Virus record (IMG/VR): IMGVR_UViG_3300023175_000005
Coordinates: 124,001-188,000 of that record
Strand: one strand, 5' to 3'
Length of the DNA: 64,000 nt
This document shows positions 1-64,000 of this stretch, piece after piece. A program made the position numbers and the translations under genes. The notes below the pieces were generated by a model, which saw nothing but the letters and a program-made list of their open reading frames with translations, searched no databases and was not told the DNA's origin. Positions within the stretch are counted from its first letter, which is position 1, and each line of letters starts with the position of its first letter.

Positions 1-2
1 AG

Positions 3-3000
3 GATTACACAATTAATTACGAAACTATTGGTCGCCAAAACGGCACTATTAAATTAAGTAACAAACTTTATAATTTCTTAGAAGCTGCTGGCGGTTTTGA
101 TACTGAAATATACGATACATCATTCTATGATAGAGAACCTATCCAAGAACTTAGAAATATTTTAAGTGCATTAAAAAATGACATCTATATAAATGATTTA
201 GCAGTAGAGTGGAATAACTTATTCTTTGCAAGTTTAAAATATGCAATGAGCGAACAAACTGACTTAGACTGGGCGTTTAAATCTAGTTTCATTAGAGTAA
301 AACACGTACTTGGCGATTTTGAACAAAAATTGTCTTACCAAAATGACAACTTAGAAAATTATGAAGACTACGTAAAAGAAGTTAAGCCATATCATAGTAA
401 GATAAGAGAGTACATTAGTTCTTATGATCATGTTGAACCTACAAACAGTTTAACAACTGACTTTGATGTACCTCCTAGTTATAGTACTTCAAAAGAAATC
501 GAAACAATTGCTGCAAAATATGATAATGGTAATGTTACAGATATTATTGAAAAGTATCAGCAATATCCTTACAAAAGTTGGGTAGACAATAACGGATATG
601 ACATCATTCAAATAGAAGTTACTAACGGAGGATCAAACTATAAAGAAACTCCTCCTGTGACTATTTTAGGAGATAGCGGAGCAACAGCAAAAGCATATTT
701 GTCTAAAGGTAGTGTTAGCAAAATTGAAATTGTCAATATAGGTAGTAAAGTTTATGAAGCACCATTAGTAGTAATTGACGAACCAAGTCCTGGAGGAATA
801 CAGGCTAAAGCAACTGCTATTATTGGAAACCCATTAGTGCGTTCTACACACATGGTAATGAAGTTTGATAGAACAACAGGCACATACTTGATGACAAATG
901 TAGACGAATCTGAAACGTTTACTGGCACAGGTTCTACTACTAAGTTTTCTTTAAAATGGCCAATTAATAGAAATACAAATACGTATGAAGTAACTGTAGA
1001 TGGATTACCAATTTTAAAAGGTGAATATTCTGTAGACAATGAAAACGACACATCAAAAGGTTATGACAGAGAATTAGGGTATATTACATTTGAAGAAGCA
1101 CCTGCGACAGGAGCAACAATTGTAATTACATATAAGCGTAATCTAAACATGCTTACAGCAGCAGATAGAATTTATCATGCTTATAACCCAACCGCAGGCA
1201 TGCCTGGCAAGGACCTATCACAACTAATGGACGGTGTTGATTATGATGGCGCTGTATATGATGGTATTAGTTTTGGTACTGAACAAGGTTTTGATATCGG
1301 CGGTTTTGCAGAATACAGATTTGATACCATTGCAAATACAACAGATGATGAAATTTTTGTTTTAGATGGTAGCACAACAACATTTACACTAAGCACTCCG
1401 TTAGAAGACGGTGTGCAATACAACGTATATTGGAAGTCGATAAATGCAAAATTAAATGATGATCCAATAAGACTAGATGATCCTGACTATGATGGAATAA
1501 CAGTATTAGATAACAAATATGCACTAATGTTGCCATTATCAGGTGATGGTGTTACTGATACTGTAAATATCGATTGGACAAAATGGAAAACTGTAGAAGA
1601 CAGAGATTTTCTTGTTGCAGGTGACACAGTAATAATTAGAAAATCAACAAGTGACGGAAGTTTTGAACTTGCAGGAAGCACATATGACGTTGATTTATCA
1701 GGTGGTGATATTGACTATGGAGATGCACTGGGCGTAAGTCCTAGCGATATTGTTGTAGATGGTGATGGATTTGTAACTCCAACAACTTCAAAAGGACCTG
1801 AGGAACTTGTACCAGGACAATTATTAGATACACTAGACATTTCAGTATATCATAGAACAACAGACGGTACAGGAATGATTGGTTCAATAAATTATATTAT
1901 TGATGAATCAACTTCAGTTTATGTGTTGCCTAGTGTTCCACATAGCAATGATGCTATTATTGTAAAACTAGATAATGAAACTATTGATAATGATAGATAT
2001 GAAGTTGACTGGGATACACAAACACTTACATTTACTGATAGCACAGTGCCTTACGGAACACATTTAAACATTACAACCATTGGTACAAATGGTGCAGAAA
2101 TGCTTGATACTGATTATGTAAAATTTGATGGCAGTACATATTCATACATTACAGCAGCAAAATGGTCAGATGCATTAACAGCATTTGTAACAATTAATGG
2201 CGTTGTTCAACAGCAAGGCGTAAACTTTACTGTAGAACGTAGCACTTCATCAGATGTATTTGAAAATAGAGTAAAACTTACATTTGAAGATGGAACAATG
2301 CAACCAGATGATTATATTCAATGGAGCATTTATGCAAGTAATCTAAAAACATATAGTCAAGTGTTAATCGATAACACATTTGAACCAGATGGACAAAATG
2401 ATTATTATCAGTTTACAACAACTGAATTTCCTATTCCTTTCAATAGAAAGCCATTAGGACATCAAATATTAGTATTCCAAAACAAAAGATTGTTACAACC
2501 AGGATATAGTATCAAACATACTGCAACAAATTCAGTAACCTATGAAATAGAAAAATGGCAGTTCAATGATCCTACACTAATTGAAAGTGAAAACATTTTA
2601 GTTTTTGTTAATGATAGACAACTTACAAAAAATGAATTTACTTATGATACAGTAAATGCTAGAGTGTTCTTAAGTAGAAGAGATATCTTTGAAGAAGGTG
2701 ATACTATTGGTATCTATGTTATTCAGTATGCAGATTACTATTTTGTTGATACAAAACTTACATGTGTACTAGATGATAGTACTGCACCTGCGTTAGACAC
2801 ATACTTAGAAGTAGGTAATGAACTTGTTATAGAATCAATTGGTGATAGCACAACTTATACAAGTACAATTGTTGCAGTAGAGGAAAACACTGTAACAATT
2901 AGAAGCAAACGTGATGATATATTTGCAAGTTGGGTTGCAGGTAATGATTTTGTAATTAGTGTAAATGATGGCGATAGTACACCATTGCAAATGAGTGATA

Positions 3001-4112
3001 TCGAATACGTTTCAAGCGATTCAATGACATTTGCAACAGCACCTAGCAGCGGTGCTAACATCGAAGTTTACCAATTTAGTAATCATGATATTAATAATTT
3101 TGAAAGACAGCAATACGATGTATTAGCAACAACAACTGTAAGTGCAGGTACAGATGCGTACTTCAAACGCAACCTACTATCACAAGGGTTTGTTAATTTA
3201 AGAAGTAATATTCAAAACGTACAATATGTTTGGGTTGCAAAAAATGGCGAACTACTAAGTCCAAACGCAGATTATACGTTAAATGCAAAATACAATGCAG
3301 TAAGTTTGAATTTGCCTGTTTTAGATGGCGATAGAATTGATGTGTTAGAATTTGGTAATGATCCAGCAACACCTAGATTTGGATATAGAATATTTAGAGA
3401 TATTCTAGGTAGAACACATTACAAACGATTAAATGAAGAAAATGCGTTCTCACTTAAAGATCCTTTGAACTATTACGATACACGTATTGTACTCGAAGGC
3501 GGCGCAGATAATTTATATAGACCATCCAAAGGATCGACACTACCTGGAGTAGTATGGATTGACGGCGAACGTATTGAATATTATGATATTAAGGGAACTA
3601 CATTGTTGCAATTACGTAGAGGTACGTTAGGTACTGGTGTAATTGAGTATTGTGCAGCAGGTACAAGAGTGTTAGGTCAAGGCCCTAATGAAACTATTGA
3701 GTATTCAGATACAACATATGAACAAGAAATTATTGCAGACGGTAGTTCTAGTGCAACTGAATATACACTAAACTTTACACCGTCATCAGTTAATGAAATT
3801 GATGTATTCTTAGGAGGCAAGCGTTTGCGTAAAACAGGTATGCAAATGTTTAATTGGCAAACTAATCAAGACAGCACAGAAGCAGACTATACTCTTGATG
3901 CAGAGTATAGAGTAAGCGGTTCAAATATATACATTGAACCAAGAAATCCTTTAACAAATGACATTATTCCACCGTCGGACTTTGAAGGACAAAAAATTAA
4001 AATCGTTAGAAAAACAGGAAAAGTATGGAATGATACAGGTAAATCGTTGGCAAATAGCGATAATAAAATTGCAAAATTTATTAGAGCAGCCACAATCCGT
4101 TTGCCTAAATAA
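3..4112 (+). CDS. Very large virion structural protein, probably baseplate wedge/tail-associated; 5'-truncated by the window edge
   Basis: The frame is open from nt 3 (DYTINYETIGRQNG...), so the 246 start is internal. Acidic and Thr/Gly-rich, with repeated DG-T-xF-L beta-sandwich motifs and a GGSNY..P.V.I.G..GA.A motif typical of large myophage baseplate proteins. Lies upstream of tail genes. Confidence 0.65.
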   Translation, partial: DYTINYETIGRQNGTIKLSNKLYNFLEAAGGFDTEIYDTSFYDREPIQELRNILSALKNDIYINDLAVEWNNLFFASLKYAMSEQTDLDWAFKSSFIRVKHVLGDFEQKLSYQNDNLENYEDYVKEVKPYHSKIREYISSYDHVEPTNSLTTDFDVPPSYSTSKEIETIAAKYDNGNVTDIIEKYQQYPYKSWVDNNGYDIIQIEVTNGGSNYKETPPVTILGDSGATAKAYLSKGSVSKIEIVNIGSKVYEAPLVVIDEPSPGGIQAKATAIIGNPLVRSTHMVMKFDRTTGTYLMTNVDESETFTGTGSTTKFSLKWPINRNTNTYEVTVDGLPILKGEYSVDNENDTSKGYDRELGYITFEEAPATGATIVITYKRNLNMLTAADRIYHAYNPTAGMPGKDLSQLMDGVDYDGAVYDGISFGTEQGFDIGGFAEYRFDTIANTTDDEIFVLDGSTTTFTLSTPLEDGVQYNVYWKSINAKLNDDPIRLDDPDYDGITVLDNKYALMLPLSGDGVTDTVNIDWTKWKTVEDRDFLVAGDTVIIRKSTSDGSFELAGSTYDVDLSGGDIDYGDALGVSPSDIVVDGDGFVTPTTSKGPEELVPGQLLDTLDISVYHRTTDGTGMIGSINYIIDESTSVYVLPSVPHSNDAIIVKLDNETIDNDRYEVDWDTQTLTFTDSTVPYGTHLNITTIGTNGAEMLDTDYVKFDGSTYSYITAAKWSDALTAFVTINGVVQQQGVNFTVERSTSSDVFENRVKLTFEDGTMQPDDYIQWSIYASNLKTYSQVLIDNTFEPDGQNDYYQFTTTEFPIPFNRKPLGHQILVFQNKRLLQPGYSIKHTATNSVTYEIEKWQFNDPTLIESENILVFVNDRQLTKNEFTYDTVNARVFLSRRDIFEEGDTIGIYVIQYADYYFVDTKLTCVLDDSTAPALDTYLEVGNELVIESIGDSTTYTSTIVAVEENTVTIRSKRDDIFASWVAGNDFVISVNDGDSTPLQMSDIEYVSSDSMTFATAPSSGANIEVYQFSNHDINNFERQQYDVLATTTVSAGTDAYFKRNLLSQGFVNLRSNIQNVQYVWVAKNGELLSPNADYTLNAKYNAVSLNLPVLDGDRIDVLEFGNDPATPRFGYRIFRDILGRTHYKRLNEENAFSLKDPLNYYDTRIVLEGGADNLYRPSKGSTLPGVVWIDGERIEYYDIKGTTLLQLRRGTLGTGVIEYCAAGTRVLGQGPNETIEYSDTTYEQEIIADGSSSATEYTLNFTPSSVNEIDVFLGGKRLRKTGMQMFNWQTNQDSTEADYTLDAEYRVSGSNIYIEPRNPLTNDIIPPSDFEGQKIKIVRKTGKVWNDTGKSLANSDNKIAKFIRAATIRLPK

Positions 4113-4115
4113 ATA
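4110..4115 (+). promoter_or_regulatory. T4-like late promoter motif TAAATA
   Basis: TAAATACAGTA overlaps the stop codon of the first gene, just upstream of the AGGTG RBS. The same extended motif recurs at other structural gene boundaries. Confidence 0.55.
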
Positions 4116-4129
4116 CAGTATAGGTGATT

Positions 4130-4744
4130 ATGATGAATGAAATAAATGAATTAAACGGCATACATGTAGAAGGTCATATTAAGATTTTTGACCCTAAAAC
4201 TGATGAAGTTTTTATAAACCAACGTAATGCTATTCATTACGAAAATATGAGTATTGCATTGGCAGAAAGTTTGTCTAATGCAGGACAAGGGTTCATAAAT
4301 GAAATGGTATTTGGCAATGGCGGAACAAGTGTTGATCCAACAGGGATTATTACATATTTGACTCCTAACACAACAGGAACAAATGCAAGTCTTTACAACC
4401 AAACCTATACTAAAGTTGTAGATGATCAAAATGTAAACAACACAGATGCCAGCAGAAACAAAACAGAAATTAGACATGTAAGTGGAACTAATTATACTGA
4501 TATTTTAGTAAGTTGTTTATTAGATTACGGCGAACCAGAAGGACAAGATGCTTTCGATACTGCTAATGATACAGAACAACTATATGTGTTTGACGAACTA
4601 GGCTTGCGTAGTTATGCAAGTTCTGGCACAGGTCGTTTAATCACACACGTAATTTTCCATCCTGTACAAAAATCTTTGAACAGACTAATTCAAATTGATT
4701 ATACTGTAAGGGTACAAAGTTTAAGCGGATTCAACGAGGTGTAA
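4130..4744 (+). CDS. Putative virion structural protein (baseplate/tail-associated)
   Basis: ~204 aa between baseplate-like and tail-fibre genes. AGGTG RBS favours the ATG at 4130/4133 over GTG 4124. Function inferred from context only. Confidence 0.5.
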   Translation: MMNEINELNGIHVEGHIKIFDPKTDEVFINQRNAIHYENMSIALAESLSNAGQGFINEMVFGNGGTSVDPTGIITYLTPNTTGTNASLYNQTYTKVVDDQNVNNTDASRNKTEIRHVSGTNYTDILVSCLLDYGEPEGQDAFDTANDTEQLYVFDELGLRSYASSGTGRLITHVIFHPVQKSLNRLIQIDYTVRVQSLSGFNEV

Positions 4745-4745
4745 C

Positions 4746-6815
4746 ATGAGTGATCAATATGATGTAAGATTTACAGATTTTAGCAACAAGGGCAGTGTTA
4801 CAGTCGATGCCGATGAAATAAACACAGAAACAAGTGTTAGTTTTATTGGTCGGAACAAATCAGATTATGGTTTGTCCTTAAATGAAAACTTCTTGCATTT
4901 ACTTGAAAACTTTGCAAACAATGATTCTCCATCAAATCCAGTTGAAGGACAACTTTGGTATGACACAACCGCAGGAGTTGATCAATTAAAAATTTATGAT
5001 GGCACTGGTTGGGTCAGTGCAGGCGGCATTAAAAAAGCCAGTTCTGCACCTGACAATAGTGCATCTACTGTAGGAGACCTTTGGGTCGATACTGTTAACC
5101 AACAGTTGTTCATTTATACAGGAAGTAATTATGTTTTAGTAGGACCGACTTACACACAAGGGTCTGCAACAGGACCACAATTTGTAAGTGTTCTGGGAAC
5201 TGATAACATAGAATATCCAGTTGTAATAAATTATGTAAACAGTGTTCCTATTACAATTTATGCTGAAACAGAATTTACACCCAAAGCAACACTAGCAGGT
5301 TTTACCACAATTAAAAAAGGTATGACTGTAACTAGCAACGGCAAGTATTATGGTGTTTCAGAAAAAGCAGAAAATCTTTTAGTAAGCGGGCAAACATATG
5401 CAGGTAGTGAATTTGCAAGATTAAGTGCTGCTAATACATTTACACAGCCTGTTAGAATTTCAAACAGCAATGGATTAGTTGTCGGAGAAACAGAAACACT
5501 TGCTTTTAATATTACAGGTAGTAATTCACAGATTGTTAATAAAGCATCGGATGGTGCGATTGATTTTAGAGTCCAGTCTACTCAAACTGCAATTAGAATA
5601 AAGTCAGATGGCAATGTAGGCATTGGCACACTTGCAGCAGAAGAAAAACTTCAAGTTGAAGGCAATATTAAATCTAGCGGAAAACTATCAATTGGATCTA
5701 CAAATGATAGTTCAAGCATTAGTGATTCAAATGCAAGTTTATATACACCAGGCGGCGTAGCAATTAGTAAGTCGTTGAATGTAGGTGGTAGTGCAAATAT
5801 TGGAGGAAACTTAGAAGTAGGAGATATTACTCCACAGGCGCTTGGAAAAAATCTAGGCACTGCTGCTTTGCCTTACAATAATGTTTATGGTAATACATTT
5901 AGAGGCAACCTAGTAGGTAATGTTACAGGTTCACTCACAGGTAGTGTTAGCGGATCAGCAGCAAAATTAAACAGTGCAACAACGTTTAGTATAAGTGGTG
6001 ATGTTTCTACATTAGCTGACTATAGTTTTGATGGTACACAAGGTGCAATTGAAATGGTAGTAGAAATTGATCCTGACTTAATTGCAGATAAAACAATTTA
6101 CACTGATGATGATAAATTAAATGGCACAGAAACATTATTAATTTACAAAGAACAAAGAAACGCAAGTGATCCTGATAACAATCTTCCGTTAGGATTATAC
6201 AAGACAACAGTTGATAGTGTTCTTGCAACAATACCACAATTTCAACCAGGTATGATTATGCCATATGGTGCAGGAACCGCACCAACCGGTTGGCTATTGT
6301 GTTACGGACAAGAAGTTCTAATAACTGATTATCAAGCATTATACGACATTATAGGAACAACATTTGGTACACCTAGCAGCGCACTAAAATTTAAAGTACC
6401 TGATTTAAGAGGCAGATTTCCATTGGGTTATCTTGCTGGTGAGGGTAGAACACTTTCGACAGATGAAGACAGAGTGTATGACGATGCAGCCGCAGATATT
6501 TTAGGTGCAGATGGTGGTAGCAATAGAGACTGGATTACAAAAGATCAACTTCCAGAACACGAGCATACATTGATGGGAGATGCAGGTAATCAATATTATG
6601 CTGTAAACAATCTACCTAGCGCAGGTGATGGAAATAGTGTTGCTGTTAATACATTAGGGACTAATCCAGGAAGAGGTTTACAAGGAACAGAAGGCGTTGA
6701 TGGTTTAACAACTACAACAGAAACAATAGACGGTACACCACAAGACGTTGGTAACAAGTTTGATACTGTGCCTCCTTTCTTAGCAGTCAATTATATCATT
6801 TACACAGGGGCATAA
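4746..6815 (+). CDS. Tail fibre-like protein with C-terminal phage tail collar domain
   Basis: PGMIMPYGAGTAPTGWLLCYGQ...Y.ALY.IIGTTFG...FKVPDLRGRFPLG and terminal PPFLAVNYII match the tail-collar family. N-terminal NENF..LLENF...GQLWYD domain shared with the next two genes. Confidence 0.8.
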   Translation: MSDQYDVRFTDFSNKGSVTVDADEINTETSVSFIGRNKSDYGLSLNENFLHLLENFANNDSPSNPVEGQLWYDTTAGVDQLKIYDGTGWVSAGGIKKASSAPDNSASTVGDLWVDTVNQQLFIYTGSNYVLVGPTYTQGSATGPQFVSVLGTDNIEYPVVINYVNSVPITIYAETEFTPKATLAGFTTIKKGMTVTSNGKYYGVSEKAENLLVSGQTYAGSEFARLSAANTFTQPVRISNSNGLVVGETETLAFNITGSNSQIVNKASDGAIDFRVQSTQTAIRIKSDGNVGIGTLAAEEKLQVEGNIKSSGKLSIGSTNDSSSISDSNASLYTPGGVAISKSLNVGGSANIGGNLEVGDITPQALGKNLGTAALPYNNVYGNTFRGNLVGNVTGSLTGSVSGSAAKLNSATTFSISGDVSTLADYSFDGTQGAIEMVVEIDPDLIADKTIYTDDDKLNGTETLLIYKEQRNASDPDNNLPLGLYKTTVDSVLATIPQFQPGMIMPYGAGTAPTGWLLCYGQEVLITDYQALYDIIGTTFGTPSSALKFKVPDLRGRFPLGYLAGEGRTLSTDEDRVYDDAAADILGADGGSNRDWITKDQLPEHEHTLMGDAGNQYYAVNNLPSAGDGNSVAVNTLGTNPGRGLQGTEGVDGLTTTTETIDGTPQDVGNKFDTVPPFLAVNYIIYTGA

Positions 6816-6816
6816 C

Positions 6817-8697
6817 ATGAGTTATAAGATTAATAAAACAGATGGTACATTACTAGTAGATTTGATAGATGGGCGTATCGATCAAGATACCACTGACTTA
6901 ACTCTTGTAGGACGTAACTATAAAGGTTACGGAGAAATTTTTAACGAAAATTTTGTGCAAATGTTAGAAAACTTTTCTAATAATGCTCCGCCGAGCAATC
7001 CATTAAGAGGTCAACTTTGGTACGACACAGAAGAAGGCAGATTAAAAGTTTGGACAGGAACAGAATTTAAAGCAACTGATACAACAACAGTTTCAGACAC
7101 ACAGCCTACACTTATTGCAGGCGATGTTTGGATTGACAGCGGACGTAAGCAAATTTATTTTTCAGATGGTACATCAGATCTTATATTAGCAGGCCCTGGG
7201 TATACAGCACAGCAAGGCGAAACAGGCTGGCGTACTGTAACTGTAATTGATAATTTTGGTATTGAAAGAATAGTCGCCTTACTAATGATTTCAGGTTCTC
7301 CTGCTGCACTTGTAAGTAAAGAAGACTTTACAGCAGCAGCAACAGATGCAAATCTAGCACTTATTCCTAATTTTGCAATTACAATCAAAGCAGGTTTTAA
7401 TATTTCAACAGCATTTGCTGATTTTGAGTTTGATGGCAATGCTGCAACTACAAGTGCATTACTTGACTCAACATTACAAAGTTATACACCAGACGATTTC
7501 TTAAAACTAGATCCGCCATTAGATAGTGGCAGCGGTCAGCGTAGAAATACTAGTAATGGTGTTATTTTTGTAAATGATGATAACGGTCTTTATGTAGGAA
7601 CAGATGGTGATTTAAGAACTTTTGTATCAGGAAATGAAGTATACCAAAGATTGCAAAACACTACAACCACTGCATTTAGAATGCAATACAAGTCAAGCGG
7701 TATTGACACTGACTTCTTTACCTTAGATAGATCATCTGGTAGAATTGGTTTATTTACATCATCACCTACATCCACAGTTGACATTACAGGTGATTTAAAA
7801 ATATCAGGAGATTTATTAGTTGAAGGCGATGCAACTTATTTGAATGTTGCGACATTACGTGTTGAAGACAAACAAATAGAATTAGCAACTACAGACGATA
7901 GTAGTACACAAACAGATGCACAAGTTAATGAATCTGGTATTGTTGTTAAGGTAGACGATGGCGATGATAAAGAATGGATTTGGGAACTAGCAAATAATGC
8001 ATGGAACACAAATAAACAAAATATAAATCTAACAAGTGGCTATGCTTATATGATAGGAAACTCAAATGTTTTAACACAAAATGAATTGGGTGCAAGTGTT
8101 GTGAGTGCTCCAGGATTAACAAGCCTTGGTACACTGTCGAGTCTACAAGTAGATTATTTGAATTTGGATAATGCAACTATTACAGCAACTACTTTCCCGC
8201 TTAACATTATAAGTGAAGGCGATATTGTTGTTGCAGGCACAGGCGGTAGTCCAAATGTAAAAATTACAGGTGTAACATCACCTGAAGTTAGTGATCCGCC
8301 AGACTATGTTGCAACCAAGGGTTATGTAGACGAACTATATAAAGATACAGATATTAAATTTTCATTAGATATTACAGGACTTTCTAATATACAAATTGCA
8401 TTAGTTTTAGAAGACTTGTTCCCTGCTGTAGGTTATAACACAGGTGTGTACTGTTTTGTTCACACTGTTGATTATAGTGCAGGCGGTACTACAAGTTTTG
8501 ATGTAGATGATAGTTTAACAAAAAGTTTAGTTGCAGTTGATAGTAATGGTGTTCAAAACCAATCGGTCTTACAGGACATAAGTTTTACTACACAAGTAGC
8601 AACAGTATCATTTTCACCAACAAGAGGACTAAAACGGTTTATTATTGACGGTGCCTATAACTGGATATTTGTTGACGATTTGGTATCTAGTGTGTAA
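6817..8697 (+). CDS. Tail fibre/baseplate-associated structural protein, paralogue of the flanking genes
   Basis: Shared N-terminal GRNY.GYGE..NENF..MLENF...P.NP..GQLWYD domain. Fibre-like G/D/T-rich repeats and an ATKGYVD motif. Confidence 0.7.
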   Translation: MSYKINKTDGTLLVDLIDGRIDQDTTDLTLVGRNYKGYGEIFNENFVQMLENFSNNAPPSNPLRGQLWYDTEEGRLKVWTGTEFKATDTTTVSDTQPTLIAGDVWIDSGRKQIYFSDGTSDLILAGPGYTAQQGETGWRTVTVIDNFGIERIVALLMISGSPAALVSKEDFTAAATDANLALIPNFAITIKAGFNISTAFADFEFDGNAATTSALLDSTLQSYTPDDFLKLDPPLDSGSGQRRNTSNGVIFVNDDNGLYVGTDGDLRTFVSGNEVYQRLQNTTTTAFRMQYKSSGIDTDFFTLDRSSGRIGLFTSSPTSTVDITGDLKISGDLLVEGDATYLNVATLRVEDKQIELATTDDSSTQTDAQVNESGIVVKVDDGDDKEWIWELANNAWNTNKQNINLTSGYAYMIGNSNVLTQNELGASVVSAPGLTSLGTLSSLQVDYLNLDNATITATTFPLNIISEGDIVVAGTGGSPNVKITGVTSPEVSDPPDYVATKGYVDELYKDTDIKFSLDITGLSNIQIALVLEDLFPAVGYNTGVYCFVHTVDYSAGGTTSFDVDDSLTKSLVAVDSNGVQNQSVLQDISFTTQVATVSFSPTRGLKRFIIDGAYNWIFVDDLVSSV

Positions 8698-8702
8698 TTA
8701 GG

Positions 8703-8708
8703 TAAATA
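8703..8708 (+). promoter_or_regulatory. T4-like late promoter motif TAAATA
   Basis: TAAATACAGTG in the short intergenic gap, upstream of the GGGAG RBS of the 8734 gene. Confidence 0.55.
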
Positions 8709-8733
8709 CAGTGCAGAGGGAGTAAGCTCACAA

Positions 8734-10197
8734 ATGGCATATACAATTAATAGATTTAACGGCACAGTCTTAACAAATGTTGAAGACGGCACAATTAACA
8801 CTACTACAGATTTGAAGTTAGTAGGGAAGAATTATAGTGGTTACGGTGAAAGCCAAAACGAAAACTTTTTGTTTTTGTTAGAAAATTTTGCAGGTGTAAA
8901 TGCACCTACAAAACCAATCAGTGGTATGATTTGGTTTGACAGTGGAACTAACAAACTTAAATTTTATAATGGAACATCATGGAAGCCAGCAGGCGGCACT
9001 GAAATAAGCACAACAGCACCAGCAGGATCATCAGAGGGAGACTTTTGGTGGGATAGCAACAACGAGCAGTTTTATGTAAGATCAGCATCTGGCAACTGGG
9101 TGTTAATTGGTCCACAAGGTGTTGGCGCAGGATTTGGTGTAACACAAACTAAAAGTCTTACACTTACAGATACTACAGGTACCATTCATGCCATTTTGGC
9201 TACCTATGTAGAAGACACTGTAATTTCAACTATCAGTCCAGATACATTTACTCCTAACACAGCAAGTGCAATTACAGGTTTCCCAACAATTTATGCAGGT
9301 ATTACACTCCTAAATTCAAATTCAGGAGAAACAACAACTACACATAGATTCTATGGTACTGCAACTAATGCTGACAAACTAGGTGGATTAAGTTCTAGTG
9401 ATTTTGTTAGATCAACAGGTACAACAAACTTTAGTTCTCTAGTTACATTTAGTGATATTGGATTTACATTAGGTACAGGCACAGATTTAACTTTTGAAAT
9501 AGATACAGACGGTATTACACCTGTATTTAAAATGAATCAAGATAAGTTGCGTATTAAAGATAGTTCAGGCAATGTTGTAGTTTATTGGGATGCAACAGGT
9601 ATGCATCCTGGTGCAAATGCAAACGGCACAATTTACAATTTAGGAAAAGGTGCTGAAAAATTTGAAAATGTATATGCAACAACTTTTAATGGTACAGCAA
9701 CACAAGCAGATACTTTAAAAGTTGGAAGTGCATATAGAAGTGCAGCAACTTCTGCAACATTTGATAGTATTGCAGCAAGAGATAGTGCAGGTAACCTAAC
9801 AGCCGTTGTGTTTAGTGGTACAGCAACTAAAGCAAGATATGCCGACTTAGCAGAAAAATATACTACAGGTGATATAGATTTAGAGCCAGGAACAGCAGTA
9901 GCAGTAGGTACAGATGATTGTTGCGAAGTAGTACCAGCAAAGTCAAGCGATATTTGCATTGGAGTTGTATCAACTGATCCTGCAATTATGATGAATAGTG
10001 AAGCAGATGGTCAATACATTGCACTAAAAGGTCGTGTTCCTGTAAAAGTAGAAGGTCCTGTAAAAAAAGGACAAGCAATTTATGCATGGGAAGATGGTAT
10101 TTGTAAAACAGTAGCAACCACTGCACTAATAGGTGTAGCACTTGAAACTAAAGACTCAGATGATGTAGGATTAGTGGAGTGTGTGCTAAAAGTATAA
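8734..10197 (+). CDS. Tail fibre/spike protein with C-terminal intramolecular chaperone (Peptidase G2-like autocleavage domain)
   Basis: Shared N-terminal domain. C-terminal YADLAEKY...GVVSTDPA..MN...IALKGRVPVKV.G.VKKG matches the phi29 gp12-type autoprocessing chaperone pattern. Confidence 0.75.
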   Translation: MAYTINRFNGTVLTNVEDGTINTTTDLKLVGKNYSGYGESQNENFLFLLENFAGVNAPTKPISGMIWFDSGTNKLKFYNGTSWKPAGGTEISTTAPAGSSEGDFWWDSNNEQFYVRSASGNWVLIGPQGVGAGFGVTQTKSLTLTDTTGTIHAILATYVEDTVISTISPDTFTPNTASAITGFPTIYAGITLLNSNSGETTTTHRFYGTATNADKLGGLSSSDFVRSTGTTNFSSLVTFSDIGFTLGTGTDLTFEIDTDGITPVFKMNQDKLRIKDSSGNVVVYWDATGMHPGANANGTIYNLGKGAEKFENVYATTFNGTATQADTLKVGSAYRSAATSATFDSIAARDSAGNLTAVVFSGTATKARYADLAEKYTTGDIDLEPGTAVAVGTDDCCEVVPAKSSDICIGVVSTDPAIMMNSEADGQYIALKGRVPVKVEGPVKKGQAIYAWEDGICKTVATTALIGVALETKDSDDVGLVECVLKV

Positions 10198-10200
10198 ATA
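10193..10200 (+). promoter_or_regulatory. T4 gp55-type late promoter, exact TATAAATA
   Basis: Perfect T4 late consensus overlapping the upstream stop, followed by AGGAG RBS and ATG 10225. Confidence 0.7.
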
Positions 10201-10224
10201 TACTAGTACTTATTAGGAGTTTCG

Positions 10225-11112
10225 ATGGCAGTAGGATCAGTAATATCAGCAGCACGTTACAATGCAATTCAGTCTCAAGTTGAACAAGTTTTAGGTGTTG
10301 GATCCGGCCGATTTGGTTATAACAATACAGTAACTAGTGCTCCGGTTTCAAGCGGATCAGGCACAGTAAACGAAGTGCATATGTCAGCACTAAAAGCAGA
10401 CTTAACAGATGCTTATGTACACCAAACTGGATCATCTCCTACACCTTTAACTAGTGTTGCTGTTGCAGATGATATTACAGATGCTGTATATTTAGAATAC
10501 GAAACAATTGGAAATTACATATATCTAAATAAAGATGATTTGTATGCTTCTACTCAAGCAAGTGTAGAATCTAAAGTTTCATCATCAAGAGGTACTTCTA
10601 GTCCTTGGGGAGATATTTCATCAAGAGAAACAATTACACACGAATTTACAGCGACATTTACTGATGCAAATCATAGACGTGCATTTTTCAATGCAGGAGG
10701 TCAAGTTAGAGTTAGCACAACAGTAACAAATGCATCTGGTGCAAAAGGATCTGACTGGGCATCTATGATGTCAGCAATAGGTACAGTCGCTATGGATAGA
10801 TCACAAACTACTGCATCATCGCCTGGAACATCGATTGGTAATTATGATCTTAACACAACGTATCAAACAATTTTTACTAAATCAGGTTCTGGTGTTTATG
10901 CAAGCAATAGTTATACTATTAAAGCTAAAGCAGACAGTGATACAGTTTTAAGATTTAAAGTTGAATTTTATGACGGTATTCCTGCAATTGGTGCTGGTGG
11001 CACTGATGAAGCAGTTATTGCAGATATTACATCAAGTGTTTCTCAACTAAGGGCAACGGGTTCATATGTGTCAGTACCGACTCCGACATACGCTAACGTT
11101 TCTACCTTATAA
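10225..11112 (+). CDS. Ser/Thr/Ala-rich virion structural protein
   Basis: Late promoter and strong RBS. Paralogous to the next gene (AY.HQTGS; FNAGGQ.R; W..M.SA.GT; YQT..TKSGSG.YA.N.YT). Confidence 0.6.
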   Translation: MAVGSVISAARYNAIQSQVEQVLGVGSGRFGYNNTVTSAPVSSGSGTVNEVHMSALKADLTDAYVHQTGSSPTPLTSVAVADDITDAVYLEYETIGNYIYLNKDDLYASTQASVESKVSSSRGTSSPWGDISSRETITHEFTATFTDANHRRAFFNAGGQVRVSTTVTNASGAKGSDWASMMSAIGTVAMDRSQTTASSPGTSIGNYDLNTTYQTIFTKSGSGVYASNSYTIKAKADSDTVLRFKVEFYDGIPAIGAGGTDEAVIADITSSVSQLRATGSYVSVPTPTYANVSTL

Positions 11113-11115
11113 GTA
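11108..11115 (+). promoter_or_regulatory. Late promoter variant TATAAGTA
   Basis: One mismatch to TATAAATA, followed by CAGTAGGAG (RBS) and ATG 11131. Confidence 0.55.
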
Positions 11116-11130
11116 CAGTAGGAGTTACTA

Positions 11131-12402
11131 ATGCCGTTTACTATTGGCCAAACAATTACTGCATCTAATTATAATACACTTCGTACAAACGTACTAGGTG
11201 TGTATCAAACTCTGTACGGACAATCACCTTATTCTAGCACAGTAACTGGTAATAGCACTCCTAATGCAGGTGATGGTGATCAAATTACAACCACTGAAAT
11301 GTTGAATTTATTTTTAGATGTTCAGGCAGCATACTTGCATCAAACAGGAAGTGTTAACAGTAATATTGCAGTACCAGAAGTTGGTTTAACAGTATCAGCA
11401 GACGAATCTGAAGCAGGCGGCCATAGCGGTATGATACTTGCTGTAGGTTTAACAAATCCTGCAACTATAACAACAGACACAAACCATAATTTAAAAGATG
11501 GAGTGTTAATAACATTTAATGACGTAGAAGGTACTACTGAACTAAACGGATTAAGTTACTATGTCAAAGTTACAGGGTCAGCCGATATAGAATTGTATAC
11601 AAACAGTGCGTTGACAACAGGTCTAAATGCAACAGGCTATACTACATTTAGCGGATACGGGCATTGGAATGCTCAAGCAACAGCAGTAACAGACGGCACA
11701 AAAATGGGTTACAATGATTATGAAACAGCGATTTTAGATGTTGTAAACTTTAATGGAGAAGTATCAGGTTGGCCTTTGCTTACCAACTTTACTTTAGGAA
11801 CACCTACTGCAAGTGCAACAAGAACAGCAAGTTGGGGCGGTACAGGTACAGGCGGCAGCGGTCCGCCTAATAGCATTTATCATGTAGTAACAGTGACATT
11901 TACAAGTGCTGCCGCATTAGGATATTATTTCAACGCTGGCGGCCAAATAAGATTTAATGCTTCTGCGTCAGGCGGCTCTGATCCTAAAGATACAGAATGG
12001 ATCGGTATGCTTAGTGCTATGGGCACAATATCATTTGACAAATATGATACTTCTGCAAGTAGCGGTACAAGTGCAGGCTTAGGCGCAGACGATCTAACAG
12101 CCTCATATCAAACTTTGCTAACTAAATCAGGAAGCGGTGCTTATGCAAATAACGAATATACACTTGAAGGACTTAAATCTGCTGGTAATGTGTTGAGATT
12201 TAGAATCAGCATGAATGACGATTACACCGGTACATTTTTTGATTACGACATAACTGCTGATTTTGATAGTTCTTGCACTTCTTTTAGACCAGACAGTAGT
12301 TTTACATATAATTCTACAACATATACAGCAGTTGATTTACCTCATCCTACAATATCAAACGCTACAGAATTGACTGCCGATTTAGCAAGTCCTCCGTCAT
12401 AA
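11131..12402 (+). CDS. Ser/Thr/Gly-rich virion structural protein with inserted small beta domain (E1 FCCH-like)
   Basis: Paralogue of the 10225 gene plus a ~90 aa insert (TNPATITTDTNHNLKDG..ITF.DV.GTTELNG..YYVKV), a pattern seen in phage structural proteins. Confidence 0.6.
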   Translation: MPFTIGQTITASNYNTLRTNVLGVYQTLYGQSPYSSTVTGNSTPNAGDGDQITTTEMLNLFLDVQAAYLHQTGSVNSNIAVPEVGLTVSADESEAGGHSGMILAVGLTNPATITTDTNHNLKDGVLITFNDVEGTTELNGLSYYVKVTGSADIELYTNSALTTGLNATGYTTFSGYGHWNAQATAVTDGTKMGYNDYETAILDVVNFNGEVSGWPLLTNFTLGTPTASATRTASWGGTGTGGSGPPNSIYHVVTVTFTSAAALGYYFNAGGQIRFNASASGGSDPKDTEWIGMLSAMGTISFDKYDTSASSGTSAGLGADDLTASYQTLLTKSGSGAYANNEYTLEGLKSAGNVLRFRISMNDDYTGTFFDYDITADFDSSCTSFRPDSSFTYNSTTYTAVDLPHPTISNATELTADLASPPS

Positions 12403-12408
12403 TTAAGT

Positions 12409-12414
12409 TAAATA
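12409..12414 (+). promoter_or_regulatory. T4-like late promoter motif TAAATA at the head of the enzyme cluster
   Basis: TAAATACGTAC in the intergenic gap, followed by AGGAG RBS and ATG 12442. Confidence 0.55.
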
Positions 12415-12441
12415 CGTACATTATTATGTAGGAGTATCCGT

Positions 12442-12789
12442 ATGGACGATCGTCTTGAACAAGCAATAGATTCTGCCAATTTTTTAATTACATTAGAAAA
12501 TACAAAACGCATATTGAAAGAGCAATATAAAGAATCTTTGGTTTGCTATCATAACAAAGGACAATTTAGTATTAGCATGGAACTTATAAGTTATTTGCAA
12601 ACACTAATAGGCATGAATCAAACAGAAACTGTTCTAATTGACGATCACGATATTCCTATTCAAATCGAAAATTTAAAACTTTTTGTTTTAGAAGTAATGA
12701 ATCAATTTTATAATGCAAACAACAAATATCTTATAGAGTATAACAAACTTGTTAAAAAGAGGTCAACAAAGGATATTGTAGAAGTATGA
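12442..12789 (+). CDS. Hypothetical protein
   Basis: 115 aa ORF with strong RBS; ATGA overlap with the next gene. Confidence 0.7.
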   Translation: MDDRLEQAIDSANFLITLENTKRILKEQYKESLVCYHNKGQFSISMELISYLQTLIGMNQTETVLIDDHDIPIQIENLKLFVLEVMNQFYNANNKYLIEYNKLVKKRSTKDIVEV

Positions 12790-13637
12790 GCAAAGGTGTC
12801 CTCTTTATTGCAAGAAACAATAAAGAAATTAACTATCTTTACCAAGCAGTGTTCAATGCACACAGAGTACACAAATATTTAGGTGTACCTGTTTCGATAA
12901 TTACAGATAACAAAGAATATTTAGAAACACGATTCGATAGTCATCCTTTTGAACATGTTATAGAAATTCCAAACGATCAAGATTATGGATATAGAAAATA
13001 CAATGACGGAACGTATTCTAAAAGAAATTTAGAATGGAAAAACACTTCACGGGCAAAAGCATACGACCTTTCTCCTTACGAAGAAACACTATTATTAGAT
13101 ACAGATTATATAATTGCAAATAGTTTGTTAAAAGATTGTTTTAACCAATTACATGATTTTTTAATTTATAAGGATAGTGTTGAACTTAGTGGATGGAGAG
13201 ACGTATCAGAATTTGAATTATGTAGTGACAAGACAATAGATTTTTATTGGGCAACTTGTGTATATTTTAGAAAAAGTCCTGACAACAAACGGTTCTTTGA
13301 TCTGCTTCATCATATATCAGAGAATTGGGAACATTATAGAAACTTGTACCAAATTAAAAGTGCAATTTTTCGTAATGATTATGTTTTTAGTGTTGCAATA
13401 CACATAATGAATGGACATTATAAAAACGGGTTTGCAAAAACTTTACCTGGTAAATTGTTTTATACAATTGATAGAGATTTGCTTATTGACATTGATGGCG
13501 ATGATTTTTTATTTTGTTTAGAGAAAAAAGATAGTTTTGGTAATTACATGCCATTGAGAATGAGAGGTTCTAATGTACATGTAATGAATAAATTTAGTTT
13601 AACGAGAGCAATGTATGTCCCAGAATTCAAAGATTAA
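12786..13637 (+). CDS. GT-A fold glycosyltransferase-like protein (GT8-like)
   Basis: SPYEETLLLDTDY DxD motif, A..V....PVSIITD N-terminal strand pattern and RND motif. Confidence 0.65.
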   Translation: MSKGVLFIARNNKEINYLYQAVFNAHRVHKYLGVPVSIITDNKEYLETRFDSHPFEHVIEIPNDQDYGYRKYNDGTYSKRNLEWKNTSRAKAYDLSPYEETLLLDTDYIIANSLLKDCFNQLHDFLIYKDSVELSGWRDVSEFELCSDKTIDFYWATCVYFRKSPDNKRFFDLLHHISENWEHYRNLYQIKSAIFRNDYVFSVAIHIMNGHYKNGFAKTLPGKLFYTIDRDLLIDIDGDDFLFCLEKKDSFGNYMPLRMRGSNVHVMNKFSLTRAMYVPEFKD

Positions 13638-14469
13638 TTTTACATTGTTTGCACAAAATACAGATGTTGATTATGTTCAGCAAGCATGTCTTTGCGCAAT
13701 GAGTATTAAAAATTCAAATCCGAACAGTTCTATTTGTTTGGTAACAAATGATGTTGTGCCTGATAAGTATCAAAATTTATTTGATTATATAAAAGAAATA
13801 CCTTGGGGAGATGCTGCACAAGGACAAGAATGGAAGATTCATAATCGCTGGAAATTATACCATGTTACTCCGTATGATAATACAATTGTATTAGATGTTG
13901 ATATGCTTGTGCTAGACGACATTAGCCGTTGGTGGGAATTTTTACAAACAAAGGAATTATTTTTTACATCAAATGTAAGAACATATAGAAATGATATTGT
14001 CACAAGTAGATTTTATAGGCCAGCATTTGATAAATTTTATTTGCCAGATACTTATGTGGGATTTTATTATTTTAAAAAATCTGATCTAGCACACACTTAT
14101 TTTAAATGGCTCGAACTAGCAGTTAATAATTGGGAAAAGTTTCAAGGAGATTTTGCAGGAGGCAAATACTATCAGCGTGTAGCAAGTATTGACATGCTGA
14201 CTGCAATAATTATAAAAATTCTTGGAATCGAAAACGAAGTCACCTGCAAAGTTAGAGATTATCCCCATTTTACACATATGAAGTTACATTGCCAAAATTG
14301 GACTAATGTTAAAGTAGACAGTTGGCAAAAGTATGTAGGCACATATCTTACAAATGACGGTAAATTAAAAATAGGCAACTATTTCCAACAAGGTGTCTTT
14401 CATTATACAGAAGATGACTTTGTAAACGATAGAATTATAAACATATATGAAAAGCTTGTAGGAGTTTAA
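13615..14469 (+). CDS. GT-A fold glycosyltransferase-like protein (GT8-like), paralogue of the previous gene
   Basis: TPYDNTIVLDVDM DxD motif, AMSIK...ICLVT, FTHMK and C-terminal FHY. Confidence 0.65.
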   Translation: MSQNSKINFTLFAQNTDVDYVQQACLCAMSIKNSNPNSSICLVTNDVVPDKYQNLFDYIKEIPWGDAAQGQEWKIHNRWKLYHVTPYDNTIVLDVDMLVLDDISRWWEFLQTKELFFTSNVRTYRNDIVTSRFYRPAFDKFYLPDTYVGFYYFKKSDLAHTYFKWLELAVNNWEKFQGDFAGGKYYQRVASIDMLTAIIIKILGIENEVTCKVRDYPHFTHMKLHCQNWTNVKVDSWQKYVGTYLTNDGKLKIGNYFQQGVFHYTEDDFVNDRIINIYEKLVGV

Positions 14470-15048
14470 ATGTTACAAATATCTACTAACAAATTTATTT
14501 ACTTTGATGAAAATGGAGAACTTTTATCTGTTAGCAATACTAACGCAGAAGAAGGGAACTGGATTGAAGTAGACATTGATGCAGTTAAAGATATTTTAGA
14601 TGCAAAGGATTCTATGACAAATTATAGTGTTGCATTTGATAGCACTACAAAAAAATATGAACTAAAGCATAAACTTATAGCAGTAGACTTCAATACTGAT
14701 ATATGGTATGACATTTTTGAAATACCAATTACAGAAAAAGCAGATGTAATTGTTACACAAGATTGTAAAAATAAAGAATGGTTATTTGAACTAGATCCTA
14801 TGATAGTAAAAGAAACAAAATCTAAAGACTCTTTTTATAACTTTCCTATGCAATTCTCGATCACAGAGTTTAATGATCCTCATAATTTATTGCAGTTTAT
14901 TAAGTTTGGCTTTAGAGATTTGATAGAAGAAAATGTAGTAAAAGTTGCGTTTGATGATAATTTTAAGGTAGACAAAACTGACATAAGTGTGTATACTATT
15001 AAAAAATTCGATACCTATTGTCGGAGAACGGTGAATGAGCAAATTTAA
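14470..15048 (+). CDS. Hypothetical protein
   Basis: 192 aa acidic ORF abutting both neighbours; no recognised motif. Confidence 0.65.
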   Translation: MLQISTNKFIYFDENGELLSVSNTNAEEGNWIEVDIDAVKDILDAKDSMTNYSVAFDSTTKKYELKHKLIAVDFNTDIWYDIFEIPITEKADVIVTQDCKNKEWLFELDPMIVKETKSKDSFYNFPMQFSITEFNDPHNLLQFIKFGFRDLIEENVVKVAFDDNFKVDKTDISVYTIKKFDTYCRRTVNEQI

Positions 15049-15976
15049 AATACTAGACTATGACATTATCTATCTTAGTTATGACGAACCTAATGCTGAA
15101 AAAAACTATGCAGATTTGTGTAGGAAAATTCCTTGGGCTAAACGTGTACACGGTGTAGACGGAAGTGATGCAGCACACAAGGCATGTGCAGAACTTTCAG
15201 AGACGGATAGATTTATTACTATCGATGGCGATAATATTATTGATTCTGAGTTTCTTACAAAAGAATATGATTTAGAAACACACGAAGACATGCACTGGAA
15301 TCGTGATATAAAGTTTGAAGACTGTGTAGTAAGTTGGAGTGCTAGAAATACAATTAACGGACTAATGTACGGTAACGGCGGTATTAAATGCTGGCCTAAA
15401 GATAAAGTGTTAAACATGCGTACACACGAAAATGCAGATCCTAATAATGCACATGCTCAAGTTGATTTTTGTTGGGACTTAGAATATATTCAAATGAATG
15501 CGTGTTATAGCGAAATTATGAATAATGCTACTCCGCAGCAAGCATGGCGTGCTGGATTTAGAGAAGGTGTCAAAATGGCACTTGACAGAGGTATGAAACC
15601 TACTTTGAATGATTTTAAACGTAATCATTGGAAGAACTTGCATCGTTTGTATATTTGGCTAATGATAGGCGCTGATGTAGAAAATGGTAAATGGGCTATT
15701 TACGGCGCAAGAGAAGGTCTTTATAAAACAATGTGTACGGATTGGGACTTTGTAAATGTTCGTGATTTTAAATGGTTAAATGAATATTGGGCAAATGAAG
15801 TTGAATCTAAAGTATCTTTAGAAGGACTTGAAGATTCAATTGAGGAATATGGTATTAAACTAATTAACGAACTCGATTTACCTATTGCTGAAGAATGCTT
15901 AACTGCACAACAAAGTAATTTTTTCAAAACAGTATATCAAAATCCGGGTAGAACTGCTGGACAACAATTTATATGA
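15035..15976 (+). CDS. GT-A-like glycosyltransferase
   Basis: DIIYLSYDEPNA..N, RVHGV.G...AH..., FITIDGDN (DxD), YG.GG.K and AW.A.FRE..K. Clear paralogue of the C-terminal domain of 31720-34284. Confidence 0.6.
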   Translation: MSKFKILDYDIIYLSYDEPNAEKNYADLCRKIPWAKRVHGVDGSDAAHKACAELSETDRFITIDGDNIIDSEFLTKEYDLETHEDMHWNRDIKFEDCVVSWSARNTINGLMYGNGGIKCWPKDKVLNMRTHENADPNNAHAQVDFCWDLEYIQMNACYSEIMNNATPQQAWRAGFREGVKMALDRGMKPTLNDFKRNHWKNLHRLYIWLMIGADVENGKWAIYGAREGLYKTMCTDWDFVNVRDFKWLNEYWANEVESKVSLEGLEDSIEEYGIKLINELDLPIAEECLTAQQSNFFKTVYQNPGRTAGQQFI

Positions 15977-17355
15977 AATCAGAAACAGATAGAATTAAAG
16001 AAGCCGCTAGTATAATGGAGGATGTAAGTCCGACATTCTGTTTGGCTAAGTGGCATCATACTACAATTTATTTACACACAGGTGATACACACAGTTGCTA
16101 TCATCCGTCGCCGCATAAGATTGATTTAGAAGAAATTAAAAACAATCCTAGTGCATTGCACAATACACTTACAAAGAAAAAAGAACGTGCAAAAATGCTT
16201 GTAGGTGAAAAACCTAAAGGCTGTACCTATTGCTGGAATGTCGAAGCACTAGGAGATGATCATATTTCTGATAGAAACATTCGTAATGAAAGTATTTACA
16301 AGCCTGAGCGATTACAAGAAATTGTAGATTCGCCTTGGGATTTTGACGTAAATCCAGAATATATCGAAATTGCATTTAGTAATGAATGCAATTTTAAATG
16401 TGGATATTGTTCACCTATGGCAAGTAGTAGCTTTTATAACGAAGTCAAAAAACATGGTCCGTATGATATGGTTAAAAATCATCGATGCGATGTTGATTGG
16501 TTTCAGCCTATGGAAGAAGGATCAAATCCTTACGTAGATGCATGGTGGAAATGGTGGCCTGAAGTAAGTAAGACACTAAACATTTTACGCATTACAGGCG
16601 GTGAGCCTCTTATGCATAAAAGCACATGGCGTATATTTGACGAACTTAAAGAAAATCCACGTCCTCATATTGAACTTAACCTCAATAGTAACATGGGTTT
16701 AAGTCCACGCATTGTGTCTAAGTTTGCCGATAATGTAAAAGAACTTTTAGAAGGTAACAAAATTAAAAAGTTTAAAGTATATTCTAGTATAGATACATTT
16801 GATAATCGTGCAGAATATCTTCGCACAGGTTTAGATGTAAATCTTTGGGAAAGTAATATGAAAAACTTTTTAAATATTACTGGCTCCGATTTAACAATCA
16901 TGTGTACGTTTAATATTCTTAGTGTTACAAGTTTTAATTTATTCCTACAAAAAGTTTTAGATTGGCGTAAAGAATTTTATGATCCTAAGCGTAGACGTAT
17001 TAGATTTGATACACCTTATCTAAAAGAACCGTTACAATATGATATGCATATTTTACCTAAGGATGAATTTTTGCCTTACATGGATAAAATTTTACAATTT
17101 ATTAATGACAATAGAGACGACAAAGACACTACGAAATTTAGTGATTTAGAATATGAACGTTTTCGTAGAGTAAGAAATTATTTTGCAAATGTTAACTATG
17201 ACGAACCGAGAGTAAAAGAAGGCAGAGCAGATTTTTACAATTGGTTTAATGAATATGATGTTAGAAGAAACGTTAATTTTTTAGAAACATTTCCTGAGAT
17301 GGAAGGGTTTTATAATTTATGTAAGCAAACTAAGGATGAACTAGAAGTTGTCTAA
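15973..17355 (+). CDS. Radical SAM protein with N-terminal twitch-like Fe-S domain
   Basis: CNFKCGYC and TGGEPL. N-terminal C.AKW...G.THSCYH...C.YCW. Confidence 0.85.
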   Translation: MKSETDRIKEAASIMEDVSPTFCLAKWHHTTIYLHTGDTHSCYHPSPHKIDLEEIKNNPSALHNTLTKKKERAKMLVGEKPKGCTYCWNVEALGDDHISDRNIRNESIYKPERLQEIVDSPWDFDVNPEYIEIAFSNECNFKCGYCSPMASSSFYNEVKKHGPYDMVKNHRCDVDWFQPMEEGSNPYVDAWWKWWPEVSKTLNILRITGGEPLMHKSTWRIFDELKENPRPHIELNLNSNMGLSPRIVSKFADNVKELLEGNKIKKFKVYSSIDTFDNRAEYLRTGLDVNLWESNMKNFLNITGSDLTIMCTFNILSVTSFNLFLQKVLDWRKEFYDPKRRRIRFDTPYLKEPLQYDMHILPKDEFLPYMDKILQFINDNRDDKDTTKFSDLEYERFRRVRNYFANVNYDEPRVKEGRADFYNWFNEYDVRRNVNFLETFPEMEGFYNLCKQTKDELEVV

Positions 17356-18190
17356 TTTGTTTTGTTACGGGTGCAGTTTTACAAATTACAGTTGGCCTAT
17401 GTATCCTGAATACTTGGCACAGGAGTTTGATAAAACATTTAATTGTGGATTATCTGGTTTAGGTAATTTTGCAATATATCATAGATTACTAGGCACTGTT
17501 TTAGAAAACAAAATTAAAGAAAATGATACTGTAATTGTTCAGTGGTCAGAGCCATCAAGGCATGATTACCTTGACAAAGAAGAAGAATGGTCTAATATTG
17601 GCGGCGGCTTAGCCTTAGAACTAACTGCAAAAAGATTAGATCATATTATATCTCATAGTTCGTCTTACGTTAAAACTTTGACATATATGTTTCATACAGT
17701 TAACTTACTTGAATCTTTAAAAGTTAACTGGACTTTTCTTTTTCTTACACCAGATGCAATGGCACACCTAAGTATTCAAAGAGGTAAACATATAGATTTA
17801 GCAGGACATCAAAAACGCATAGCACAAAATATGACGAACAAAGTTAACAAGTATCGTCATAAGTTTATCGAGTTACCATTAATGCATCACTTTAATCATA
17901 AAGATCCTGTGTTTATGACAAATCATGGTGGCAATTGGTGGGATGACCATCCTAGACCTAAATCAACATATAAATTTGTAAAGGAAGTTTTAGCACCAAA
18001 ATTACAAATTAATACTAATAATATAACTAGTTACAACAAATATGTTTGTAACAGAATATTTGTACCTGTAAAAGAAAGAACATACAATCAAGAATTTATG
18101 ATTGAAGCAATGCGTGAGTTACCTGACAATCTCAAGTATAGTTATGATATAAGTGAATTAATAAATGAAACAATTGATATGGGCATATAA
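17348..18190 (+). CDS. SGNH/GDSL-like hydrolase or acyltransferase
   Basis: GCSFT (block I), G.GN (block II), QWS..R.D and DDHP (block V). TTG start. Confidence 0.55.
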   Translation: MSNLFCYGCSFTNYSWPMYPEYLAQEFDKTFNCGLSGLGNFAIYHRLLGTVLENKIKENDTVIVQWSEPSRHDYLDKEEEWSNIGGGLALELTAKRLDHIISHSSSYVKTLTYMFHTVNLLESLKVNWTFLFLTPDAMAHLSIQRGKHIDLAGHQKRIAQNMTNKVNKYRHKFIELPLMHHFNHKDPVFMTNHGGNWWDDHPRPKSTYKFVKEVLAPKLQINTNNITSYNKYVCNRIFVPVKERTYNQEFMIEAMRELPDNLKYSYDISELINETIDMGI

Positions 18191-19472
18191 TTGGATTGGG
18201 CCACTAGGTCCTTTAAATAACCATAAGATACCAGATGTATATGATCTGGCTAAGCGCATTGACGACATTGATGTTAAGTTTAGCGATGCAACAATGGAGC
18301 ATGATCCTGCTGTTATGGAGATAGGAAATTTTGTACCTTGCAAAATTATTCCATCTTCCGAGATAAAAGATATAGGGGATAGCAAATTTTTCTATGAAGT
18401 TATTTTAAGTCCTAACTTAAATTACATGTCTATCACAATGGATATGTTTTGCGGATTTTTACAAAGAACGCCTATTCCTGGCGAGGTTTGGGATAAAATT
18501 TACAATGGTAACGGATATCTATTTGTAAACTGTAGATATGAAAGTTTTGTTACGCATAGAGATTTTCAAACATTACATGATTATTTTAATAGTCAAGGTG
18601 TGCCCTTGAACAAAGTTATCTATGCAACAAACTGTGCAAATATACAAACTATTTACGACAAGTACTGTTTACAAGCAGGTGTAGGCGAAGATAAATTAAA
18701 TGTCGAATATATGGGTTTGTATATACAAATTACAAAAGACATTTTACGTGATGAAGTTTATGAAAGTCGTGTTGACTTGGGCAAACAAGATAGATTGTTT
18801 TTAAATTTTAACAGACGTAGTCATGAACATCGTATGTTGCTGTTATTGCAAATGATTAAAAATGATATGCTAGATGACTGTCATATGAGTTTTGACAGAC
18901 ATGGAGGTGTTAATAGACCATTTGAACATTTTATATACGATTTTGAGAGAACTTCTTCAAAATATAATTTAGAATTTGAAAGAGAAGATTTTGAAAATTT
19001 ATGGGACGATTTGCCTTTTGTGCTAGACAGTAAACATTTTGACAGATTTCCTGTAGAAGAACACTTAATGGATACTGCTGAATGGTATGATCGAACATAT
19101 ATTCATCTTGCAAGCGAAACAAATTTTGAAAATAATGTAATTCATTTGACAGAAAAAACAATGAAGCCAATTATATTCAAACAACCATTTATTATTGTTG
19201 GCCCTGCGTTTACACTTCAGTATCTTAAAAAATTAGGATTTAAAACTTTTGATGCTTGGTGGGACGAAAGTTATGATGAAACACTAAATGGGAAAGATAG
19301 AATGCAAGCAATTATAAAAGTATGTAAAGATATCAAGTCTTGGCCTAAACAAAAATTAAAACAGTTATATACACAAACACATGAGATACGAGAATACAAT
19401 ATTCAACATTTTAAAAATTTAAAACCTGTAGAACTATTAGATCTTGTTGAAAAATATGGAGCAGACATATGA
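18165..19472 (+). CDS. Putative glycosyltransferase, GT10 (fucosyltransferase)-like C-terminal motif
   Basis: FL.FNRR..HR...Y......ET......LTEKT.KP....PF...G......LK.LGF.TF....DESYD resembles GT10 motif II (Y.F....EN.....Y.TEK). Confidence 0.5.
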   Translation: MKQLIWAYNWIGPLGPLNNHKIPDVYDLAKRIDDIDVKFSDATMEHDPAVMEIGNFVPCKIIPSSEIKDIGDSKFFYEVILSPNLNYMSITMDMFCGFLQRTPIPGEVWDKIYNGNGYLFVNCRYESFVTHRDFQTLHDYFNSQGVPLNKVIYATNCANIQTIYDKYCLQAGVGEDKLNVEYMGLYIQITKDILRDEVYESRVDLGKQDRLFLNFNRRSHEHRMLLLLQMIKNDMLDDCHMSFDRHGGVNRPFEHFIYDFERTSSKYNLEFEREDFENLWDDLPFVLDSKHFDRFPVEEHLMDTAEWYDRTYIHLASETNFENNVIHLTEKTMKPIIFKQPFIIVGPAFTLQYLKKLGFKTFDAWWDESYDETLNGKDRMQAIIKVCKDIKSWPKQKLKQLYTQTHEIREYNIQHFKNLKPVELLDLVEKYGADI

Positions 19473-20437
19473 GTAAGGTATTAGTATGCGGAGCCGGAGG
19501 ATTCATTGGAGTTCATTTGGTAAGAAGTTTAAAAGCACAAGGACATTATGTAATTGGTGCAGATTTAGAGTATCCTGAATTTAGCGAAACCGAATGTGAT
19601 GAATTTCATATTGTAGATTTGCGAGAACAAGCAGATGTACGTAAATTAATTACAGAAGACATTTATGAAATATATCAACTTGCTGCGGATATGGGAGGAG
19701 CAGGATATATTTTTACAGGCGATAATGATGCTGATATTATGCACAACTCTGCTATGATTAATCTTAACATTTTGAAAGAAATGGTTGTTAAAGGTGTAAA
19801 ACGTATTTTTTATAGTTCAAGTGCTTGCATGTATCCTGAACACAATCAGATGGATCCTGATAATCCTTTGTGTAGCGAAGAAAGTGCGTATCCAGCAAAT
19901 CCTGATTCTGAATATGGTTGGGAAAAATTATTCAGCGAACGCTTGTGTATGTCTTTTGAAAAGAATTATGGTATACGTGCAAGAATGTGTCGTTTTCATA
20001 ATGTGTTTGGACCAGAAAGCACATGGACTGGAGGTAAAGAAAAATCTCCCGCAGCCTTATGTAGAAAAGTTGCAATGAGCGAAGACGAAACTGTAGAAAT
20101 TTGGGGACCTGGCACACAAACAAGAAGTTTTCTTTATATCGATGAAGCTATTGAAGGCATTCATAGGATTATGGAAAGCGATTATAATCAGCCGTTAAAT
20201 CTTGGCAGTGAACGTATGATTGCTATAAATGATTTAGCACACCTAATTGCGAGTGTTAACACTAACAAAAAACTGAGAATTAATAATGTGCCAGGACCTG
20301 TTGGTGTTAATGGCAGAAACAGTCATAATAAACTTATTAAGGAAACCATTGGTTGGGCACCGCAAGACAATTTAGAATATGGCTTGCAACAAACTTATCA
20401 ATGGATACTACAACAAATTGAGAAACAAGAAAATTGA
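19469..20437 (+). CDS. gme: GDP-mannose 3,5-epimerase-like NAD-dependent epimerase
   Basis: GAGGFIG, AADMGGAGYI, YSSSACMYP, YGWEK, RFHN.FGP..TW.GGKEK.PAALCRK and QTRSF.YID are the diagnostic GME motifs, including the catalytic Cys and Lys. Confidence 0.85.
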   Translation: MSKVLVCGAGGFIGVHLVRSLKAQGHYVIGADLEYPEFSETECDEFHIVDLREQADVRKLITEDIYEIYQLAADMGGAGYIFTGDNDADIMHNSAMINLNILKEMVVKGVKRIFYSSSACMYPEHNQMDPDNPLCSEESAYPANPDSEYGWEKLFSERLCMSFEKNYGIRARMCRFHNVFGPESTWTGGKEKSPAALCRKVAMSEDETVEIWGPGTQTRSFLYIDEAIEGIHRIMESDYNQPLNLGSERMIAINDLAHLIASVNTNKKLRINNVPGPVGVNGRNSHNKLIKETIGWAPQDNLEYGLQQTYQWILQQIEKQEN

Positions 20438-21663
20438 AACTTGCTGCATACTATCATGATAAAATAGGAAATATGCACGGTGTACAGCCGTACATTTTTG
20501 ATACGTGGTTATATTCTCGAACACTGAAAAAAGCAGGTTTTGGTATAAAACAAATTAAAGATGGGTGGAACTGGCCTGGAATATATTTTGTAAGTGTTGC
20601 AGGTCATTCTAATGATTGGGGAACACATGACAATCATGTGTTAAACAATTTGCCCAGCGAAGTTGCTAATGCAGTTCGTAGAGGAAAAATTAAAATTGTA
20701 ATTGATAATTCGTCTGAAGGTATGAATATGATATTTCCTGGATGTGATGGGTTTTATAATATGCACGAAATAATGGAAGAAAATGATTTTCATAAAAATA
20801 GTGTTATACTTATGGACGGCAATGCAGATTTCTCTACAAATTATTTAACATGGTGTAACAGAAATTGGGATATACCGTTGTTTGCACATGTTCATAGTTT
20901 TACGCATACCTTTTATTTCGATAATAGAATACCACAAAGCGCACTAGTTATAAATGCTATTAAAAATAAAGATTCCAAAGATTTCCTTAGCATGAATAGA
21001 AATACAAGACCATCAAGGCTGGAGCATTTATTTTGGTTGTTAGATACAGGTTATGTAAGCAAGGGACTTGTAAGTGGAAGTTTACCGCAAAAAGAACAAG
21101 TAGGTGCGCCTAGTAGAATTACACTACAGGATGACAATTTATGGAATAAAACCTTGCTCAAAGGTTTGCCTTTAGACATAGATGGCGTAGATTGTAAAAG
21201 TGACCCTGACAAAGATGCCACTATTTTTAATCATGCCCTTTATGAAAATAGTTTGCTCAGTGTGGTTACAGAAACTGCATTTGCAGAAGAAGGGATGTTT
21301 ATTACAGAAAAAGTAATGAAACCCATTGCAGCAGGACATCCTTTTATGATATTAGGACAATTTAGAGTCTTAAAATATCTAAGAAGTTTAGGTTATAAAA
21401 CTGACTTTGAAGGCATAGATCAAAGTTACGATGAGATTTTAAATCCTAACGAAAGATTCCAAGCATTTCATAAAAGTTTAGAAAATTGGATTAAATTGAC
21501 AAGAGCACAAAAAGAAGATATAATTATGGAAAATCTAAATAAGATTACATATAATCAAAATTTATTTAGATCTACAAATTATAATAGAGATACTGGATTG
21601 CGACTCATGACAACTGTTCAAAATCTTTTTAACAATAAATATACTATCAATGAAAAAAATTAG
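20434..21663 (+). CDS. Putative glycosyltransferase, GT10-like TEK family
   Basis: FLSMNR..R..R, Y..S..SVVTET......FITEK..KPI..GHPF...G and DQSYD. Paralogue of 18165. Confidence 0.5.
   Translation: MKLAAYYHDKIGNMHGVQPYIFDTWLYSRTLKKAGFGIKQIKDGWNWPGIYFVSVAGHSNDWGTHDNHVLNNLPSEVANAVRRGKIKIVIDNSSEGMNMIFPGCDGFYNMHEIMEENDFHKNSVILMDGNADFSTNYLTWCNRNWDIPLFAHVHSFTHTFYFDNRIPQSALVINAIKNKDSKDFLSMNRNTRPSRLEHLFWLLDTGYVSKGLVSGSLPQKEQVGAPSRITLQDDNLWNKTLLKGLPLDIDGVDCKSDPDKDATIFNHALYENSLLSVVTETAFAEEGMFITEKVMKPIAAGHPFMILGQFRVLKYLRSLGYKTDFEGIDQSYDEILNPNERFQAFHKSLENWIKLTRAQKEDIIMENLNKITYNQNLFRSTNYNRDTGLRLMTTVQNLFNNKYTINEKN
21636..21641 (+). promoter_or_regulatory. Possible late promoter TAAATA close to the start of the B12-radical SAM gene
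   Basis: TAAATATACTA (identical to 10195-10205) ends just before ATG 21650, with no obvious SD sequence. Confidence 0.35.
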
Positions 21664-23614
21664 TTTTGTAAATCCGAATTTCCAGCAAGGACCTAAAGAG
21701 TTTAACGCTTATTACTTACCGTATAGTGTTGGCATACTTTGGTCTTATGTAAACCAGTTTGAATCTATTAATACCCAATATGAACTTGATGAGTTTGTAT
21801 GGCGAAGAGATCCTATTGCTGAAACAGTTGAACTTTTAAAAGATAACACAGTAGTAGGCTTTTCTACATACATATGGAACAAGCAATACAATAATGTTTT
21901 AGCCAGAGAATTAAAAAAAGCAAATCCAAATATTGTAATTTTATTTGGCGGACCTGAGCCGCCTATCGAAGACCCAAACTTTTTTGAACGTTTTCCTTAT
22001 ATTGATGTTTGTGTAAAACAGGAAGGAGAAAGAAGTTTTAGAAAAATTCTTGAAGCATTAGACGATAGAGATTCTTGGTTAGATGTAAAAGGTTTAATTG
22101 TAAATGTAGATGGTGAAACTGTAGACACAGGTGCTCAACCAAGAATTAACGAATTAGATGAGATACCTAGTCCTTATCTAACTGGTGTGTTTGATAAACT
22201 TATGGTAAAGCATCCTGAAGTGACATGGAATGCTACACTGGAAACAAATCGAGGTTGTCCGTATGCTTGTACTTTTTGTGACTGGGGCAGTTTAACATAT
22301 AATAAAGTTAAAAAGTTTAATTTAGAACGTGTGTTTGATGAATTAGAATGGATCGGTAAAACAGGTTGCGACTTTGTAAGTTTAACGGATGCAAACTTTG
22401 GTATTTTTGCAGAACGTGATAGTATGATTGCAGATAAACTTATTCAAGTGCAAAAAACATACGATAACCCAAAAGCATATACTATTGCTTGGGCTAAAAA
22501 TCAAAAGAAAGAAGTTGTAGATATTGTTAGAAAACTTATCTATGATGGCGGTGCAAAAATTGGATTGAATTTATCTGTACAGTCAATGGATGAAAATGTT
22601 TTAGAAATTATCAAACGTAAAAATCTTGAAATGAATAAAATTGAACAAGTGTTTGATATGTGCGAAGAAAATAATATTCCGTTATATACAGAGTTAATTT
22701 TAGGGTTACCCGGAGAAACATTAGAAACATGGAAAGATAATTTTTATAGTCTATACAAAGCTGGTAACCATACAGGCGTTACAGTATATCAAGCACAGTT
22801 GCTTGAAAATGCAGAAATGAATCTTGTGCAAAAACAAGAATTCAAAATTGAAGGTAGAAAAGTTACTGACTATCTTGTTGGCGCTTATAACGAAGATGAA
22901 CTTAAAGAAGGTATAGATATTGTTGTATCTACAAAAGACTTATCTTATGAAAAGATGCTAGATGCACAAGTGTTTAGTTGGTTTCAAAATACTTTCCATA
23001 TCAACGGTATCACAAATTATATCAGTCGATTTTTATACAACTTTAGCAACATAGAATATAGTGAATTTTACGAAAAATTATTTGACCATATAAGCCGAGA
23101 TCCTTGGTTAAAAAGCGAAATTGATCGCATAAGAAAATACTATATTAACTGGGGTACTAACGGTAGAATTGATCACCCTAAAATTCAAGGTATTGAAATA
23201 CACGGATGGAATCTTATCCACAGCACTATTATTAATTTACACAGTGAAGATAAAGCATCACATGTGTTTAGTGTTGTAAAAGATTTTATGCAAAAAGAAT
23301 ACGCACATTTTCCACAAGATGTAATGGACCAACTTATGGACTTCCAATCTAGTTACCTTATCGATTACAACAAAATTAAATCTTACCCGCTCACAAAAGA
23401 TTACGATTACGATTTTCTCGGATACATACATAGTGGGGAAGAATTGAATAATAAGAGTACTTTATTTTTTGATTTTCCTGAAAACCAAGATATGAGTTTA
23501 CAACAATTTTGTGAACAGATATTTTTTGCAAGAAGAAGGAATTTTGGTAAAGCATGGGTGACCAAGAAAAAGTTGCACACATTTACGCATGGCAATATGG
23601 AAATGCAGAACTAG
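21650..23614 (+). CDS. Cobalamin-dependent radical SAM protein (class B methyltransferase-like)
   Basis: N-terminal B12-binding pattern (PYSVG.L..Y, GFSTYIWN, GGP, EGE), ETNRGCPYACTFC, DANFG and ILGLPGET. Confidence 0.85.
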   Translation: MKKISFVNPNFQQGPKEFNAYYLPYSVGILWSYVNQFESINTQYELDEFVWRRDPIAETVELLKDNTVVGFSTYIWNKQYNNVLARELKKANPNIVILFGGPEPPIEDPNFFERFPYIDVCVKQEGERSFRKILEALDDRDSWLDVKGLIVNVDGETVDTGAQPRINELDEIPSPYLTGVFDKLMVKHPEVTWNATLETNRGCPYACTFCDWGSLTYNKVKKFNLERVFDELEWIGKTGCDFVSLTDANFGIFAERDSMIADKLIQVQKTYDNPKAYTIAWAKNQKKEVVDIVRKLIYDGGAKIGLNLSVQSMDENVLEIIKRKNLEMNKIEQVFDMCEENNIPLYTELILGLPGETLETWKDNFYSLYKAGNHTGVTVYQAQLLENAEMNLVQKQEFKIEGRKVTDYLVGAYNEDELKEGIDIVVSTKDLSYEKMLDAQVFSWFQNTFHINGITNYISRFLYNFSNIEYSEFYEKLFDHISRDPWLKSEIDRIRKYYINWGTNGRIDHPKIQGIEIHGWNLIHSTIINLHSEDKASHVFSVVKDFMQKEYAHFPQDVMDQLMDFQSSYLIDYNKIKSYPLTKDYDYDFLGYIHSGEELNNKSTLFFDFPENQDMSLQQFCEQIFFARRRNFGKAWVTKKKLHTFTHGNMEMQN

Positions 23615-25719
23615 AAAATAAAATCTGTTCACGTGTATGGGATCATATTTATTTTTGGTGGTATCATGAATTTGAAATTGATCTTTCCCAAAAATCTGTA
23701 AAACACATAAACAAAAACAATATAAAATATACTGTTGTAACTTGCATTAACGATTTACCTTTACTTCAAAAAAGACTACGAGTAATAGGCTTACGGCCAC
23801 ATGGCAGAGCAGATATTTGGCCTGAGTTCTTCATTGTAAGAGCACATCAAGAACTGTTGAATAACAACTTCTTGTATGATGATTTAATATTACAAGACAA
23901 ACATACTTGGGATATATGGAAGCATCCTTTCTTATCGATGAATGGTAGAGAGCGTCATCATAGAGATGTTTTCATTGATGTTCTTGCTAGAGAAAATTTA
24001 ATAGATAAAGGATTAATAACATACCATCAGACTCATCGGAATGATGATCCTACTCAGTATTTTAAGTATCATGATGGTAGTAGATTGACTACAAATGATA
24101 GGTTTACTGAAAAATTATGTAGTTTTGATTTTAATGATGACTTTATCTATAGTTTCCTACATATTCCTACCGAAAGTTATACAGAAGGTATGACAATAAC
24201 AGAAAAGACAGCCACACCTATGTTATGTAAACTTCCGTTCTTAACTGTCGGTAGTAGATATTTCCATTCTAAATTAATGGAAATGGGTTTCGAAATATAT
24301 GATGAAGTTTTTGACTATAGTTTTGACAATTTAAAAACTGACGAAGAACGTATCGAAGGTATAGTTAAAAATATAAAATATGTTGTAGATAACAAACATA
24401 ATTTGCAAGGTATGTATGACACACTAAAGCCTAAATTACAAAAAAATGTAGAACACATATTTGACAAATACATATCAAAGTTTGAACACGTGCCTTCCAC
24501 TGTGCAAAATAGGATTTTGGAAATTACTGCACCAGGAGGTGTAATGGAAGGCGATGAAGGAGAACTTTTAACTTTAGCAAAAAGGTTTACTGATAGAAAA
24601 ATCAAAGCCAAAGGTCTAAAAGAAAGAAGAGATTATCTTTGGTATAATTATTGGTGTTCACATGAAAATGGAGATGGTTTTAATTTTAGACAAATTTTAA
24701 AAGATCTTAAAACTGTAAAAACTGATAAAGTTGTAATAGATGGTAGCGCAGAATGGGAACCATGGTTTGATCCAGAATATGTAGAATATGTGAATGCTAA
24801 TCCTAATATAGAAACTATTGTGATTAGTGGTTGTGCAAAAAATTCTTATTATGAAAATAAATTAAAAACAAGCGGCATAAACAGAATTAGAAGTTTACAC
24901 TGGTCGACTTTCTTTTTCCATTATTCTACAAAAACAATTCTTGATGCATACGAGGATTATAACACACCAAAAGATGTTAGAGAATATTGGAATATAGATG
25001 ACACAACAACAAAATGGCCTTGGATTTGTTTGCAAAACAGAGCACATTTACATCGTTGTCATTTAATTGATAATATTAAAAAATATAATTTACAAGATGC
25101 AGGTTATGTAACATGGATCGATGGCGGCAAAGAAAGACCAGACTTTCCATACAAATACCATGATGGTAAACAAATGACGCTAGAAAATGATACTTTTAGT
25201 CTTGATATGGATTCATACAAATTACCTGAAGAATATTGGCATACACTATGTGATTTTGTATCTGAAGCATGTTGGGAAACTATATTTGTTACTGAAAAAA
25301 CAATATATCCTTTGTTAAGTAAAAAATTATTTTTGGTATGCGGAGCACAAGGATTTCACGAACATTTAGATAAACTTGGGTTTGTTAGATATGATGAAAT
25401 ATTCGACTACAGTTTTGATAAAGAAACAGACTTAGCAAAACGTGTAGCAATGTATACTGAAGAAATGAGAAAGTACAGTGAAAATACTTTTTCTACTATT
25501 AAGACACACATACAAGAATACAATGAGTTGTATCATAAAATTGAATATAACCACAAGCGTGTGTTTGAAATCTTAAAAAGAGATCCTTACATGCCTAAAG
25601 CAGTAAAATATCAATGGTCAAGAATTGATACTGAAATACAAGATCAAGCATTGCCGCCGTGGCAAAAGTTATATTTAGAACTTAAAAAACAAGTGATACG
25701 TGCGAGAAAAGAATTATGA
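23554..25719 (+). CDS. Two-domain putative glycosyltransferase (tandem GT10-like TEK domains)
   Basis: Two copies of N.R...HR...TEKT..P.L....F...G....H..L...GF..YDE.FDYSFD. Confidence 0.5.
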   Translation: MGDQEKVAHIYAWQYGNAELENKICSRVWDHIYFWWYHEFEIDLSQKSVKHINKNNIKYTVVTCINDLPLLQKRLRVIGLRPHGRADIWPEFFIVRAHQELLNNNFLYDDLILQDKHTWDIWKHPFLSMNGRERHHRDVFIDVLARENLIDKGLITYHQTHRNDDPTQYFKYHDGSRLTTNDRFTEKLCSFDFNDDFIYSFLHIPTESYTEGMTITEKTATPMLCKLPFLTVGSRYFHSKLMEMGFEIYDEVFDYSFDNLKTDEERIEGIVKNIKYVVDNKHNLQGMYDTLKPKLQKNVEHIFDKYISKFEHVPSTVQNRILEITAPGGVMEGDEGELLTLAKRFTDRKIKAKGLKERRDYLWYNYWCSHENGDGFNFRQILKDLKTVKTDKVVIDGSAEWEPWFDPEYVEYVNANPNIETIVISGCAKNSYYENKLKTSGINRIRSLHWSTFFFHYSTKTILDAYEDYNTPKDVREYWNIDDTTTKWPWICLQNRAHLHRCHLIDNIKKYNLQDAGYVTWIDGGKERPDFPYKYHDGKQMTLENDTFSLDMDSYKLPEEYWHTLCDFVSEACWETIFVTEKTIYPLLSKKLFLVCGAQGFHEHLDKLGFVRYDEIFDYSFDKETDLAKRVAMYTEEMRKYSENTFSTIKTHIQEYNELYHKIEYNHKRVFEILKRDPYMPKAVKYQWSRIDTEIQDQALPPWQKLYLELKKQVIRARKEL

Positions 25720-26891
25720 AAAAAGTAGCAATGATAGGATGCGGCAAATTAGGACAAGATTGTGCCGAAGTAATGGCAACACATTATGATGTTGTAGGTT
25801 ATGATGTTGCAAAGCGGACACCGCGAAACTTTTCTATGTGTCAAACTATAAAAGACGCAGTTACAGATACAAATATAATTTTTGTTGCAGTGCCCACACC
25901 ACACGAAGCACAATATGGAGGCGAGACTCCTACTAGTCATTTGCCTAATAAAGATTTTGACTATAGTATTGTTGAATCTGTGTTACGTAAAATTAACAAG
26001 CATGTAAACAAATCACAGTTAGTTGTGCTTATTAGTACAGTTCTTCCTGGTACAACTAGAAATAGATTTATCAAACTAATAAAAAATGCACGTTTTGTTT
26101 ACAATCCTTACTTAATAGCAATGGGTACAATTAAATGGGACATGGTAAATCCTGAAATGGTTATTATTGGCACTGAAGACGGTAGCACTACAGATGATGC
26201 AAAAGAGTTGATCGACTTTTATAAGCCTATAATGCAAAACAATCCTAGATATGAAATAGGCACATGGGATGAAGCAGAAGCTATAAAAATATTTTACAAT
26301 ACGTTTATCAGTACTAAACTAAGTTTAGTTAATATGATACAAGATGTTGCTGAAACAAGTGGTAATATTAATGTTGATGTTGTTACAGAAGCCCTTGCAA
26401 AAAGCACATACCGAATTATGGGGCCAGGCTATATGCAAGCAGGTATGGGAGACGGAGGCGCATGTCATCCTAGAGATAATATTGCTTTACGATATCTAGC
26501 ACAACGGTTAGACTTAGGTTATGATTTGTTTGATAGTATTATGACTGCAAGAGAAGTACAAGCCAAAAGAATGGCACAGAGATTGATTAGAGAAGGTAAT
26601 GATATTTGTATTGTAGGAAAAGCCTATAAGCCAGGAGTTTATTACACTATAGGCAGTAGTAGTATGCTAGTAGGACATTATGTAGAAGAATTAGGAGGGT
26701 CTCTAACTTATTATGACATCAACACAGGAGATACGGTATTTCCTAAAGCAGATGTATATCTAATAGGTTATTGGGAACAGTATGTAGAAGAAATTGAATG
26801 GCCGCTTGGGTCTACAGTAGTAGATCCTTGGAGGAAACTTAGAGATTCAAACGAATTCAAAGTTGTACATTACGGTAACACACGGAGTTAA
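25716..26891 (+). CDS. UDP-glucose/GDP-mannose 6-dehydrogenase family protein
   Basis: GCGKLG, FVAVPTP, STVLPGT, YNP, EAEAIK..YN and catalytic GGACHPRD; G.AYKP. Confidence 0.85.
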   Translation: MKKVAMIGCGKLGQDCAEVMATHYDVVGYDVAKRTPRNFSMCQTIKDAVTDTNIIFVAVPTPHEAQYGGETPTSHLPNKDFDYSIVESVLRKINKHVNKSQLVVLISTVLPGTTRNRFIKLIKNARFVYNPYLIAMGTIKWDMVNPEMVIIGTEDGSTTDDAKELIDFYKPIMQNNPRYEIGTWDEAEAIKIFYNTFISTKLSLVNMIQDVAETSGNINVDVVTEALAKSTYRIMGPGYMQAGMGDGGACHPRDNIALRYLAQRLDLGYDLFDSIMTAREVQAKRMAQRLIREGNDICIVGKAYKPGVYYTIGSSSMLVGHYVEELGGSLTYYDINTGDTVFPKADVYLIGYWEQYVEEIEWPLGSTVVDPWRKLRDSNEFKVVHYGNTRS

Positions 26892-26898
26892 ATATTGC

Positions 26899-27639
26899 AT
26901 GGAACTAGTAACACATCTTAAAACAACATATCCAAACATTAAAAAATTAAATTATGAATTTGTAGGAACACCGCCATATCCTATGATTACATTAGACAAT
27001 TTTTTGCCAGAATCAATGGCAAAAGCAATGGAACTTGAGTGCGAAAGCATACCAGAATTCCATTGGAAAGAATTTACCCGTCGCGATAGTTATATGCGTG
27101 AACTTACAAATTTAGAGGTAGCACCTGTAGCACAAAATTTTACAAATCAAATGCACAGTCAAGCAGGTATGCAATGGTTGATTAAACTTACTGGTATTAA
27201 GGATCTTATTCCTGATCCTTATATTGTAGGTGCAGGTTATAGTAGAAGTTATCCAGGATGTAAATTATCAATCCATACAGATTTTAACTGGAATGATACA
27301 ATTAAAGTACATCGTATGCTGAGTATGATAATTTATCTAGGATCGGATTGGGAAGAAGAATGGGGCGGCCATTTACATTTCAATGACTTCAACAATAAAG
27401 GTCCTGTACAAAAAGTTGCACCAATGTTTAATAGAGCAATTATTTGGAGACACCATGAAAGAGGGTTCCATGGGTTTCCTGATGCACTAGCATGTCCTGA
27501 AGGGCGTACAAGAAATGCATTTAGATTGTTCTTTTACGTAAGCAATGCAAAACACGATGATGAGAATTTACCTCATCGTAGTTTGTATTGGTTTGATGAA
27601 GAAACAGGCGAACCCTATGATATTACAACTGAAAGATAG
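26899..27639 (+). CDS. Fe(II)/2-oxoglutarate oxygenase (prolyl-hydroxylase-like)
   Basis: HTD...IIYL..DW.EEWGG.L...P.FNR......HG......R. ATG 26899 preferred over the upstream alternative start. Confidence 0.8.
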   Translation: MELVTHLKTTYPNIKKLNYEFVGTPPYPMITLDNFLPESMAKAMELECESIPEFHWKEFTRRDSYMRELTNLEVAPVAQNFTNQMHSQAGMQWLIKLTGIKDLIPDPYIVGAGYSRSYPGCKLSIHTDFNWNDTIKVHRMLSMIIYLGSDWEEEWGGHLHFNDFNNKGPVQKVAPMFNRAIIWRHHERGFHGFPDALACPEGRTRNAFRLFFYVSNAKHDDENLPHRSLYWFDEETGEPYDITTER

Positions 27640-28267
27640 AACTGTAGAGTTAAACGATCCTTGGGATGCAGTCACAGTATTTGAAGATAGACTAGCAGAA
27701 TATGCTGGATCTAAATATGCAGTATGTGTTGATAGTTGTAGTAATTCAATGTTTCTTTGTATGAAATACTTAGGCGTAACAGGTCAAACAATTACATTGC
27801 CTGCACATACATATTCAAGCACACCAATGCAGTGTATTCACGCAGGTAATAAAATTAAATTTATTGATAAAGAATGGAGTGGTGATTATTTTTTAGATCC
27901 TACTCCTATTGTTGACGGAGCAACTAGATTCCGTAAAGGAATGTATATACCTGAGTCATATTATTGTGTAAGTTTTCATCATAGAAAAACACTTAAATTA
28001 GGTAAAGGTGGAGTAATACTAACAGATGACATAGACTTTGTAGAATGGTGCCGTCCTATGATTTATGATGGGCGCCACAAATATGTTAGACATGAAGATG
28101 ACGATTATAGTTGTATAGGCTATCATATGTATATGACTCCAGAAGAAGCCATAAGAGGTATTACACTCTTTGAAGAATTAGGACCAGATAATCCTGATAC
28201 AGGTTCTAGTACAACATACAAAGATTTACGAAAACAGAAAGTATTTGACGAGTATAGAGATGAGTAA
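27617..28267 (+). CDS. Short DegT/DnrJ/EryC1/StrS-family PLP aminotransferase
   Basis: FE..LAEY.GSKYAV.V.SC, P..TY, VDGA and SFHHRKTLKLGKGG.I.TDD with the PLP Lys. Only ~216 aa. Confidence 0.75.
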   Translation: MILQLKDRTVELNDPWDAVTVFEDRLAEYAGSKYAVCVDSCSNSMFLCMKYLGVTGQTITLPAHTYSSTPMQCIHAGNKIKFIDKEWSGDYFLDPTPIVDGATRFRKGMYIPESYYCVSFHHRKTLKLGKGGVILTDDIDFVEWCRPMIYDGRHKYVRHEDDDYSCIGYHMYMTPEEAIRGITLFEELGPDNPDTGSSTTYKDLRKQKVFDEYRDE

Positions 28268-29303
28268 AATAAACGCAAACACAGAATGGGGCACACTTAA
28301 AGAAGTAATTTTAGGTAATGCAGAGTGGGCTCAAGTTCCTAGGATCAAAAACAAAGATATACATTGTGTTGACTATGCTAACATAGATGATTTATCCGAC
28401 ATGCCGGGCGGGCAATATCCAGAAGATGTTATTAACGAAACTATAGAAGACTTAAACGTGTTTCAAAAACAACTTGAAGACATTGGTGTAAAAGTCATGC
28501 GTCCTACAAAGTTTAATCATGGAGTTACACACATGTCTCCTGATTGGTCTACTGATGCATACTATAGTTATTGTCCACGTGATAGTGTGCTTACTATTGG
28601 TGATATGCTTATCGAAACTCCTATGCCTCTTAGAAGTAGATATTTTGAAACATTTGGTATGAGAAGTATTTTCAAAGAGTATTTTGTAAACGGCAGTAGA
28701 TGGATTGCAGCACCTAAGCCTAGATTACCAGATAAACTTTATGATAGATCAGATCTAAATGCTCCTACACTTACTGAATATGAACCAGCATTTGATGCTG
28801 CTAACTGTGTAAAGATAGGTAAAGATATATTATATCTTGTTTCAAACAGCGGAAACAAAATGGGCGCACGGTGGCTACAAAGTACACTTGGTGAAAAGTA
28901 TACAGTGCATATGTTAGAAAACGTGTATGCATATGTACATTTAGATACTAGTATTATGCCATTGGCACCTGGTAAAGTATTATTAAATTCTGAAAGAGTA
29001 AAAGAAGAACAACTACCTGACATATTCAACAAGTGGGAAAAAATATGGGCACCTGAACCACATGAAACACAGGTTATGCATGATTGGGCACCTGCAAGTC
29101 CTTGGCTAGGAATGAATATTTTAAGTTTAAGTGAATCTTTAGTTGCCGTTGAAGAAAATCAACATAGTTTAACAAAAACTTTAGAAAATTCAGGCTTTGA
29201 TGTTATGCACGTAAAGATGAGACATTGTCGAACACTAAGCGGCGGCCCCCATTGTGTTACACTTGATACAGTTAGAGAGGATGAATATGCAGACTATCGA
29301 TAA
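28260..29303 (+). CDS. Amidinotransferase (glycine/inosamine-phosphate amidinotransferase family)
   Basis: EWG.LKEVI.G, CPRD, R.FE, FDAAN (Asp), HLDT (His) and GGPHCVTLD (Cys): full catalytic triad. Confidence 0.9.
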   Translation: MSKINANTEWGTLKEVILGNAEWAQVPRIKNKDIHCVDYANIDDLSDMPGGQYPEDVINETIEDLNVFQKQLEDIGVKVMRPTKFNHGVTHMSPDWSTDAYYSYCPRDSVLTIGDMLIETPMPLRSRYFETFGMRSIFKEYFVNGSRWIAAPKPRLPDKLYDRSDLNAPTLTEYEPAFDAANCVKIGKDILYLVSNSGNKMGARWLQSTLGEKYTVHMLENVYAYVHLDTSIMPLAPGKVLLNSERVKEEQLPDIFNKWEKIWAPEPHETQVMHDWAPASPWLGMNILSLSESLVAVEENQHSLTKTLENSGFDVMHVKMRHCRTLSGGPHCVTLDTVREDEYADYR

Positions 29304-30177
29304 AGCAATTATTGGCTTAGGTTGTAGTTGGACACAGGGCGAAGGCGGCTATACAGAAGAAACATGGAAGAAACACAACGGAAAGATGAATTTTCCTATG
29401 GATCAAAGCACAGACCTTATTCCTATGGAATGGGAAAACAGTTGGGTTAATGTATTAGCAAGGGATCATTTTACGGATTATACAGCAGTTAATTTAGGTC
29501 AGCGAGGTATAGGTAACAGAGCAGCAGCAAGGTGTTTGTACTTGACAGATATAGATTGGGATGCAATGGAAGATTGCATTATTGTGTTTATGCTAAGTGG
29601 ATACGAACGTTTTGATTTTTTTAGACAAGACATGCATTTTGACGAAGAGCCGCATTTTACAAGACACAGAGAACACCCTTATAAACGTGCTCATCATTAT
29701 AACTTTAATACTGTATGGCCTAATGATAGTGACAAGTTTTGGAAAGCATATACAAGAACTTGTTGGAGCGAAACATGTGCAAGTATGGAAACTCTATGTA
29801 GTATTTTAGAAGTGCAAAATTTTTGTAAGGCCTATGGATTTAAATTTGTTCTTGCAAATGCATTTGATTATAGAGGAAAACATGATTTAGAAACAAGAAC
29901 AGGCGGTTTGCACGATCAAATAGATTGGACAAAGTATATACACGATTATAGACATTATGATCAATTTGTAGATTTGCTAGTAGAAGCAGATGATTGGTTA
30001 CAAGGTGAACATGAAAGATCACAATGGTGGGATAGATATCATAATTTAGATTATCCTAAACAGTTTCTAACAAATGATATTCATCCAAATATCAATGGCT
30101 ACAAGTTAATGGCAAAAGAACTTGCAGAATTTATTACAGAAACATATGGCTTGACAACTGCAAAAAATCCTGTATAA
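29287..30177 (+). CDS. SGNH/GDSL-like hydrolase or acyltransferase
   Basis: GCSWTQG, NLG.RG.GN and DIHPN..GY..MA. Start chosen from the GAGAGG RBS. Confidence 0.6.
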   Translation: MQTIDKAIIGLGCSWTQGEGGYTEETWKKHNGKMNFPMDQSTDLIPMEWENSWVNVLARDHFTDYTAVNLGQRGIGNRAAARCLYLTDIDWDAMEDCIIVFMLSGYERFDFFRQDMHFDEEPHFTRHREHPYKRAHHYNFNTVWPNDSDKFWKAYTRTCWSETCASMETLCSILEVQNFCKAYGFKFVLANAFDYRGKHDLETRTGGLHDQIDWTKYIHDYRHYDQFVDLLVEADDWLQGEHERSQWWDRYHNLDYPKQFLTNDIHPNINGYKLMAKELAEFITETYGLTTAKNPV

Positions 30178-30178
30178 T
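30151..30178 (+). promoter_or_regulatory. Sigma70-type promoter TTGACA-16 bp-TATAAT
   Basis: Perfect -35 (30151-30156) and -10 (30173-30178) upstream of the AAGGA RBS and ATG 30197. Confidence 0.7.
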
Positions 30179-30196
30179 TTATAAAAAGGATTTCGT

Positions 30197-31720
30197 ATGA
30201 GCGATTATAATCAGTCTGCAGATATTGCAGAAAAGCAGTTAAAGAATATCAGCAAGACAATGTGTTATGCAAAATGGACACAGGTTTCTATGCATCTTAC
30301 AAATGGTAAAACGCATAGTTGCTATCATCCGCCATTGCATGATATGGATGTTGATGCTGTAAAAGCAAATCCTAAAGCCTTACATAATACTGCACAAAAG
30401 AAAGAAGAACGTGCAATGATGCTCAAAGGCGAGCGTCCTGCAGGTTGTGCATATTGCTGGAAGATTGAAGACGTAGGAGGTCGCAGTGATAGAATATACC
30501 GTTCCGGAGAGTATTGGGCACAGAATAGTAGAAGTGATATTATTGATGCACTAGATACAGGTGACGTAGATCCACGTTATATGGAAGTTAATTTTAACCA
30601 AGCATGTAATTTTTCTTGTATGTATTGTTCTCCACATTTAAGCACAACATGGGAAGAAAAAATCAAAGAACATGGCGAATTTAAAATACTAGATGCAGAG
30701 GGCAAGGAAACAGGACATAACAATCTAGAGTATTTGCAAGAAAAAGGACTTATGCCTTTGAAAGTACGGCAAAGCGAAAATCCTTATCTTGAAGCTTTTT
30801 GGAAATGGTGGCCTAGTTTATATAACAAACTAGAAGTATTTCGTATTACAGGCGGCGAGCCGTTAATGGACATCAACACATTTCGTGTACTTGAATATAT
30901 CTATGAAAATCCAAACACATGGCTTGAATTAAGTATTACAACAAACATGTGTCCTCCTAAAGAAGAACTTATGGATAGATTCTTATCTAAAGTAAAAAAA
31001 CTTGAAGAGATACAAATTTGGGAAGATAAAAATCGTTGGAATCCAGGTAGCGGAAACAACTGGTATGTTAACATGGCATTGAAAAACTTTGCGTTGTTTA
31101 TTTCAGTTGACAGCGTAGGCTCACAAGCAGAATACATACGTGGCGGATTAAAGTGGGATACAATGACACGTAATACTATGCGTTTTCTAACAGAAACAAA
31201 AAATACAACTGTTACATTTATTAATACTTTTAATGCTTTGTCTGTGCCAAAAGTAAAAGACTATTTAGAATACGTGTTAAAATTAAGACAGCGTTTTAGT
31301 GCAAGTAATCAAGGTGTGCAATATATTCCTATACACGACCCTTACACTAAACACGATGATTATGAAATACATCCTCGTCAGCGTATTTGGTTTGATATAC
31401 CTCTAATTAGATATCCTGACTGGCAAACTATTCAAATTTTAACACCAGACTTTGACAAGTATCTTGAAGAAGCAATTGACTTTATGAAACAAAATAGCAA
31501 TGTAAGCGATTTTGCAGGATTCTATGATTTTGAAATTGCAAAACTAGAACGCAATCTTGCTATAATGCGTGAACGTGTTGACATTAATCAAAACAAAATA
31601 GAATTAGATAGAAAAAACTTTGCAAGGTTTTTTGATCAGTATGACGAAAGGAACTTCTTAAAATTTGTAGAAGTGTTTCCTGAAATGGAAGATTTCTACA
31701 AGTTATGTAAAACTCTATAA
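30197..31720 (+). CDS. Radical SAM protein with N-terminal twitch-like domain; close paralogue of 15973
   Basis: CNFSCMYC and TGGEPLM. Shares C.AKW, THSCYHP, ALHNT..KK.ERA.ML.GE.P.GC.YCW and NPY..A.WKWWP. Confidence 0.85.
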   Translation: MSDYNQSADIAEKQLKNISKTMCYAKWTQVSMHLTNGKTHSCYHPPLHDMDVDAVKANPKALHNTAQKKEERAMMLKGERPAGCAYCWKIEDVGGRSDRIYRSGEYWAQNSRSDIIDALDTGDVDPRYMEVNFNQACNFSCMYCSPHLSTTWEEKIKEHGEFKILDAEGKETGHNNLEYLQEKGLMPLKVRQSENPYLEAFWKWWPSLYNKLEVFRITGGEPLMDINTFRVLEYIYENPNTWLELSITTNMCPPKEELMDRFLSKVKKLEEIQIWEDKNRWNPGSGNNWYVNMALKNFALFISVDSVGSQAEYIRGGLKWDTMTRNTMRFLTETKNTTVTFINTFNALSVPKVKDYLEYVLKLRQRFSASNQGVQYIPIHDPYTKHDDYEIHPRQRIWFDIPLIRYPDWQTIQILTPDFDKYLEEAIDFMKQNSNVSDFAGFYDFEIAKLERNLAIMRERVDINQNKIELDRKNFARFFDQYDERNFLKFVEVFPEMEDFYKLCKTL

Positions 31721-34284
31721 TGTATGACATCTTTTTTATTGGTGTAAAAAATGACACTTATGAATATCTAAAAGCAAATTTTGTTACAGCAAAATATGCA
31801 CCTAATTTTTTAACTGCCCAAAGTCAATCCTTAACAGACTTTTTTTGGGTAGTTCCTGATGATGTAAGTATAGTAGAAAATTTTACATTTGACTATGAGC
31901 CTGATGATTGGAGCAAGAATTACAACCATGTGTTTCTTAATGACACCAAATATGACGGTGTGTGTTTGATTCCTAAAGATAATGAAATTACTCTAGACGA
32001 AATTGAAAAAAGATGTTATAATAAACAAAAACAAGTAGAATTACAAGTTAGCGTACCAAAACCGTATGATAAGTTTTATATTGAAACATACGATGATTAT
32101 AAAGACGCACTGGAGTCGTCAAACACTGCAATGTTTTGGGCATTGTCATACAACTTAGAATTAAAGGAAGACTTTGACTTTGATTTACATTTTGCACATG
32201 ATAACATATATGACAAAGAAACAAATCATGTGTTCGTTCACGAAGTAAATGGACAAAAGTTATACAATGGAGTAGCACTGTTGACAAAAGCAAGAATTTT
32301 AACAAAAAAAGAAATTGAACATCGTTTTATTGTAAACAGAAAAGAATGGAACATTGTAGCAAGTGGACCTGTAAAATATAATAAATTTGTAATTGATAGT
32401 TGGGAAGACTATCAATATGCACTTGAAAATTCAAATACAGAAATGTTTTGGGGAACAAGTGTTAATATCGATACAAGCGGGTTTGCATTTGATACTTATT
32501 TTACACATGACAATGAATATGATAGAAAAACAAATCATGCATTTATACATCGTGTAGATGATAATGATTTATACAATGGTGTATTTTTATTTTCAAAACA
32601 TGCACCAGTATCGCAAAGAGAAATTGAGCATAGATTTATTGTAAATCACAAACCATGGGATGTAGTGGCAAGTAAACCTATACAATATGATAAGTTTCCT
32701 ATAGACAGTTATCAAGACTATGTAACAGCATTAAATTCAAGCACAACAGAAATGTTTTGGGGTATTCCTAAAGATGTAGACGTTGCTGATGATTTTAAAT
32801 TTGATCTATACTTTGAACATTCTAATACATATGACCGCAGTGTTAATCATGCATTTTTAAATAATGATACATATGACGGCATTATGCTTTTTAGTAAGCA
32901 GTCGCCGGTATCACAACGTGAAGTTGATTATAGATTCTATGCAAACAAAAAAGAATGGGACATTGTAGCAAGTACACCTAAACCGTTTGATGTGTTTAAT
33001 ATTGATACGTATGAACAATATCTACAAGCCTTAGACAATACAACAACAGAATTATTCTGGTTTAGTACAAATAATATTGCACTTGATGAAAAGTTTGTTA
33101 ATAGTTTTTATATCAGTCATCATGAGCAAATTGATAGAAAACAAAATCATAGTTTTGTACATAAAGTAGAAGATAAAGACTTGCGTACTGGTGCATATCT
33201 ATGTAGTATCCATAAACCTGTAAGTAAAAAAGAAATAGAACACAGGCATCTAGTAGAGCGTAAAGAATGGAATAATGTTGCTAGTGGACCTGCACAATAC
33301 GATAGATTTAATGTTGAGTCTTGGGAAGATTATTTACGTGCAGTTAAGATGAGTAAAACTGAATTATTTTATGCAGATGATCCTAATATTGATACAAGCA
33401 AGTTTAGATTTAATATGTATTTTGATCATGCAAACACATATGACAGAAAACAAAACCATGCATTTGTACACAAAGATGGCTCTGAAACAGGTTACAATGG
33501 ATTGTTTTTGTTGTCTAAACAATCTCCTATTACCAAAAAAGAAATTGAACACAGATTTGTTGTTAATCACAAGCCTTGGAATATTATGGCAAGTGAATAC
33601 AAAATTTATGATGTTGTGTTTATTTCATATCAAGAACCTAATGCAGACGAAAATTATGAACTACTGCTAGAACGTGTACCAAATGCAAAACGTGTACATG
33701 GAGTAAAAGGTATTCACCAAGCACATATCGAAGCAGCAAAACTTTGCGAAACTGAAATGTTTTGGATTGTTGACGGTGACGCACAAATTGTAGATGATTT
33801 TAGTTTTGAATATCGTGTTCCACGTTGGGACAGAGACATGGTGCATGTATGGCGTACACAAAACCCAATTAATGATCTAGTATATGGTTATGGCGGACTA
33901 AAACTGTTTCCAAGAATGTTAACTATTAATATGGATACAAGTAAGCCTGACATGACAACAAGTATTACAAACAAATTCAAGGCTGTCCAACAAATATCAA
34001 ACTTAACTTGTTTTAATACAGGACCTTTTGAAACATGGAAGTCAGCATTTAGAGAATGCTGTAAACTTTCATCAGGTGTTATTGACAGACAAAAAGACTT
34101 AGAAACACAAGAGCGTTTGGATATTTGGTGTACAAAAGGTGTAGATAAACCATATGGTGAATATGCTATAGCAGGTGCAAAAGCAGGCGCAGCATATGGT
34201 AAAGAAAATGCAACTAATATTGCTGCACTAAAACTTATTAATGACTTTGATTGGCTAAAGGATAAGTTCAATGCAGACACATGA
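31720..34284 (+). CDS. Repeat-containing glycosyltransferase-like protein: degenerate GT-A repeats plus C-terminal GT-A domain
   Basis: C-terminal DVVFISYQEPNA..N...RVHGVKG...FWIVDGD...YGYGGLK...W.SAFREC.K is homologous to 15035, preceded by five ~100-104 aa repeats. Confidence 0.65.
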   Translation: MYDIFFIGVKNDTYEYLKANFVTAKYAPNFLTAQSQSLTDFFWVVPDDVSIVENFTFDYEPDDWSKNYNHVFLNDTKYDGVCLIPKDNEITLDEIEKRCYNKQKQVELQVSVPKPYDKFYIETYDDYKDALESSNTAMFWALSYNLELKEDFDFDLHFAHDNIYDKETNHVFVHEVNGQKLYNGVALLTKARILTKKEIEHRFIVNRKEWNIVASGPVKYNKFVIDSWEDYQYALENSNTEMFWGTSVNIDTSGFAFDTYFTHDNEYDRKTNHAFIHRVDDNDLYNGVFLFSKHAPVSQREIEHRFIVNHKPWDVVASKPIQYDKFPIDSYQDYVTALNSSTTEMFWGIPKDVDVADDFKFDLYFEHSNTYDRSVNHAFLNNDTYDGIMLFSKQSPVSQREVDYRFYANKKEWDIVASTPKPFDVFNIDTYEQYLQALDNTTTELFWFSTNNIALDEKFVNSFYISHHEQIDRKQNHSFVHKVEDKDLRTGAYLCSIHKPVSKKEIEHRHLVERKEWNNVASGPAQYDRFNVESWEDYLRAVKMSKTELFYADDPNIDTSKFRFNMYFDHANTYDRKQNHAFVHKDGSETGYNGLFLLSKQSPITKKEIEHRFVVNHKPWNIMASEYKIYDVVFISYQEPNADENYELLLERVPNAKRVHGVKGIHQAHIEAAKLCETEMFWIVDGDAQIVDDFSFEYRVPRWDRDMVHVWRTQNPINDLVYGYGGLKLFPRMLTINMDTSKPDMTTSITNKFKAVQQISNLTCFNTGPFETWKSAFRECCKLSSGVIDRQKDLETQERLDIWCTKGVDKPYGEYAIAGAKAGAAYGKENATNIAALKLINDFDWLKDKFNADT
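32065..33606 (+). repeat. Five tandem intragenic repeats of 300-312 bp
   Basis: Units start at about 32065, 32377, 32686, 32986 and 33298. Consensus YD.F.I.(S/T)(Y/W).DY..AL..S.TEMFW......F.FD.YF.H.N.YDR..NH.F.....YNG..L.SK..P....EIEHRF..N.K.W...AS.P. Confidence 0.9.
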
Positions 34285-35179
34285 GTTACTTGATAGATTT
34301 GAATTGATGTATCCTAGAGATACTAGATTAAGTGATTTACGTAGAGCATATATTGACAAAGATATGAGTAGTATCTTTAGACTACTTCCTACTGTTATAC
34401 GTGGAAGTACAGATGATTTGCGTAAAGTAATGATGGAAAATAATTTACACAGTTTGTTTAGACTTGCAGAAGATGAAGAATTGCGTAAGTTATTATTAGA
34501 AAACAATACATATAAACTTTGGCCAGTATTGAAAAGATTTAAAGATACAAGATTTATTGATGCGTTTAAAAATCTACAAATAAACAATATTGAATACGAT
34601 ACAGATTGTTTTAGTAGAGGACAACTTGAAAGTAAACTTTGGTTAGTACAAGAATTACAAAGACAAAAAATTGATTTAGGCACAGTATTTCTTTGTGCAG
34701 GATGGTACGCTACACTTGCTACAATGTTATTTGAAAGTAACATTAAGTTGGATAAAGTTAGATCTTTTGACGTTGATCCTACTTGCGCAAACATTGCTGA
34801 AGTTTTCAATAAGCCTTGGGTAAAAGAAGAATGGCAGTTTAAAGCCTGTACACAAGATATTATGGAAATACAATGGGATGGGCATAGTTATCCTGTAAAT
34901 AGAAGTGATGGTAGTGTTTGTATGCTTTATGATACACCAGATACAATTATTAATACTAGTTGCGAACATATAGAAAACTTTGCAAAATGGTATGATTCAA
35001 TACCAGAAGGTAAATTAGTTGTACTACAAAGCAACAACTATTATGAAATTGAAGAACATGTAAATTGTGTAGGAAGTATTGAAGAGTTTGCAGTAAAGGC
35101 ATCTATGAATAATATTTTATATGCAGGTGAATTTGATTTGCCCAAGTATACGAGGTTTATGTTAATTGGATTTAAGTAA
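34271..35179 (+). CDS. Putative class I SAM-dependent methyltransferase
   Basis: GQLESKLWL, VFLCAGWY (degenerate motif I), SFDVD, DTIINTSCEH and RFMLIG. Confidence 0.5.
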   Translation: MQTHELLDRFELMYPRDTRLSDLRRAYIDKDMSSIFRLLPTVIRGSTDDLRKVMMENNLHSLFRLAEDEELRKLLLENNTYKLWPVLKRFKDTRFIDAFKNLQINNIEYDTDCFSRGQLESKLWLVQELQRQKIDLGTVFLCAGWYATLATMLFESNIKLDKVRSFDVDPTCANIAEVFNKPWVKEEWQFKACTQDIMEIQWDGHSYPVNRSDGSVCMLYDTPDTIINTSCEHIENFAKWYDSIPEGKLVVLQSNNYYEIEEHVNCVGSIEEFAVKASMNNILYAGEFDLPKYTRFMLIGFK

Positions 35180-35393
35180 GTTTACAACTAGACAGTTGCA
35201 ATTAGAATGTGCAAGAGCACTGAGCACAATGCAAGCAACTAATAACAACATATGGCAGTTTAACAAAGAAGCACACCATAACAGTTGGAATTGGTATTGT
35301 GCTGTCATACACTGGTATATTGAACAGTATGGTGATTTACCTAGTAAAGTCGGCCCTGGCAAGGATGTGGAGTTAGTTTACGATAATGTATAA
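35166..35393 (+). CDS. Small hypothetical protein (75 aa, Trp/Tyr/His-rich)
   Basis: Exactly fills the gap between two genes, overlapping both; TTG start. Confidence 0.55.
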   Translation: MDLSKFTTRQLQLECARALSTMQATNNNIWQFNKEAHHNSWNWYCAVIHWYIEQYGDLPSKVGPGKDVELVYDNV

Positions 35394-36453
35394 TTATGAA
35401 GATATTAAAACTATTCATTTAGAAGTTACACAAAACTGTCAAGCCAGTTGTCCAATGTGTGATCGAAACATGAATGGTGAAGGAATAAATCCTCATATTA
35501 ACCTTGATGAATTGTACTATGAAGATTGCGTAAAGATATTTGATGCTTCCTTTATAAAACAATTGGATACTATGTACATGTGTGGTAATTTGGGCGATCC
35601 TATTGTTGCACAAGATACACTTGAAATATTCAAATATTTTAGAAAGCATAACCCTAATATGTGGTTAAGCATGAATACAAACGGAGGAGCAAAAAATGAA
35701 GAATGGTGGAGACAACTGGCTGAAGTTTTTGGAAGGATGGGTGCCGTTATATTTAGTGTTGACGGTTTGCGTGACACTAATCATCTATATCGCCAAGGTG
35801 TTGTATGGGATAATGTAGAACGCAATATGAGAGCCTTTATAGACGCAGGTGGCAGGGCACGTTGGGACTATTTGATATTTGAACATAACCAGCATCAAGT
35901 AGAAGAAGCAGAAGCACTTGCTAATGAATGGGGTTGCGAAAAGTTTATGAAGAAAAAGACTGGACGCTTTATTACACAAGATTCAAAAAAGAAAGAATCG
36001 CATCAAGCAGTTGATCGTAAAGGTAAAGAAACTACTGAACTAAAAAAACCTGATGAAAAGTACCAAAACAAAGCTTTAACTAAACAAGATAAAATTATAG
36101 AAAAATACGGAAGTATGGATGCATATTACAATGCTGTTCCTGTAATATGTAAAGTAAAAAAAGAAAACAGTCTGTTTATAACAGCAGAAGGACTTGCGTT
36201 GCCCTGCTGCTGGACTGCTGGACGTATGTACAAATGGTGGCATAAAGATCCTAAAATAGAACAAATATGGGATTTCATTGAAGATAAAACAAAATTAGAT
36301 GCACGTAATGGATTAGAAAAAGTTTTTAAAACAGGTATTTTTGATGCTATACAAAACAGTTGGAATAAGCCGAGTTGTTTTGCAGGTAAATTAAAAGTTT
36401 GTGCTATGAAGTGCGGTGCGGAGTTTGATCCATTTGCGGAGCAATTTAAATGA
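35386..36453 (+). CDS. Radical SAM protein with C-terminal SPASM/twitch domain
   Basis: CQASCPMC, CGNLGDP, NTNG and FSVDG. C-terminal C...G..LPCCW...C...C. Confidence 0.85.
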   Translation: MYNYEDIKTIHLEVTQNCQASCPMCDRNMNGEGINPHINLDELYYEDCVKIFDASFIKQLDTMYMCGNLGDPIVAQDTLEIFKYFRKHNPNMWLSMNTNGGAKNEEWWRQLAEVFGRMGAVIFSVDGLRDTNHLYRQGVVWDNVERNMRAFIDAGGRARWDYLIFEHNQHQVEEAEALANEWGCEKFMKKKTGRFITQDSKKKESHQAVDRKGKETTELKKPDEKYQNKALTKQDKIIEKYGSMDAYYNAVPVICKVKKENSLFITAEGLALPCCWTAGRMYKWWHKDPKIEQIWDFIEDKTKLDARNGLEKVFKTGIFDAIQNSWNKPSCFAGKLKVCAMKCGAEFDPFAEQFK

Positions 36454-37175
36454 TATTATTTAATGGATGCAGTTTTACATACGGCGATGAATTAATAGAT
36501 GCTGAAAATACATGTTTTGCTGCACTTGCAGGAAAAAAATTAAATCAAGATTTTAAAAATTTAGGAACACTCGGCGGCAGTAATCATAGGATTGTTAGAA
36601 CTACATTTGCAAATTTAGATGAAAATATTAAAGCAGCAGTTATACAATGGACATCTCCTACAAGATTTGAACATTTTGTACAAGATAGTTTAGAGACAAA
36701 CGATGGATATAGAAAAGTTACTTTACAAAAATTAGGACCTATAGGTCACCATCATGATAGGACTATATGGAGAATGTTTAATGCAAACCAGTATAGTAAA
36801 ACAAATCTTGCACTTAAAAAATATGCAGTGCAAGTTAGAACTTATAGAGCAAACTGTATAGAATTTTTATATCAAGTACATCAAATTCAAACAGCCTTAA
36901 GATTAGCAGATATACCTTATTTTATGGTAAACGGAATAAAAGAAATACATCAAGATATATTTCCAGATAATTTATCTCATTTAAGAAATAGTTGTCCTGT
37001 ATATAATAAAATTGACTGGAGTGACAAAGTTTGGTTGTTAGATCCAAAAACTGATAGTATAGAAGACTGGACTAAACGTAATAACTATGCTATAGGTAGC
37101 GGCGAGCATCCACTTGAGGAAGCACATGATGCTTTTTCTGATATAATACTACATAGATTGAAAGATAAAATATGA
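36450..37175 (+). CDS. SGNH/GDSL-like protein
   Basis: NGCSFTYG, NLG..GGSN..I.RTT, IQWT...R.E and EHP.E.AH. Confidence 0.6.
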   Translation: MILFNGCSFTYGDELIDAENTCFAALAGKKLNQDFKNLGTLGGSNHRIVRTTFANLDENIKAAVIQWTSPTRFEHFVQDSLETNDGYRKVTLQKLGPIGHHHDRTIWRMFNANQYSKTNLALKKYAVQVRTYRANCIEFLYQVHQIQTALRLADIPYFMVNGIKEIHQDIFPDNLSHLRNSCPVYNKIDWSDKVWLLDPKTDSIEDWTKRNNYAIGSGEHPLEEAHDAFSDIILHRLKDKI

Positions 37176-38170
37176 TAGAGGTACATTCAGAACCGTTTAC
37201 ATACTATACTAAAGAAGAGTTTTTTAATGCTGCGGTATTTTCTTACTTAGATAAAACTTATCCCTACGATAAAATTTATCAATATGCAAAACTCGAAGGT
37301 ACCCATGAAGCAAAAGGTATTGCTGAAAATAATTATGTTTTACCATTAGAAATTGCAGATTATGAAGACGGCATTGATGAAGGAAAACAAAAACAGTTTT
37401 ATCCTGCATTTGACACTATACTTAATGAATTGCCTAAACTAAAAAAAGTAATTTTTGGTAAAGATTTTAATCATGATAGTTTTTATGTAAATTATCATCA
37501 CGACCTTGACGGTAGTTTTATAGAAACGCACAATGATTTAAAAGACTTTAGGTGGTTGGTAACTTGTCAAATTTATTTCGATTACGGTAATCAAGGTGCT
37601 TGGACAGTAGACAAACGCGGAGAAATGCACAGTCAAGTACCTCAAAAACCTAACTTCTTTTATGCTATACCTGCTACTAATTACAGTTGGCATTGTGTAG
37701 ATGACATTGTTGATACCAAAAGATCTATATTATTTAGATTTGCTAAACGCAGACACAGAAGTGTGTTACGACCAAGTAAAAGTAAATTAGCATTTGTTAT
37801 CGATAATACAATTAAACATAGTGATAAGACTTATATTAAAATGAGTATGCGAATGGGCAATCTTACAGAAGCATGGCTTGCCTCAAAAGACTGTGAAAAT
37901 ATTTTCCATACAAAATGGAAAGATGAAGATCAAAAAGAACGATTATTATACCATCTTATAGAAAAAGGTTATGATCCGATTGTTATTCCGTCAGGTTGTT
38001 TTCCTAACAATCCGTTAAGTCCTGAACACGATGAATATAGAGTAATTCAAGAATCAGATGCTCAACAATATGATGATATGGTTTTTAGAAAAGATGATTC
38101 TGATCCTCTGTTTTGTAAAGCAGAAGAAATATTAGAAAAACATAATCCTATGGAATACGAAGACGTATGA
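37172..38170 (+). CDS. Fe(II)/2OG oxygenase-like protein with extra C-terminal domain
   Basis: HND...QIYF...PN......SWH.V......R.S triad pattern. Confidence 0.55.
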   Translation: MIEVHSEPFTYYTKEEFFNAAVFSYLDKTYPYDKIYQYAKLEGTHEAKGIAENNYVLPLEIADYEDGIDEGKQKQFYPAFDTILNELPKLKKVIFGKDFNHDSFYVNYHHDLDGSFIETHNDLKDFRWLVTCQIYFDYGNQGAWTVDKRGEMHSQVPQKPNFFYAIPATNYSWHCVDDIVDTKRSILFRFAKRRHRSVLRPSKSKLAFVIDNTIKHSDKTYIKMSMRMGNLTEAWLASKDCENIFHTKWKDEDQKERLLYHLIEKGYDPIVIPSGCFPNNPLSPEHDEYRVIQESDAQQYDDMVFRKDDSDPLFCKAEEILEKHNPMEYEDV

Positions 38171-39492
38171 TTAAAACACTTGAAGATATGCGAAACGAAT
38201 TAGAAAAGTTAGGATTAAATCCCGATACATTCTGTTTTGCACCTTACATTAACGCTGACTTGGATCAATCCGGTTCTGTATATACATGCTACAGGGGTAG
38301 AGAACGTGTAGGCAATTGGAAGAAACAACCATTTACAAAACTGTTTAACAATGATTATTATAAAAATATTAGGAATGACCTGTATTGCGGACAAAGAAAT
38401 AAAAATTGCGTAAGTTGTTGGAATGCAGAAGATTCTAATAGTAAGTCGCCTAGAATGGATTTTTTTGGAGATTTTGAAAGACAAGTTGAAGATAAAGATG
38501 CACTTATAGATTTTATAAAAAATAATCCAGACGAATCTAGACTTACTGATCTTGAAAGGATAGAAATACGTCCTAGTAATTTATGTAATTTGCAATGTAT
38601 GCACTGCGGCCCAGGCAGTAGTACACTTTGGGTAACAAGTTTAACTGACAAAGAAACTTTTGAAATATATGAAGAAACATCTTACGATGTTGGTAAAGAA
38701 GTTGATGATTTAGATGAATCTGTTACACATAATAATATATCTAAATTATTCAAAGTTGCTCTCAATAGCGAAAGCAGATATAAAGAAGACATAAAAGAAT
38801 TACTCGCATCTGCTTCTATGATTCATTTTACAGGCGGTGAACCGTTACTTACTCCAGAACATATAGACTGGTTAGAATATATGACAAGTAAAAATCCGCA
38901 AGATCAAAAATTAGTCTATAATACAAATCTTAATGTCAAAGACATATCAAAGTATTTAAAGTATTGGATGAAGTTTAAACAAGTAGAAATTGTTTGTAGT
39001 ATAGATGCATCGTTTGACACATATGATTTTTTTAGAATGCGTGGAGATATTGAACTTGTTAAAAGCAATTTACGCAGAATTAAAGATTTCAATTTAAGTA
39101 ACATAATTCTAAAAGGCACTGTAACATTTAACATGTTTAGTGCTTTGCGTTGGACTGATATTTTAAACAATTGGTTAGAGTATGATTTATTATTTCATAC
39201 TAGTCTAGTACTAGATAATCCTGTATCTAGTTTAGAATTACCAGATTCTATTAGACAAAGATGTATAAACGAAATGCAAGACAGTATAGAAAAAGCAAAA
39301 CTGTCGACAAATAATAAAGATTTTATTGATAGGTGGGAATACTTTACAAATGATTGTTTGAATTATATGAAAAATAATTTTAACGGCCAAGAAAAATTAT
39401 CTGAAAGATCTACAAAATATATTAAACTGTGTGAACGTATTAACAATAAAAAAATGTTAGATTATTTTCCTGAACTAGAGGAATATGTTTAG
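38167..39492 (+). CDS. Radical SAM protein with N-terminal twitch domain
   Basis: CNLQCMHC and TGGEPLL. N-terminal CFAP...G.VYTC...C.SCW..E. Confidence 0.85.
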   Translation: MIKTLEDMRNELEKLGLNPDTFCFAPYINADLDQSGSVYTCYRGRERVGNWKKQPFTKLFNNDYYKNIRNDLYCGQRNKNCVSCWNAEDSNSKSPRMDFFGDFERQVEDKDALIDFIKNNPDESRLTDLERIEIRPSNLCNLQCMHCGPGSSTLWVTSLTDKETFEIYEETSYDVGKEVDDLDESVTHNNISKLFKVALNSESRYKEDIKELLASASMIHFTGGEPLLTPEHIDWLEYMTSKNPQDQKLVYNTNLNVKDISKYLKYWMKFKQVEIVCSIDASFDTYDFFRMRGDIELVKSNLRRIKDFNLSNIILKGTVTFNMFSALRWTDILNNWLEYDLLFHTSLVLDNPVSSLELPDSIRQRCINEMQDSIEKAKLSTNNKDFIDRWEYFTNDCLNYMKNNFNGQEKLSERSTKYIKLCERINNKKMLDYFPELEEYV

Positions 39493-40157
39493 TGGATTAC
39501 AGAAAGTTTGAAACATTAGAATTTAGTCCTACAACTTATTGCCAAGCAAAATGTCCTTTATGTCCAAGAACAGAGTTAGATGCAAAGGACAAATTAGTAT
39601 ATAGACATTTTTCCTTAGAAACTTATAAGAAGATGGTAGACACTGCTCCGAGTGCAGTCGAAGTAATTTATTTTTGCGGAGATTATGGAGATCCATTAAT
39701 GCATCCTGATATAGAAGAAATGATAGATTATGGATGTGCTTCAGGTAAAGAAGTTCAAGTAGCAACAAACGGTGGCCTAAGACAGAAAGATTGGTATGTA
39801 AGTATTGCAAAACGTTGGAAAGATCAACTACGTTTGAATTTTGGTATAGATGGTATAACAGCAGAACAGAGTAGTAAATATAGAATTGAGGTAGATTTTA
39901 ACAGAGCGTGGGAACATATGATTGCTGCAAATGAATCAGGTGCTGTAGTATGTTGGGATTTTTTAGTGTTTACATTTAATTATAGAAGTGTACCCGAAGC
40001 TATTGAATTAGCAAGGAAAAATAAATTAGAAATGGATATAAAATTAAATACTAGAGATTGGAAGTATAAAATTGTAGACAAAGAAATGAAAGAACAAGTT
40101 TTTGCTTGGGCAAATAAAGTCAGCGAATGGAAATGGTATGACAAAGATAAAGTGTAG
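39492..40157 (+). CDS. Radical SAM core domain lacking its SPASM/twitch domain
   Basis: CQAKCPLC, CGDYGDP.MHP, TNGG, GIDG and YR. Paralogue of 35386, 41793 and 62685 but ends early; GTG start. Confidence 0.8.
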   Translation: MDYRKFETLEFSPTTYCQAKCPLCPRTELDAKDKLVYRHFSLETYKKMVDTAPSAVEVIYFCGDYGDPLMHPDIEEMIDYGCASGKEVQVATNGGLRQKDWYVSIAKRWKDQLRLNFGIDGITAEQSSKYRIEVDFNRAWEHMIAANESGAVVCWDFLVFTFNYRSVPEAIELARKNKLEMDIKLNTRDWKYKIVDKEMKEQVFAWANKVSEWKWYDKDKV

Positions 40158-40416
40158 GACAAAAGGTATTGTTATAGACACTGACGGACATGCATGGCCC
40201 TGTTGCTGGACACTTACTGAGCCAAGCATGTCTCCTTATCTAAAAAGTTTAGATAAAGACTGGAATTCTATTGCAAAAAATGGATTAGATGCTATAATAG
40301 ATAGTGAAGCATTCAGTAAACATTTTAACACTGAAGGTTGGGAAACAGATCCTGATCCTATATGCAAAAAATTTTGTAAAGCGATAAACAATGAATACAA
40401 AACACACAAAGATTAG
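40138..40416 (+). CDS. Stand-alone SPASM/twitch Fe-S domain protein
   Basis: MTKIKC...IDTDGHAWPCCW...NSI...L..I....F......C.KFC. ATG at 40138 overlaps the upstream gene end. Confidence 0.75.
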   Translation: MTKIKCRTKGIVIDTDGHAWPCCWTLTEPSMSPYLKSLDKDWNSIAKNGLDAIIDSEAFSKHFNTEGWETDPDPICKKFCKAINNEYKTHKD

Positions 40417-41815
40417 CGACACATTTTGTTTATTACCTTGGGTGCATCTAAGCACAAGACCAGACGGTAGTATGAGAGTATGCTGCACAGCAAATGCAAG
40501 TTCAGTTGGTGCAACAAATGATAAAGAACACGGGGGCCAAGTAGGCATTCTTAAGGATGATGAAGGACGTCCTAACAATTTAAATGTAAGTGATTTTCAA
40601 AGTGCTTGGAACAGCACATACATGAAGAATGTACGTAAGCAAATGCTTGCTGGTGAAAAGCCACCTAGTTGTTTAAAATGTTTTAAAGAAGAAGCAGCAG
40701 GTCATCGTAGTAAACGTATGTGGGAAACAGACTACTGGAGTCAGCGTGTTGATGTAGATAAGATACTACAAGAAACAAATGAAGACGGCAGTGTGCCACC
40801 TAATCTAGCGTATATTGATTTACGTTTCGGAACAAAATGTCAACTTGCATGTGTAATGTGTTCACCGCATGATAGTTCAGGTTGGATTAAAGATTGGAAG
40901 GCAATTTTTCCTGCTGTTAAAAATGAGTCTCTCAAAGAAATTATGCAATGGGAAAACAAAGGCAGTACAAACGGAAGTAGTTACAACTGGCACAAACAAA
41001 ATCCTGTGTTTTGGGAGCAATTCTATGAACAAATGCCGAGTATGCAGCAGATTTATTTTGCCGGTGGCGAGAGTCTTATTATCGAGGAACACTATGAAAT
41101 ACTTGAACATGCAATTAAAATGGGTTATGCAAAAGATCTTGAACTACGTTATAACTCAAATGGAGTTGAATGGAGAGAAGATTTATTTGATTTATGGCGA
41201 GAATTCAAACTTGTGCGTTTTCACTATTCGATAGATAGTATTAAAGAAATGAATAGTTATATTCGTTATCCAAGCGAATGGAAACGTCAAGAAGAAGTGT
41301 TTCGTATTTTAGATACACAAACTAGTAATAATGTAGAAGTTACTATTGCATGTGCAGTTCAAGCACTTAATGTATATTATCTTCCTGACTTTATTCAATG
41401 GAAACTAGAACAAGGTTTTAAGAAAATAAACATGTGGCCATTTGGCGCAGGTGGCATTAGTCAGCATTTTGTATATTGGCCTGCCCATTTAAATGTAAAA
41501 GTTTTGCCTAAATGGTTTAAAGAAGAATGTAGACGCAAGTACGAATCATGGTATCCTTGGTGGGAAGAAAACTGGGAACTTGGTATTCCTAGATGGCACA
41601 AAGGTAAAGTTACGTATGAACAATTCCGTAGTGCAGAATACGGAATTAAACGTCTTAATGGTATTTTAAGTTTTATGGAAAGTGAAGACTGGAGTAGACG
41701 CTTACCAGAAATGAAAGAATTTTTAGATTTGTGCGATCGCCAACGTGGCATAACATTTGCAGAAACTTTTCCTGAAATGAAAGATATATTCGATGTTTCA
41801 TTTGAAACACAGTGA
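40391..41815 (+). CDS. Radical SAM protein with N-terminal twitch domain
   Basis: FCLLPWVH.....DG..RVCC...WNS......R.QML.GE.P..C.KCF.EE; CQLACVMC; AGGE. Confidence 0.88.
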   Translation: MNTKHTKISDTFCLLPWVHLSTRPDGSMRVCCTANASSVGATNDKEHGGQVGILKDDEGRPNNLNVSDFQSAWNSTYMKNVRKQMLAGEKPPSCLKCFKEEAAGHRSKRMWETDYWSQRVDVDKILQETNEDGSVPPNLAYIDLRFGTKCQLACVMCSPHDSSGWIKDWKAIFPAVKNESLKEIMQWENKGSTNGSSYNWHKQNPVFWEQFYEQMPSMQQIYFAGGESLIIEEHYEILEHAIKMGYAKDLELRYNSNGVEWREDLFDLWREFKLVRFHYSIDSIKEMNSYIRYPSEWKRQEEVFRILDTQTSNNVEVTIACAVQALNVYYLPDFIQWKLEQGFKKINMWPFGAGGISQHFVYWPAHLNVKVLPKWFKEECRRKYESWYPWWEENWELGIPRWHKGKVTYEQFRSAEYGIKRLNGILSFMESEDWSRRLPEMKEFLDLCDRQRGITFAETFPEMKDIFDVSFETQ

Positions 41816-42809
41816 TATATTCACGTTACAAATAGAATTTACATCTTATTGTAATGCTAGTTGTGGTAGTTGTGATCGCAACATCGATGGCGGCAAAATA
41901 AATCCTAGACTTAAACTAAAACACTTTCCGGTAAGAGCTTGGCACAGTTTATGTAAGTCTAATTTGTCAACTGTTAAAGAAATAGTGTTTAATGGATCAG
42001 TAGGTGATTTTCAAATGCATCCTAGTGCATTAGAAATGATTAATTATCTTGCCGAAACTAATCCACACTTATATGTTGTTATTCATACAAACGGTAGTGC
42101 AAGAAATAAAGAATGGTGGTATTCTTTAGGTAAAACATTACAAAAGTTTAAAGCACATGACTTAATTTTCAGTATTGATGGATTGGAAGATACTAATCAT
42201 ATTTACAGACGAGGAGTAAACTGGCACAAAGTTATAGAAAACGCTACTTCTTTTATCGAGTCTGGTGCTAATGCTGTATGGAGAACGATTGTTTTTGATT
42301 ACAATTTGCATCAAATAGAAGAAATAAGTAATACAGCAAAAAAACTTGGTTTTGTAGGCTTTCAAGTTAACAGATCTTGTGTAAAAGAAATTGATATGGT
42401 TGAATATAAGAGTTATACTGCAACTAAAATCAAAGGTATCGATTTTCAAACTGTAAAAGAATTACAAAAATTCAACTACAAAACTGTGTCAGTAGATATA
42501 GGAGATCAACCTACTTTTAAAACTGTATGTCCTTGGATGAAAAGAGGTGAAATACAAATAAGCGAAACTGGTCATGTATGGCCGTGTTGTTATAGTTTAA
42601 AATCTATGACATACGAAAATGAACAATACAATGATTTAAAAGAATTTATACATGCACCAGATTTATACGGACAAAATTTTAATAGTTTAAATAGTTTTAC
42701 ATTACAAGAAATATTAGAGCATACTTTTTTCAAAGACACTTTGCCAAAAAAAATTACTAATAACGAAATAGGCGAATGTAATAAATGTTCAGAAAGGGAA
42801 TTTTTTTGA
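41793..42809 (+). CDS. Radical SAM protein with C-terminal SPASM/twitch domain
   Basis: CNASCGSC, HTNG and FSIDG. C-terminal C......I...GHVWPCC...C.KC. Confidence 0.85.
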   Translation: MFHLKHSDIFTLQIEFTSYCNASCGSCDRNIDGGKINPRLKLKHFPVRAWHSLCKSNLSTVKEIVFNGSVGDFQMHPSALEMINYLAETNPHLYVVIHTNGSARNKEWWYSLGKTLQKFKAHDLIFSIDGLEDTNHIYRRGVNWHKVIENATSFIESGANAVWRTIVFDYNLHQIEEISNTAKKLGFVGFQVNRSCVKEIDMVEYKSYTATKIKGIDFQTVKELQKFNYKTVSVDIGDQPTFKTVCPWMKRGEIQISETGHVWPCCYSLKSMTYENEQYNDLKEFIHAPDLYGQNFNSLNSFTLQEILEHTFFKDTLPKKITNNEIGECNKCSEREFF

Positions 42810-43993
42810 GTAAGAACAGTTGTGTATTACCATGGAAGCATATGGCATTAGGTGCTGAGAACGGGAAGCCTACTGTTTTGCCGTGTTGCAGATTTAAGGC
42901 ATTTGGAGAAAGTGAATTTAAAGAATATAAGTTTTTACCACCAGAGGAAGCAGTTAATCACCCAGAATACTTTCAAAAAATTAGAGATAAAATGAAAGCA
43001 GGTGAAAAATTGCCTGAATGTGTTAAATGTTGGGAAGAAGAAAAACTTGGCGGTCGCAATATGCGTATGCACTTTAACCAACTTTACGGCTATATAGAAG
43101 ATAAATTTGAACTAGATTACTTAGAAGTGTTTTTAAGTAATCATTGTAATCTTGCATGTAGAATGTGTAATGTAGATGAAAGCACAACGTGGGCAAGATT
43201 ATATAATGCTGCATGGAAAGATGCTCCTAGAACAGACAGCATGATGCATCATGTACCAGATCATTATTATAATCAAGGTGCCAAGGTTAAACCAGAAGTA
43301 AACACAGTACGTGACTTTGATTTAACAAAATTTAACAAACCAACAATGATTAAAATACTCGGAGGCGAACCCTTTATGTCTCCTGAACATTCGCCTTTTT
43401 TACAAGACCTAGCAAAATACGATGATTTATCCGATGTATCTATAGTCTATCATACAAATGCAACTAAATTTCCTACAAAGGAAGATATTGAAGTTTGGAA
43501 AAAATGTAAAAGTGTTGAATTATGCTTTTCGATTGATGGCTATGGTTATGGTAATGATTACAATCGTACACTAAGCAATTGGAATGAAATTGAAGAAAAT
43601 GTAAAAAAGTATTTAGATTTAGATGCTAATTTAATTTTTAGTGTTCATAGTTGTTTAAGTGTATTTTCTATTTGGAGTTTTAACGAATTATCTAAATGGG
43701 TACAAAGTATTATACACAAAGACAAGCATTCTATAGATTGTATAAGATGGCCGGAATATACTTCTATTGGTACAATGCCAGAAGAGTATAAGCAACACCT
43801 AATAGATAAAATGGAAACTTGGGATAACGTCCAGCCCTTTCATAAACGTGCAATAATGCAAGGACTTAAAGGTGGCGAGACAGATTTAGAGTTATGGAAC
43901 GAACTTCTAGAACGGTCAGCGGAAATGGATGCCGTAACAGGATTAGACTATAAGAAGGTTTTACCTATTGACAATAAAGGAAATTTATGTTAG
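42806..43993 (+). CDS. Radical SAM protein with N-terminal twitch domain
   Basis: CVLPW.H...PCC...C.KCW.EE; CNLACRMC; GGEPF. TTG 42806 follows AAGGGA. Confidence 0.85.
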   Translation: MSKNSCVLPWKHMALGAENGKPTVLPCCRFKAFGESEFKEYKFLPPEEAVNHPEYFQKIRDKMKAGEKLPECVKCWEEEKLGGRNMRMHFNQLYGYIEDKFELDYLEVFLSNHCNLACRMCNVDESTTWARLYNAAWKDAPRTDSMMHHVPDHYYNQGAKVKPEVNTVRDFDLTKFNKPTMIKILGGEPFMSPEHSPFLQDLAKYDDLSDVSIVYHTNATKFPTKEDIEVWKKCKSVELCFSIDGYGYGNDYNRTLSNWNEIEENVKKYLDLDANLIFSVHSCLSVFSIWSFNELSKWVQSIIHKDKHSIDCIRWPEYTSIGTMPEEYKQHLIDKMETWDNVQPFHKRAIMQGLKGGETDLELWNELLERSAEMDAVTGLDYKKVLPIDNKGNLC

Positions 43994-43996
43994 TAT
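43968..43996 (+). promoter_or_regulatory. Sigma70-type promoter TTGACA-17 bp-TAGTAT with extended -10 TG
   Basis: -35 at 43968-43973, TGn at 43988-43990 and -10 at 43991-43996. Followed by GGAG RBS and TTG 44020. Confidence 0.6.
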
Positions 43997-44019
43997 AGTA
44001 CTAATAATGGAGAACTATA

Positions 44020-45066
44020 TTGGCAACTTTTACCGAATTTCAAAAACTTACTGATATCATTGTAGGCGGCACTTATAACGCTGAAGATTTTAATGATGTT
44101 CCTGACTCAAATGCAAGAGATTTACTAAAACGTGTAAATGAAGAAACTGCTGAAGACTTAGAATCTTTAGTAAAAATACTTGAAGATTTAGATGTTACAG
44201 TACACCGTCCTAATAATCTAATGCAATATAGTTGGGATAAAGCAACTGTACAAACGCCATGGTTTGGTAGTCATTTTCCTAACCATCCACTTATGCCAAG
44301 AGATGTGTTAGGTGTGTTTGGCAACACTATTGTAGAGCACTATACAGCAAGCGGTGGTAGATTTTTTGAGAATCTTGCATATACTGACATTAGTAGACAA
44401 TTCTATAATAATGGTTATAGATGGTTAAGTATGCCTATGGCAAAACTTACAAGCAAAGCACCTCCATATAATGAAAACGATCAAATTATGTTTCATGCTG
44501 CAAACATTATTAAGTGTGGTAAAGATTTGTTTCATTCTCAAAGTGGTAATAAAGATCTTAAAAAAGGCAAAGGTACCGATGTTGGATTAGACTGGCTGAA
44601 AAAAGAACTAGGCGATGAGTTTAGATGGAACGAAGTTGCTGTCGGCGGACACTGTGACGGCAAGATTGCACTATTAAAGCCGGGTGTACTAATGACATGG
44701 AATAAAAAATGGATACCAGAAAAATTACAAAACTGGGATATTATTGAAGTGTCTAGCGAAACAGAACTTCCAGACGAATTTGATAAAATGCGTAAGCAAC
44801 GTTTTTACAAAGACTTTATTGATGAATATTTTAGTCATTGGACAGGTTACGTAGATGAAACAGTTTTTGATGTAAATGTGTTAAGTGTGTCTGAAGATTA
44901 TGTTATTTGCACTGGCACAAACAAAGAAGCATTTGCAAGAATGGAAAAACAAGGTATTACACCTATCTACTGGAACTTTAGACACCAGTATTTTTGGGAT
45001 GGCGGTGTGCATTGTGTAACACAAGACTTAGCAAGACAAGGTTCTCAGGAGGACTACTTTGCTTAG
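44020..45066 (+). CDS. Second amidinotransferase-family (pentein fold) protein
   Basis: TEF..L..IIVG, V.VHRP, MPRD, R.FE, FHAAN, GHCDG, FDVN.L and GGVHCVTQDL.R. Confidence 0.85.
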   Translation: MATFTEFQKLTDIIVGGTYNAEDFNDVPDSNARDLLKRVNEETAEDLESLVKILEDLDVTVHRPNNLMQYSWDKATVQTPWFGSHFPNHPLMPRDVLGVFGNTIVEHYTASGGRFFENLAYTDISRQFYNNGYRWLSMPMAKLTSKAPPYNENDQIMFHAANIIKCGKDLFHSQSGNKDLKKGKGTDVGLDWLKKELGDEFRWNEVAVGGHCDGKIALLKPGVLMTWNKKWIPEKLQNWDIIEVSSETELPDEFDKMRKQRFYKDFIDEYFSHWTGYVDETVFDVNVLSVSEDYVICTGTNKEAFARMEKQGITPIYWNFRHQYFWDGGVHCVTQDLARQGSQEDYFA

Positions 45067-46279
45067 TAACTATAACTGCATTGCGCCGTTTAAATGCGTT
45101 GCTATTGATTATGATGGCAATGTAAAGCCTGATGCAATTTATAAAGTTCCACTAGGTAATTTGAACAATAATTCTTTAGTGGAAATATGGAATGACAATC
45201 CTTGGACACAACTAAGGAAAGATCATTCACAGTTTCAACAAAACAAAGGCTGTGAAAAGTGTTATAAAAAAGAAGAACTAAGTGGACACAGTCGTAGATT
45301 GTTTTTTGAAACACTATTTGTTGACCGAGCAACTTGTTACAATAATAAACCTATAGTAACAGATATTAACACACCTAGTTTTTTAATGCTTGATGTTATT
45401 CCTAGTAACAAGTGCAATTTAAAATGTATACATTGTAGCGGTGCAGTTAGTACAGCATGGGTTGCAGATGAAAAAAAATTATTAAAAAACAAAACAGGTT
45501 ATTGGAGAAACAGCGATTACGGACATTTTGTATTAGATGATTCTGTTATAGACAACGTTTTTGCTGATACTAGTGTATTTGAAGATTTGTGTTATGTTGC
45601 TATACGTGGCGGTGAACCAATGTATGAGCCTAAAAATAGAGCAATTTTACAAAAGTTAATTGACTTGGGACTTAACAAACAAGTTACTATTGATATAAGC
45701 ACAAATGCTACAGTAGATGATGAGCAATTGTTTGATCATTTACGACAGTTTAAAAGTCTTATATTTTATATTAGTATAGAAGGTACAGGAGAACTGTATA
45801 ATTATACAAGAGGCGGCAATAATTATGATATATCTGTTGTTGAGAACATGATCGAAAAACTAAAAACATTTGATAACCTTGAAGAAGTGTGTATAACATT
45901 TACAACAATGGCTGCAAATGTATTTGCAATTAGAGATGCATGGAATTTTGTTCAAAAGTATAAAGATTTTTGTAGTTTTAGTTTTTCAAATACAGTTGTT
46001 AATCCTGCTTATCTTAGTTTAGATGTGTTAAGTGCAGAAATGAAAGAACAAGCAGCATCTATGATTGAAGACATAGACGATAAAATAAAATGGCCAGGCC
46101 AAGATAATTATTATTCTGTAGGTATAAGCAAATTGGCACAACAACTTAAAAAACCAGAACATGCAGAACAACAAAAATTGTGGAAATATTTCAAAGAATA
46201 CATTGTTGATTTAGATAAAATAAGAAATACAGACTTTATTAGTGCTGCTCCGCAATTTAAGGAGTATTGGAATGAGTAA
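45059..46279 (+). CDS. Radical SAM protein with divergent N-terminal twitch domain
   Basis: CNLKCIHC and GGEP. N-terminal CIAPF...DG.VKPD...GNL....L.EIWN...CEKC. Confidence 0.85.
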   Translation: MLSNYNCIAPFKCVAIDYDGNVKPDAIYKVPLGNLNNNSLVEIWNDNPWTQLRKDHSQFQQNKGCEKCYKKEELSGHSRRLFFETLFVDRATCYNNKPIVTDINTPSFLMLDVIPSNKCNLKCIHCSGAVSTAWVADEKKLLKNKTGYWRNSDYGHFVLDDSVIDNVFADTSVFEDLCYVAIRGGEPMYEPKNRAILQKLIDLGLNKQVTIDISTNATVDDEQLFDHLRQFKSLIFYISIEGTGELYNYTRGGNNYDISVVENMIEKLKTFDNLEEVCITFTTMAANVFAIRDAWNFVQKYKDFCSFSFSNTVVNPAYLSLDVLSAEMKEQAASMIEDIDDKIKWPGQDNYYSVGISKLAQQLKKPEHAEQQKLWKYFKEYIVDLDKIRNTDFISAAPQFKEYWNE

Positions 46280-47198
46280 ACAATGGGAATCACTATATAA
46301 AAAGTATTTAGGCACAACAGGAAATAGTGCTAAGATACATGAGTGTCCTAAATTCTTATCACGACATGTGAAAGAGCATGGCTGGTTTAATAGAGATTTT
46401 AATGTTCAAGACGAATATTTAGATTTTTATCCTAAATGGATTGAATCATCTGTAAGTACAAAGGTCAAAGGATTAGAAACTTTACCTAATCGTTATGTAA
46501 GTCTTGGTGTAACACAAACACTAGATTGGTTTCATTTAGAATGTGCAAGAAATGGTTGGCGTATGCGCTTGCTTCGTGGCGAATATCCTTATAACAGAGA
46601 TGTGTTCGACTTTGATTGGGATACTTATATTGATGATGCACCATTAGAGCGTGGAGATGCTGTAATTATTAGTGTGCCATTTAGTGGATCTGGCAGTGTG
46701 CATCCAATGTACGAAGAGATTATGGAAACTTGTACAAAACTTGATATTCCTGTAATGGTTGATTGTGCTTGGTTTGGTACATGTTACGATTTAGAATGGA
46801 GTGTAGACTATGATTGTGTTAAGGTAGTTGCATTTAGTACAACAAAAGGTTTGCAAACAGGTAATTTCCGTAGCGGTATATGTTTTAGTAAATGGACACA
46901 TGGCTCTCTTGCTGTACAAACTGAATGGCATCACGGAATACATGCAAATACATATGCAGGACTAATGCTAATGAAGGAATTTTCACCAGATTTGGCTGCA
47001 AATATATACAAAGAACACCAAAAACAAGTTTGCGAAAAATTTGGACTTATAGCTACTAATACAGTGCATGTTGCATTAGGAAATGAAGAATGGAATTACT
47101 TTCATAGAGATAAAGCATATAACAGAATTAACATTAGATTGCCTTTATTAGATGCAAGACAAGGAAAATTAGAAGATGAAATACATAGAATGCTGTGA
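46272..47198 (+). CDS. PLP-dependent enzyme, fold type I (aminotransferase-like)
   Basis: G.TQ..D, GEY.Y, S.PFS..G, VDCAWF (PLP Asp) and FSTTK (PLP Lys)...R.G. Confidence 0.7.
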   Translation: MSKQWESLYKKYLGTTGNSAKIHECPKFLSRHVKEHGWFNRDFNVQDEYLDFYPKWIESSVSTKVKGLETLPNRYVSLGVTQTLDWFHLECARNGWRMRLLRGEYPYNRDVFDFDWDTYIDDAPLERGDAVIISVPFSGSGSVHPMYEEIMETCTKLDIPVMVDCAWFGTCYDLEWSVDYDCVKVVAFSTTKGLQTGNFRSGICFSKWTHGSLAVQTEWHHGIHANTYAGLMLMKEFSPDLAANIYKEHQKQVCEKFGLIATNTVHVALGNEEWNYFHRDKAYNRINIRLPLLDARQGKLEDEIHRML

Positions 47199-47949
47199 AT
47201 ATTATAAAAATAATATAATACACAATTTTAGTCCTGCAAAAAAGATTGATAATTTTTTTACAGCAGAAGAAATAGAAATTCTGAGACTTTATCAATTTCA
47301 AAATGCAAGAACAGTAAAGTTTCAAGCATCTAGTAGTAATATTCAGCCATTAGCAAGTATTCCTATGCTATTTAGAAATGAAAAATGGTTAAGACACAAG
47401 TTTTTAGATATTTTTGGAGACTTTAGTGGTAATCATTCAGGTAACTATTTTATTTCTAATCAGCCGCACGATGCACACCTTGATTTGATTACTGAGGAAG
47501 AAGGCGCCCCTGAAGATCCATATTTTGATAATGTTATACCTTTTAAGAGTGTAATTATTCCTTTGTTTTTGACAAAAGGAGCACGAGCACATACTGCTTT
47601 TATGAATCAACGCAGAATCGGTTATAGTGTTATTTTAGACAGAGACGCAGAAAAAAGCCAAGATACAGCAATGTATGAAATATCAAGAAATTATAATAAT
47701 TTTATTGATATAAATGGCGAGTCTATGAACCCGGAAAAAGATTATGGTGAATGGGATCCAAATAAATATCCACATATAAGTGAAAATAGTTTTCGTGGAT
47801 TAAGTCATGAAACTATATTAGAACAGGATGTAGGCAGTATTTTAGTTTTTGATGCATGTCAAGTACATGCAAGTATTGTAATAGATAAAGAGCCTTGGTT
47901 AAAAAATGCAATTAACGTACAATTTTACAAAAGTTATAACGAAGACTGA
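47176..47949 (+). CDS. Fe(II)/2OG dioxygenase-like (cupin fold) protein
   Basis: PH.AH.D...KSVIIPL...G...VFD....H.S pattern. Confidence 0.5.
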   Translation: MKYIECCEYYKNNIIHNFSPAKKIDNFFTAEEIEILRLYQFQNARTVKFQASSSNIQPLASIPMLFRNEKWLRHKFLDIFGDFSGNHSGNYFISNQPHDAHLDLITEEEGAPEDPYFDNVIPFKSVIIPLFLTKGARAHTAFMNQRRIGYSVILDRDAEKSQDTAMYEISRNYNNFIDINGESMNPEKDYGEWDPNKYPHISENSFRGLSHETILEQDVGSILVFDACQVHASIVIDKEPWLKNAINVQFYKSYNED

Positions 47950-48388
47950 TTTTGACAGTTTTCAAAAAGAGTTTTTAGATTGGGTAGAAGAAAAAATAGA
48001 AAAGATTCGACCTGAAAATGGTTTTCCTATTTGTCCTTTTGCACGACGGGCTCGATTAGACAACAAAATACAATTAATAGACGGTAGAGAAAACTACCAA
48101 CATGACATATACCAATTTGACAGACGCAACTATGATATAGGTGTTGTTTGGCTAGGACCTAATGCAAATCTTTTAGAAGCAGAAAAATTTGTAAACAGAT
48201 TAAAGGGTAGAGAATTACTTTATTTTTTAAGTACACCTACTTCTGGGTATTTTGCTAAAAATCCATGTAATTGTATTTTTATACAAGACAAAGGAGATAT
48301 TCAAGTTAAGCGTAAATATCTTGCGTCAACAGAATATTACAGAGATTGGCCAGAACAATACTTCTTTGAGATAATGAATAATGTCTGA
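47906..48388 (+). CDS. Hypothetical protein with CPFA motif (DUF1415-like)
   Basis: W......P......ICPFA..AR and C-terminal Q......R..L....YY..W. Start uncertain. Confidence 0.45.
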   Translation: MQLTYNFTKVITKTDFDSFQKEFLDWVEEKIEKIRPENGFPICPFARRARLDNKIQLIDGRENYQHDIYQFDRRNYDIGVVWLGPNANLLEAEKFVNRLKGRELLYFLSTPTSGYFAKNPCNCIFIQDKGDIQVKRKYLASTEYYRDWPEQYFFEIMNNV

Positions 48389-49454
48389 TACTTATTGCCC
48401 GTTGCCGTGGACTATGTTAACAAGCACTACCAATGGGTCTTATAGACCTTGTTGTGAATTTGTTTCTCAAGGTAACAAAAAACAAGTCTTGTGGAATCAA
48501 GATATTGAATTATACGAAGAATATATTGAACCTATAAAACAACAACTGTTAAATAACCAAAAACCTTTAGAATGTAAACGTTGTTGGGATAGAGAAGAGC
48601 GTGGATTAGAAAGCCAACGAACACGGCACTTGCATGAAAAAGGTCAAACGTACAATTCAATTGATTTAAAATTAGGTAATAAATGTAATTTAGGATGTAG
48701 ACATTGCGAAGCAAATAGTAGTAGTGTACTACAATCAGAAATAAACAGAAATCCTAACGAAGATTGGACAGAAACACAAGTGTCTGATGCACGTATTAAC
48801 TTTAGTGGAGACAATTGGGTAGATGCTGCACTAGATAAAATTACAAAAATGGAAGGAATAAAACAACTAAAGTTTACAGGCGGTGAACCTTTATATATTC
48901 CTAAAGTAAAAGATTTAATAAAAAATCATCCTAATAAAAAAGACATTAGTATTGATATTGTAACAAATGGTTTACTTTTTACTGAAGAAATGGCCAACGA
49001 TTTAGATGCCTGGAAAAGTGTGTTAGTTAATGTAAGTGTGGATGCAATTAAAGATCATTACAGTTATGTTCGTTGGCCTGGTAAATGGGAAGATTTGGAA
49101 CCTAAATTAGATTTACTTGCAACAAAAAAACATTGGAGAATTAATATTTGCATATCGGTTAGTGCATGGAATATTTGGCACTTACCTGAGACAATATTAT
49201 ATTTTAAAAAGAAAGGGTTTACCTATGATTTAAATTTTGTTGATGACCCTATTTGGCAGCATCCTTGGATATATCCTGAAAATTTAAGGAATCACATTAT
49301 AAACAAATTTGAGAATTATAATAATCGATTATTAGACGATTTAGCATCAGTTGTAAGTTTTATAAAACCATATGATGAAAAGTTATACAAAGAATTTTTA
49401 AAACAAAAAGAAATAAAAGACAGATTAAGGAAACAAACTTTTGAATTTGGATAG
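48381..49454 (+). CDS. Radical SAM protein with N-terminal twitch domain
   Basis: YCPLPW......G.YRPCC...C.RCW..E..G..S.R; CNLGCRHC; TGGEP. Confidence 0.87.
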   Translation: MSDTYCPLPWTMLTSTTNGSYRPCCEFVSQGNKKQVLWNQDIELYEEYIEPIKQQLLNNQKPLECKRCWDREERGLESQRTRHLHEKGQTYNSIDLKLGNKCNLGCRHCEANSSSVLQSEINRNPNEDWTETQVSDARINFSGDNWVDAALDKITKMEGIKQLKFTGGEPLYIPKVKDLIKNHPNKKDISIDIVTNGLLFTEEMANDLDAWKSVLVNVSVDAIKDHYSYVRWPGKWEDLEPKLDLLATKKHWRINICISVSAWNIWHLPETILYFKKKGFTYDLNFVDDPIWQHPWIYPENLRNHIINKFENYNNRLLDDLASVVSFIKPYDEKLYKEFLKQKEIKDRLRKQTFEFG

Positions 49455-50604
49455 TACATTTTGTATTTTACCGTGGATGCATCTTGCTACAAACGCAAGT
49501 GGTAATCTTCGTGTATGCTGTAACTCAACTCCTGGTAAGAATTTTGTAACGAAATCAGACGGCAAGCCTTACAAAGTTTATAAAGACGATTTACAAGAAG
49601 CATGGAATAGCGAAGTTTATACAAATATTAGAAAACAAATGCTAAACGGTGAACGACCTGATATGTGTCAGCGTTGTTTTAGAGAAGAAGATGCAGGTGT
49701 TAGAAGTGCAAGACAAGCATGGAATGATAAATGGCAGCAAGACAAAGAATATGAAGAATATGCACCTTTTGATATACAGTATGTAGATATACGATTAGGT
49801 AATTTATGTAACCTAAAGTGCCGTATGTGCAATCCTTATGCAAGTAATCAATGGGTAAAAGAATGGGCGTTGGTTGAGGATGCGTTAGAACCTAGTGAAT
49901 ATGAACGGTTAAGCAAAATGGACTGGCCTGAGAATGAAAAGACATGGGAAAATCTTTTTAGTATTGCAAACACTGTAGAAGAAATATATCTAACAGGTGG
50001 CGAGCCTACAATTATCAAAGAACAGCATAAGCTTTTAGATTATTATATTGATAATAGTACTGCACATAAAATTAAATTAAAATATAACACAAACTTAACA
50101 AATGTTCCGCAGCATTTAATAGACAAATGGAGTGAGTTTAAACAGATACAATTAAACTGTTCTATTGATGCAACAGACAATTTAGATAGATATATCAGAT
50201 ATCCAAGTAATTGGAAAAAAATTGTCGAAAACTTTGAAACAATACGACAATTGCCTAATGCAAATATAGAAATACATTGCACAGTACAAATGTATAATAT
50301 TTTAAGATTAGATAAACTTATAGATTGGGCAGAACCTTACGGACATAAAATTTATTTTAACATTTTAAATCATCCTGAATATTTAAACATAAGATGTTTA
50401 CCTAAAGAACTTAAAACACAAGCAAACATAATGCTTTGTAGATATAAACATTTAGAAAAGGTACAAGGTATAATTGATTACATGTATGCAGAAGACTGGA
50501 GCGATAAGTTGCCGCAGTTTTATGAATACACAGCACAGTTAGATAAAAGTAGAAATGAAAATTTGTTTGACATTATCCCTGAATTGCGTTATAATAAACC
50601 ATGA
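49441..50604 (+). CDS. Radical SAM protein with N-terminal twitch domain
   Basis: FCILPWMH.....G..RVCC...C.RCF.EE; CNLKCRMC; TGGEP. Closest in-window relative is 40391. Confidence 0.88.
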   Translation: MNLDSTFCILPWMHLATNASGNLRVCCNSTPGKNFVTKSDGKPYKVYKDDLQEAWNSEVYTNIRKQMLNGERPDMCQRCFREEDAGVRSARQAWNDKWQQDKEYEEYAPFDIQYVDIRLGNLCNLKCRMCNPYASNQWVKEWALVEDALEPSEYERLSKMDWPENEKTWENLFSIANTVEEIYLTGGEPTIIKEQHKLLDYYIDNSTAHKIKLKYNTNLTNVPQHLIDKWSEFKQIQLNCSIDATDNLDRYIRYPSNWKKIVENFETIRQLPNANIEIHCTVQMYNILRLDKLIDWAEPYGHKIYFNILNHPEYLNIRCLPKELKTQANIMLCRYKHLEKVQGIIDYMYAEDWSDKLPQFYEYTAQLDKSRNENLFDIIPELRYNKP

Positions 50605-51779
50605 CTGAAGATTTAAAGTGGAGCGAATACGATTTTACGAAAATTCCGTTCGATGATATCGTTAGCGTCGGCCAACGCACTATGCTATATAGAGATTTGT
50701 TTACTGTCTCTTGGCTTCTTGGTAGATTTTGTAATTATCGTTGCAGTTATTGTTGGCCATACGCTCGTAGCGACAAAAAAGATCATAGACCTACAGAACT
50801 ATGTTTAAAAACAATTGATGAAATAAAGAGGCAAGCCCGTGAGAATGGATTTAATTCTTATCATTTTAGTCTTAGTGGTGGGGAGCCTACTTTCCATCCT
50901 GGCTACTTGGACATTTTACAGCATTTGGCAGATGATGTAGATAATACAAATTATACAAGTGTACACATGACGTCAAACTGTTCACGTCCTATGCGTTGGT
51001 TTGAACAGTATGTAGAATGTGTAAAGCCATTTCATAGAGCAAGTATTACAGCAAGTTTACACACAGAACATTTAAATTCTACTGAAAAGTTACAAGACTT
51101 TGCAGACAAACTTATACTGTGTCAAGAGCATGATGTACAAGTTACAATTAATATGGTTATGGTGCCAGACTGGTTTGAAAGAGATTGGGAAAACGCTTTG
51201 TTCTTTCATGAGCAAGGTATCAACGTCACCCTTAAACCGCAGTCCGACCCTACGGCGTCGAGAGTTGTTGAAGGCTACACAGACGAAATGCTCAAGCGAT
51301 TATGGAACGGAATGCCACAAAGAGCATATACAGAAGAAAAGCGTAAATGGGCAGAACGTCCAAAGCCAAATTTTAGAGTAGATAAAGACGATAAATATTT
51401 ACATCAGCAAAAGAGTGTTCCTTGGCACATGCAAGTAGAGTTTAAAGACTCTAAAGGAAAAACTTGGTATATGGATCAAGCAGAACGCTTTAATGCTTTT
51501 AACTTTAATAAATTCTGCGGATGGGAATGTAGTTCAGGTTTTAGAAGCATTATTATCCGCGAACCAGACGGTTCTATAAAACGATCATATTCTTGTCATG
51601 ATGCTCCGCTTGGCAATATCGAAACAGGGTTTAAACTGTTTGATAAGCCAATGCCTTGTACAACACAAAGTTGTGTAAGTTCAGCAGATAGTAAAATACC
51701 AAAGCGTAGAGCAGGAGAAAAAATCCCGTTATATCCGGGAGACAAGACATATGAAGAAAGTTTATTTCACTCAAATTAA
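50601..51779 (+). CDS. Radical SAM protein with C-terminal twitch domain
   Basis: CNYRCSYC, SGGEPT and ASLH.E. C-terminal W.C.SG...I.....G...R..C....LGNI......C....C. Confidence 0.85.
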   Translation: MTEDLKWSEYDFTKIPFDDIVSVGQRTMLYRDLFTVSWLLGRFCNYRCSYCWPYARSDKKDHRPTELCLKTIDEIKRQARENGFNSYHFSLSGGEPTFHPGYLDILQHLADDVDNTNYTSVHMTSNCSRPMRWFEQYVECVKPFHRASITASLHTEHLNSTEKLQDFADKLILCQEHDVQVTINMVMVPDWFERDWENALFFHEQGINVTLKPQSDPTASRVVEGYTDEMLKRLWNGMPQRAYTEEKRKWAERPKPNFRVDKDDKYLHQQKSVPWHMQVEFKDSKGKTWYMDQAERFNAFNFNKFCGWECSSGFRSIIIREPDGSIKRSYSCHDAPLGNIETGFKLFDKPMPCTTQSCVSSADSKIPKRRAGEKIPLYPGDKTYEESLFHSN

Positions 51780-53604
51780 CAATGTTATTGCTGAAGCAAC
51801 TTTTCTGCCTCTCAGTGTTGCCTATGTTTGGGAATACTGTAGAGCCAATGTTGAAGGTTGGGAATTAGGCGACATTATATTTGAACGTGATACTGTAGAA
51901 AATTATATGGAGAATATAAAAGATCCTGATGTATTTGCAATAAGCACATATGTTTGGAATTGGAATATTAGCCAAGAACTTGCACGAGCAGTAAAAAGCA
52001 AATATCCTAATTGTTTGGTTGTAATGGGAGGTCCACAAGTACCATACGATCAAACTTGGCTTTCAAAAAACAAAGATATCTGTGATGTTATTGTTACTTA
52101 TGCAGGAGAAAGAACTTTTGCAGAAATATTAAATGGTAACTTAGATGCACCTGGTGTTATGACCGTAGAAAGTTATACACCTCCTAAGCCAGATAAAGAT
52201 GTTACTGATATTCCTAGTCCTTATCTAAGCGGGCTAATGGACAGCCTTATGAAGCCTGACAGACAATATAGTGCAATTATTGAAACCAACAGAGGTTGTC
52301 CATATGCTTGTACATTTTGTGATCAAGAAGCATTATATTATAATAAGATTGCAAAATTTGAATACGCTAGAGTTATAAGAGAAATAGATTGGGTGGTTGA
52401 TCATAACATTGACTTTTTGTATTTTGCAGATAGTAATGTAGGCATATTTGACAGAGATGTTGATTTTATAAAATACATTGCACATTGTCGAAAAGCGACA
52501 GGATTTCCTAGACAGATAGATTACAGCACTGCAAAACAACAACCTAAACGCATTGTAGAATTAGGACGTATATTAAATCAAGAAGCAAATATAAAACGTG
52601 GTGTAACAATTGCATTACAAAGTATGAATCCTGATACTCTCAAAGCTATTAAGCGTATCAACATTGCTAATACTAAATTAGAGGAAATGGTAGGAGAATA
52701 CAATGCAGCAGGTGTTGATAATTATTGCGAACTCATAGTTGGCTTGCCAGAAGAAACACTAGACAGTTGGATACAAGGTATAGGAAAAATACTCGAACTA
52801 GGTAGTGATCATGCTTTAACTGTACACCCCCTAAGTATTGTTCCTAACACACCTTTTGCAAAAGAGGAGTATAAAGAAAAATACGGGTTAAAATATGTGC
52901 CAACACCTGCACCTGCAGGTGGCAATACATATCCCGACGCAAGTGAAGGAGAAATTGATTTTGTTTGCCACCAAAGCAATAGTTTTACAACACAAGATTA
53001 TATAGATATGTATTTCTTTGCAAAAGGCATTGTTATTCCGCATCATTATCACGGAGTATCACAAGTAGTTGCAACATATTTGCAAAGAGAACATGACATA
53101 CCATTAATTGAATTTTACAAATTATTATTTGATTGGAGTAAAAATAGTGGTACTGTGTTTAATAAAGAATATGAAAATCATACAAATAGTTTAAAGGATA
53201 GTTTGTTTAATATGAAAACATGGGGCAGACCTATTGAGGGAGGTGACAATTTCCACTTCCAAGATAATGGTGCTACTGCTGCAACATTATATAAAAATAT
53301 AGATGATTTTTATAAACAAATTAAAATGCTTTGTTTAGCAAAATACAATGTTGATGTTGAAGAAGCACTAAAATTTAACAAACACATTTTAGATTTATAT
53401 GGTAAAAAAAGGAATGTAGAAACATTTACAAAAAATTGGCACAGTTGGTTTTTTGATGGCGAGCCATTAAAAGATGTAAACACAAGTGTTTCGGTTAAGC
53501 CAAATGTATATCATAGTATAACTGATCATGCAAGACATTTATTTTGGTATGGACGTAAAAGTAAAAGATGTTTTTTAAAATCTACGGAGGAAATTAATGA
53601 TTAG
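51751..53604 (+). CDS. Cobalamin-dependent radical SAM protein
   Basis: LPLSVA..W.Y, STYVWN, GGPQ, ETNRGCPYACTFC, DSN.G and LIVGLP.ET. Paralogue of 21650. Confidence 0.85.
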   Translation: MKKVYFTQINNVIAEATFLPLSVAYVWEYCRANVEGWELGDIIFERDTVENYMENIKDPDVFAISTYVWNWNISQELARAVKSKYPNCLVVMGGPQVPYDQTWLSKNKDICDVIVTYAGERTFAEILNGNLDAPGVMTVESYTPPKPDKDVTDIPSPYLSGLMDSLMKPDRQYSAIIETNRGCPYACTFCDQEALYYNKIAKFEYARVIREIDWVVDHNIDFLYFADSNVGIFDRDVDFIKYIAHCRKATGFPRQIDYSTAKQQPKRIVELGRILNQEANIKRGVTIALQSMNPDTLKAIKRINIANTKLEEMVGEYNAAGVDNYCELIVGLPEETLDSWIQGIGKILELGSDHALTVHPLSIVPNTPFAKEEYKEKYGLKYVPTPAPAGGNTYPDASEGEIDFVCHQSNSFTTQDYIDMYFFAKGIVIPHHYHGVSQVVATYLQREHDIPLIEFYKLLFDWSKNSGTVFNKEYENHTNSLKDSLFNMKTWGRPIEGGDNFHFQDNGATAATLYKNIDDFYKQIKMLCLAKYNVDVEEALKFNKHILDLYGKKRNVETFTKNWHSWFFDGEPLKDVNTSVSVKPNVYHSITDHARHLFWYGRKSKRCFLKSTEEIND

Positions 53605-54184
53605 AGTAGGAGATAAAATACCTAACATAAAGACTATGCACAAAGTTGGTACAACAACACGGTGGATTGATACTTATGAATTATTTGAAAACAAGAAAAT
53701 ATTGCTGTTAGGTTTACCTGGATTGTTTTTAGTCGAATACGCTGCAAGTCAAGCAAGAACTTATGATTTTTATTATGATAGATTTAAAGAACTAGGTTTA
53801 GACGAAATTTGGTTTACAAGTATAGATGACACATATGTACAACGTGCATGGATTAAAAACGATGGTTTGCAAAATATACAAGCGTTGCCAGATCCTACAG
53901 GCAAATGGGCAGAAACCATAGGAATGGCAGAAGATATGAGCAGAGAAGGTTTAGGAGAAAAGCGTAGTCATAGATATGCGATGGTAATAGATAATTTGAT
54001 TATGAAACATATGAAGTACGAAGATTTTACACACAACCCTATGACCTGTTTTCAAGTAACAGATGCAGATACAATGATAAAGTATTTTGAAATTATACAA
54101 ACAAATTATGAAAGGTGGAACGATGACGCAAGAGACAAAGTCGATGTTCTCGGAAGAGACAAAGTCAACACCGTACTGTCGTGA
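53597..54184 (+). CDS. Peroxiredoxin-5/redoxin-like protein lacking the peroxidatic Cys
   Basis: I.VGDKIP, ELF..KK.LL.GLPG.F, G.DEI...S.DD.YV..AW, LPD..G and G.RS.RYAMVID are Prx5 motifs, but PGAFTPTC reads PGLFLVEY. Confidence 0.75.
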   Translation: MIRVGDKIPNIKTMHKVGTTTRWIDTYELFENKKILLLGLPGLFLVEYAASQARTYDFYYDRFKELGLDEIWFTSIDDTYVQRAWIKNDGLQNIQALPDPTGKWAETIGMAEDMSREGLGEKRSHRYAMVIDNLIMKHMKYEDFTHNPMTCFQVTDADTMIKYFEIIQTNYERWNDDARDKVDVLGRDKVNTVLS

Positions 54185-54764
54185 ACTTCCGACACTTTGG
54201 TACGATAGGGAATATTTGCTAGATCATTTAGAAAATATTGATAATGAAGATTGGTATCAATTTGATTGCGGCCATATTAGATGGACAGTGCATGAAGCGT
54301 TTAATCCAAGATTAGAATGTAAAAACTATAAATGGAGCGAGTTTCATTATGAACTTGCAATGTTGTTTAAGCCTGCTATTACACCTGACACAATGTTATA
54401 CACAAGCACACCTATAGGAGGCACACCACCGCATCAAGACAGAAACAGACCTGCTGTGCTTAACTTTGCTGTGCGTGGAAAGTTTGAAGATGTAAGTCCG
54501 CAAACATTTTATGAAGATTTTGATAGAAGTACTAAAAAATATGTAATGCCTTATAGTGTTAGCGAAAAAACTAATGAATTTGCTCCATGGATGTTCAAAG
54601 GTCCAGAAATACACGGAGTAGATAATGATGCTGATGAAGATAGAGTGATTATTACAAGTTGCTGGCGTCATAATAGTTATGCCGAAATAGAACAAGGAAT
54701 ATTAGACGGTAGCATCATTGACTGGGATCAAAATGAAAAGAATAAAAGGATAAAATTTTTATGA
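54123..54764 (+). CDS. Fe(II)-dependent oxygenase-like cupin protein
   Basis: PPHQD..R...LNF...IHGV.N.....R pattern. Confidence 0.55.
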   Translation: MTQETKSMFSEETKSTPYCRELPTLWYDREYLLDHLENIDNEDWYQFDCGHIRWTVHEAFNPRLECKNYKWSEFHYELAMLFKPAITPDTMLYTSTPIGGTPPHQDRNRPAVLNFAVRGKFEDVSPQTFYEDFDRSTKKYVMPYSVSEKTNEFAPWMFKGPEIHGVDNDADEDRVIITSCWRHNSYAEIEQGILDGSIIDWDQNEKNKRIKFL

Positions 54765-55300
54765 ATTGGTATCACAGAAAACTTAAATTACAATACGATC
54801 CTAAGATTTTTAATGATATAGTAGAGTATGCTAAATCAAAAGATTGGAAACAAGGCTATGATCAAAACGGACTACAGTGGAACGTAGAAGAACTTCCGCT
54901 TGACGTTAAAGACTTTCCTATACTTGAAGAAATTTACGAAGGGTTTAACGCAGAATTTAAACGTCCGAGTTTCTTCCTAAGCAGTGTAAAGCCAGGCGGC
55001 CTAGTAAATCATATAGATCATCGCAAGTGGGGAAATTTTGGCATACCTCTTGTAGGAGACTTTAGCAAGACTCCTCAGTATTACTATGATCAATTTAATC
55101 ATCCTGTAGAAAAATTTGTAATGGATGCACCTACAATATTTTATACAAGGATGTTACATGCAGTGCCACGCAAACTTGATGATACGGAACCACGTTGGAT
55201 TCTAATGATGGATTTGTTTGATTGGATTGATAATTTGTTTAACAAAATAGATGACAACACAATATGGAAAAATACAGAACATTTTAAATATAATGGATAA
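54761..55300 (+). CDS. Fe(II)-dependent oxygenase-like cupin protein (Asp/Asn beta-hydroxylase-like)
   Basis: PGG...HID......IPL...T...HAV......R pattern. Confidence 0.55.
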   Translation: MNWYHRKLKLQYDPKIFNDIVEYAKSKDWKQGYDQNGLQWNVEELPLDVKDFPILEEIYEGFNAEFKRPSFFLSSVKPGGLVNHIDHRKWGNFGIPLVGDFSKTPQYYYDQFNHPVEKFVMDAPTIFYTRMLHAVPRKLDDTEPRWILMMDLFDWIDNLFNKIDDNTIWKNTEHFKYNG

Positions 55301-56957
55301 TCTATATTTTATACAAATCCCACTAACAAGAAGTATGGCGTGTTTACCTCAAGCAGTAGGCACTATCTGGGGATATTGTGAACAGTTTAAAGAAGTTACT
55401 GATAGATATCAATTAGCAGGTGTTTTGTGGAAAGATAATATCGATATACAAAATCCTAAAGTTGTTGCTGCAAGTTGTTATATGTGGAATTGGAAGGAAA
55501 CATATGATATTATAAAAAAAATTAAAAAAGAATATCCTGATTGTATAATAGTAGTGGGCGGCCCAGATCCAAAATACACAAGTGAATGGTGTAAAGATCA
55601 TCCAGAAATAGATGCAGTAATTGCGTACTATGGCGAAGAAACAATGCGTAAAATTCTTGTTAGTGATACTTTAGACTTGCCTGGTGTAGTAACAAAAGAG
55701 TTTAACAATGCATTAGAAGCAGAATATGCTGATCCAAAAGATATACCAAGTCCTTATCTTAACGGGTTTTTTGATACATTGTTAAAAGGAAATAAACAAA
55801 AAATAAGAGTAGTTTTTGAAGGAAATCGAGGTTGTCCATATAGTTGTAGTTTTTGCGACATAGGGCATAAAAAGTACCAAAAAATACAAATGTTCGATAC
55901 TGAAAGATGCTTGGCAGAATTAGAATGGATATGTAATAATAATGTTAGAGTAATTGATGTAGCAGATAGTAATTTTGGTATATTTCCAAGAGATGAACAA
56001 TTAGTAGATTATATTGTAGAGCAAAAAGAGAAAGGTAATTTTGACGGTACTTTTATGCCTACGTGGGCGAAAACACATGGAGAAAAAATTATTAAACTTG
56101 CTAAAAAATTACAACAAAGTGGTGTTGACGAGGTATTTGGATTTAGTTTACAAAGCACAAATCCAAAAACACTAAAAAATGTTAAAAGAAAAAATACATA
56201 CGATATAAAGGGCTTTGCTCCAATTATTAAAGATTTGTCTGATGCAAACTTAAGCTCTTATACAGAACTAATTTTTCCTATGCCAGGAGATACTATAGAT
56301 AATTTTAAAAGCGGGCTACACGAGATATTAGATATGCCTGCCCCTTTTCAGATGCTACAAGTGAATAGTTTAAGTAGGTTAAGTAATACAGAGTTCAATA
56401 CAGGATTTAAAAAACTTACCTGGGCAAACATAAAAGGCACAGCAAAACCATATGATAATGATGTTGTAGATGAAATATGCGTAGCAACAGATACACTTAC
56501 AAAAGGAGAGGTGTTTGAAGGACTGTTTTACAGTAGGTCTTTTGTAATTCCTATGTATTGGTATGGACTAGCAACATACATGCTTGATGAGAATTATAAA
56601 ATGCATAGCACTAGGAGTAAACTTATTAAAAACATTTATACTAAACTTTTTGAGATAAGTAAATTTCAAAAACTTAAACAAGAAATGAAAGATCATTATT
56701 TTAAAAGTATTGAAAAATACGATCATATAGGCTACCGTATTATTAATAGAGAACTATCAGACTATTATACTGATACAGCTTATAGCCATTTGTATTACAT
56801 TAAAAATAATATATTTGATGTGTTAGTAGATATATATCCTCAATATAGTGATATTATCAATAAAAATAAAAAAGATATGAAAAGCATAGATAATTTAGAA
56901 GATTGGCTACAAGACATACATGTTAGAAGGAGATTTACAACAGCATGGAAAAGTTGA
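55293..56957 (+). CDS. Cobalamin-dependent radical SAM protein
   Basis: LP.AVG..W.Y, SCYMWN, GGP, GE, EGNRGCPYSCSFC, DSNFG and ELI.PMPGDT. Third paralogue. Confidence 0.85.
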   Translation: MDNLYFIQIPLTRSMACLPQAVGTIWGYCEQFKEVTDRYQLAGVLWKDNIDIQNPKVVAASCYMWNWKETYDIIKKIKKEYPDCIIVVGGPDPKYTSEWCKDHPEIDAVIAYYGEETMRKILVSDTLDLPGVVTKEFNNALEAEYADPKDIPSPYLNGFFDTLLKGNKQKIRVVFEGNRGCPYSCSFCDIGHKKYQKIQMFDTERCLAELEWICNNNVRVIDVADSNFGIFPRDEQLVDYIVEQKEKGNFDGTFMPTWAKTHGEKIIKLAKKLQQSGVDEVFGFSLQSTNPKTLKNVKRKNTYDIKGFAPIIKDLSDANLSSYTELIFPMPGDTIDNFKSGLHEILDMPAPFQMLQVNSLSRLSNTEFNTGFKKLTWANIKGTAKPYDNDVVDEICVATDTLTKGEVFEGLFYSRSFVIPMYWYGLATYMLDENYKMHSTRSKLIKNIYTKLFEISKFQKLKQEMKDHYFKSIEKYDHIGYRIINRELSDYYTDTAYSHLYYIKNNIFDVLVDIYPQYSDIINKNKKDMKSIDNLEDWLQDIHVRRRFTTAWKS

Positions 56958-57703
56958 CCCTTAACAAAAAAATGTTTATTGATTTAGACGAAATTATACA
57001 AGTTGAAAAGTGTCCAGATATAACAGATATGATTGTGGATAGTGTGAATCATATCAGACACAACTGTAATATTAGAACTTTTGATCTCAAAGGAAATCAA
57101 ATTAAAGATGCTTGGTATGCAAAACAGATATTAGACTGTGACCTTAAAGATAATAAAAAAATATTACAAGCAGAACTAAAACATGGTGTTAGAAGTCCTT
57201 ACTATGTATTAGCATTAAGAGAAGGTGGTCATGATAGTTATGTCTACGATTCGATAAACACAGATGATAATGTGTGGAAGAAGATAAAGTGGAAAGAAGA
57301 TTTAAAAGACACTTTTGCCCCTCTAATAGAATATATAGAATCTTTACCTTTAGATAGAATAGGTCATTGTAGTTTTTTTATAAACAGACCAGACATTATT
57401 CCTTGGTATCATGTCGATAGTGGCACAGACGACGAACTAGAAACGTGGAAACCGAAACCACACAGAGAAGAGTTTATATGGATAAACTTTAGCTCGGACA
57501 AAACATTTTACGTCTTAGACGAAAAGGTACCTGTTCCAATAACATCTAGAAGTGCTTTTTTTAACACAAACAACTATCATGGATCGCACGAAAGCACACC
57601 GAGGTATTCTTTCAGTTTACGTATTGAATGCGTTTTTTCGGAAAAATTAAGACAACAAATGGGAATTGCTCATTTAGAAAGGTACTATTACGAAAATGTA
57701 TAA
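56945..57703 (+). CDS. Fe(II)-dependent oxygenase-like cupin protein
   Basis: YHVD...EFIW...FN...YHG.......S.R pattern. Confidence 0.5.
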   Translation: MEKLTLNKKMFIDLDEIIQVEKCPDITDMIVDSVNHIRHNCNIRTFDLKGNQIKDAWYAKQILDCDLKDNKKILQAELKHGVRSPYYVLALREGGHDSYVYDSINTDDNVWKKIKWKEDLKDTFAPLIEYIESLPLDRIGHCSFFINRPDIIPWYHVDSGTDDELETWKPKPHREEFIWINFSSDKTFYVLDEKVPVPITSRSAFFNTNNYHGSHESTPRYSFSLRIECVFSEKLRQQMGIAHLERYYYENV

Positions 57704-57720
57704 CAATAACGAGATATTTT

Positions 57721-58719
57721 ATGTCGACTAAATTATTTGATTCTTTTGTGCATGATTTTTTAGAATGGAGCAAAACAAGTGTTGAACCAAAAAATGCTTG
57801 TCCATTTGCAAAAACTTCACGTGTCAAAAATCAAATACAATTTTTAGATGGCAGTTCTAATTTTGATGTTATTAAAGATTGGGATTCTTCTAAAGAAATG
57901 GGTGTGGTGTATCTTGGACAAGATGTAGACAAAGAAATAATAATGGAAAAAATATATAAAGCAAGGGCTAACGATCCTAGTAAAGTTTTTTTCTACACTG
58001 CACCTATTAAAGGAGTAAAAGATAATAATCCCTTTCAGTGTATAATAATTCATAATAAAAAAGAATTTATGTTGAAACAGCGTATTTTATACGAAAAAGG
58101 AGACTATTATAAAAATTATCCAGGAGAAAAATTAGACAAATTTATAAGTGTCTATCCAATAACAAAAACAACAAAGCAAAAAATTGGAACTGCAAAGCAA
58201 GGTAAAGTATTCCAACATTATTTTAAAGGACAAGGTAGTGTTTTAGATATTGGAGGCGCAGCAGGTAATTTATTATACTATGTACCTATAGCACAATACA
58301 CATGTATAGATGTAAATGAAAAAGCAATCAAGTTAGGTAAAGAAATTTATCCTGAGCATAATTTTATACATTGGAATAGGTACAACAGATACTATAATAA
58401 AACAGGATATGCTCTTTTGGAGTTTCCAAAAGTCAGTCCACATGATTTTACATTTGTTAACAGTGTTTTTACCAGTTGTGATCACGACACTATAATGCAC
58501 ATAATGTCAAATATTCTTAAAATAACAAATAAAAAAGTTGTTTTTAGTGTATTTGATTATAACAACAAAGAATTAAAAAACAAGTTAGGAAATGCTGTAA
58601 ATTATCATGACGTATTTAAATTAAAAAATGTTTTAGAATTTGAATTTAAAATAGATTGTAAAGTTTATAATCCTTGTAGTATAGATAATAATTTTGCAGT
58701 GTTTAGTATAGAAAGGTAA
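57721..58719 (+). CDS. Fusion of a CPFA-motif domain and a class I SAM methyltransferase
   Basis: N-terminal ACPFAK..R...I homologous to 47906. C-terminal SVLDIGGAAGN, Y..IDV and SVFT. Confidence 0.65.
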   Translation: MSTKLFDSFVHDFLEWSKTSVEPKNACPFAKTSRVKNQIQFLDGSSNFDVIKDWDSSKEMGVVYLGQDVDKEIIMEKIYKARANDPSKVFFYTAPIKGVKDNNPFQCIIIHNKKEFMLKQRILYEKGDYYKNYPGEKLDKFISVYPITKTTKQKIGTAKQGKVFQHYFKGQGSVLDIGGAAGNLLYYVPIAQYTCIDVNEKAIKLGKEIYPEHNFIHWNRYNRYYNKTGYALLEFPKVSPHDFTFVNSVFTSCDHDTIMHIMSNILKITNKKVVFSVFDYNNKELKNKLGNAVNYHDVFKLKNVLEFEFKIDCKVYNPCSIDNNFAVFSIER

Positions 58720-58721
58720 AC

Positions 58722-59639
58722 ATGTATAACAATCCTCTTAATAAATTAATTTGGGATAAAGTGCAAGAAATGTTTTATTGGAACATTGCACCAGAATCTC
58801 CAATATGCCAATTGCCGTTTACACAAGAATTTATTGACGCATGTGAACAAGAATTTTCAATGACTGTTCGTGATATGCATTATCCTATTTCCTTAGGAAA
58901 AGTTGATCAATGGTTTGGTAAACGTATGCAAGATTTTGTAAAAGAAATTGACGCACAATATCAGCACAATTATTTTGTCGGAGAAAATGGAACTAGCACA
59001 ACTGGTGTAGTAGGAACTATATATGATGTTGACGAAAAACCTATTACAAACAAATGGAATATTAGAGGACAAGCACTTGTAGACAGATTACAGGCTATGC
59101 AAAAAGAAAATCCTAATTTAACAATTTTAGATATGGGTTGCGGAGTTAACGAATACAAAAAACATTTGAATAATGTTACTGGAGTTGATCCGTATAGAGA
59201 AGAAGCAGATATTTTGTCCAAGCAAAGTGATTTTATTACGCAAGGTAAAACTTGGGATATAATCATTTGCTTTGGCCCACAGAATTGGTATACTTACGAT
59301 GAACAATTTAGAAACTTCAAAAAACTCAAAGAATGTTTGGCACCGGGCGGGTTACTTTTGTGGTCGCACGTACATCACTATTATAAAGTATTTCAGCCCG
59401 ATCATCTTTATGCGCACACTTGGATACACGGAGACATGGATCATGCTCAACGTAATAGTGCTTTTTATTTTTATGATCGCGATTGGAAATATACTTGGTA
59501 TTTCAATTGGACCGAACATGCCGTAGAAACACTTGCTAAACATGTAGGACTGTCTATTGATAAAGTAGATTATGATCATTGTAATTTATATAGACCGCCT
59601 ATGTATAGAATATTTGTGGAGATGACACATGAAAAATAG
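58722..59639 (+). CDS. Class I SAM-dependent methyltransferase with small N-terminal helical domain
   Basis: ILDMGCG.N, GVDP, D.IIC.G and L.PGG. Confidence 0.7.
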   Translation: MYNNPLNKLIWDKVQEMFYWNIAPESPICQLPFTQEFIDACEQEFSMTVRDMHYPISLGKVDQWFGKRMQDFVKEIDAQYQHNYFVGENGTSTTGVVGTIYDVDEKPITNKWNIRGQALVDRLQAMQKENPNLTILDMGCGVNEYKKHLNNVTGVDPYREEADILSKQSDFITQGKTWDIIICFGPQNWYTYDEQFRNFKKLKECLAPGGLLLWSHVHHYYKVFQPDHLYAHTWIHGDMDHAQRNSAFYFYDRDWKYTWYFNWTEHAVETLAKHVGLSIDKVDYDHCNLYRPPMYRIFVEMTHEK

Positions 59640-60198
59640 ATGGGACGTAACAGTAGCAGCGTCTAATTATCATTGGGATCCTAACGCAAACGATAGCAAT
59701 ACTATTAGAATAATAAGTAATGTGTTTGATGAATGGAATGATGAAATCGAACGTGCTATAGAATTACAAAAACCTGTTATTAGTGACGGAACAATCGAAA
59801 AGCACATATCTGCCGGAACGCACATGTATAACGGAGTTATAGTTGATACTACAGAATTTCCAATACTCGGTAGTATCGGTAAAAAACTAGGATTTGAAGA
59901 ATATAATACAAGTATTCAAACACAAACTACTGGAATGACAACTCCATTGCATATAGATTCATCTTCTGGAGATAAAGAAAGAGTTATTGTTATGCTTCAA
60001 GACTGGTACTGGGGACAAATACTTCAATTTGGTAATATAGTATTACATAATTGGAAAGCAGGGGATGTATTATATTTTAGTATCAATGGTACACCGCATA
60101 GTACAGCAAATTTAAGTCCACATAGTAGAACTATAGCAAAAATTACAGGACGCACAACAGATGCATTTGAAAAATTATTAAAGGGAGAGTCTCAGTGA
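59629..60198 (+). CDS. Fe(II)/2OG oxygenase-like cupin protein
   Basis: Q..G....LHID...V.L.DW..G...QFG......W.AGD.......PHSTAN.....R...ITG. Confidence 0.6.
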   Translation: MKNRWDVTVAASNYHWDPNANDSNTIRIISNVFDEWNDEIERAIELQKPVISDGTIEKHISAGTHMYNGVIVDTTEFPILGSIGKKLGFEEYNTSIQTQTTGMTTPLHIDSSSGDKERVIVMLQDWYWGQILQFGNIVLHNWKAGDVLYFSINGTPHSTANLSPHSRTIAKITGRTTDAFEKLLKGESQ

Positions 60199-60222
60199 AA
60201 AATAGATGGGACGTAACAGTAG
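59630..60222 (+). repeat. 27-bp exact direct repeat at the starts of the two tandem paralogues
   Basis: TGAAAAATAGATGGGACGTAACAGTAG at 59630-59656 and 60196-60222. Confidence 0.9.
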
Positions 60223-60857
60223 AACAAAGTAATTATGATTTTAATCCGTTTAGAGAAAGTGATCATGGCAAAAGCTTTAGAACAGTAGGAAATATAGAAC
60301 CTACATGGAAAGATGAAATACCTATTGCAAATGCTAATCAATACGACTTTTATTGGCCTTCGCCTGTGTCTCCAGAAGGCGACAGTTTTAATTATGACTA
60401 TGAAGAATTGCTTTGCAAGGATTGGGGTATACCTTTAGACTTTGTTGTATACAGACAGTGGACAACAACGGATGAAACACCAATACTAAACAGTCTAGCC
60501 GAACAAATCGGTTTAGAAAATGCACAAACAAATATTCAAACTCAACATACAGGAATGATGCTACATTTACATATAGATAGTTTAACTGGTTTACGAAAAG
60601 AACGTACAGATCAAACAAGTAGTAGAGCAACAGACGATGAATGGGGTAGATGCTTTGTAATGCTTGATGATTGGGCACCTGGACATATTATTCAATTTGG
60701 TAATACCTACGTACCACCTTGGCATGCAGGAGATGTAATTTGGTTTGATTGGGCAAACATACCACATAGCACTGCTAACACTGGACCATGGCCTAGAAAC
60801 ATTGCAAAAATTACAGGTAAAGTTACGCAAAGGTATAAAGAGTTTGTTGGAATCTAA
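60195..60857 (+). CDS. Fe(II)/2OG oxygenase-like cupin protein; tandem paralogue of the previous gene
   Basis: Same motifs (LHID, DW..G...QFGN, W.AGDV, PHSTAN, AKITG) and the same N-terminus KNRWDVTV; GTG start. Confidence 0.6.
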   Translation: MKNRWDVTVEQSNYDFNPFRESDHGKSFRTVGNIEPTWKDEIPIANANQYDFYWPSPVSPEGDSFNYDYEELLCKDWGIPLDFVVYRQWTTTDETPILNSLAEQIGLENAQTNIQTQHTGMMLHLHIDSLTGLRKERTDQTSSRATDDEWGRCFVMLDDWAPGHIIQFGNTYVPPWHAGDVIWFDWANIPHSTANTGPWPRNIAKITGKVTQRYKEFVGI

Positions 60858-61953
60858 ACCTAGTTGTTGGTTTGCTTATAAAGGTTTATCTGTAGATTCT
60901 ACAGGCAATCTAAATCCTTGCGGCCATAGCACTTATAAGTTTGGAAAATTTACTGACTACAACTCTTTGAATGTTGACAGAACAAATGCTATAAAAGATT
61001 TTGATCAACATGTTCCGAAAGGGTGCATTTCTTGTACAAATAGAGAAGTGAGAAACGAACAAAGTAGACGTTTATATCATTACGATTGGTTCAGTCAACA
61101 GGTAAATTTTGATATAGAATTTTTAGATATTGATATAGGTAATCTATGCAATCTCAAATGTAGAATGTGTAATCCTGGACAGTCGTCTAGTTGGATAAAA
61201 GATGGACACCTTAAAGATAAAGTTGATTTTACGTTAGACGATTTTGATAATAATAAGATTCTTGATAATATAAATGGCGATATGATAAAATTTTTATCTA
61301 GTTTAGATTCTTTAAGGTATATTATTATAAAAGGTGGAGAACCTTTTATGCATCCAAGATTCTTTGAGTTTATAGAATGTATTCCAAACAAGCATAACGT
61401 AAAATTACAGATTATTACCAATGGCACACATAAATTGACTAAAGATGAAAAGAGATTGTTTGCTAAATTTGATAAACTGAATATTTTCTTTTCAGTAGAA
61501 TCTGATGGAGAGATGTATCAATACATTAGAGGCGGAAAATTTACATTTGAAGAATCATTAGATAATTGGAAATCTTACAAAACGTTTCCTAATGCAAATG
61601 AAATTGGATGGATTTATACTGCAAACATTTATGGTATCTATAATTTTGATAGTTTACAGAGTAAAATAGAAAACTCTATTGATTTTGGACATCAAGTTCT
61701 TGATCCTATGTATTTGAATCCGTTGATTACACCTTTACATATAAAACAAAAAATATTAGAAACTACAAACTATTCTCATTGGAAAAAATATTTTGCAACT
61801 AGTGCAACAGATTTGTTTGGTATAAGCATAGACAAACAATACAAACTTTTATGCAATTTGTATTCTTACACAACAACATTAGATAATATTAGAAGACAAC
61901 ACCTTTTAGATGTAGAGCCCAGGTTTGAGTGGATTTATGAATACAACAAATAA
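60844..61953 (+). CDS. Radical SAM protein with N-terminal twitch domain
   Basis: C...Y......G...PC...C.SC...E.....S.R; CNLKCRMC; GGEPF. Start uncertain (TTG 60844/60847). Confidence 0.83.
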   Translation: MLESKPSCWFAYKGLSVDSTGNLNPCGHSTYKFGKFTDYNSLNVDRTNAIKDFDQHVPKGCISCTNREVRNEQSRRLYHYDWFSQQVNFDIEFLDIDIGNLCNLKCRMCNPGQSSSWIKDGHLKDKVDFTLDDFDNNKILDNINGDMIKFLSSLDSLRYIIIKGGEPFMHPRFFEFIECIPNKHNVKLQIITNGTHKLTKDEKRLFAKFDKLNIFFSVESDGEMYQYIRGGKFTFEESLDNWKSYKTFPNANEIGWIYTANIYGIYNFDSLQSKIENSIDFGHQVLDPMYLNPLITPLHIKQKILETTNYSHWKKYFATSATDLFGISIDKQYKLLCNLYSYTTTLDNIRRQHLLDVEPRFEWIYEYNK

Positions 61954-61972
61954 TTAGTGTATAGGAGAAGGT

Positions 61973-62716
61973 ATGATTGAAAAAGGCGTTACAATAGATT
62001 TACACGGAACCAAAAGAATTGGTATGAAATTGTCAGGTGGACCTGACAGTGCAATGATTCTTTATATGATTTGTAAAAAAATAACTGATGAGAATATAGA
62101 TATTGAATATATTCAACCAATTACTGCTACAGCAGATGTTAAACCATACAATATAAAATTTGCCAGAAGAGTAATTGAATGGATGCGAAATAGATATCCT
62201 AATATTGAAATCAAAGATACACATTGTGCTGTATGCAGATATGAAGAATATAATTCTCGACAAGAAGAATTAGTAAGGGATTTAATTTTAAACAGAGATA
62301 TTGATATTACATTTGCAGGAATTACAGCAAATCCTCCCGATGAAAAAGGCAGGAATTTTTGGCCTTGCAATCCTAAATACACTAGAGCAATTGAATTAGA
62401 CTTTGACGAGCATCCTGAAGACATTTCAAATGCAGATTGGAATACAAGAGCAGTTGAAAGAGACGAACCTGATGTCGAAGTTTATTGGTCTACTTGGAGA
62501 GGCAAGGACGAAAAAGTTCCAATGGTAAGACCTTTTATTAATCATGATAAAAGGAAAGTAGCAGAATTATATCATCACTACGATATTATGGAATTGTTTG
62601 ATATAACAAGATCTTGTGAAAACAGAGATGGTCCTGCGCTAAACGATTTCGAAGATCATTGCGAAACAGAATGTTGGTGGTGCTATGAACGTAGATGGGC
62701 CTTTGGGCGAGTTTAA
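61973..62716 (+). CDS. QueC-like PP-loop ATP pyrophosphatase
   Basis: LSGGPDSA PP-loop, PF...DK and TRSC...HC...CWWC.ER.WAF Zn-binding motif. Strong AGGAG RBS. Confidence 0.7.
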   Translation: MIEKGVTIDLHGTKRIGMKLSGGPDSAMILYMICKKITDENIDIEYIQPITATADVKPYNIKFARRVIEWMRNRYPNIEIKDTHCAVCRYEEYNSRQEELVRDLILNRDIDITFAGITANPPDEKGRNFWPCNPKYTRAIELDFDEHPEDISNADWNTRAVERDEPDVEVYWSTWRGKDEKVPMVRPFINHDKRKVAELYHHYDIMELFDITRSCENRDGPALNDFEDHCETECWWCYERRWAFGRV

Positions 62717-63620
62717 GTATACAGGCTGGCACATTGAACTAACAAACAGATGTCCACTAGCATGTCCTGCATGTATTAGAACTATGCACGGGCCTGGTTC
62801 TAAGTCAGACATTGATACTAAATTACTTCTCAACTTTTTGCCTAATCCTGAAAAATATGATTACATATTTTTTCAAGGTAATTTGGGAGATCCTATATAT
62901 CATCCTGATTTCCACAAAATTTCAGAACATTTTTTCCCAGCAAATGAATTACAAGTTACAACAAATGGAATGCAAACAAAAGAGTTTTGGCAAAGAGTGC
63001 TAGAAACATGGCCCGAGTCTAGTATTGTTGAACTTAGTATAGACGGCCTACAAGACACTAATAGCATATACAGAGTTAACAGTAATTGGAACAAAATACA
63101 AGAACTTTTTGAACTTATAGCAACTACTAAACGCAAATGTCAGATTATATGGAAGTATATTGTTTTTGAACACAATCATCATCAAGTTGAAGAAGCAATA
63201 GCCTTAAGTAAAAAAATAGGCATGAATGAATTTAAAATTAAAAAAAGTTGGACTATACATGATGACATGTCCAATAATGGCCAAGTTAAAGACTATTATA
63301 ATCCAGAATGGTTTGATTATGTAAAAAGAGAAACACTTGACGAATTAGCACCTTTCTGTTATACTGGAGACATGCATTATATAAATTCGCAAGGTAACTA
63401 TTATCCTTGTTGTTGGATAGATAACGACATAAGTTCTGTAGGACACATATCAGAAGGTTTAGATAGTATTAAAGATAAATTTTTAAACTTTAGTAACTTA
63501 TTAATTTGGAGTAAATGTCCTAAAGTATGCAGAAAAATGTGTTGTAAAATTAGTGATAACGATAAAGAAATGATTACACCTAACAACGTTGTTGATAGAA
63601 AAATAATAGTAAATGATTGA
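62685..63620 (+). CDS. Radical SAM protein with C-terminal SPASM/twitch domain
   Basis: CPLACPAC, GNLGDP..HP, TTNG and SIDG. C-terminal C......I...G..YPCCW...C...C...C. Confidence 0.85.
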   Translation: MNVDGPLGEFKYTGWHIELTNRCPLACPACIRTMHGPGSKSDIDTKLLLNFLPNPEKYDYIFFQGNLGDPIYHPDFHKISEHFFPANELQVTTNGMQTKEFWQRVLETWPESSIVELSIDGLQDTNSIYRVNSNWNKIQELFELIATTKRKCQIIWKYIVFEHNHHQVEEAIALSKKIGMNEFKIKKSWTIHDDMSNNGQVKDYYNPEWFDYVKRETLDELAPFCYTGDMHYINSQGNYYPCCWIDNDISSVGHISEGLDSIKDKFLNFSNLLIWSKCPKVCRKMCCKISDNDKEMITPNNVVDRKIIVND

Positions 63621-64000
63621 ATTAGGAATTTGGAGTGGTATCGGTTTACTAACTGGTCTTTTAGCCGGGTTAGTGCCAGGTGCTGGTCCATTTGTTGCTA
63701 TTGGTGTCTTATACCCGTTTTTAGCGTCAACTAGTGCGGTTAATATTATGGCGTGTTATGTTGCTATACTCATTACCACTAACTATACTAATAGTGTTAC
63801 AGCAATCTTATACGGTATACCCGGAGATGCTACTGCAATTAGCACAGCAAGATACGGACATAAAATGTTTCAAAAAGGCGCAGGCGGCCTTGCTGTAACA
63901 AGTAACGCAATTAGTAGCACCGTTGGTGTAGCATTTGCAATGTGTTTGTTTTTAGTTGCCTTGCCTAGTATTATGCATGTATTCAAATTTTATAACAGTA
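63613..64000 (+). CDS. tctA: Tripartite tricarboxylate transporter permease TctA family; 3'-truncated by the window edge
   Basis: Not in the ORF track. My translation is MIELGIWSGIGLLTGLLAGLVPGAGP...Y.NSVTAILYGIPGD.....T...GH.M...G....A....A.SS..G, matching the TctA N-terminal signature. Confidence 0.75.
   Translation, partial: MIELGIWSGIGLLTGLLAGLVPGAGPFVAIGVLYPFLASTSAVNIMACYVAILITTNYTNSVTAILYGIPGDATAISTARYGHKMFQKGAGGLAVTSNAISSTVGVAFAMCLFLVALPSIMHVFKFYNS

What the first reader, a model, noticed from the sequence alone, without database searches (positions are those of the whole stretch)
25716..56957. Enzyme set mirrors aminoglycoside/aminocyclitol tailoring chemistry
Seen: a DegT/StrS-type aminotransferase directly followed by an amidinotransferase, plus twitch radical SAMs, B12 radical SAMs and GTs. 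Known: streptidine is made by oxidation, transamination and amidination (StrB1); BtrN is a twitch radical SAM sugar dehydrogenase; GenK and GenD1 are B12 radical SAM C-methyltransferases. Inference: the phage converts sugar OH to keto to amino to guanidino groups and C-methylates sugars, giving a cationic, glycosidase-resistant glycan or possibly a diffusible small molecule. I know of no described viral pathway of this kind.
Basis: inference. Interest (0 to 1): 0.8.

Follow-up and report, generated by a model that had tools for sequence, protein, structure and literature searches.

The report
Phage sugar-tailoring island rich in radical-SAM enzymes
An uncultured 256-kb salt-marsh phage carries a roughly 48-kb block of soluble enzymes (17 radical-SAM enzymes, two amidinotransferases, aminotransferase-like proteins, nucleotide-sugar enzymes and likely glycosyltransferases) that most plausibly builds unusual amino, guanidino and methylated sugars; smaller versions have been annotated in phages since 2010, but none has been tested.

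Summary
A short DegT-like protein (27617-28267) overlaps the start of an amidinotransferase (28260-29303). Its best solved relative is streptomycin StrB1 (E=1e-96), and the Cys/His/Asp triad is kept. The window holds 17 radical-SAM genes: 9 of the N-terminal-twitch family NF033640, 3 B12-dependent and TokK/CysS-like, and 5 others. No Pfam glycosyltransferase lies inside 25716-56957. Just upstream, a predicted structure makes 18165-19472 GT-B-like, and 19469-20437 is a GDP-mannose 3,5-epimerase (E=2e-102).

I also found a second amidinotransferase (44020-45066). It sits in a conserved triad with a twitch radical-SAM enzyme and a class-I aminotransferase-like protein.

The sugar-tailoring logic (OH to keto to amine to guanidine, plus C-methylation) is therefore supported by context. 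Membership in aminoglycoside or aminocyclitol pathways is not. No cyclitol-forming enzyme was found, and no BtrN relationship was detected. GenK/GenD1 could not be compared.

The block is syntenic in other marine phage contigs. Its core is shared with Bdellovibrionota chromosomes, where it sits beside GT2 and GT-C genes. Smaller radical-SAM plus amidinotransferase modules were already described in Campylobacter phages (2010) and a cyanophage (2025).

Verdict: a greatly expanded variant of a known but uncharacterised kind. Product and acceptor are unknown.

The parts
15035..15976 (+). Possible GT-A-like glycosyltransferase (a lead only). Paralogous to the C-terminus of 31720-34284.
   Evidence: 34% identity to residues 625-814 of 31720-34284. 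The family has an invariant D-G-D motif. The nearest ESM Atlas clusters are auto-named 'Glycosyltransferase 2-like'. hhalign and the PDB profile search were not significant. Homologues occur in 17 Bdellovibrionota or phage loci.
15973..17355 (+). N-terminal-twitch radical-SAM enzyme (NF033640)
   Evidence: 316 bits against a cut-off of 170. 34% identical to 30197-31720.
18165..19472 (+). GT-B-fold-like protein, a probable glycosyltransferase of an unnamed family
   Evidence: AF2 mean pLDDT 92.8. All leading Foldseek PDB hits (ranks 1-32) are GT-B glycosyltransferases: OtsA, SenB, BshA, MurG, FUT9 (E 1e-4 to 1e-2, TM 0.37-0.54). Homologues are fused to Epimerase/GDP_Man_Dehyd domains.
19469..20437 (+). 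GDP-mannose 3,5-epimerase-like SDR
   Evidence: PDB 2c59, E=2e-102 over residues 3-321. Pfam Epimerase, E=1.4e-42.
20434..21663 (+). Paralogue of the C-terminal half of the GT-B-like protein
   Evidence: 33% identity to 18165-19472 over 129 aa.
21650..23614 (+). B12-binding radical-SAM enzyme, TokK/CysS/KedN5-like C-methyltransferase type
   Evidence: TokK 7kdx, E=4.5e-81; CysS 9n1b, E=4.3e-49. KedN5 family at 255 bits, below the cut-off of 700.
23554..25719 (+). 721-aa protein with two copies of the domain shared with 18165-19472
   Evidence: Two separate BLASTP segments (residues 126-301 and 546-657) match 18165-19472.
25716..26891 (+). NDP-sugar 6-dehydrogenase (UDP-glucose/GDP-mannose dehydrogenase family)
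   Evidence: Pfam PF03721 and PF00984. UDP-glucose 6-dehydrogenase 2o3j, E=4.8e-22. A GGACHPRD cysteine motif is read from the sequence.
26863..27639 (+). 2OG-Fe(II) oxygenase
   Evidence: PF13640, E=8.7e-13. It keeps this position in relatives L090 and L091.
27617..28267 (+). Short (about 216 aa) DegT/DnrJ/EryC1/StrS-like PLP enzyme
   Evidence: PF01041, E=2.4e-18. The PLP-lysine motif aligns to solved DegT aminotransferases. Short forms also occur in Bdellovibrio (219 aa) and cyanophage S-SCSM2R (195 aa).
28260..29303 (+). StrB1-like L-arginine amidinotransferase
   Evidence: StrB1 1bwd, E=1.2e-96, aligned almost without gaps. Positions Asp108, His227 and Cys332 are kept.
29254..30177 (+). 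Possible SGNH/GDSL-type esterase or acyltransferase
   Evidence: Weak PHROG lipase hit (E=0.011). A G-C-S block and a C-terminal D-x-x-H-P block are read from the sequence. It keeps its position after the amidinotransferase in L090 and L091.
30197..31720 (+). N-terminal-twitch radical-SAM enzyme
   Evidence: NF033640, 302 bits.
31720..34284 (+). 854-aa virus-only protein whose C-terminal domain resembles 15035-15976
34271..35179 (+). Protein with a Rossmann, class-I-methyltransferase-like C-terminal domain (inferred from motifs)
   Evidence: Conserved G-W-Y-G, S-x-D-x-D and N-T-S-C-E-H blocks. Homologues occur in 24 loci.
35386..36453 (+). Radical-SAM enzyme (MoaA/NifB/PqqE-like core). It has three paralogues in the window.
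   Evidence: 43-47% identical to Bdellovibrionota homologues.
38167..39492 (+). N-terminal-twitch radical-SAM enzyme
   Evidence: NF033640, 234 bits.
39492..40416 (+). Radical-SAM/SPASM gene split over two frames (39492-40157 and 40102-40416)
40391..41815 (+). N-terminal-twitch radical-SAM enzyme, the best match to the family
   Evidence: NF033640, 416 bits. 59-61% identical to Bdellovibrionota homologues.
41793..42809 (+). Radical-SAM enzyme with a C-terminal SPASM domain
42785..43993 (+). N-terminal-twitch radical-SAM enzyme
   Evidence: NF033640, 253 bits.
44020..45066 (+). Second, divergent amidinotransferase
   Evidence: 27% identical to 28245-29303. StrB1 E=1e-25, with the P-R-D, H-x-D and H-C motifs kept. 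49% identical to Bdellovibrionia homologues.
45059..46279 (+). N-terminal-twitch radical-SAM enzyme, the middle gene of the triad
   Evidence: NF033640, 227 bits. The triad is conserved in L014 and L015.
46242..47198 (+). Class-I/II aminotransferase-like PLP protein (inferred)
   Evidence: Invariant S-x-x-K-x4-G-x2-R-x-G and D-x-A motifs. Five of 12 family members weakly match Aminotran_1_2, best E=0.0022. It lies next to a twitch radical-SAM gene in 17 of 18 cases.
48381..49454 (+). N-terminal-twitch radical-SAM enzyme
   Evidence: NF033640, 229 bits.
49441..50604 (+). N-terminal-twitch radical-SAM enzyme (structure modelled)
   Evidence: NF033640, 404 bits. AF2 pLDDT 91.4. 4517 homologue clusters at E<=1e-10.
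50601..51779 (+). Radical-SAM enzyme, the gene most conserved with Bdellovibrionota
   Evidence: 64-68% identical to homologues in Bdellovibrionota-assigned loci.
51751..53604 (+). B12-binding radical-SAM enzyme
   Evidence: 32% identical to 21650-23614.
53597..54184 (+). Redoxin/peroxiredoxin-like protein
   Evidence: PF08534, E=4.6e-13.
55251..56957 (+). B12-binding radical-SAM enzyme
58722..59639 (+). Class-I SAM methyltransferase
   Evidence: PF13489, E=4.8e-07.
59629..60857 (+). Two tandem paralogues resembling the cyanophage 2OG-Fe(II) oxygenase that precedes its amidinotransferase
60745..61953 (+). N-terminal-twitch radical-SAM paralogue
   Evidence: Pfam SPASM at the N-terminus and Radical_SAM after it. 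Paralogy to the other twitch enzymes.
61973..62716 (+). PP-loop ATPase (QueC/NAD-synthase-like)
62685..63620 (+). Radical-SAM/SPASM paralogue of 35386-36453

Best explanation
The block from about 15035 to beyond 63620 is a phage-encoded, entirely soluble sugar-tailoring and glycosyl-transfer island.

Shown:
- It encodes nucleotide-sugar enzymes: a GDP-mannose 3,5-epimerase and an NDP-sugar 6-dehydrogenase.
- It encodes two amidinotransferases with intact catalytic triads.
- It encodes two truncated PLP aminotransferase-like proteins.
- It encodes three TokK/CysS-like B12 radical-SAM enzymes.
- It encodes nine radical-SAM enzymes of the uncharacterised N-terminal-twitch family.

Inferred:
- A hydroxyl of a nucleotide-activated or already transferred sugar is oxidised to a ketone. 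The oxidant is the 2OG oxygenase or a dehydrogenase in set 1 (25716-29303), and the twitch radical-SAM enzyme in set 2 (44020-47198).
- The ketone is transaminated by the PLP protein.
- The amine is converted to a guanidine with L-arginine as the amidino donor.
- B12 radical-SAM enzymes add C-methyl groups.
- The remaining radical-SAM enzymes carry out further epimerisation, dehydrogenation or dehydration-type steps.
- GT-B-like and possibly GT-A-like proteins attach the sugars to an acceptor.

The window has no membrane protein, and the block follows the tail-fibre genes on the same strand with no gap. My best guess is therefore that the acceptor is a phage or host macromolecule modified in the cytoplasm, with virion proteins the first candidate. 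The acceptor and the final product are not shown.
For: - Amidinotransferase 1 matches StrB1 at E=1.2e-96 and keeps the triad. Amidinotransferase 2 also keeps the triad motifs.
- The short DegT keeps its PLP lysine. The 46242 family carries a class-I aminotransferase signature. It lies next to a twitch radical-SAM gene in 17 of 18 cases.
- GDP-mannose 3,5-epimerase, E=2e-102. NDP-sugar dehydrogenase.
- GT-B-like fold. Homologues are fused to NDP-sugar SDR domains.
- A Bdellovibrio operon reads twitch rSAM, UDPG dehydrogenase, SDR, short DegT, GT-B-like, amidinotransferase. It is flanked by YdjC, three GT2 genes and an acetyltransferase.
- A Bacteriovoracaceae array of 10 radical-SAM genes lies beside GT2, PMT_2 (GT-C) and another GT2.
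- Cyanophage S-SCSM2R has its short DegT, a radical-SAM gene, a 2OG oxygenase and the amidinotransferase embedded among five glycosyltransferases. In Campylobacter phage CP220 the amidinotransferase and radical-SAM genes lie next to two nucleotide-diphospho-sugar transferases.
- Synteny is conserved in L090 and L091. The enzymes are 66-76% identical but the GT-like proteins only 35-56%, as in glycan clusters.
- No ORF has a TM-like segment.
- Contigs identical to the region occur in four metatranscriptomes.
Against: - No curated glycosyltransferase model hits any gene in the window. The GT-B assignment rests on moderate TM-scores. The GT-A one is only a lead.
- The DegT-like protein lacks about 40% of a normal DegT enzyme, so aminotransferase activity is unproven.
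- The twitch radical-SAM family has no characterised member. Its best structural neighbours include peptide maturases (SkfB, SuiB) as well as nucleotide or sugar enzymes (viperin, BlsE, MoaA), all at TM <= 0.5.
- No sugar-1-phosphate nucleotidyltransferase was found.
- No acceptor is identified.
- RNA evidence could be DNA carry-over.
Confidence: 0.5

Rival explanations
1. The island makes a diffusible aminoglycoside- or guanidino-glycoside-like small molecule. This would be a phage-encoded antibiotic or signal released at lysis or acting inside the host. It is the reader's second option, and the reading given for cyanophage S-SCSM2R.
For: - The best solved relative of the amidinotransferase is the streptomycin enzyme StrB1.
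- TokK, CysS and KedN5, the nearest relatives of the B12 enzymes, are secondary-metabolite enzymes.
- All proteins are soluble.
- The S-SCSM2R authors call the homologous genes 'antibiotic synthesis genes' (PMC12801897).
Against: - No hit to a family that forms an aminocyclitol (2-deoxy-scyllo-inosose synthase, inositol-phosphate synthase, cyclitol kinases) in any scan.
- No exporter and no self-resistance gene.
- Several GT-like paralogues diverge fast, and the bacterial homologues sit next to GT2 and GT-C genes. This looks more like a glycoconjugate cluster.
Confidence: 0.12
2. The sugars or other groups are attached to phage DNA. On this reading the island is a hypermodification system that protects the genome from host nucleases.
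For: - GT-B fold enzymes glucosylate DNA in T-even phages (established knowledge).
- A PP-loop, QueC-like protein is present.
- Campylobacter phages that carry similar modules have heavily modified DNA (my own knowledge, not tested here).
- A cytoplasmic acceptor fits the lack of membrane proteins.
Against: - No base-modifying enzyme was seen in the window or in the related loci: no hydroxymethylase, DpdA/TGT, FolE, QueD or clear QueE.
- The same core occurs in Bdellovibrionota chromosomes beside GT2 and GT-C genes, which points to envelope glycoconjugates.
- T4 glucosyltransferases were not among the top structural hits.
Confidence: 0.1
3. The radical-SAM enzymes, B12 methylases and 2OG oxygenases modify amino-acid side chains of a peptide or of virion proteins. 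This would be proteusin- or RiPP-like chemistry, and the amidinotransferases would convert lysine or ornithine side chains to homoarginine or arginine.
For: - SkfB, SuiB and CteB are the best structural hits of the twitch enzyme.
- Weak NCBIfam hits to RiPP maturases and to RiPP C-methyltransferases.
- The 2OG oxygenase is of the prolyl-hydroxylase type, PF13640.
- The block lies next to tail-fibre genes.
- An amidinotransferase and a prolyl-hydroxylase-like protein were found in the S-SCSM2R virion proteome (PMC12801897).
Against: - No RRE/PqqD-like recognition domain, no precursor-peptide gene (the genes overlap, and the only gap is 206 bp), no leader protease and no exporter.
- The nucleotide-sugar enzymes and GT-like proteins would be left unexplained.
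- The B12 enzymes are closest to small-molecule methylases.
Confidence: 0.1
4. The genes are auxiliary metabolic genes that boost host Fe-S or anaerobic metabolism during infection and have no common product. This is the view offered for CP220/CPt10 and for the T4-like marine genome with 12 radical-SAM genes.
For: It was proposed in PMC2853527 and PMC5332604. A redoxin gene lies in the block.
Against: - The gene order is tight, overlapping and on one strand. Synteny holds across diverged phages.
- Gene pairs and triads are conserved between phages and Bdellovibrionota.
- No radical-SAM gene reaches the cut-off of any housekeeping family such as MoaA, QueE, NrdG or HemN.
Confidence: 0.05

Closest known systems
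Radical-SAM plus amidinotransferase module of Campylobacter phages CP220/CPt10 (Eucampyvirinae; Timms et al. 2010, PMC2853527)
   Same: It is a T4-like phage island with five clustered radical-SAM genes and one amidinotransferase, 34% identical to 28245-29303. Two nucleotide-diphospho-sugar transferases lie next to it. The authors describe it as an interchangeable module of unknown function.
   Different: It is much smaller. Its radical-SAM genes are only of the 35386/39492/62685 type, at 22-30% identity. The stretch examined has no twitch-family enzyme, B12 enzyme, DegT or NDP-sugar dehydrogenase. It does include a PAP2 membrane phosphatase.
Cyanophage S-SCSM2R ORF302-310 (PMC12801897)
   Same: It has a short DegT-like protein ('AHBA synthase', 37% identity), a radical-SAM gene, and a 2OG oxygenase directly before an 'inosamine amidinotransferase' (41% identity). 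All are embedded among glycosyltransferases.
   Different: It has a single radical-SAM gene, no B12 enzymes and no second amidinotransferase in this stretch. Pfam-recognisable GTs are present there but not in the window.
Streptidine branch of streptomycin biosynthesis (StrB1 with a dehydrogenase and the StrS/StsC aminotransferases)
   Same: The logic is the same: oxidation, then transamination, then amidino transfer from arginine. StrB1 is the closest solved relative of 28260-29303, and the alignment is near-gapless with the triad kept. Two rounds are possible because two enzyme sets exist.
   Different: No cyclitol-forming or cyclitol-phosphorylating enzyme was found. The aminotransferases are truncated forms. 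One oxidation step may be done by a radical-SAM enzyme or a 2OG oxygenase. The context is GDP- and UDP-type sugar enzymes, not inositol.
BtrN (butirosin) and other twitch radical-SAM sugar enzymes
   Same: It is a radical-SAM enzyme with one auxiliary-cluster (twitch) domain next to an aminotransferase. That pairing would make sense of the 45059-46279 / 46242-47198 pair.
   Different: Here the twitch domain is N-terminal (NF033640). BtrN was not recovered by the profile search or among the 50 best structural matches. No family member has been characterised.
TokK / ThnK / CysS / KedN5 cobalamin-dependent radical-SAM C-methyltransferases
   Same: The domain order is the same (B12-binding, then radical SAM). 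Sequence similarity is strong: TokK E=4.5e-81, CysS E=4.3e-49.
   Different: All three score below the NCBIfam KedN5 cut-off: 255, 192 and 177 bits against 700. The gene context here is sugar enzymes rather than carbapenem or polyketide genes. The relationship to GenK/GenD1 could not be tested.
Virus-encoded glycosylation machineries (chlorovirus and mimivirus capsid or fibril glycans; mycobacteriophage virion glycosylation)
   Same: A virus carries its own nucleotide-sugar modifying enzymes, aminotransferase and transferases. This comparison rests on my own knowledge of those systems.
   Different: As far as I know, none of those systems uses radical-SAM enzymes or amidinotransferases. Virion glycosylation is not shown here.

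Membership tests
Amidinotransferase family (StrB1/AGAT type, pentein fold) | Full-length homology to solved amidinotransferases | tested here: met
   28245-29303 matches StrB1 at E=1.2e-96 (residues 8-345 to 3-340), HsvA at 2e-68, SxtG at 2e-62 and AGAT at 2e-52. 44020-45066 matches StrB1 at 1e-25.
Amidinotransferase family (StrB1/AGAT type, pentein fold) | Catalytic Cys-His-Asp triad (StrB1 Cys332, His227, Asp108) | tested here: met
   All three columns are conserved in the printed alignments of both paralogues. The residue numbering is from my knowledge of StrB1.
Amidinotransferase family (StrB1/AGAT type, pentein fold) | Acceptor is an inosamine phosphate, as for StrB1 itself | not testable with these tools
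   Only the order of similarity (StrB1 > HsvA > SxtG > AGAT) and the gene context are available.
DegT/DnrJ/EryC1/StrS sugar aminotransferases | PLP-binding lysine in the S-F-H-x-x-K context and the preceding Asp | tested here: met
   SFHHRK aligns with SFHPRK of 9bgp. A V-D-G-A block lies upstream.
DegT/DnrJ/EryC1/StrS sugar aminotransferases | Complete two-domain architecture (about 360-400 aa) | tested here: not met
   Only profile positions 25-108 and about 173-246 are matched. The protein has about 216 aa. The same short form is conserved in Bdellovibrio and a cyanophage.
Aminoglycoside / aminocyclitol biosynthetic cluster | A cyclitol-forming enzyme (2-deoxy-scyllo-inosose synthase or myo-inositol-1-phosphate synthase) | tested here: not met
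   No such family appears in any Pfam, NCBIfam or PHROG scan of the window ORFs. Several ORFs remain unassigned.
Aminoglycoside / aminocyclitol biosynthetic cluster | BtrN-type radical-SAM dehydrogenase | tested here: not met
   BtrN is absent from the profile search against PDB sequences and from the top 50 structural matches. The twitch domain is at the opposite end.
Aminoglycoside / aminocyclitol biosynthetic cluster | GenK/GenD1-type B12 radical-SAM sugar C-methyltransferase | tested here: inconclusive
   The B12 plus radical-SAM architecture is present. The nearest solved relatives are TokK and CysS. No GenK or GenD1 sequence was available for comparison.
NF033640 N-terminal twitch radical-SAM family | Score above the curated cut-off (170 bits) over the full model | tested here: met
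   Eight genes score 227-416 bits with near-full model coverage.
NF033640 N-terminal twitch radical-SAM family | CxxxCxxC radical-SAM motif plus N-terminal cysteines for one auxiliary cluster | tested here: met
   C123, C127 and C130 are invariant, as are C76 and C79. C8, C26 and C27 are nearly invariant over 35 sequences.
Glycosyltransferases (GT-B fold) | Two Rossmann-like domains resembling solved GT-B enzymes | tested here: inconclusive
   The model of 18165-19472 is high-confidence, and all leading hits (ranks 1-32) are GT-B enzymes. However, TM is only 0.37-0.54 and E 1e-4 to 1e-2. There is no sequence-family hit.
Glycosyltransferases (GT-A / GT2-like) | DxD motif in a GT-A fold | tested here: inconclusive
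   D-G-D is invariant in the 15035 family, and the Atlas auto-names point to GT2-like proteins. hhalign probability is below 1%, and the PDB profile search gives no GT.
RiPP biosynthetic cluster | Precursor peptide gene and an RRE-containing maturase | tested here: not met
   There is no intergenic room except 206 bp. No PqqD/RRE domain appears in any scan.

The most novel reading that the evidence does not exclude
The N-terminal-twitch radical-SAM family (NF033640) and its partner radical-SAM enzymes are a previously unrecognised toolkit for tailoring sugars or glycans. The toolkit is shared between abundant marine and salt-marsh jumbo phages and predatory Bdellovibrionota. In this phage it produces a guanidinylated, C-methylated glycan that decorates the virion or another phage or host macromolecule. 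That would be the first radical-SAM-driven, amidinotransferase-containing glycosylation system of a virus.
Probability: 0.3. Interest if true: 0.85.

Novelty: new variant of a known kind. Interest (0 to 1): 0.68.

Why it matters
If the model holds, a large and ecologically widespread group of phages makes sugars with chemistry so far known mainly from antibiotic pathways, using amidino transfer, B12-dependent C-methylation and radical-SAM tailoring.

One radical-SAM orthologue alone has more than 4,500 sequence clusters in metagenomes, and the amidinotransferase more than 2,000.

The model would give a first function to the uncharacterised N-terminal-twitch radical-SAM family. It would also explain the radical-SAM plus amidinotransferase modules that have been unexplained in Campylobacter phages since 2010. 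It links phage and Bdellovibrionota surface or glycan biology.

Cationic, methylated glycans on virions, on DNA or on the host envelope would bear on host recognition, resistance to degradation and superinfection exclusion. The enzymes would also be new biocatalysts.

Tried and rejected
- Megablast of 49 kb of the window against GenBank phages found nothing. tblastn of the 1288-aa structural protein and of radical-SAM gene 50601 against the same phages also found nothing. The phage lineage and host therefore stay unknown.
- PHROGs, and a second Pfam pass at a relaxed threshold, gave nothing usable for most unknown ORFs. NCBIfam also gave nothing for ten unknowns.
- ESM Atlas placed the 854-aa protein only in virus-only unnamed clusters. 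For 37172-38170 it gave only a weak 2OG-oxygenase lead at score 0.80.
- The first attempt to scan genomes with the nine-paralogue alignment failed because no stretch was conserved enough. A closer alignment worked.
- The GT-A assignment of the 15035 family could not be confirmed. hhalign against a cyanophage GT2 and a CP220 transferase gave probabilities below 1%. The PDB profile search returned only spurious glutaminyl-tRNA synthetase hits.
- I considered an Ara4N-like route (Ugd, ArnA-type decarboxylase, ArnB), because of the dehydrogenase, SDR and DegT trio in Bdellovibrio. In the phage the only SDR is a GDP-mannose 3,5-epimerase, so I kept this only as one possible variant.
- I considered a 7-deazaguanine pathway because of the QueC-like PP-loop protein. 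The hit is marginal (E=1e-4 on the C-terminal 60 residues), and no partner genes were seen.
- One look-up of encoding contigs failed because I mis-trimmed a minus-strand ORF. I corrected it.
- No phylogeny against StrB1, AGAT, BtrN or GenK was built.

Full report
**Setting**

Every sizeable ORF in the window is on the + strand, and G+C is about 33%. The window is part of IMG/VR contig UViG_3300023175_000005 (256.5 kb). Near-identical and 95-96% identical copies occur in six other viral contigs. It is present in many salt-marsh metagenomes.

The first 12 kb encode tail-fibre-like proteins: a Phage Tail Collar domain, a cement-like domain and several paralogues. GenBank phages hold no nucleotide match to positions 1-50000 of the window. 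They also hold no protein match to the large structural protein. The phage is therefore uncultured and its host is unknown.

**Check of the observation**

ORF 27545-28267 matches PF01041 (DegT/DnrJ/EryC1/StrS, E=2.4e-18). Its SFHHRK motif aligns with the PLP-lysine motif of solved DegT-type aminotransferases.
- This protein is short, however. Gene calls in relatives give 218-225 aa, and only profile positions 25-108 and about 173-246 are matched.
- The next gene (28245/28260-29303) is an amidinotransferase. Its best solved relative is StrB1 of streptomycin biosynthesis (E=1.2e-96, near-gapless over 338 residues). HsvA, SxtG and glycine amidinotransferase follow. The positions of the StrB1 triad (Asp108, His227, Cys332) are conserved.
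- Radical-SAM genes are extraordinarily dense. Nine belong to NCBIfam NF033640, 'twitch domain-containing radical SAM protein', in which the auxiliary-cluster domain is N-terminal. Eight of these score 227-416 bits against a cut-off of 170. The ninth is assigned by Pfam and paralogy.
- Three more are B12-binding radical-SAM enzymes.
- Four form another paralogous group with MoaA/NifB/PqqE-like cores and C-terminal SPASM-like parts, and 50601-51779 is a further type. One of the four, 39492-40416, is split over two frames. The total is 17 in about 48 kb.
- The one part of the observation I could not confirm as written is 'GTs'. No curated family model for a glycosyltransferase hits any ORF between 25716 and 56957.

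**What else is there**

1. A second amidinotransferase lies at 44020-45066. It is 27% identical to the first, matches StrB1 at E=1e-25 and keeps the triad motifs.
2. That gene is followed by a twitch radical-SAM gene (45059-46279) and then by 46242-47198. The family of 46242-47198 has invariant S-x-x-K-x4-G-x2-R-x-G and D-x-A motifs. This is the signature spacing of class-I aminotransferases. Five of 12 family members weakly hit Aminotran_1_2, the only Pfam family hit by more than one member.
3. Upstream, 19469-20437 is a GDP-mannose 3,5-epimerase (2c59, E=2e-102).
4. It is flanked by 18165-19472 and 20434-21663, and 23554-25719 carries two copies of the same domain. The AlphaFold model of 18165-19472 is confident (pLDDT 92.8). 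All its leading PDB matches (ranks 1-32) are GT-B glycosyltransferases, although TM-scores are only 0.37-0.54. Several homologues are fused to an Epimerase/GDP_Man_Dehyd domain. That is an independent link to nucleotide sugars.
5. 25716-26891 is a UDP-glucose/GDP-mannose 6-dehydrogenase family member.
6. 15035-15976 and the C-terminus of the 854-aa protein 31720-34284 share a domain with an invariant D-G-D motif. ESM Atlas places it next to clusters auto-named 'Glycosyltransferase 2-like'. I could not confirm this by profile methods.
7. No ORF in the window has a transmembrane-like segment. The genes overlap or abut, with a single 206-bp gap.

**Relatives**

- The twitch enzyme 49441-50604 has 4517 homologue clusters at E<=1e-10. 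Many are 70-80% identical and lie on Tara Oceans and other environmental contigs of up to 347 kb. The neighbourhoods I looked at contain 10 or more radical-SAM genes.
- The amidinotransferase has more than 2000 homologue clusters.
- In two diverged phage contigs the order from the epimerase to 34271-35179 is preserved. The enzymes are 66-76% identical, whereas the GT-like proteins are only 35-56% identical. That pattern is typical of glycan clusters, in which transferases diverge faster than sugar-building enzymes.
- Among 185,579 species-representative genomes, the cellular homologues are almost all in Bdellovibrionota. A few higher-identity hits in other MAGs look like mis-binned phage contigs.
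- In a Bacteriovoracaceae chromosome, ten radical-SAM genes in a row lie beside a 623-aa GT2, a PMT_2 (GT-C) protein, an FAD oxidoreductase and another GT2.
- In a Bdellovibrio MAG there is an operon: twitch radical-SAM, UDPG/GDP-mannose dehydrogenase, SDR epimerase, 219-aa DegT, a homologue of the GT-B-like protein, amidinotransferase. It is flanked by YdjC, three GT2 genes and an acetyltransferase.
- The triad amidinotransferase-2 / twitch radical-SAM / aminotransferase-like is conserved in Bdellovibrionia. The aminotransferase-like gene lies next to a twitch radical-SAM gene in 17 of 18 bacterial occurrences.
- In a tree, the 40391-41815 orthologue nests inside a Bacteriovoracaceae/Halobacteriovoraceae clade with support 100/99. 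The root and the direction of transfer are not established.

**Literature**

- Timms et al. 2010 described, in Campylobacter phages CP220 and CPt10, an interchangeable cluster with five radical-SAM genes and a putative glycine amidinotransferase. They counted 11-12 radical-SAM genes per genome and suggested a metabolic benefit to the host (PMC2853527).
- The CP220 record shows two nucleotide-diphospho-sugar transferases directly after that cluster.
- Nishimura et al. 2017 noted a T4-like marine viral genome with 12 radical-SAM genes (PMC5332604).
- The 2025 description of cyanophage S-SCSM2R called its AHBA-synthase-like (short DegT), inosamine amidinotransferase and radical-SAM genes 'antibiotic synthesis genes', never before reported in cyanophages. 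It also found another amidinotransferase in the virion proteome (PMC12801897). In that genome the genes are embedded among five glycosyltransferases.
- None of these papers gives a mechanism.

**Most likely mechanism**

The combined evidence favours a soluble sugar-tailoring and glycosyl-transfer pathway.

- Shown: the enzyme families, their catalytic motifs, their conserved adjacency, and their association with nucleotide-sugar enzymes and with glycosyltransferases in bacterial and phage relatives.
- Inferred: in two separate sets, a sugar hydroxyl is oxidised to a ketone. In set 1 the oxidant would be the 2OG oxygenase or a dehydrogenase. In set 2 it would be the twitch radical-SAM enzyme, by analogy with radical-SAM dehydrogenases.
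- Inferred: the ketone is transaminated by the truncated PLP protein, and the amine is amidinated from arginine.
- Inferred: the TokK/CysS-like B12 enzymes add one or more C-methyl groups. The remaining radical-SAM enzymes perform further tailoring. The GT-like proteins transfer the sugars.
- The acceptor is unknown. The absence of membrane proteins, and the position directly after the tail-fibre genes, make a cytoplasmic macromolecule (virion proteins first, DNA second) more likely than an exported polysaccharide. The phage could also feed modified sugars into host machinery.
- Contigs identical to 25716-31700 occur in four salt-marsh metatranscriptomes. This is compatible with expression but does not exclude DNA carry-over.

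The StrB1 analogy holds at the level of family and of pathway logic. The BtrN analogy does not hold as membership. The twitch domain is at the other end, BtrN is not recovered by sequence profile or by structure, and the nearest solved structures are generic radical-SAM cores at TM <= 0.5 (SkfB, SuiB, viperin, anSME, BlsE, MoaA). The B12 enzymes are closest to TokK and CysS, and GenK/GenD1 could not be tested. No hit to a family that forms or phosphorylates a cyclitol was found, so I do not file the island as an aminoglycoside or aminocyclitol cluster.

**Rivals**

Each of these is kept at low probability. The evidence for and against is given in the structured fields.
- A diffusible guanidino-glycoside.
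- DNA hypermodification.
- RiPP-like protein modification.
- Unlinked auxiliary metabolic genes.

**Verdict**

The finding is real, larger than described and conserved. It is a greatly expanded variant of a phage module that has been seen before but never explained. The sugar-tailoring reading is the best supported (about 0.5). The guanidino-sugar step is plausible but unproven. The product, the acceptor and the roles of the 14 non-B12 radical-SAM enzymes remain open.

Noticed in passing
window 39492-40416: A radical-SAM/SPASM gene is split. The radical-SAM part ends at a TAG at 40155-40157, and the SPASM-like part continues in another frame from 40102. This could be a frameshift, a sequencing error or a programmed shift. 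The related loci I fetched end just before this point.
   Followed up: partly
Genome-contig loci L014-L083: Outside phage-like contigs, cellular homologues of the twitch radical-SAM array are almost confined to Bdellovibrionota, often with several arrays per chromosome. The phage 40391-41815 orthologue nests within a Bacteriovoracaceae/Halobacteriovoraceae clade. This suggests gene exchange between these phages and predatory bacteria, or a Bdellovibrionota host.
   Followed up: partly
window 61973-62716; L090 20261-20914: A PP-loop ATPase (weak QueC, NAD synthase, TilS and asparagine-synthase-like hits) is conserved near the radical-SAM genes in a diverged relative. It could be an amidotransferase of the type that makes acetamidino sugars, or it could be unrelated.
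   Followed up: no
window 4746-12402: The tail-fibre-like proteins form paralogous sets. 4746-6815, 6817-8697 and 8734-10197 share an N-terminal region. 10225-11112 and 11131-12402 share a C-terminal region. All are strongly acidic. 11131-12402 gives an odd hit to the ubiquitin-E1 FCCH domain (E=7.6e-08).
   Followed up: no
window 59629-60857: Two tandem paralogues (36% identical) resemble the small 2OG-Fe(II) oxygenase that directly precedes the amidinotransferase in cyanophage S-SCSM2R. Pfam sees only a marginal PhyH hit.
   Followed up: partly
L090 and L091 compared with window 19469-35179: Across diverged phages, the sugar-building enzymes are 66-76% identical, while the GT-like proteins (20434, 23554, 31720) are only 35-56% identical. 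One relative has an extra copy of the 23554-like gene.
   Followed up: partly
window 25716-31700: Four salt-marsh metatranscriptome libraries contain fragmentary, 100%-identical contigs covering most of this stretch at low depth. No silent control region was laid, so transcription is suggested but not shown.
   Followed up: partly
window 50601-51779: This radical-SAM enzyme is the gene of the island most conserved with bacteria: 64-68% identity to homologues in Bdellovibrionota-assigned loci, and 77-85% to those on phage-like contigs. Yet it matches no curated equivalog and no solved structure beyond the core.
   Followed up: partly
window 47906-48388 and 57628-58719: The 160-aa ORF is 30% identical to the N-terminal part of the 363-aa basic protein, which carries a weak methyltransferase-domain hit. 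54087-54764 and 54761-55300 are also weak paralogues. None has a known function.
   Followed up: no

What the first reader, a model, noticed from the sequence alone, without database searches (positions are those of the whole stretch)
31720..34284. Glycosyltransferase with five tandem degenerate copies of its own catalytic core
Seen: each ~103 aa repeat aligns with the C-terminal domain segment A....TEMFW.VDGD....F.F......D....H......Y.G..L. The DxD is lost in the repeats (FWALSYN, FWGTSVN, FWGIPKD, FWFSTNN, FYADDPN), and the N-terminal unit has VPDD. Inference: non-catalytic pseudo-GT modules act as acceptor-binding arms, a chain-length ruler or a scaffold. Repeat number could vary between strains.
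Basis: partly seen in the sequence, partly recalled or inferred. Interest (0 to 1): 0.6.

Follow-up and report, generated by a model that had tools for sequence, protein, structure and literature searches.

The report
Phage glycosyltransferase with pseudo-domain repeat arm
A giant salt-marsh phage encodes a sugar-transferring enzyme whose active domain is preceded by six inactive, conserved copies of part of itself; relatives carry 0 to 16 internal copies, an enzyme architecture I found described nowhere.

Summary
Window 31720..34284 (+) is one 854-aa ORF with three parts. An N-terminal unit (aa 1-112) is followed by five internal repeats of 100-104 aa (aa 113-627) and a 227-aa C-terminal domain.

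Profile comparison shows all units are homologous to the first ~110 residues of the C-terminal domain (E 2e-10 to 3e-30). That domain matches no Pfam, NCBIfam, PHROG or PDB sequence. Its model (pLDDT 90) has a GT-A / nucleotide-diphospho-sugar transferase fold (Z 10-12) with an invariant DxD (D685-G-D687).

A two-repeat model (pLDDT 96) finds only the same fold class, at moderate Z (4.3-6.9). The units lack the DxD and nearly all other polar residues invariant in the catalytic domain. They are still under purifying selection (dN/dS 0.06-0.18, against 0.008 for the catalytic domain).

In 272 homologues the plan is always N-unit, then 0-16 repeats, then one terminal catalytic domain. The family is mainly viral, and bacterial relatives lack the repeats. 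The gene is translationally coupled to a radical-SAM gene upstream and a probable methyltransferase downstream. It sits in a large sugar/radical-SAM cluster beside tail-fibre genes.

What the array does (arm, spacer or ruler) remains inference.

The parts
31720..34284 (+). Whole ORF (P0001, 854 aa): N-unit + 5 internal repeats + catalytic GT-A-like domain
   Evidence: the start ATG shares one base with the stop of the upstream ORF (TAATG)
31720..32055 (+). N-type pseudo-unit (aa 1-112). It keeps the beta1-alpha1-beta2 segment of the catalytic domain. The DxD position reads P-D-D here and W-D-D in the family consensus.
   Evidence: hhalign N vs C 99.7%, E 2.4e-26; N HMM 142.7 bits; column table
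32056..32367 (+). Internal repeat R1 (aa 113-216)
   Evidence: model m32e2e0ed0501
32368..32676 (+). Internal repeat R2 (aa 217-319)
32677..32976 (+). Internal repeat R3 (aa 320-419)
32977..33288 (+). Internal repeat R4 (aa 420-523)
33289..33600 (+). Internal repeat R5 (aa 524-627). It is the positional orthologue of the last repeat in P0128 and P0148.
33601..34014 (+). Catalytic-type GT-A core (aa 628-765)
   Evidence: model pLDDT 90.3; Foldseek gives 35 PDB hits at E<=1e-3, nearly all GT-A glycosyltransferases; VIA-align Z 10-12, rmsd 2.6-3.1 over ~136 aa
33772..33780 (+). DxD motif codons (D685-G686-D687)
   Evidence: D58 and D60 of the domain are invariant in A2 and in 100 family members
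34015..34281 (+). C-terminal helical subdomain (aa 766-854, four to five helices). It has no fold match of its own.
   Evidence: secondary structure; fold matches mostly cover model residues 1-138 only
30197..31720 (+). Upstream radical-SAM-like gene (507 aa), translationally coupled to the GT gene
   Evidence: Pfam/PHROG; one-base overlap; upstream of all 5-repeat relatives; rSAM-to-C-domain fusions in bacteria
34271..35179 (+). Downstream partner gene (302 aa), a probable class I SAM methyltransferase, overlapping the GT stop by 14 nt
   Evidence: immediately downstream in 71 of 80 loci, with 4 more at contig edges; Atlas features nearest Methyltransf_31, 0.95, a lead only; overlap
15035..15976 (+). 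Single-domain paralogue of the catalytic domain (313 aa, 39% identity, DxD kept), followed by a radical-SAM gene at 15973..17355

Best explanation
P0001 is most likely a soluble, phage-encoded GT-A-fold, DxD-type glycosyltransferase. It belongs to an uncharacterised and mostly viral family. Its single catalytic domain sits at the C-terminus.

In front of that domain lie six non-catalytic modules: one N-type and five R-type. They arose by partial internal duplication of the nucleotide-binding half of the same domain. The R-type then lost the alpha1-beta2 segment. The likely evolutionary path is C alone, then N-C, then N-R(n)-C.

Shown here: the homology, the fold class, the loss of catalytic-domain invariants, purifying selection on the array, a fixed architecture with 0-16 repeats, and the gene context.

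Inferred: the modules stack with a fixed neighbour-to-neighbour geometry into an elongated arm. Its length is tuned by gain and loss of repeats. The arm docks or spaces the catalytic head relative to a large substrate or to partner enzymes. The enzyme works in a pathway with the coupled radical-SAM enzyme and the methyltransferase-like protein. The pathway builds or attaches an unusual glycan, most plausibly on a protein such as a virion or tail-fibre component.
For: Homology: hhalign R/C E 2e-10, N/C E 2e-26, R/N E 3e-30, with reciprocal HMM hits.

Fold of the catalytic domain: the model has pLDDT 90. Foldseek PDB hits are GT-A glycosyltransferases such as WrtF, RmlT, ppGalNAc-T, TarP and PBCV-1 A64R. 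VIA-align gives Z 12.0, rmsd 2.7 over 136 aa to B4GALNT1. BFVD remote hits are viral glycosyltransferases.

Fold of the repeats: the two-repeat model has pLDDT 96.4 and pTM 0.87. All 50 top chains out of 48,161 are GT-A or NDP-sugar-transferase fold, each aligned to one whole repeat of ~100 aa at rmsd ~3.

Geometry: an independent ESM model of an 861-aa relative superposes on both repeats at TM 0.85, rmsd 2.4.

Catalytic residues: D58, D60, E12, K30, R31, H33, G37-H39, H42, N88, N91 and K101 are invariant in the C-domain but absent from the repeats.

Selection: dN/dS is 0.06-0.10 for R1-R5, 0.18 for the N-unit and 0.008 for the C-domain.

Architecture: 271 of 272 proteins follow N-R(0-16)-C with one terminal C-domain. 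12 of 121 proteins carry a repeat pair at >=90% identity, which indicates recent duplication.

Context:
- Sugar-nucleotide enzymes and at least 17 radical-SAM genes lie in the window.
- Tail-fibre-like genes lie at 4746..10197.
- The partner gene is downstream in 71 of 80 loci.
- Bacterial homologues sit among GT2 and GT4 genes and occur fused to radical SAM, TPR and GT9 domains.
- A second array gene in this genome lies in a tail-fibre operon next to an Anp1/GT62-like glycosyltransferase.
- Exact pieces of the gene occur in metatranscriptome assemblies.
Against: - No sequence-family match exists and there is no biochemical evidence. Donor, acceptor and product are unknown.
- The same fold search also finds nucleotidyltransferases (MobA-like 2e8b Z 11.1, IspD Z 10.6).
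- The repeat's Z scores of 4.3-6.9 lie in the range the tool warns can be generic. Foldseek found nothing significant for the repeats.
- The Atlas whole-protein model has pTM 0.34, so a rigid rod is not shown.
- The stand-alone 224-aa form is common, so the arm is dispensable for the basic activity.
- No binding partner or acceptor was identified.
Confidence: 0.6

Rival explanations
1. The array is a chain-length ruler. The distance from an anchoring or terminating site to the catalytic head, set by repeat number, fixes the length of a polysaccharide product. The coiled-coil rulers of O-antigen systems work this way.
For: Architecture is quantised, with 0-16 modules. Neighbour geometry appears fixed. 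Repeat number changes between close relatives. Ruler precedents are in PMC11231755.
Against: No polymerase-type glycosyltransferase, terminator, ABC transporter or membrane anchor was seen next to the gene. The protein has one catalytic domain and no obvious membrane segment. Bacterial relatives are fused to TPR, a protein-binding module, rather than to ruler elements.
Confidence: 0.12
2. The protein is mainly a structural or receptor-binding virion component. The repeats build a fibre-like stalk, and the GT-like head binds host glycans rather than catalysing transfer.
For: The paralogue P0242 lies in a tail-fibre operon. Tail-fibre-like genes precede the cluster. Variable repeat number is typical of host-range proteins. 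The own-lineage P0242 has lost the head yet is conserved in 5 related contigs.
Against: The DxD and about 30 other polar positions are invariant, with dN/dS 0.008, which is unlike a fast-evolving receptor binder. Stand-alone bacterial homologues sit in glycosyltransferase clusters. The gene is coupled to enzymes.
Confidence: 0.1
3. The C-terminal domain is not a glycosyltransferase but another enzyme of the same fold, such as a sugar-phosphate nucleotidyltransferase or a phosphosugar transferase.
For: MobA-like and IspD chains score Z 10-11 in the same search. No GT Pfam model matches.
Against: The stretch after beta1 reads S-Y-x-E-P-N-A rather than the glycine-rich GxGxR loop of nucleotidyltransferases (own knowledge). 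A DxD follows the central strand. Foldseek's significant hits are nearly all glycosyltransferases. The bacterial context and fusions involve glycosyltransferases.
Confidence: 0.08
4. The repeats are functionless by-products of slippage or unequal recombination that are merely tolerated.
For: Repeat number is very plastic. Recent duplications exist. Forms with no repeats are common.
Against: dN/dS is 0.06-0.10 over the repeats. Repeats within P0001 are old (37-57% identical), and each has closer orthologues in other proteins. Conserved polar motifs such as N-H-x-F-x-H and E-I-E-H-R are kept across the family.
Confidence: 0.04

Closest known systems
Collagen galactosyltransferase GLT25D1/ColGalT1 (and the accessory GT-A-like domain of lysyl hydroxylase LH3)
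   Same: A catalytic GT-A domain is preceded in the same chain by a non-catalytic GT-A-like domain (PMC12987934). LH3 and the LH3/ColGalT1 complex appear among the fold matches.
   Different: Those proteins have one accessory lobe, which still binds UDP-galactose. Here there are 6 accessory units (up to 17 in relatives). The units are truncated to ~100 aa and lack the nucleotide-binding invariants. Copy number is variable.
Chlorovirus PBCV-1 A064R (GT-GT-methyltransferase) and other multi-GT viral proteins
   Same: Both are virus-encoded GT-A enzymes that build the virus's own glycan together with a methyltransferase (PMC9614988). A64R domain 1 is a fold match.
   Different: All three A064R domains are catalytically active and unrelated to each other. 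Here only one domain looks active, the others are degenerate self-copies, and the methyltransferase-like protein is a separate, coupled gene.
Repeat arms and rulers attached to glycosyltransferases: the TPR superhelix of O-GlcNAc transferase (own knowledge) and coiled-coil rulers of O-antigen enzymes (PMC11231755)
   Same: An elongated non-catalytic element is attached to a glycosyltransferase and positions the substrate or sets a distance. Bacterial members of this family are themselves fused to TPR arrays.
   Different: The arm here is made of alpha/beta pseudo-enzyme modules derived from the enzyme itself, not of TPR or coiled coil. This is a functional analogy only and is untested.
Glycocin S-glycosyltransferases SunS/ThuS and radical-SAM/SPASM peptide maturases
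   Same: SunS and ThuS are good fold matches (Z 9.8-10.4; Z 6.3 for a repeat). The family is genetically coupled or fused to radical-SAM/SPASM enzymes, as in peptide-modifying systems.
   Different: There is no sequence similarity and no precursor peptide was identified. The context also contains sugar-nucleotide enzymes.
Mycobacteriophage virion glycosyltransferases (Che8-type)
   Same: Both are phage-encoded GT-A enzymes (BFVD hit Q855A2). That they glycosylate virion proteins is stated from own knowledge.
   Different: The match is at fold level only (E 5e-4, 9% identity). Those enzymes have no repeat array.

Membership tests
GT-A fold glycosyltransferase superfamily | Single Rossmann-like alpha/beta/alpha domain with a central mixed sheet | tested here: met
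   C-domain model at pLDDT 90. Z 12.0, rmsd 2.7 over 136 aa to B4GALNT1, and Z 10-11 to WrtF, STIV A197 and a Leptospira glycosyltransferase. 35 Foldseek hits at E<=1e-3.
GT-A fold glycosyltransferase superfamily | DxD metal/nucleotide-sugar motif after the central strand | tested here: met
   D685-G-D687. Both Asp residues are invariant in 100 family members, including bacterial ones.
GT-A fold glycosyltransferase superfamily | Sugar transfer from an activated donor | not testable with these tools
   Needs an enzyme assay.
CAZy GT2 / Pfam Glycos_transf_2 (PF00535) or any other curated GT sequence family | Significant match to the family profile | tested here: not met
   No Pfam hit even at E<=10. 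No NCBIfam, PHROG or PDB profile hit. Bacterial members also have no hit. The nearest named Atlas cluster is GT2 at 0.86, a lead only.
Sugar-phosphate nucleotidyltransferases (IspD/MobA/RmlA-like) | Glycine-rich GxGxR-type loop after beta1 (own knowledge) | tested here: not met
   The stretch after beta1 is F-I-S-Y-Q-E-P-N-A-D. S9 and E12 are invariant there instead. The fold similarity itself is met.
Non-catalytic GT-A-like accessory domains (GLT25D1 N-lobe / LH3 accessory type) | GT-A-like fold next to a catalytic GT-A domain in the same chain, without catalytic residues | tested here: met
   All 50 best chains for the repeat model have this fold, Z 4.3-6.9. Homology to the catalytic domain is shown. 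The DxD and other invariants are lost.
Non-catalytic GT-A-like accessory domains (GLT25D1 N-lobe / LH3 accessory type) | Retained nucleotide-sugar binding | tested here: inconclusive
   The alpha1-beta2 segment, E12, K30, R31, H33 and the DxD are absent from the internal repeats. Binding therefore looks unlikely, but it was not measured.
Coiled-coil molecular rulers of glycan assembly | Extended coiled coil separating two catalytic or terminating modules | tested here: not met
   The repeats are alpha/beta modules. There is only one catalytic domain per protein.

The most novel reading that the evidence does not exclude
The pseudo-GT-A array is a new kind of length-tunable, rigid arm built from dead copies of the enzyme itself. 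Repeat number (0-16) sets how far the catalytic head reaches along a giant periodic substrate, such as the >3,000-aa tail fibre encoded next to the paralogous locus. Unequal recombination between repeats would then let jumbo phages rapidly retune the glycosylation pattern of their virions.
Probability: 0.2. Interest if true: 0.8.

Novelty: new variant of a known kind. Interest (0 to 1): 0.63.

Why it matters
Glycosyltransferases with one inactive GT-A-like accessory lobe are known. A tandem array of 6 to 17 inactive, selected, self-derived modules in front of a single active domain appears in none of the libraries or papers I searched. UniProt members are labelled 'Uncharacterized protein', and JGI labels some 'CYTH domain-containing'.

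The family is abundant, with thousands of sequences in marine, salt-marsh and other metagenomes. It is concentrated in jumbo phages, inside very large radical-SAM and sugar gene clusters next to tail-fibre genes.

If the array proves to be a spacing or docking arm, it would be a clean natural experiment in how pseudo-enzyme domains are recycled as architecture. It would also give a handle on the still unknown glycans that these phages make.

Tried and rejected
- **Sequence-family scans.** Pfam, NCBIfam and PHROGs on the whole protein, single units and the C-domain gave nothing meaningful. The 22.8-bit aldose-epimerase match is far below its 251-bit cut-off.
- **PDB sequence and profile searches** gave nothing.
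- **Megablast against cultured phages** gave nothing. tblastn found only Ralstonia phage RsoM2USA, which has no repeats.
- **Tandem Repeats Finder** found no DNA array. The repeats are too diverged for it, but the repeat finder does see them.
- **Foldseek on the repeat pair** gave no significant hit.
- **Complex prediction** on the C-domain with the downstream 302-aa protein returned no verdict (score 0.00). This is not evidence either way.
- **Tail-fibre length against repeat number.** Fibre frames are 3,257-3,594+ aa. Several are cut by contig ends and repeat counts are only 4-6, so no usable comparison was possible.
- **Read/contig laying for repeat-number variants.** The 'skips' seen in the seawater run have short sides (20-38 nt) at 90% likeness. 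They are not multiples of the ~309-nt period. They most likely come from related phages, so they are inconclusive.
- **Literature searches** for tandem, inactive or pseudo glycosyltransferase domains and for jumbo-phage radical-SAM/GT clusters found no description of this family. In the literature 'pseudoglycosyltransferase' means something else (VldE/ValL).


Full report
**What is there.** Window 31720..34284 (+) is a single 854-aa ORF, P0001. Its ATG shares one base with the stop of the upstream radical-SAM-like ORF (TAATG). Its last 14 nt overlap the start of the next ORF. Every large ORF in the window lies on the + strand, and G+C is about 33%.

The window is bases 124001-188000 of a 256,558-bp IMG/VR virus record. 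CheckV rates that record 72% complete, which implies a jumbo phage of roughly 350 kb. Runs holding the gene are salt-marsh metagenomes plus one seawater metagenome.

**The repeats.** Anchor motifs define seven units:
- N-unit, aa 1-112.
- R1 113-216, R2 217-319, R3 320-419, R4 420-523 and R5 524-627.
- C-terminal domain, aa 628-854.

The DNA shows five copies at 300-312 nt spacing with 62-72% identity. That is too diverged for Tandem Repeats Finder.

I built family alignments of 120 repeats, 78 N-units and 100 C-domains and compared them by hhalign:
- Repeat vs C-domain: probability 96.8%, E 2.2e-10, covering C-domain positions 43-110.
- N-unit vs C-domain: 99.7%, E 2.4e-26, covering positions 2-110.
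- Repeat vs N-unit: 99.8%, E 3.3e-30.

The units are therefore true homologues of the first ~110 residues of the C-terminal domain. The internal repeats are closest to the N-unit and lack its alpha1-beta2 segment.

**What the C-terminal domain is.** No curated sequence family matches it:
- Pfam, even at E<=10.
- NCBIfam and PHROGs.
- PDB by sequence or by profile.

An AlphaFold2 model built with 31 homologues has pLDDT 90.3. Foldseek against the PDB returns 35 hits at E<=1e-3. Nearly all are GT-A glycosyltransferases, including WrtF, RmlT, ppGalNAc-transferases, TarP and PBCV-1 A64R.

VIA-align places residues 1-138 on GT-A / nucleotide-diphospho-sugar transferase folds at Z 10-12. The best is B4GALNT1 at Z 12.0, rmsd 2.7 over 136 residues. 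Some nucleotidyltransferases also score Z 10-11. Remote matches in BFVD are viral glycosyltransferases.

The family keeps an invariant D-x-D (D685, D687) after the central strand. It also keeps an invariant S-Y-x-E after beta1 instead of a nucleotidyltransferase glycine loop. I therefore read it as a GT-A glycosyltransferase of a family not yet curated. Activity, donor and acceptor are all unshown. Residues 766-854 form a helical subdomain with no match of its own.

**What the repeats are structurally.** A model of R1-R2 built with 72 repeat pairs has pLDDT 96.4 and pTM 0.87. Each repeat runs strand-helix-strand, then several strands, a short helix and a long final strand. That final strand leads straight into the next unit.

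Foldseek finds nothing significant, although its top list is GT-A/nucleotidyltransferase-like. In an exhaustive VIA-align search of 48,161 chains, all 50 best chains belong to the same fold class. They include B4GALNT1 6.9, WrtF 6.3, SunS 6.3, STIV A197 6.1 and SpsA 5.9. Each aligns to one whole repeat of ~100 residues at rmsd about 3.

The Z values are modest, and the tool warns about that range. What convinces me is the uniformity of the list, its overlap with the C-domain's best chains, and the sequence homology. An ESM model of an 861-aa relative superposes on both repeats at TM 0.85, which suggests a fixed neighbour geometry. The Atlas whole-protein model has pTM 0.34, so the global shape is open.

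**Are the units inactive but functional?** The C-domain has many invariant residues in the aligned region: D4, S9, E12, K30, R31, H33, G37-I-H39, A41, H42, D58, D60, A61, H82, W84, N88, P89, N91, Y95-G99, K101, L102 and P104.

The internal repeats keep mainly core residues: A45, T51, M53, W55, F67, F69, H82, F84, Y97, G99 and L102. D58 becomes S or P, D60 becomes N (55%) or D (22%), K101 becomes F, and residues 1-42 are missing. N-units keep D60 (83%) but have W at position 58. Catalysis by the units is therefore unlikely.

They are nonetheless constrained. Against two strains whose flanks are ~94% identical at DNA level, Nei-Gojobori dN/dS is 0.06-0.10 for R1-R5, 0.18 for the N-unit and 0.008 for the C-domain.

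**Family and repeat number.** The word search found 3,834 relatives of the C-domain and 1,541 of the full protein. Longer relatives reach 2,010 aa.

In the 272 sequences retrieved, every protein but one follows the same plan: one N-unit, then 0-16 internal repeats, then exactly one C-domain at the very end. Some relatives are the C-domain alone, at about 224 aa.

IMG/VR loci show 0-5 repeats. Repeat number differs between proteins whose C-domains are ~90% identical, for example 1 vs 2 and 1 vs 4. Five near-identical strains all carry five repeats.

Within P0001 the repeats are old, at 37-57% identity to each other. Each has a closer counterpart in other proteins (59-75%), and R5 matches the last repeat of two relatives. 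In 12 of 121 proteins a repeat pair is >=90% identical, so duplication is ongoing elsewhere in the family.

A profile search of 1.84 billion cluster representatives found only 120 clusters with the repeat. Among those of 400 aa or more, most end in a C-domain. The few that do not are mostly short and may be fragments. Atlas and BFVD label members as uncharacterised viral proteins.

**Context.** The homologue of ORF 34271..35179 lies immediately downstream in 71 of 80 loci, whatever the repeat number. That ORF is 302 aa and has no Pfam hit. Its nearest named Atlas cluster is Methyltransf_31 at 0.95, which is a lead only. The upstream gene varies between loci. All 5-repeat relatives have the same radical-SAM gene there.

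The window contains:
- Tail-fibre-like ORFs at 4746..10197.
- An NAD-dependent epimerase/dehydratase, a UDP-glucose/GDP-mannose dehydrogenase, a DegT aminotransferase and a 2OG-Fe(II) oxygenase.
- At least 17 radical-SAM ORFs.
- A 313-aa single-domain paralogue at 15035..15976, itself followed by a radical-SAM gene.

Ralstonia jumbo phage RsoM2USA carries the compact core without repeats: 313-type GT, radical SAM, 226-type GT, methyltransferase-like.

Cellular genomes also hold the C-domain family. These include Bdellovibrionota (one on a 2.9-Mb chromosome), Streptomyces isolates, Dyadobacter and Methylocystis. There it is a stand-alone ~235-aa protein without repeats, sitting among GT2 and GT4 genes. 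It also occurs fused as radical-SAM-SPASM + C-domain, C-domain + TPR + radical SAM, C-domain + TPR + GT9-like, and C-domain + GT2_4.

The radical-SAM link is thus supported by gene fusion. The TPR fusions hint at a protein acceptor.

**A second array in the same genome.** Outside the window, at G000:C1:61586..64111 (-), lies P0242 (842 aa). It has a degenerate leading unit, an N-unit and six repeats, but no catalytic domain.

It is the last gene of an operon: a long tail fibre, a 132-aa protein, a 203-aa Anp1/GT62-like glycosyltransferase (Pfam 34.5 bits against a cut-off of 28.8), then P0242. A convergent NUDIX gene follows. Syntenic orthologues in related phages do end in a catalytic domain. 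Only this phage's own lineage, five contigs in all, has lost it.

This ties the family to tail-fibre genes. It also shows that the array can persist without its own catalytic head.

**Expression.** Metatranscriptome assemblies from salt marsh contain exact pieces across the gene, including pieces spanning both gene junctions. Contigs from RNA libraries cannot prove transcription or a single transcript.

**Interpretation.** Four things are shown:
- A GT-A-fold, DxD-bearing domain is preceded by six homologous, catalytically stripped, selected modules.
- The family architecture is fixed, with a highly variable repeat number.
- The gene is coupled to radical-SAM and methyltransferase-like genes.
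- It lies in a sugar/radical-SAM cluster beside tail-fibre genes.

It is inferred that the array forms an elongated arm that docks or spaces the catalytic head relative to a large substrate or to partner enzymes. A virion or tail-fibre protein is the most plausible target. The rivals are a chain-length ruler, a structural virion role, another enzyme of the same fold, or neutral repeats. They are weighed in the corresponding fields.

**Compared with known systems.** The nearest known case is the non-catalytic GT-A lobe of GLT25D1 and LH3. The present case differs in copy number, in truncation of the units, in their variability and in their viral setting. I found no description of it in the paper library.

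Noticed in passing
window 15973..63620: At least 17 radical-SAM ORFs lie within about 48 kb of a phage genome, three of them with B12-binding domains (21650, 51751, 55251). In four ORFs (38167, 40391, 45059, 49441) the SPASM match lies N-terminal to the radical-SAM core, the reverse of the usual order.
   Followed up: partly
G000:C1:61586..64111 (-) = L087:7586-10111 (-), outside the window: A second array protein, P0242 (842 aa), has eight pseudo-units and no catalytic domain. It sits in a tail-fibre operon directly after a 203-aa Anp1/GT62-like glycosyltransferase. Syntenic orthologues in related phages still carry the catalytic domain.
   Followed up: yes
window 15035..15976 and 15973..17355: A single-domain paralogue (313 aa, DxD kept) of the catalytic domain is followed by a radical-SAM gene. 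The same pair of GT types lies adjacent in RsoM2USA and in many bacterial loci.
   Followed up: partly
L125, L129, L122, L149 (bacterial loci): Bacterial members of the catalytic-domain family occur fused to TPR arrays, radical SAM(-SPASM), a GT9-like domain plus DUF6165, or Glyco_tranf_2_4.
   Followed up: partly
L087:11376-17624 (-) and relatives: The tail-fibre gene next to the P0242 locus is very long. Open frames reach 3,257-3,594+ aa in related contigs and 3,377 aa in the sister contig. The ORF listed in this genome is 2,082 aa from its first ATG. I did not resolve the difference.
   Followed up: no
window 34271..35179: A 302-aa ORF with no Pfam hit is almost always directly downstream of the GT gene (71 of 80 loci). 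Its motifs and Atlas neighbours suggest a class I SAM methyltransferase.
   Followed up: partly
proteins P0122, P0130, P0148 and others: JGI names several family members 'CYTH domain-containing protein' or 'predicted transcriptional regulator'. Nothing found here supports those names.
   Followed up: no
window 30900..35300: Salt-marsh metatranscriptome assemblies hold exact fragments of the GT gene and both of its junctions. A seawater metagenome holds the gene as well, together with diverged relatives.
   Followed up: partly
window 36450..37175: A DUF6071-family ORF and the unknown ORF next to it (37172..38170) have homologues only in the five near-identical strains among the 80 related loci.
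   Followed up: no
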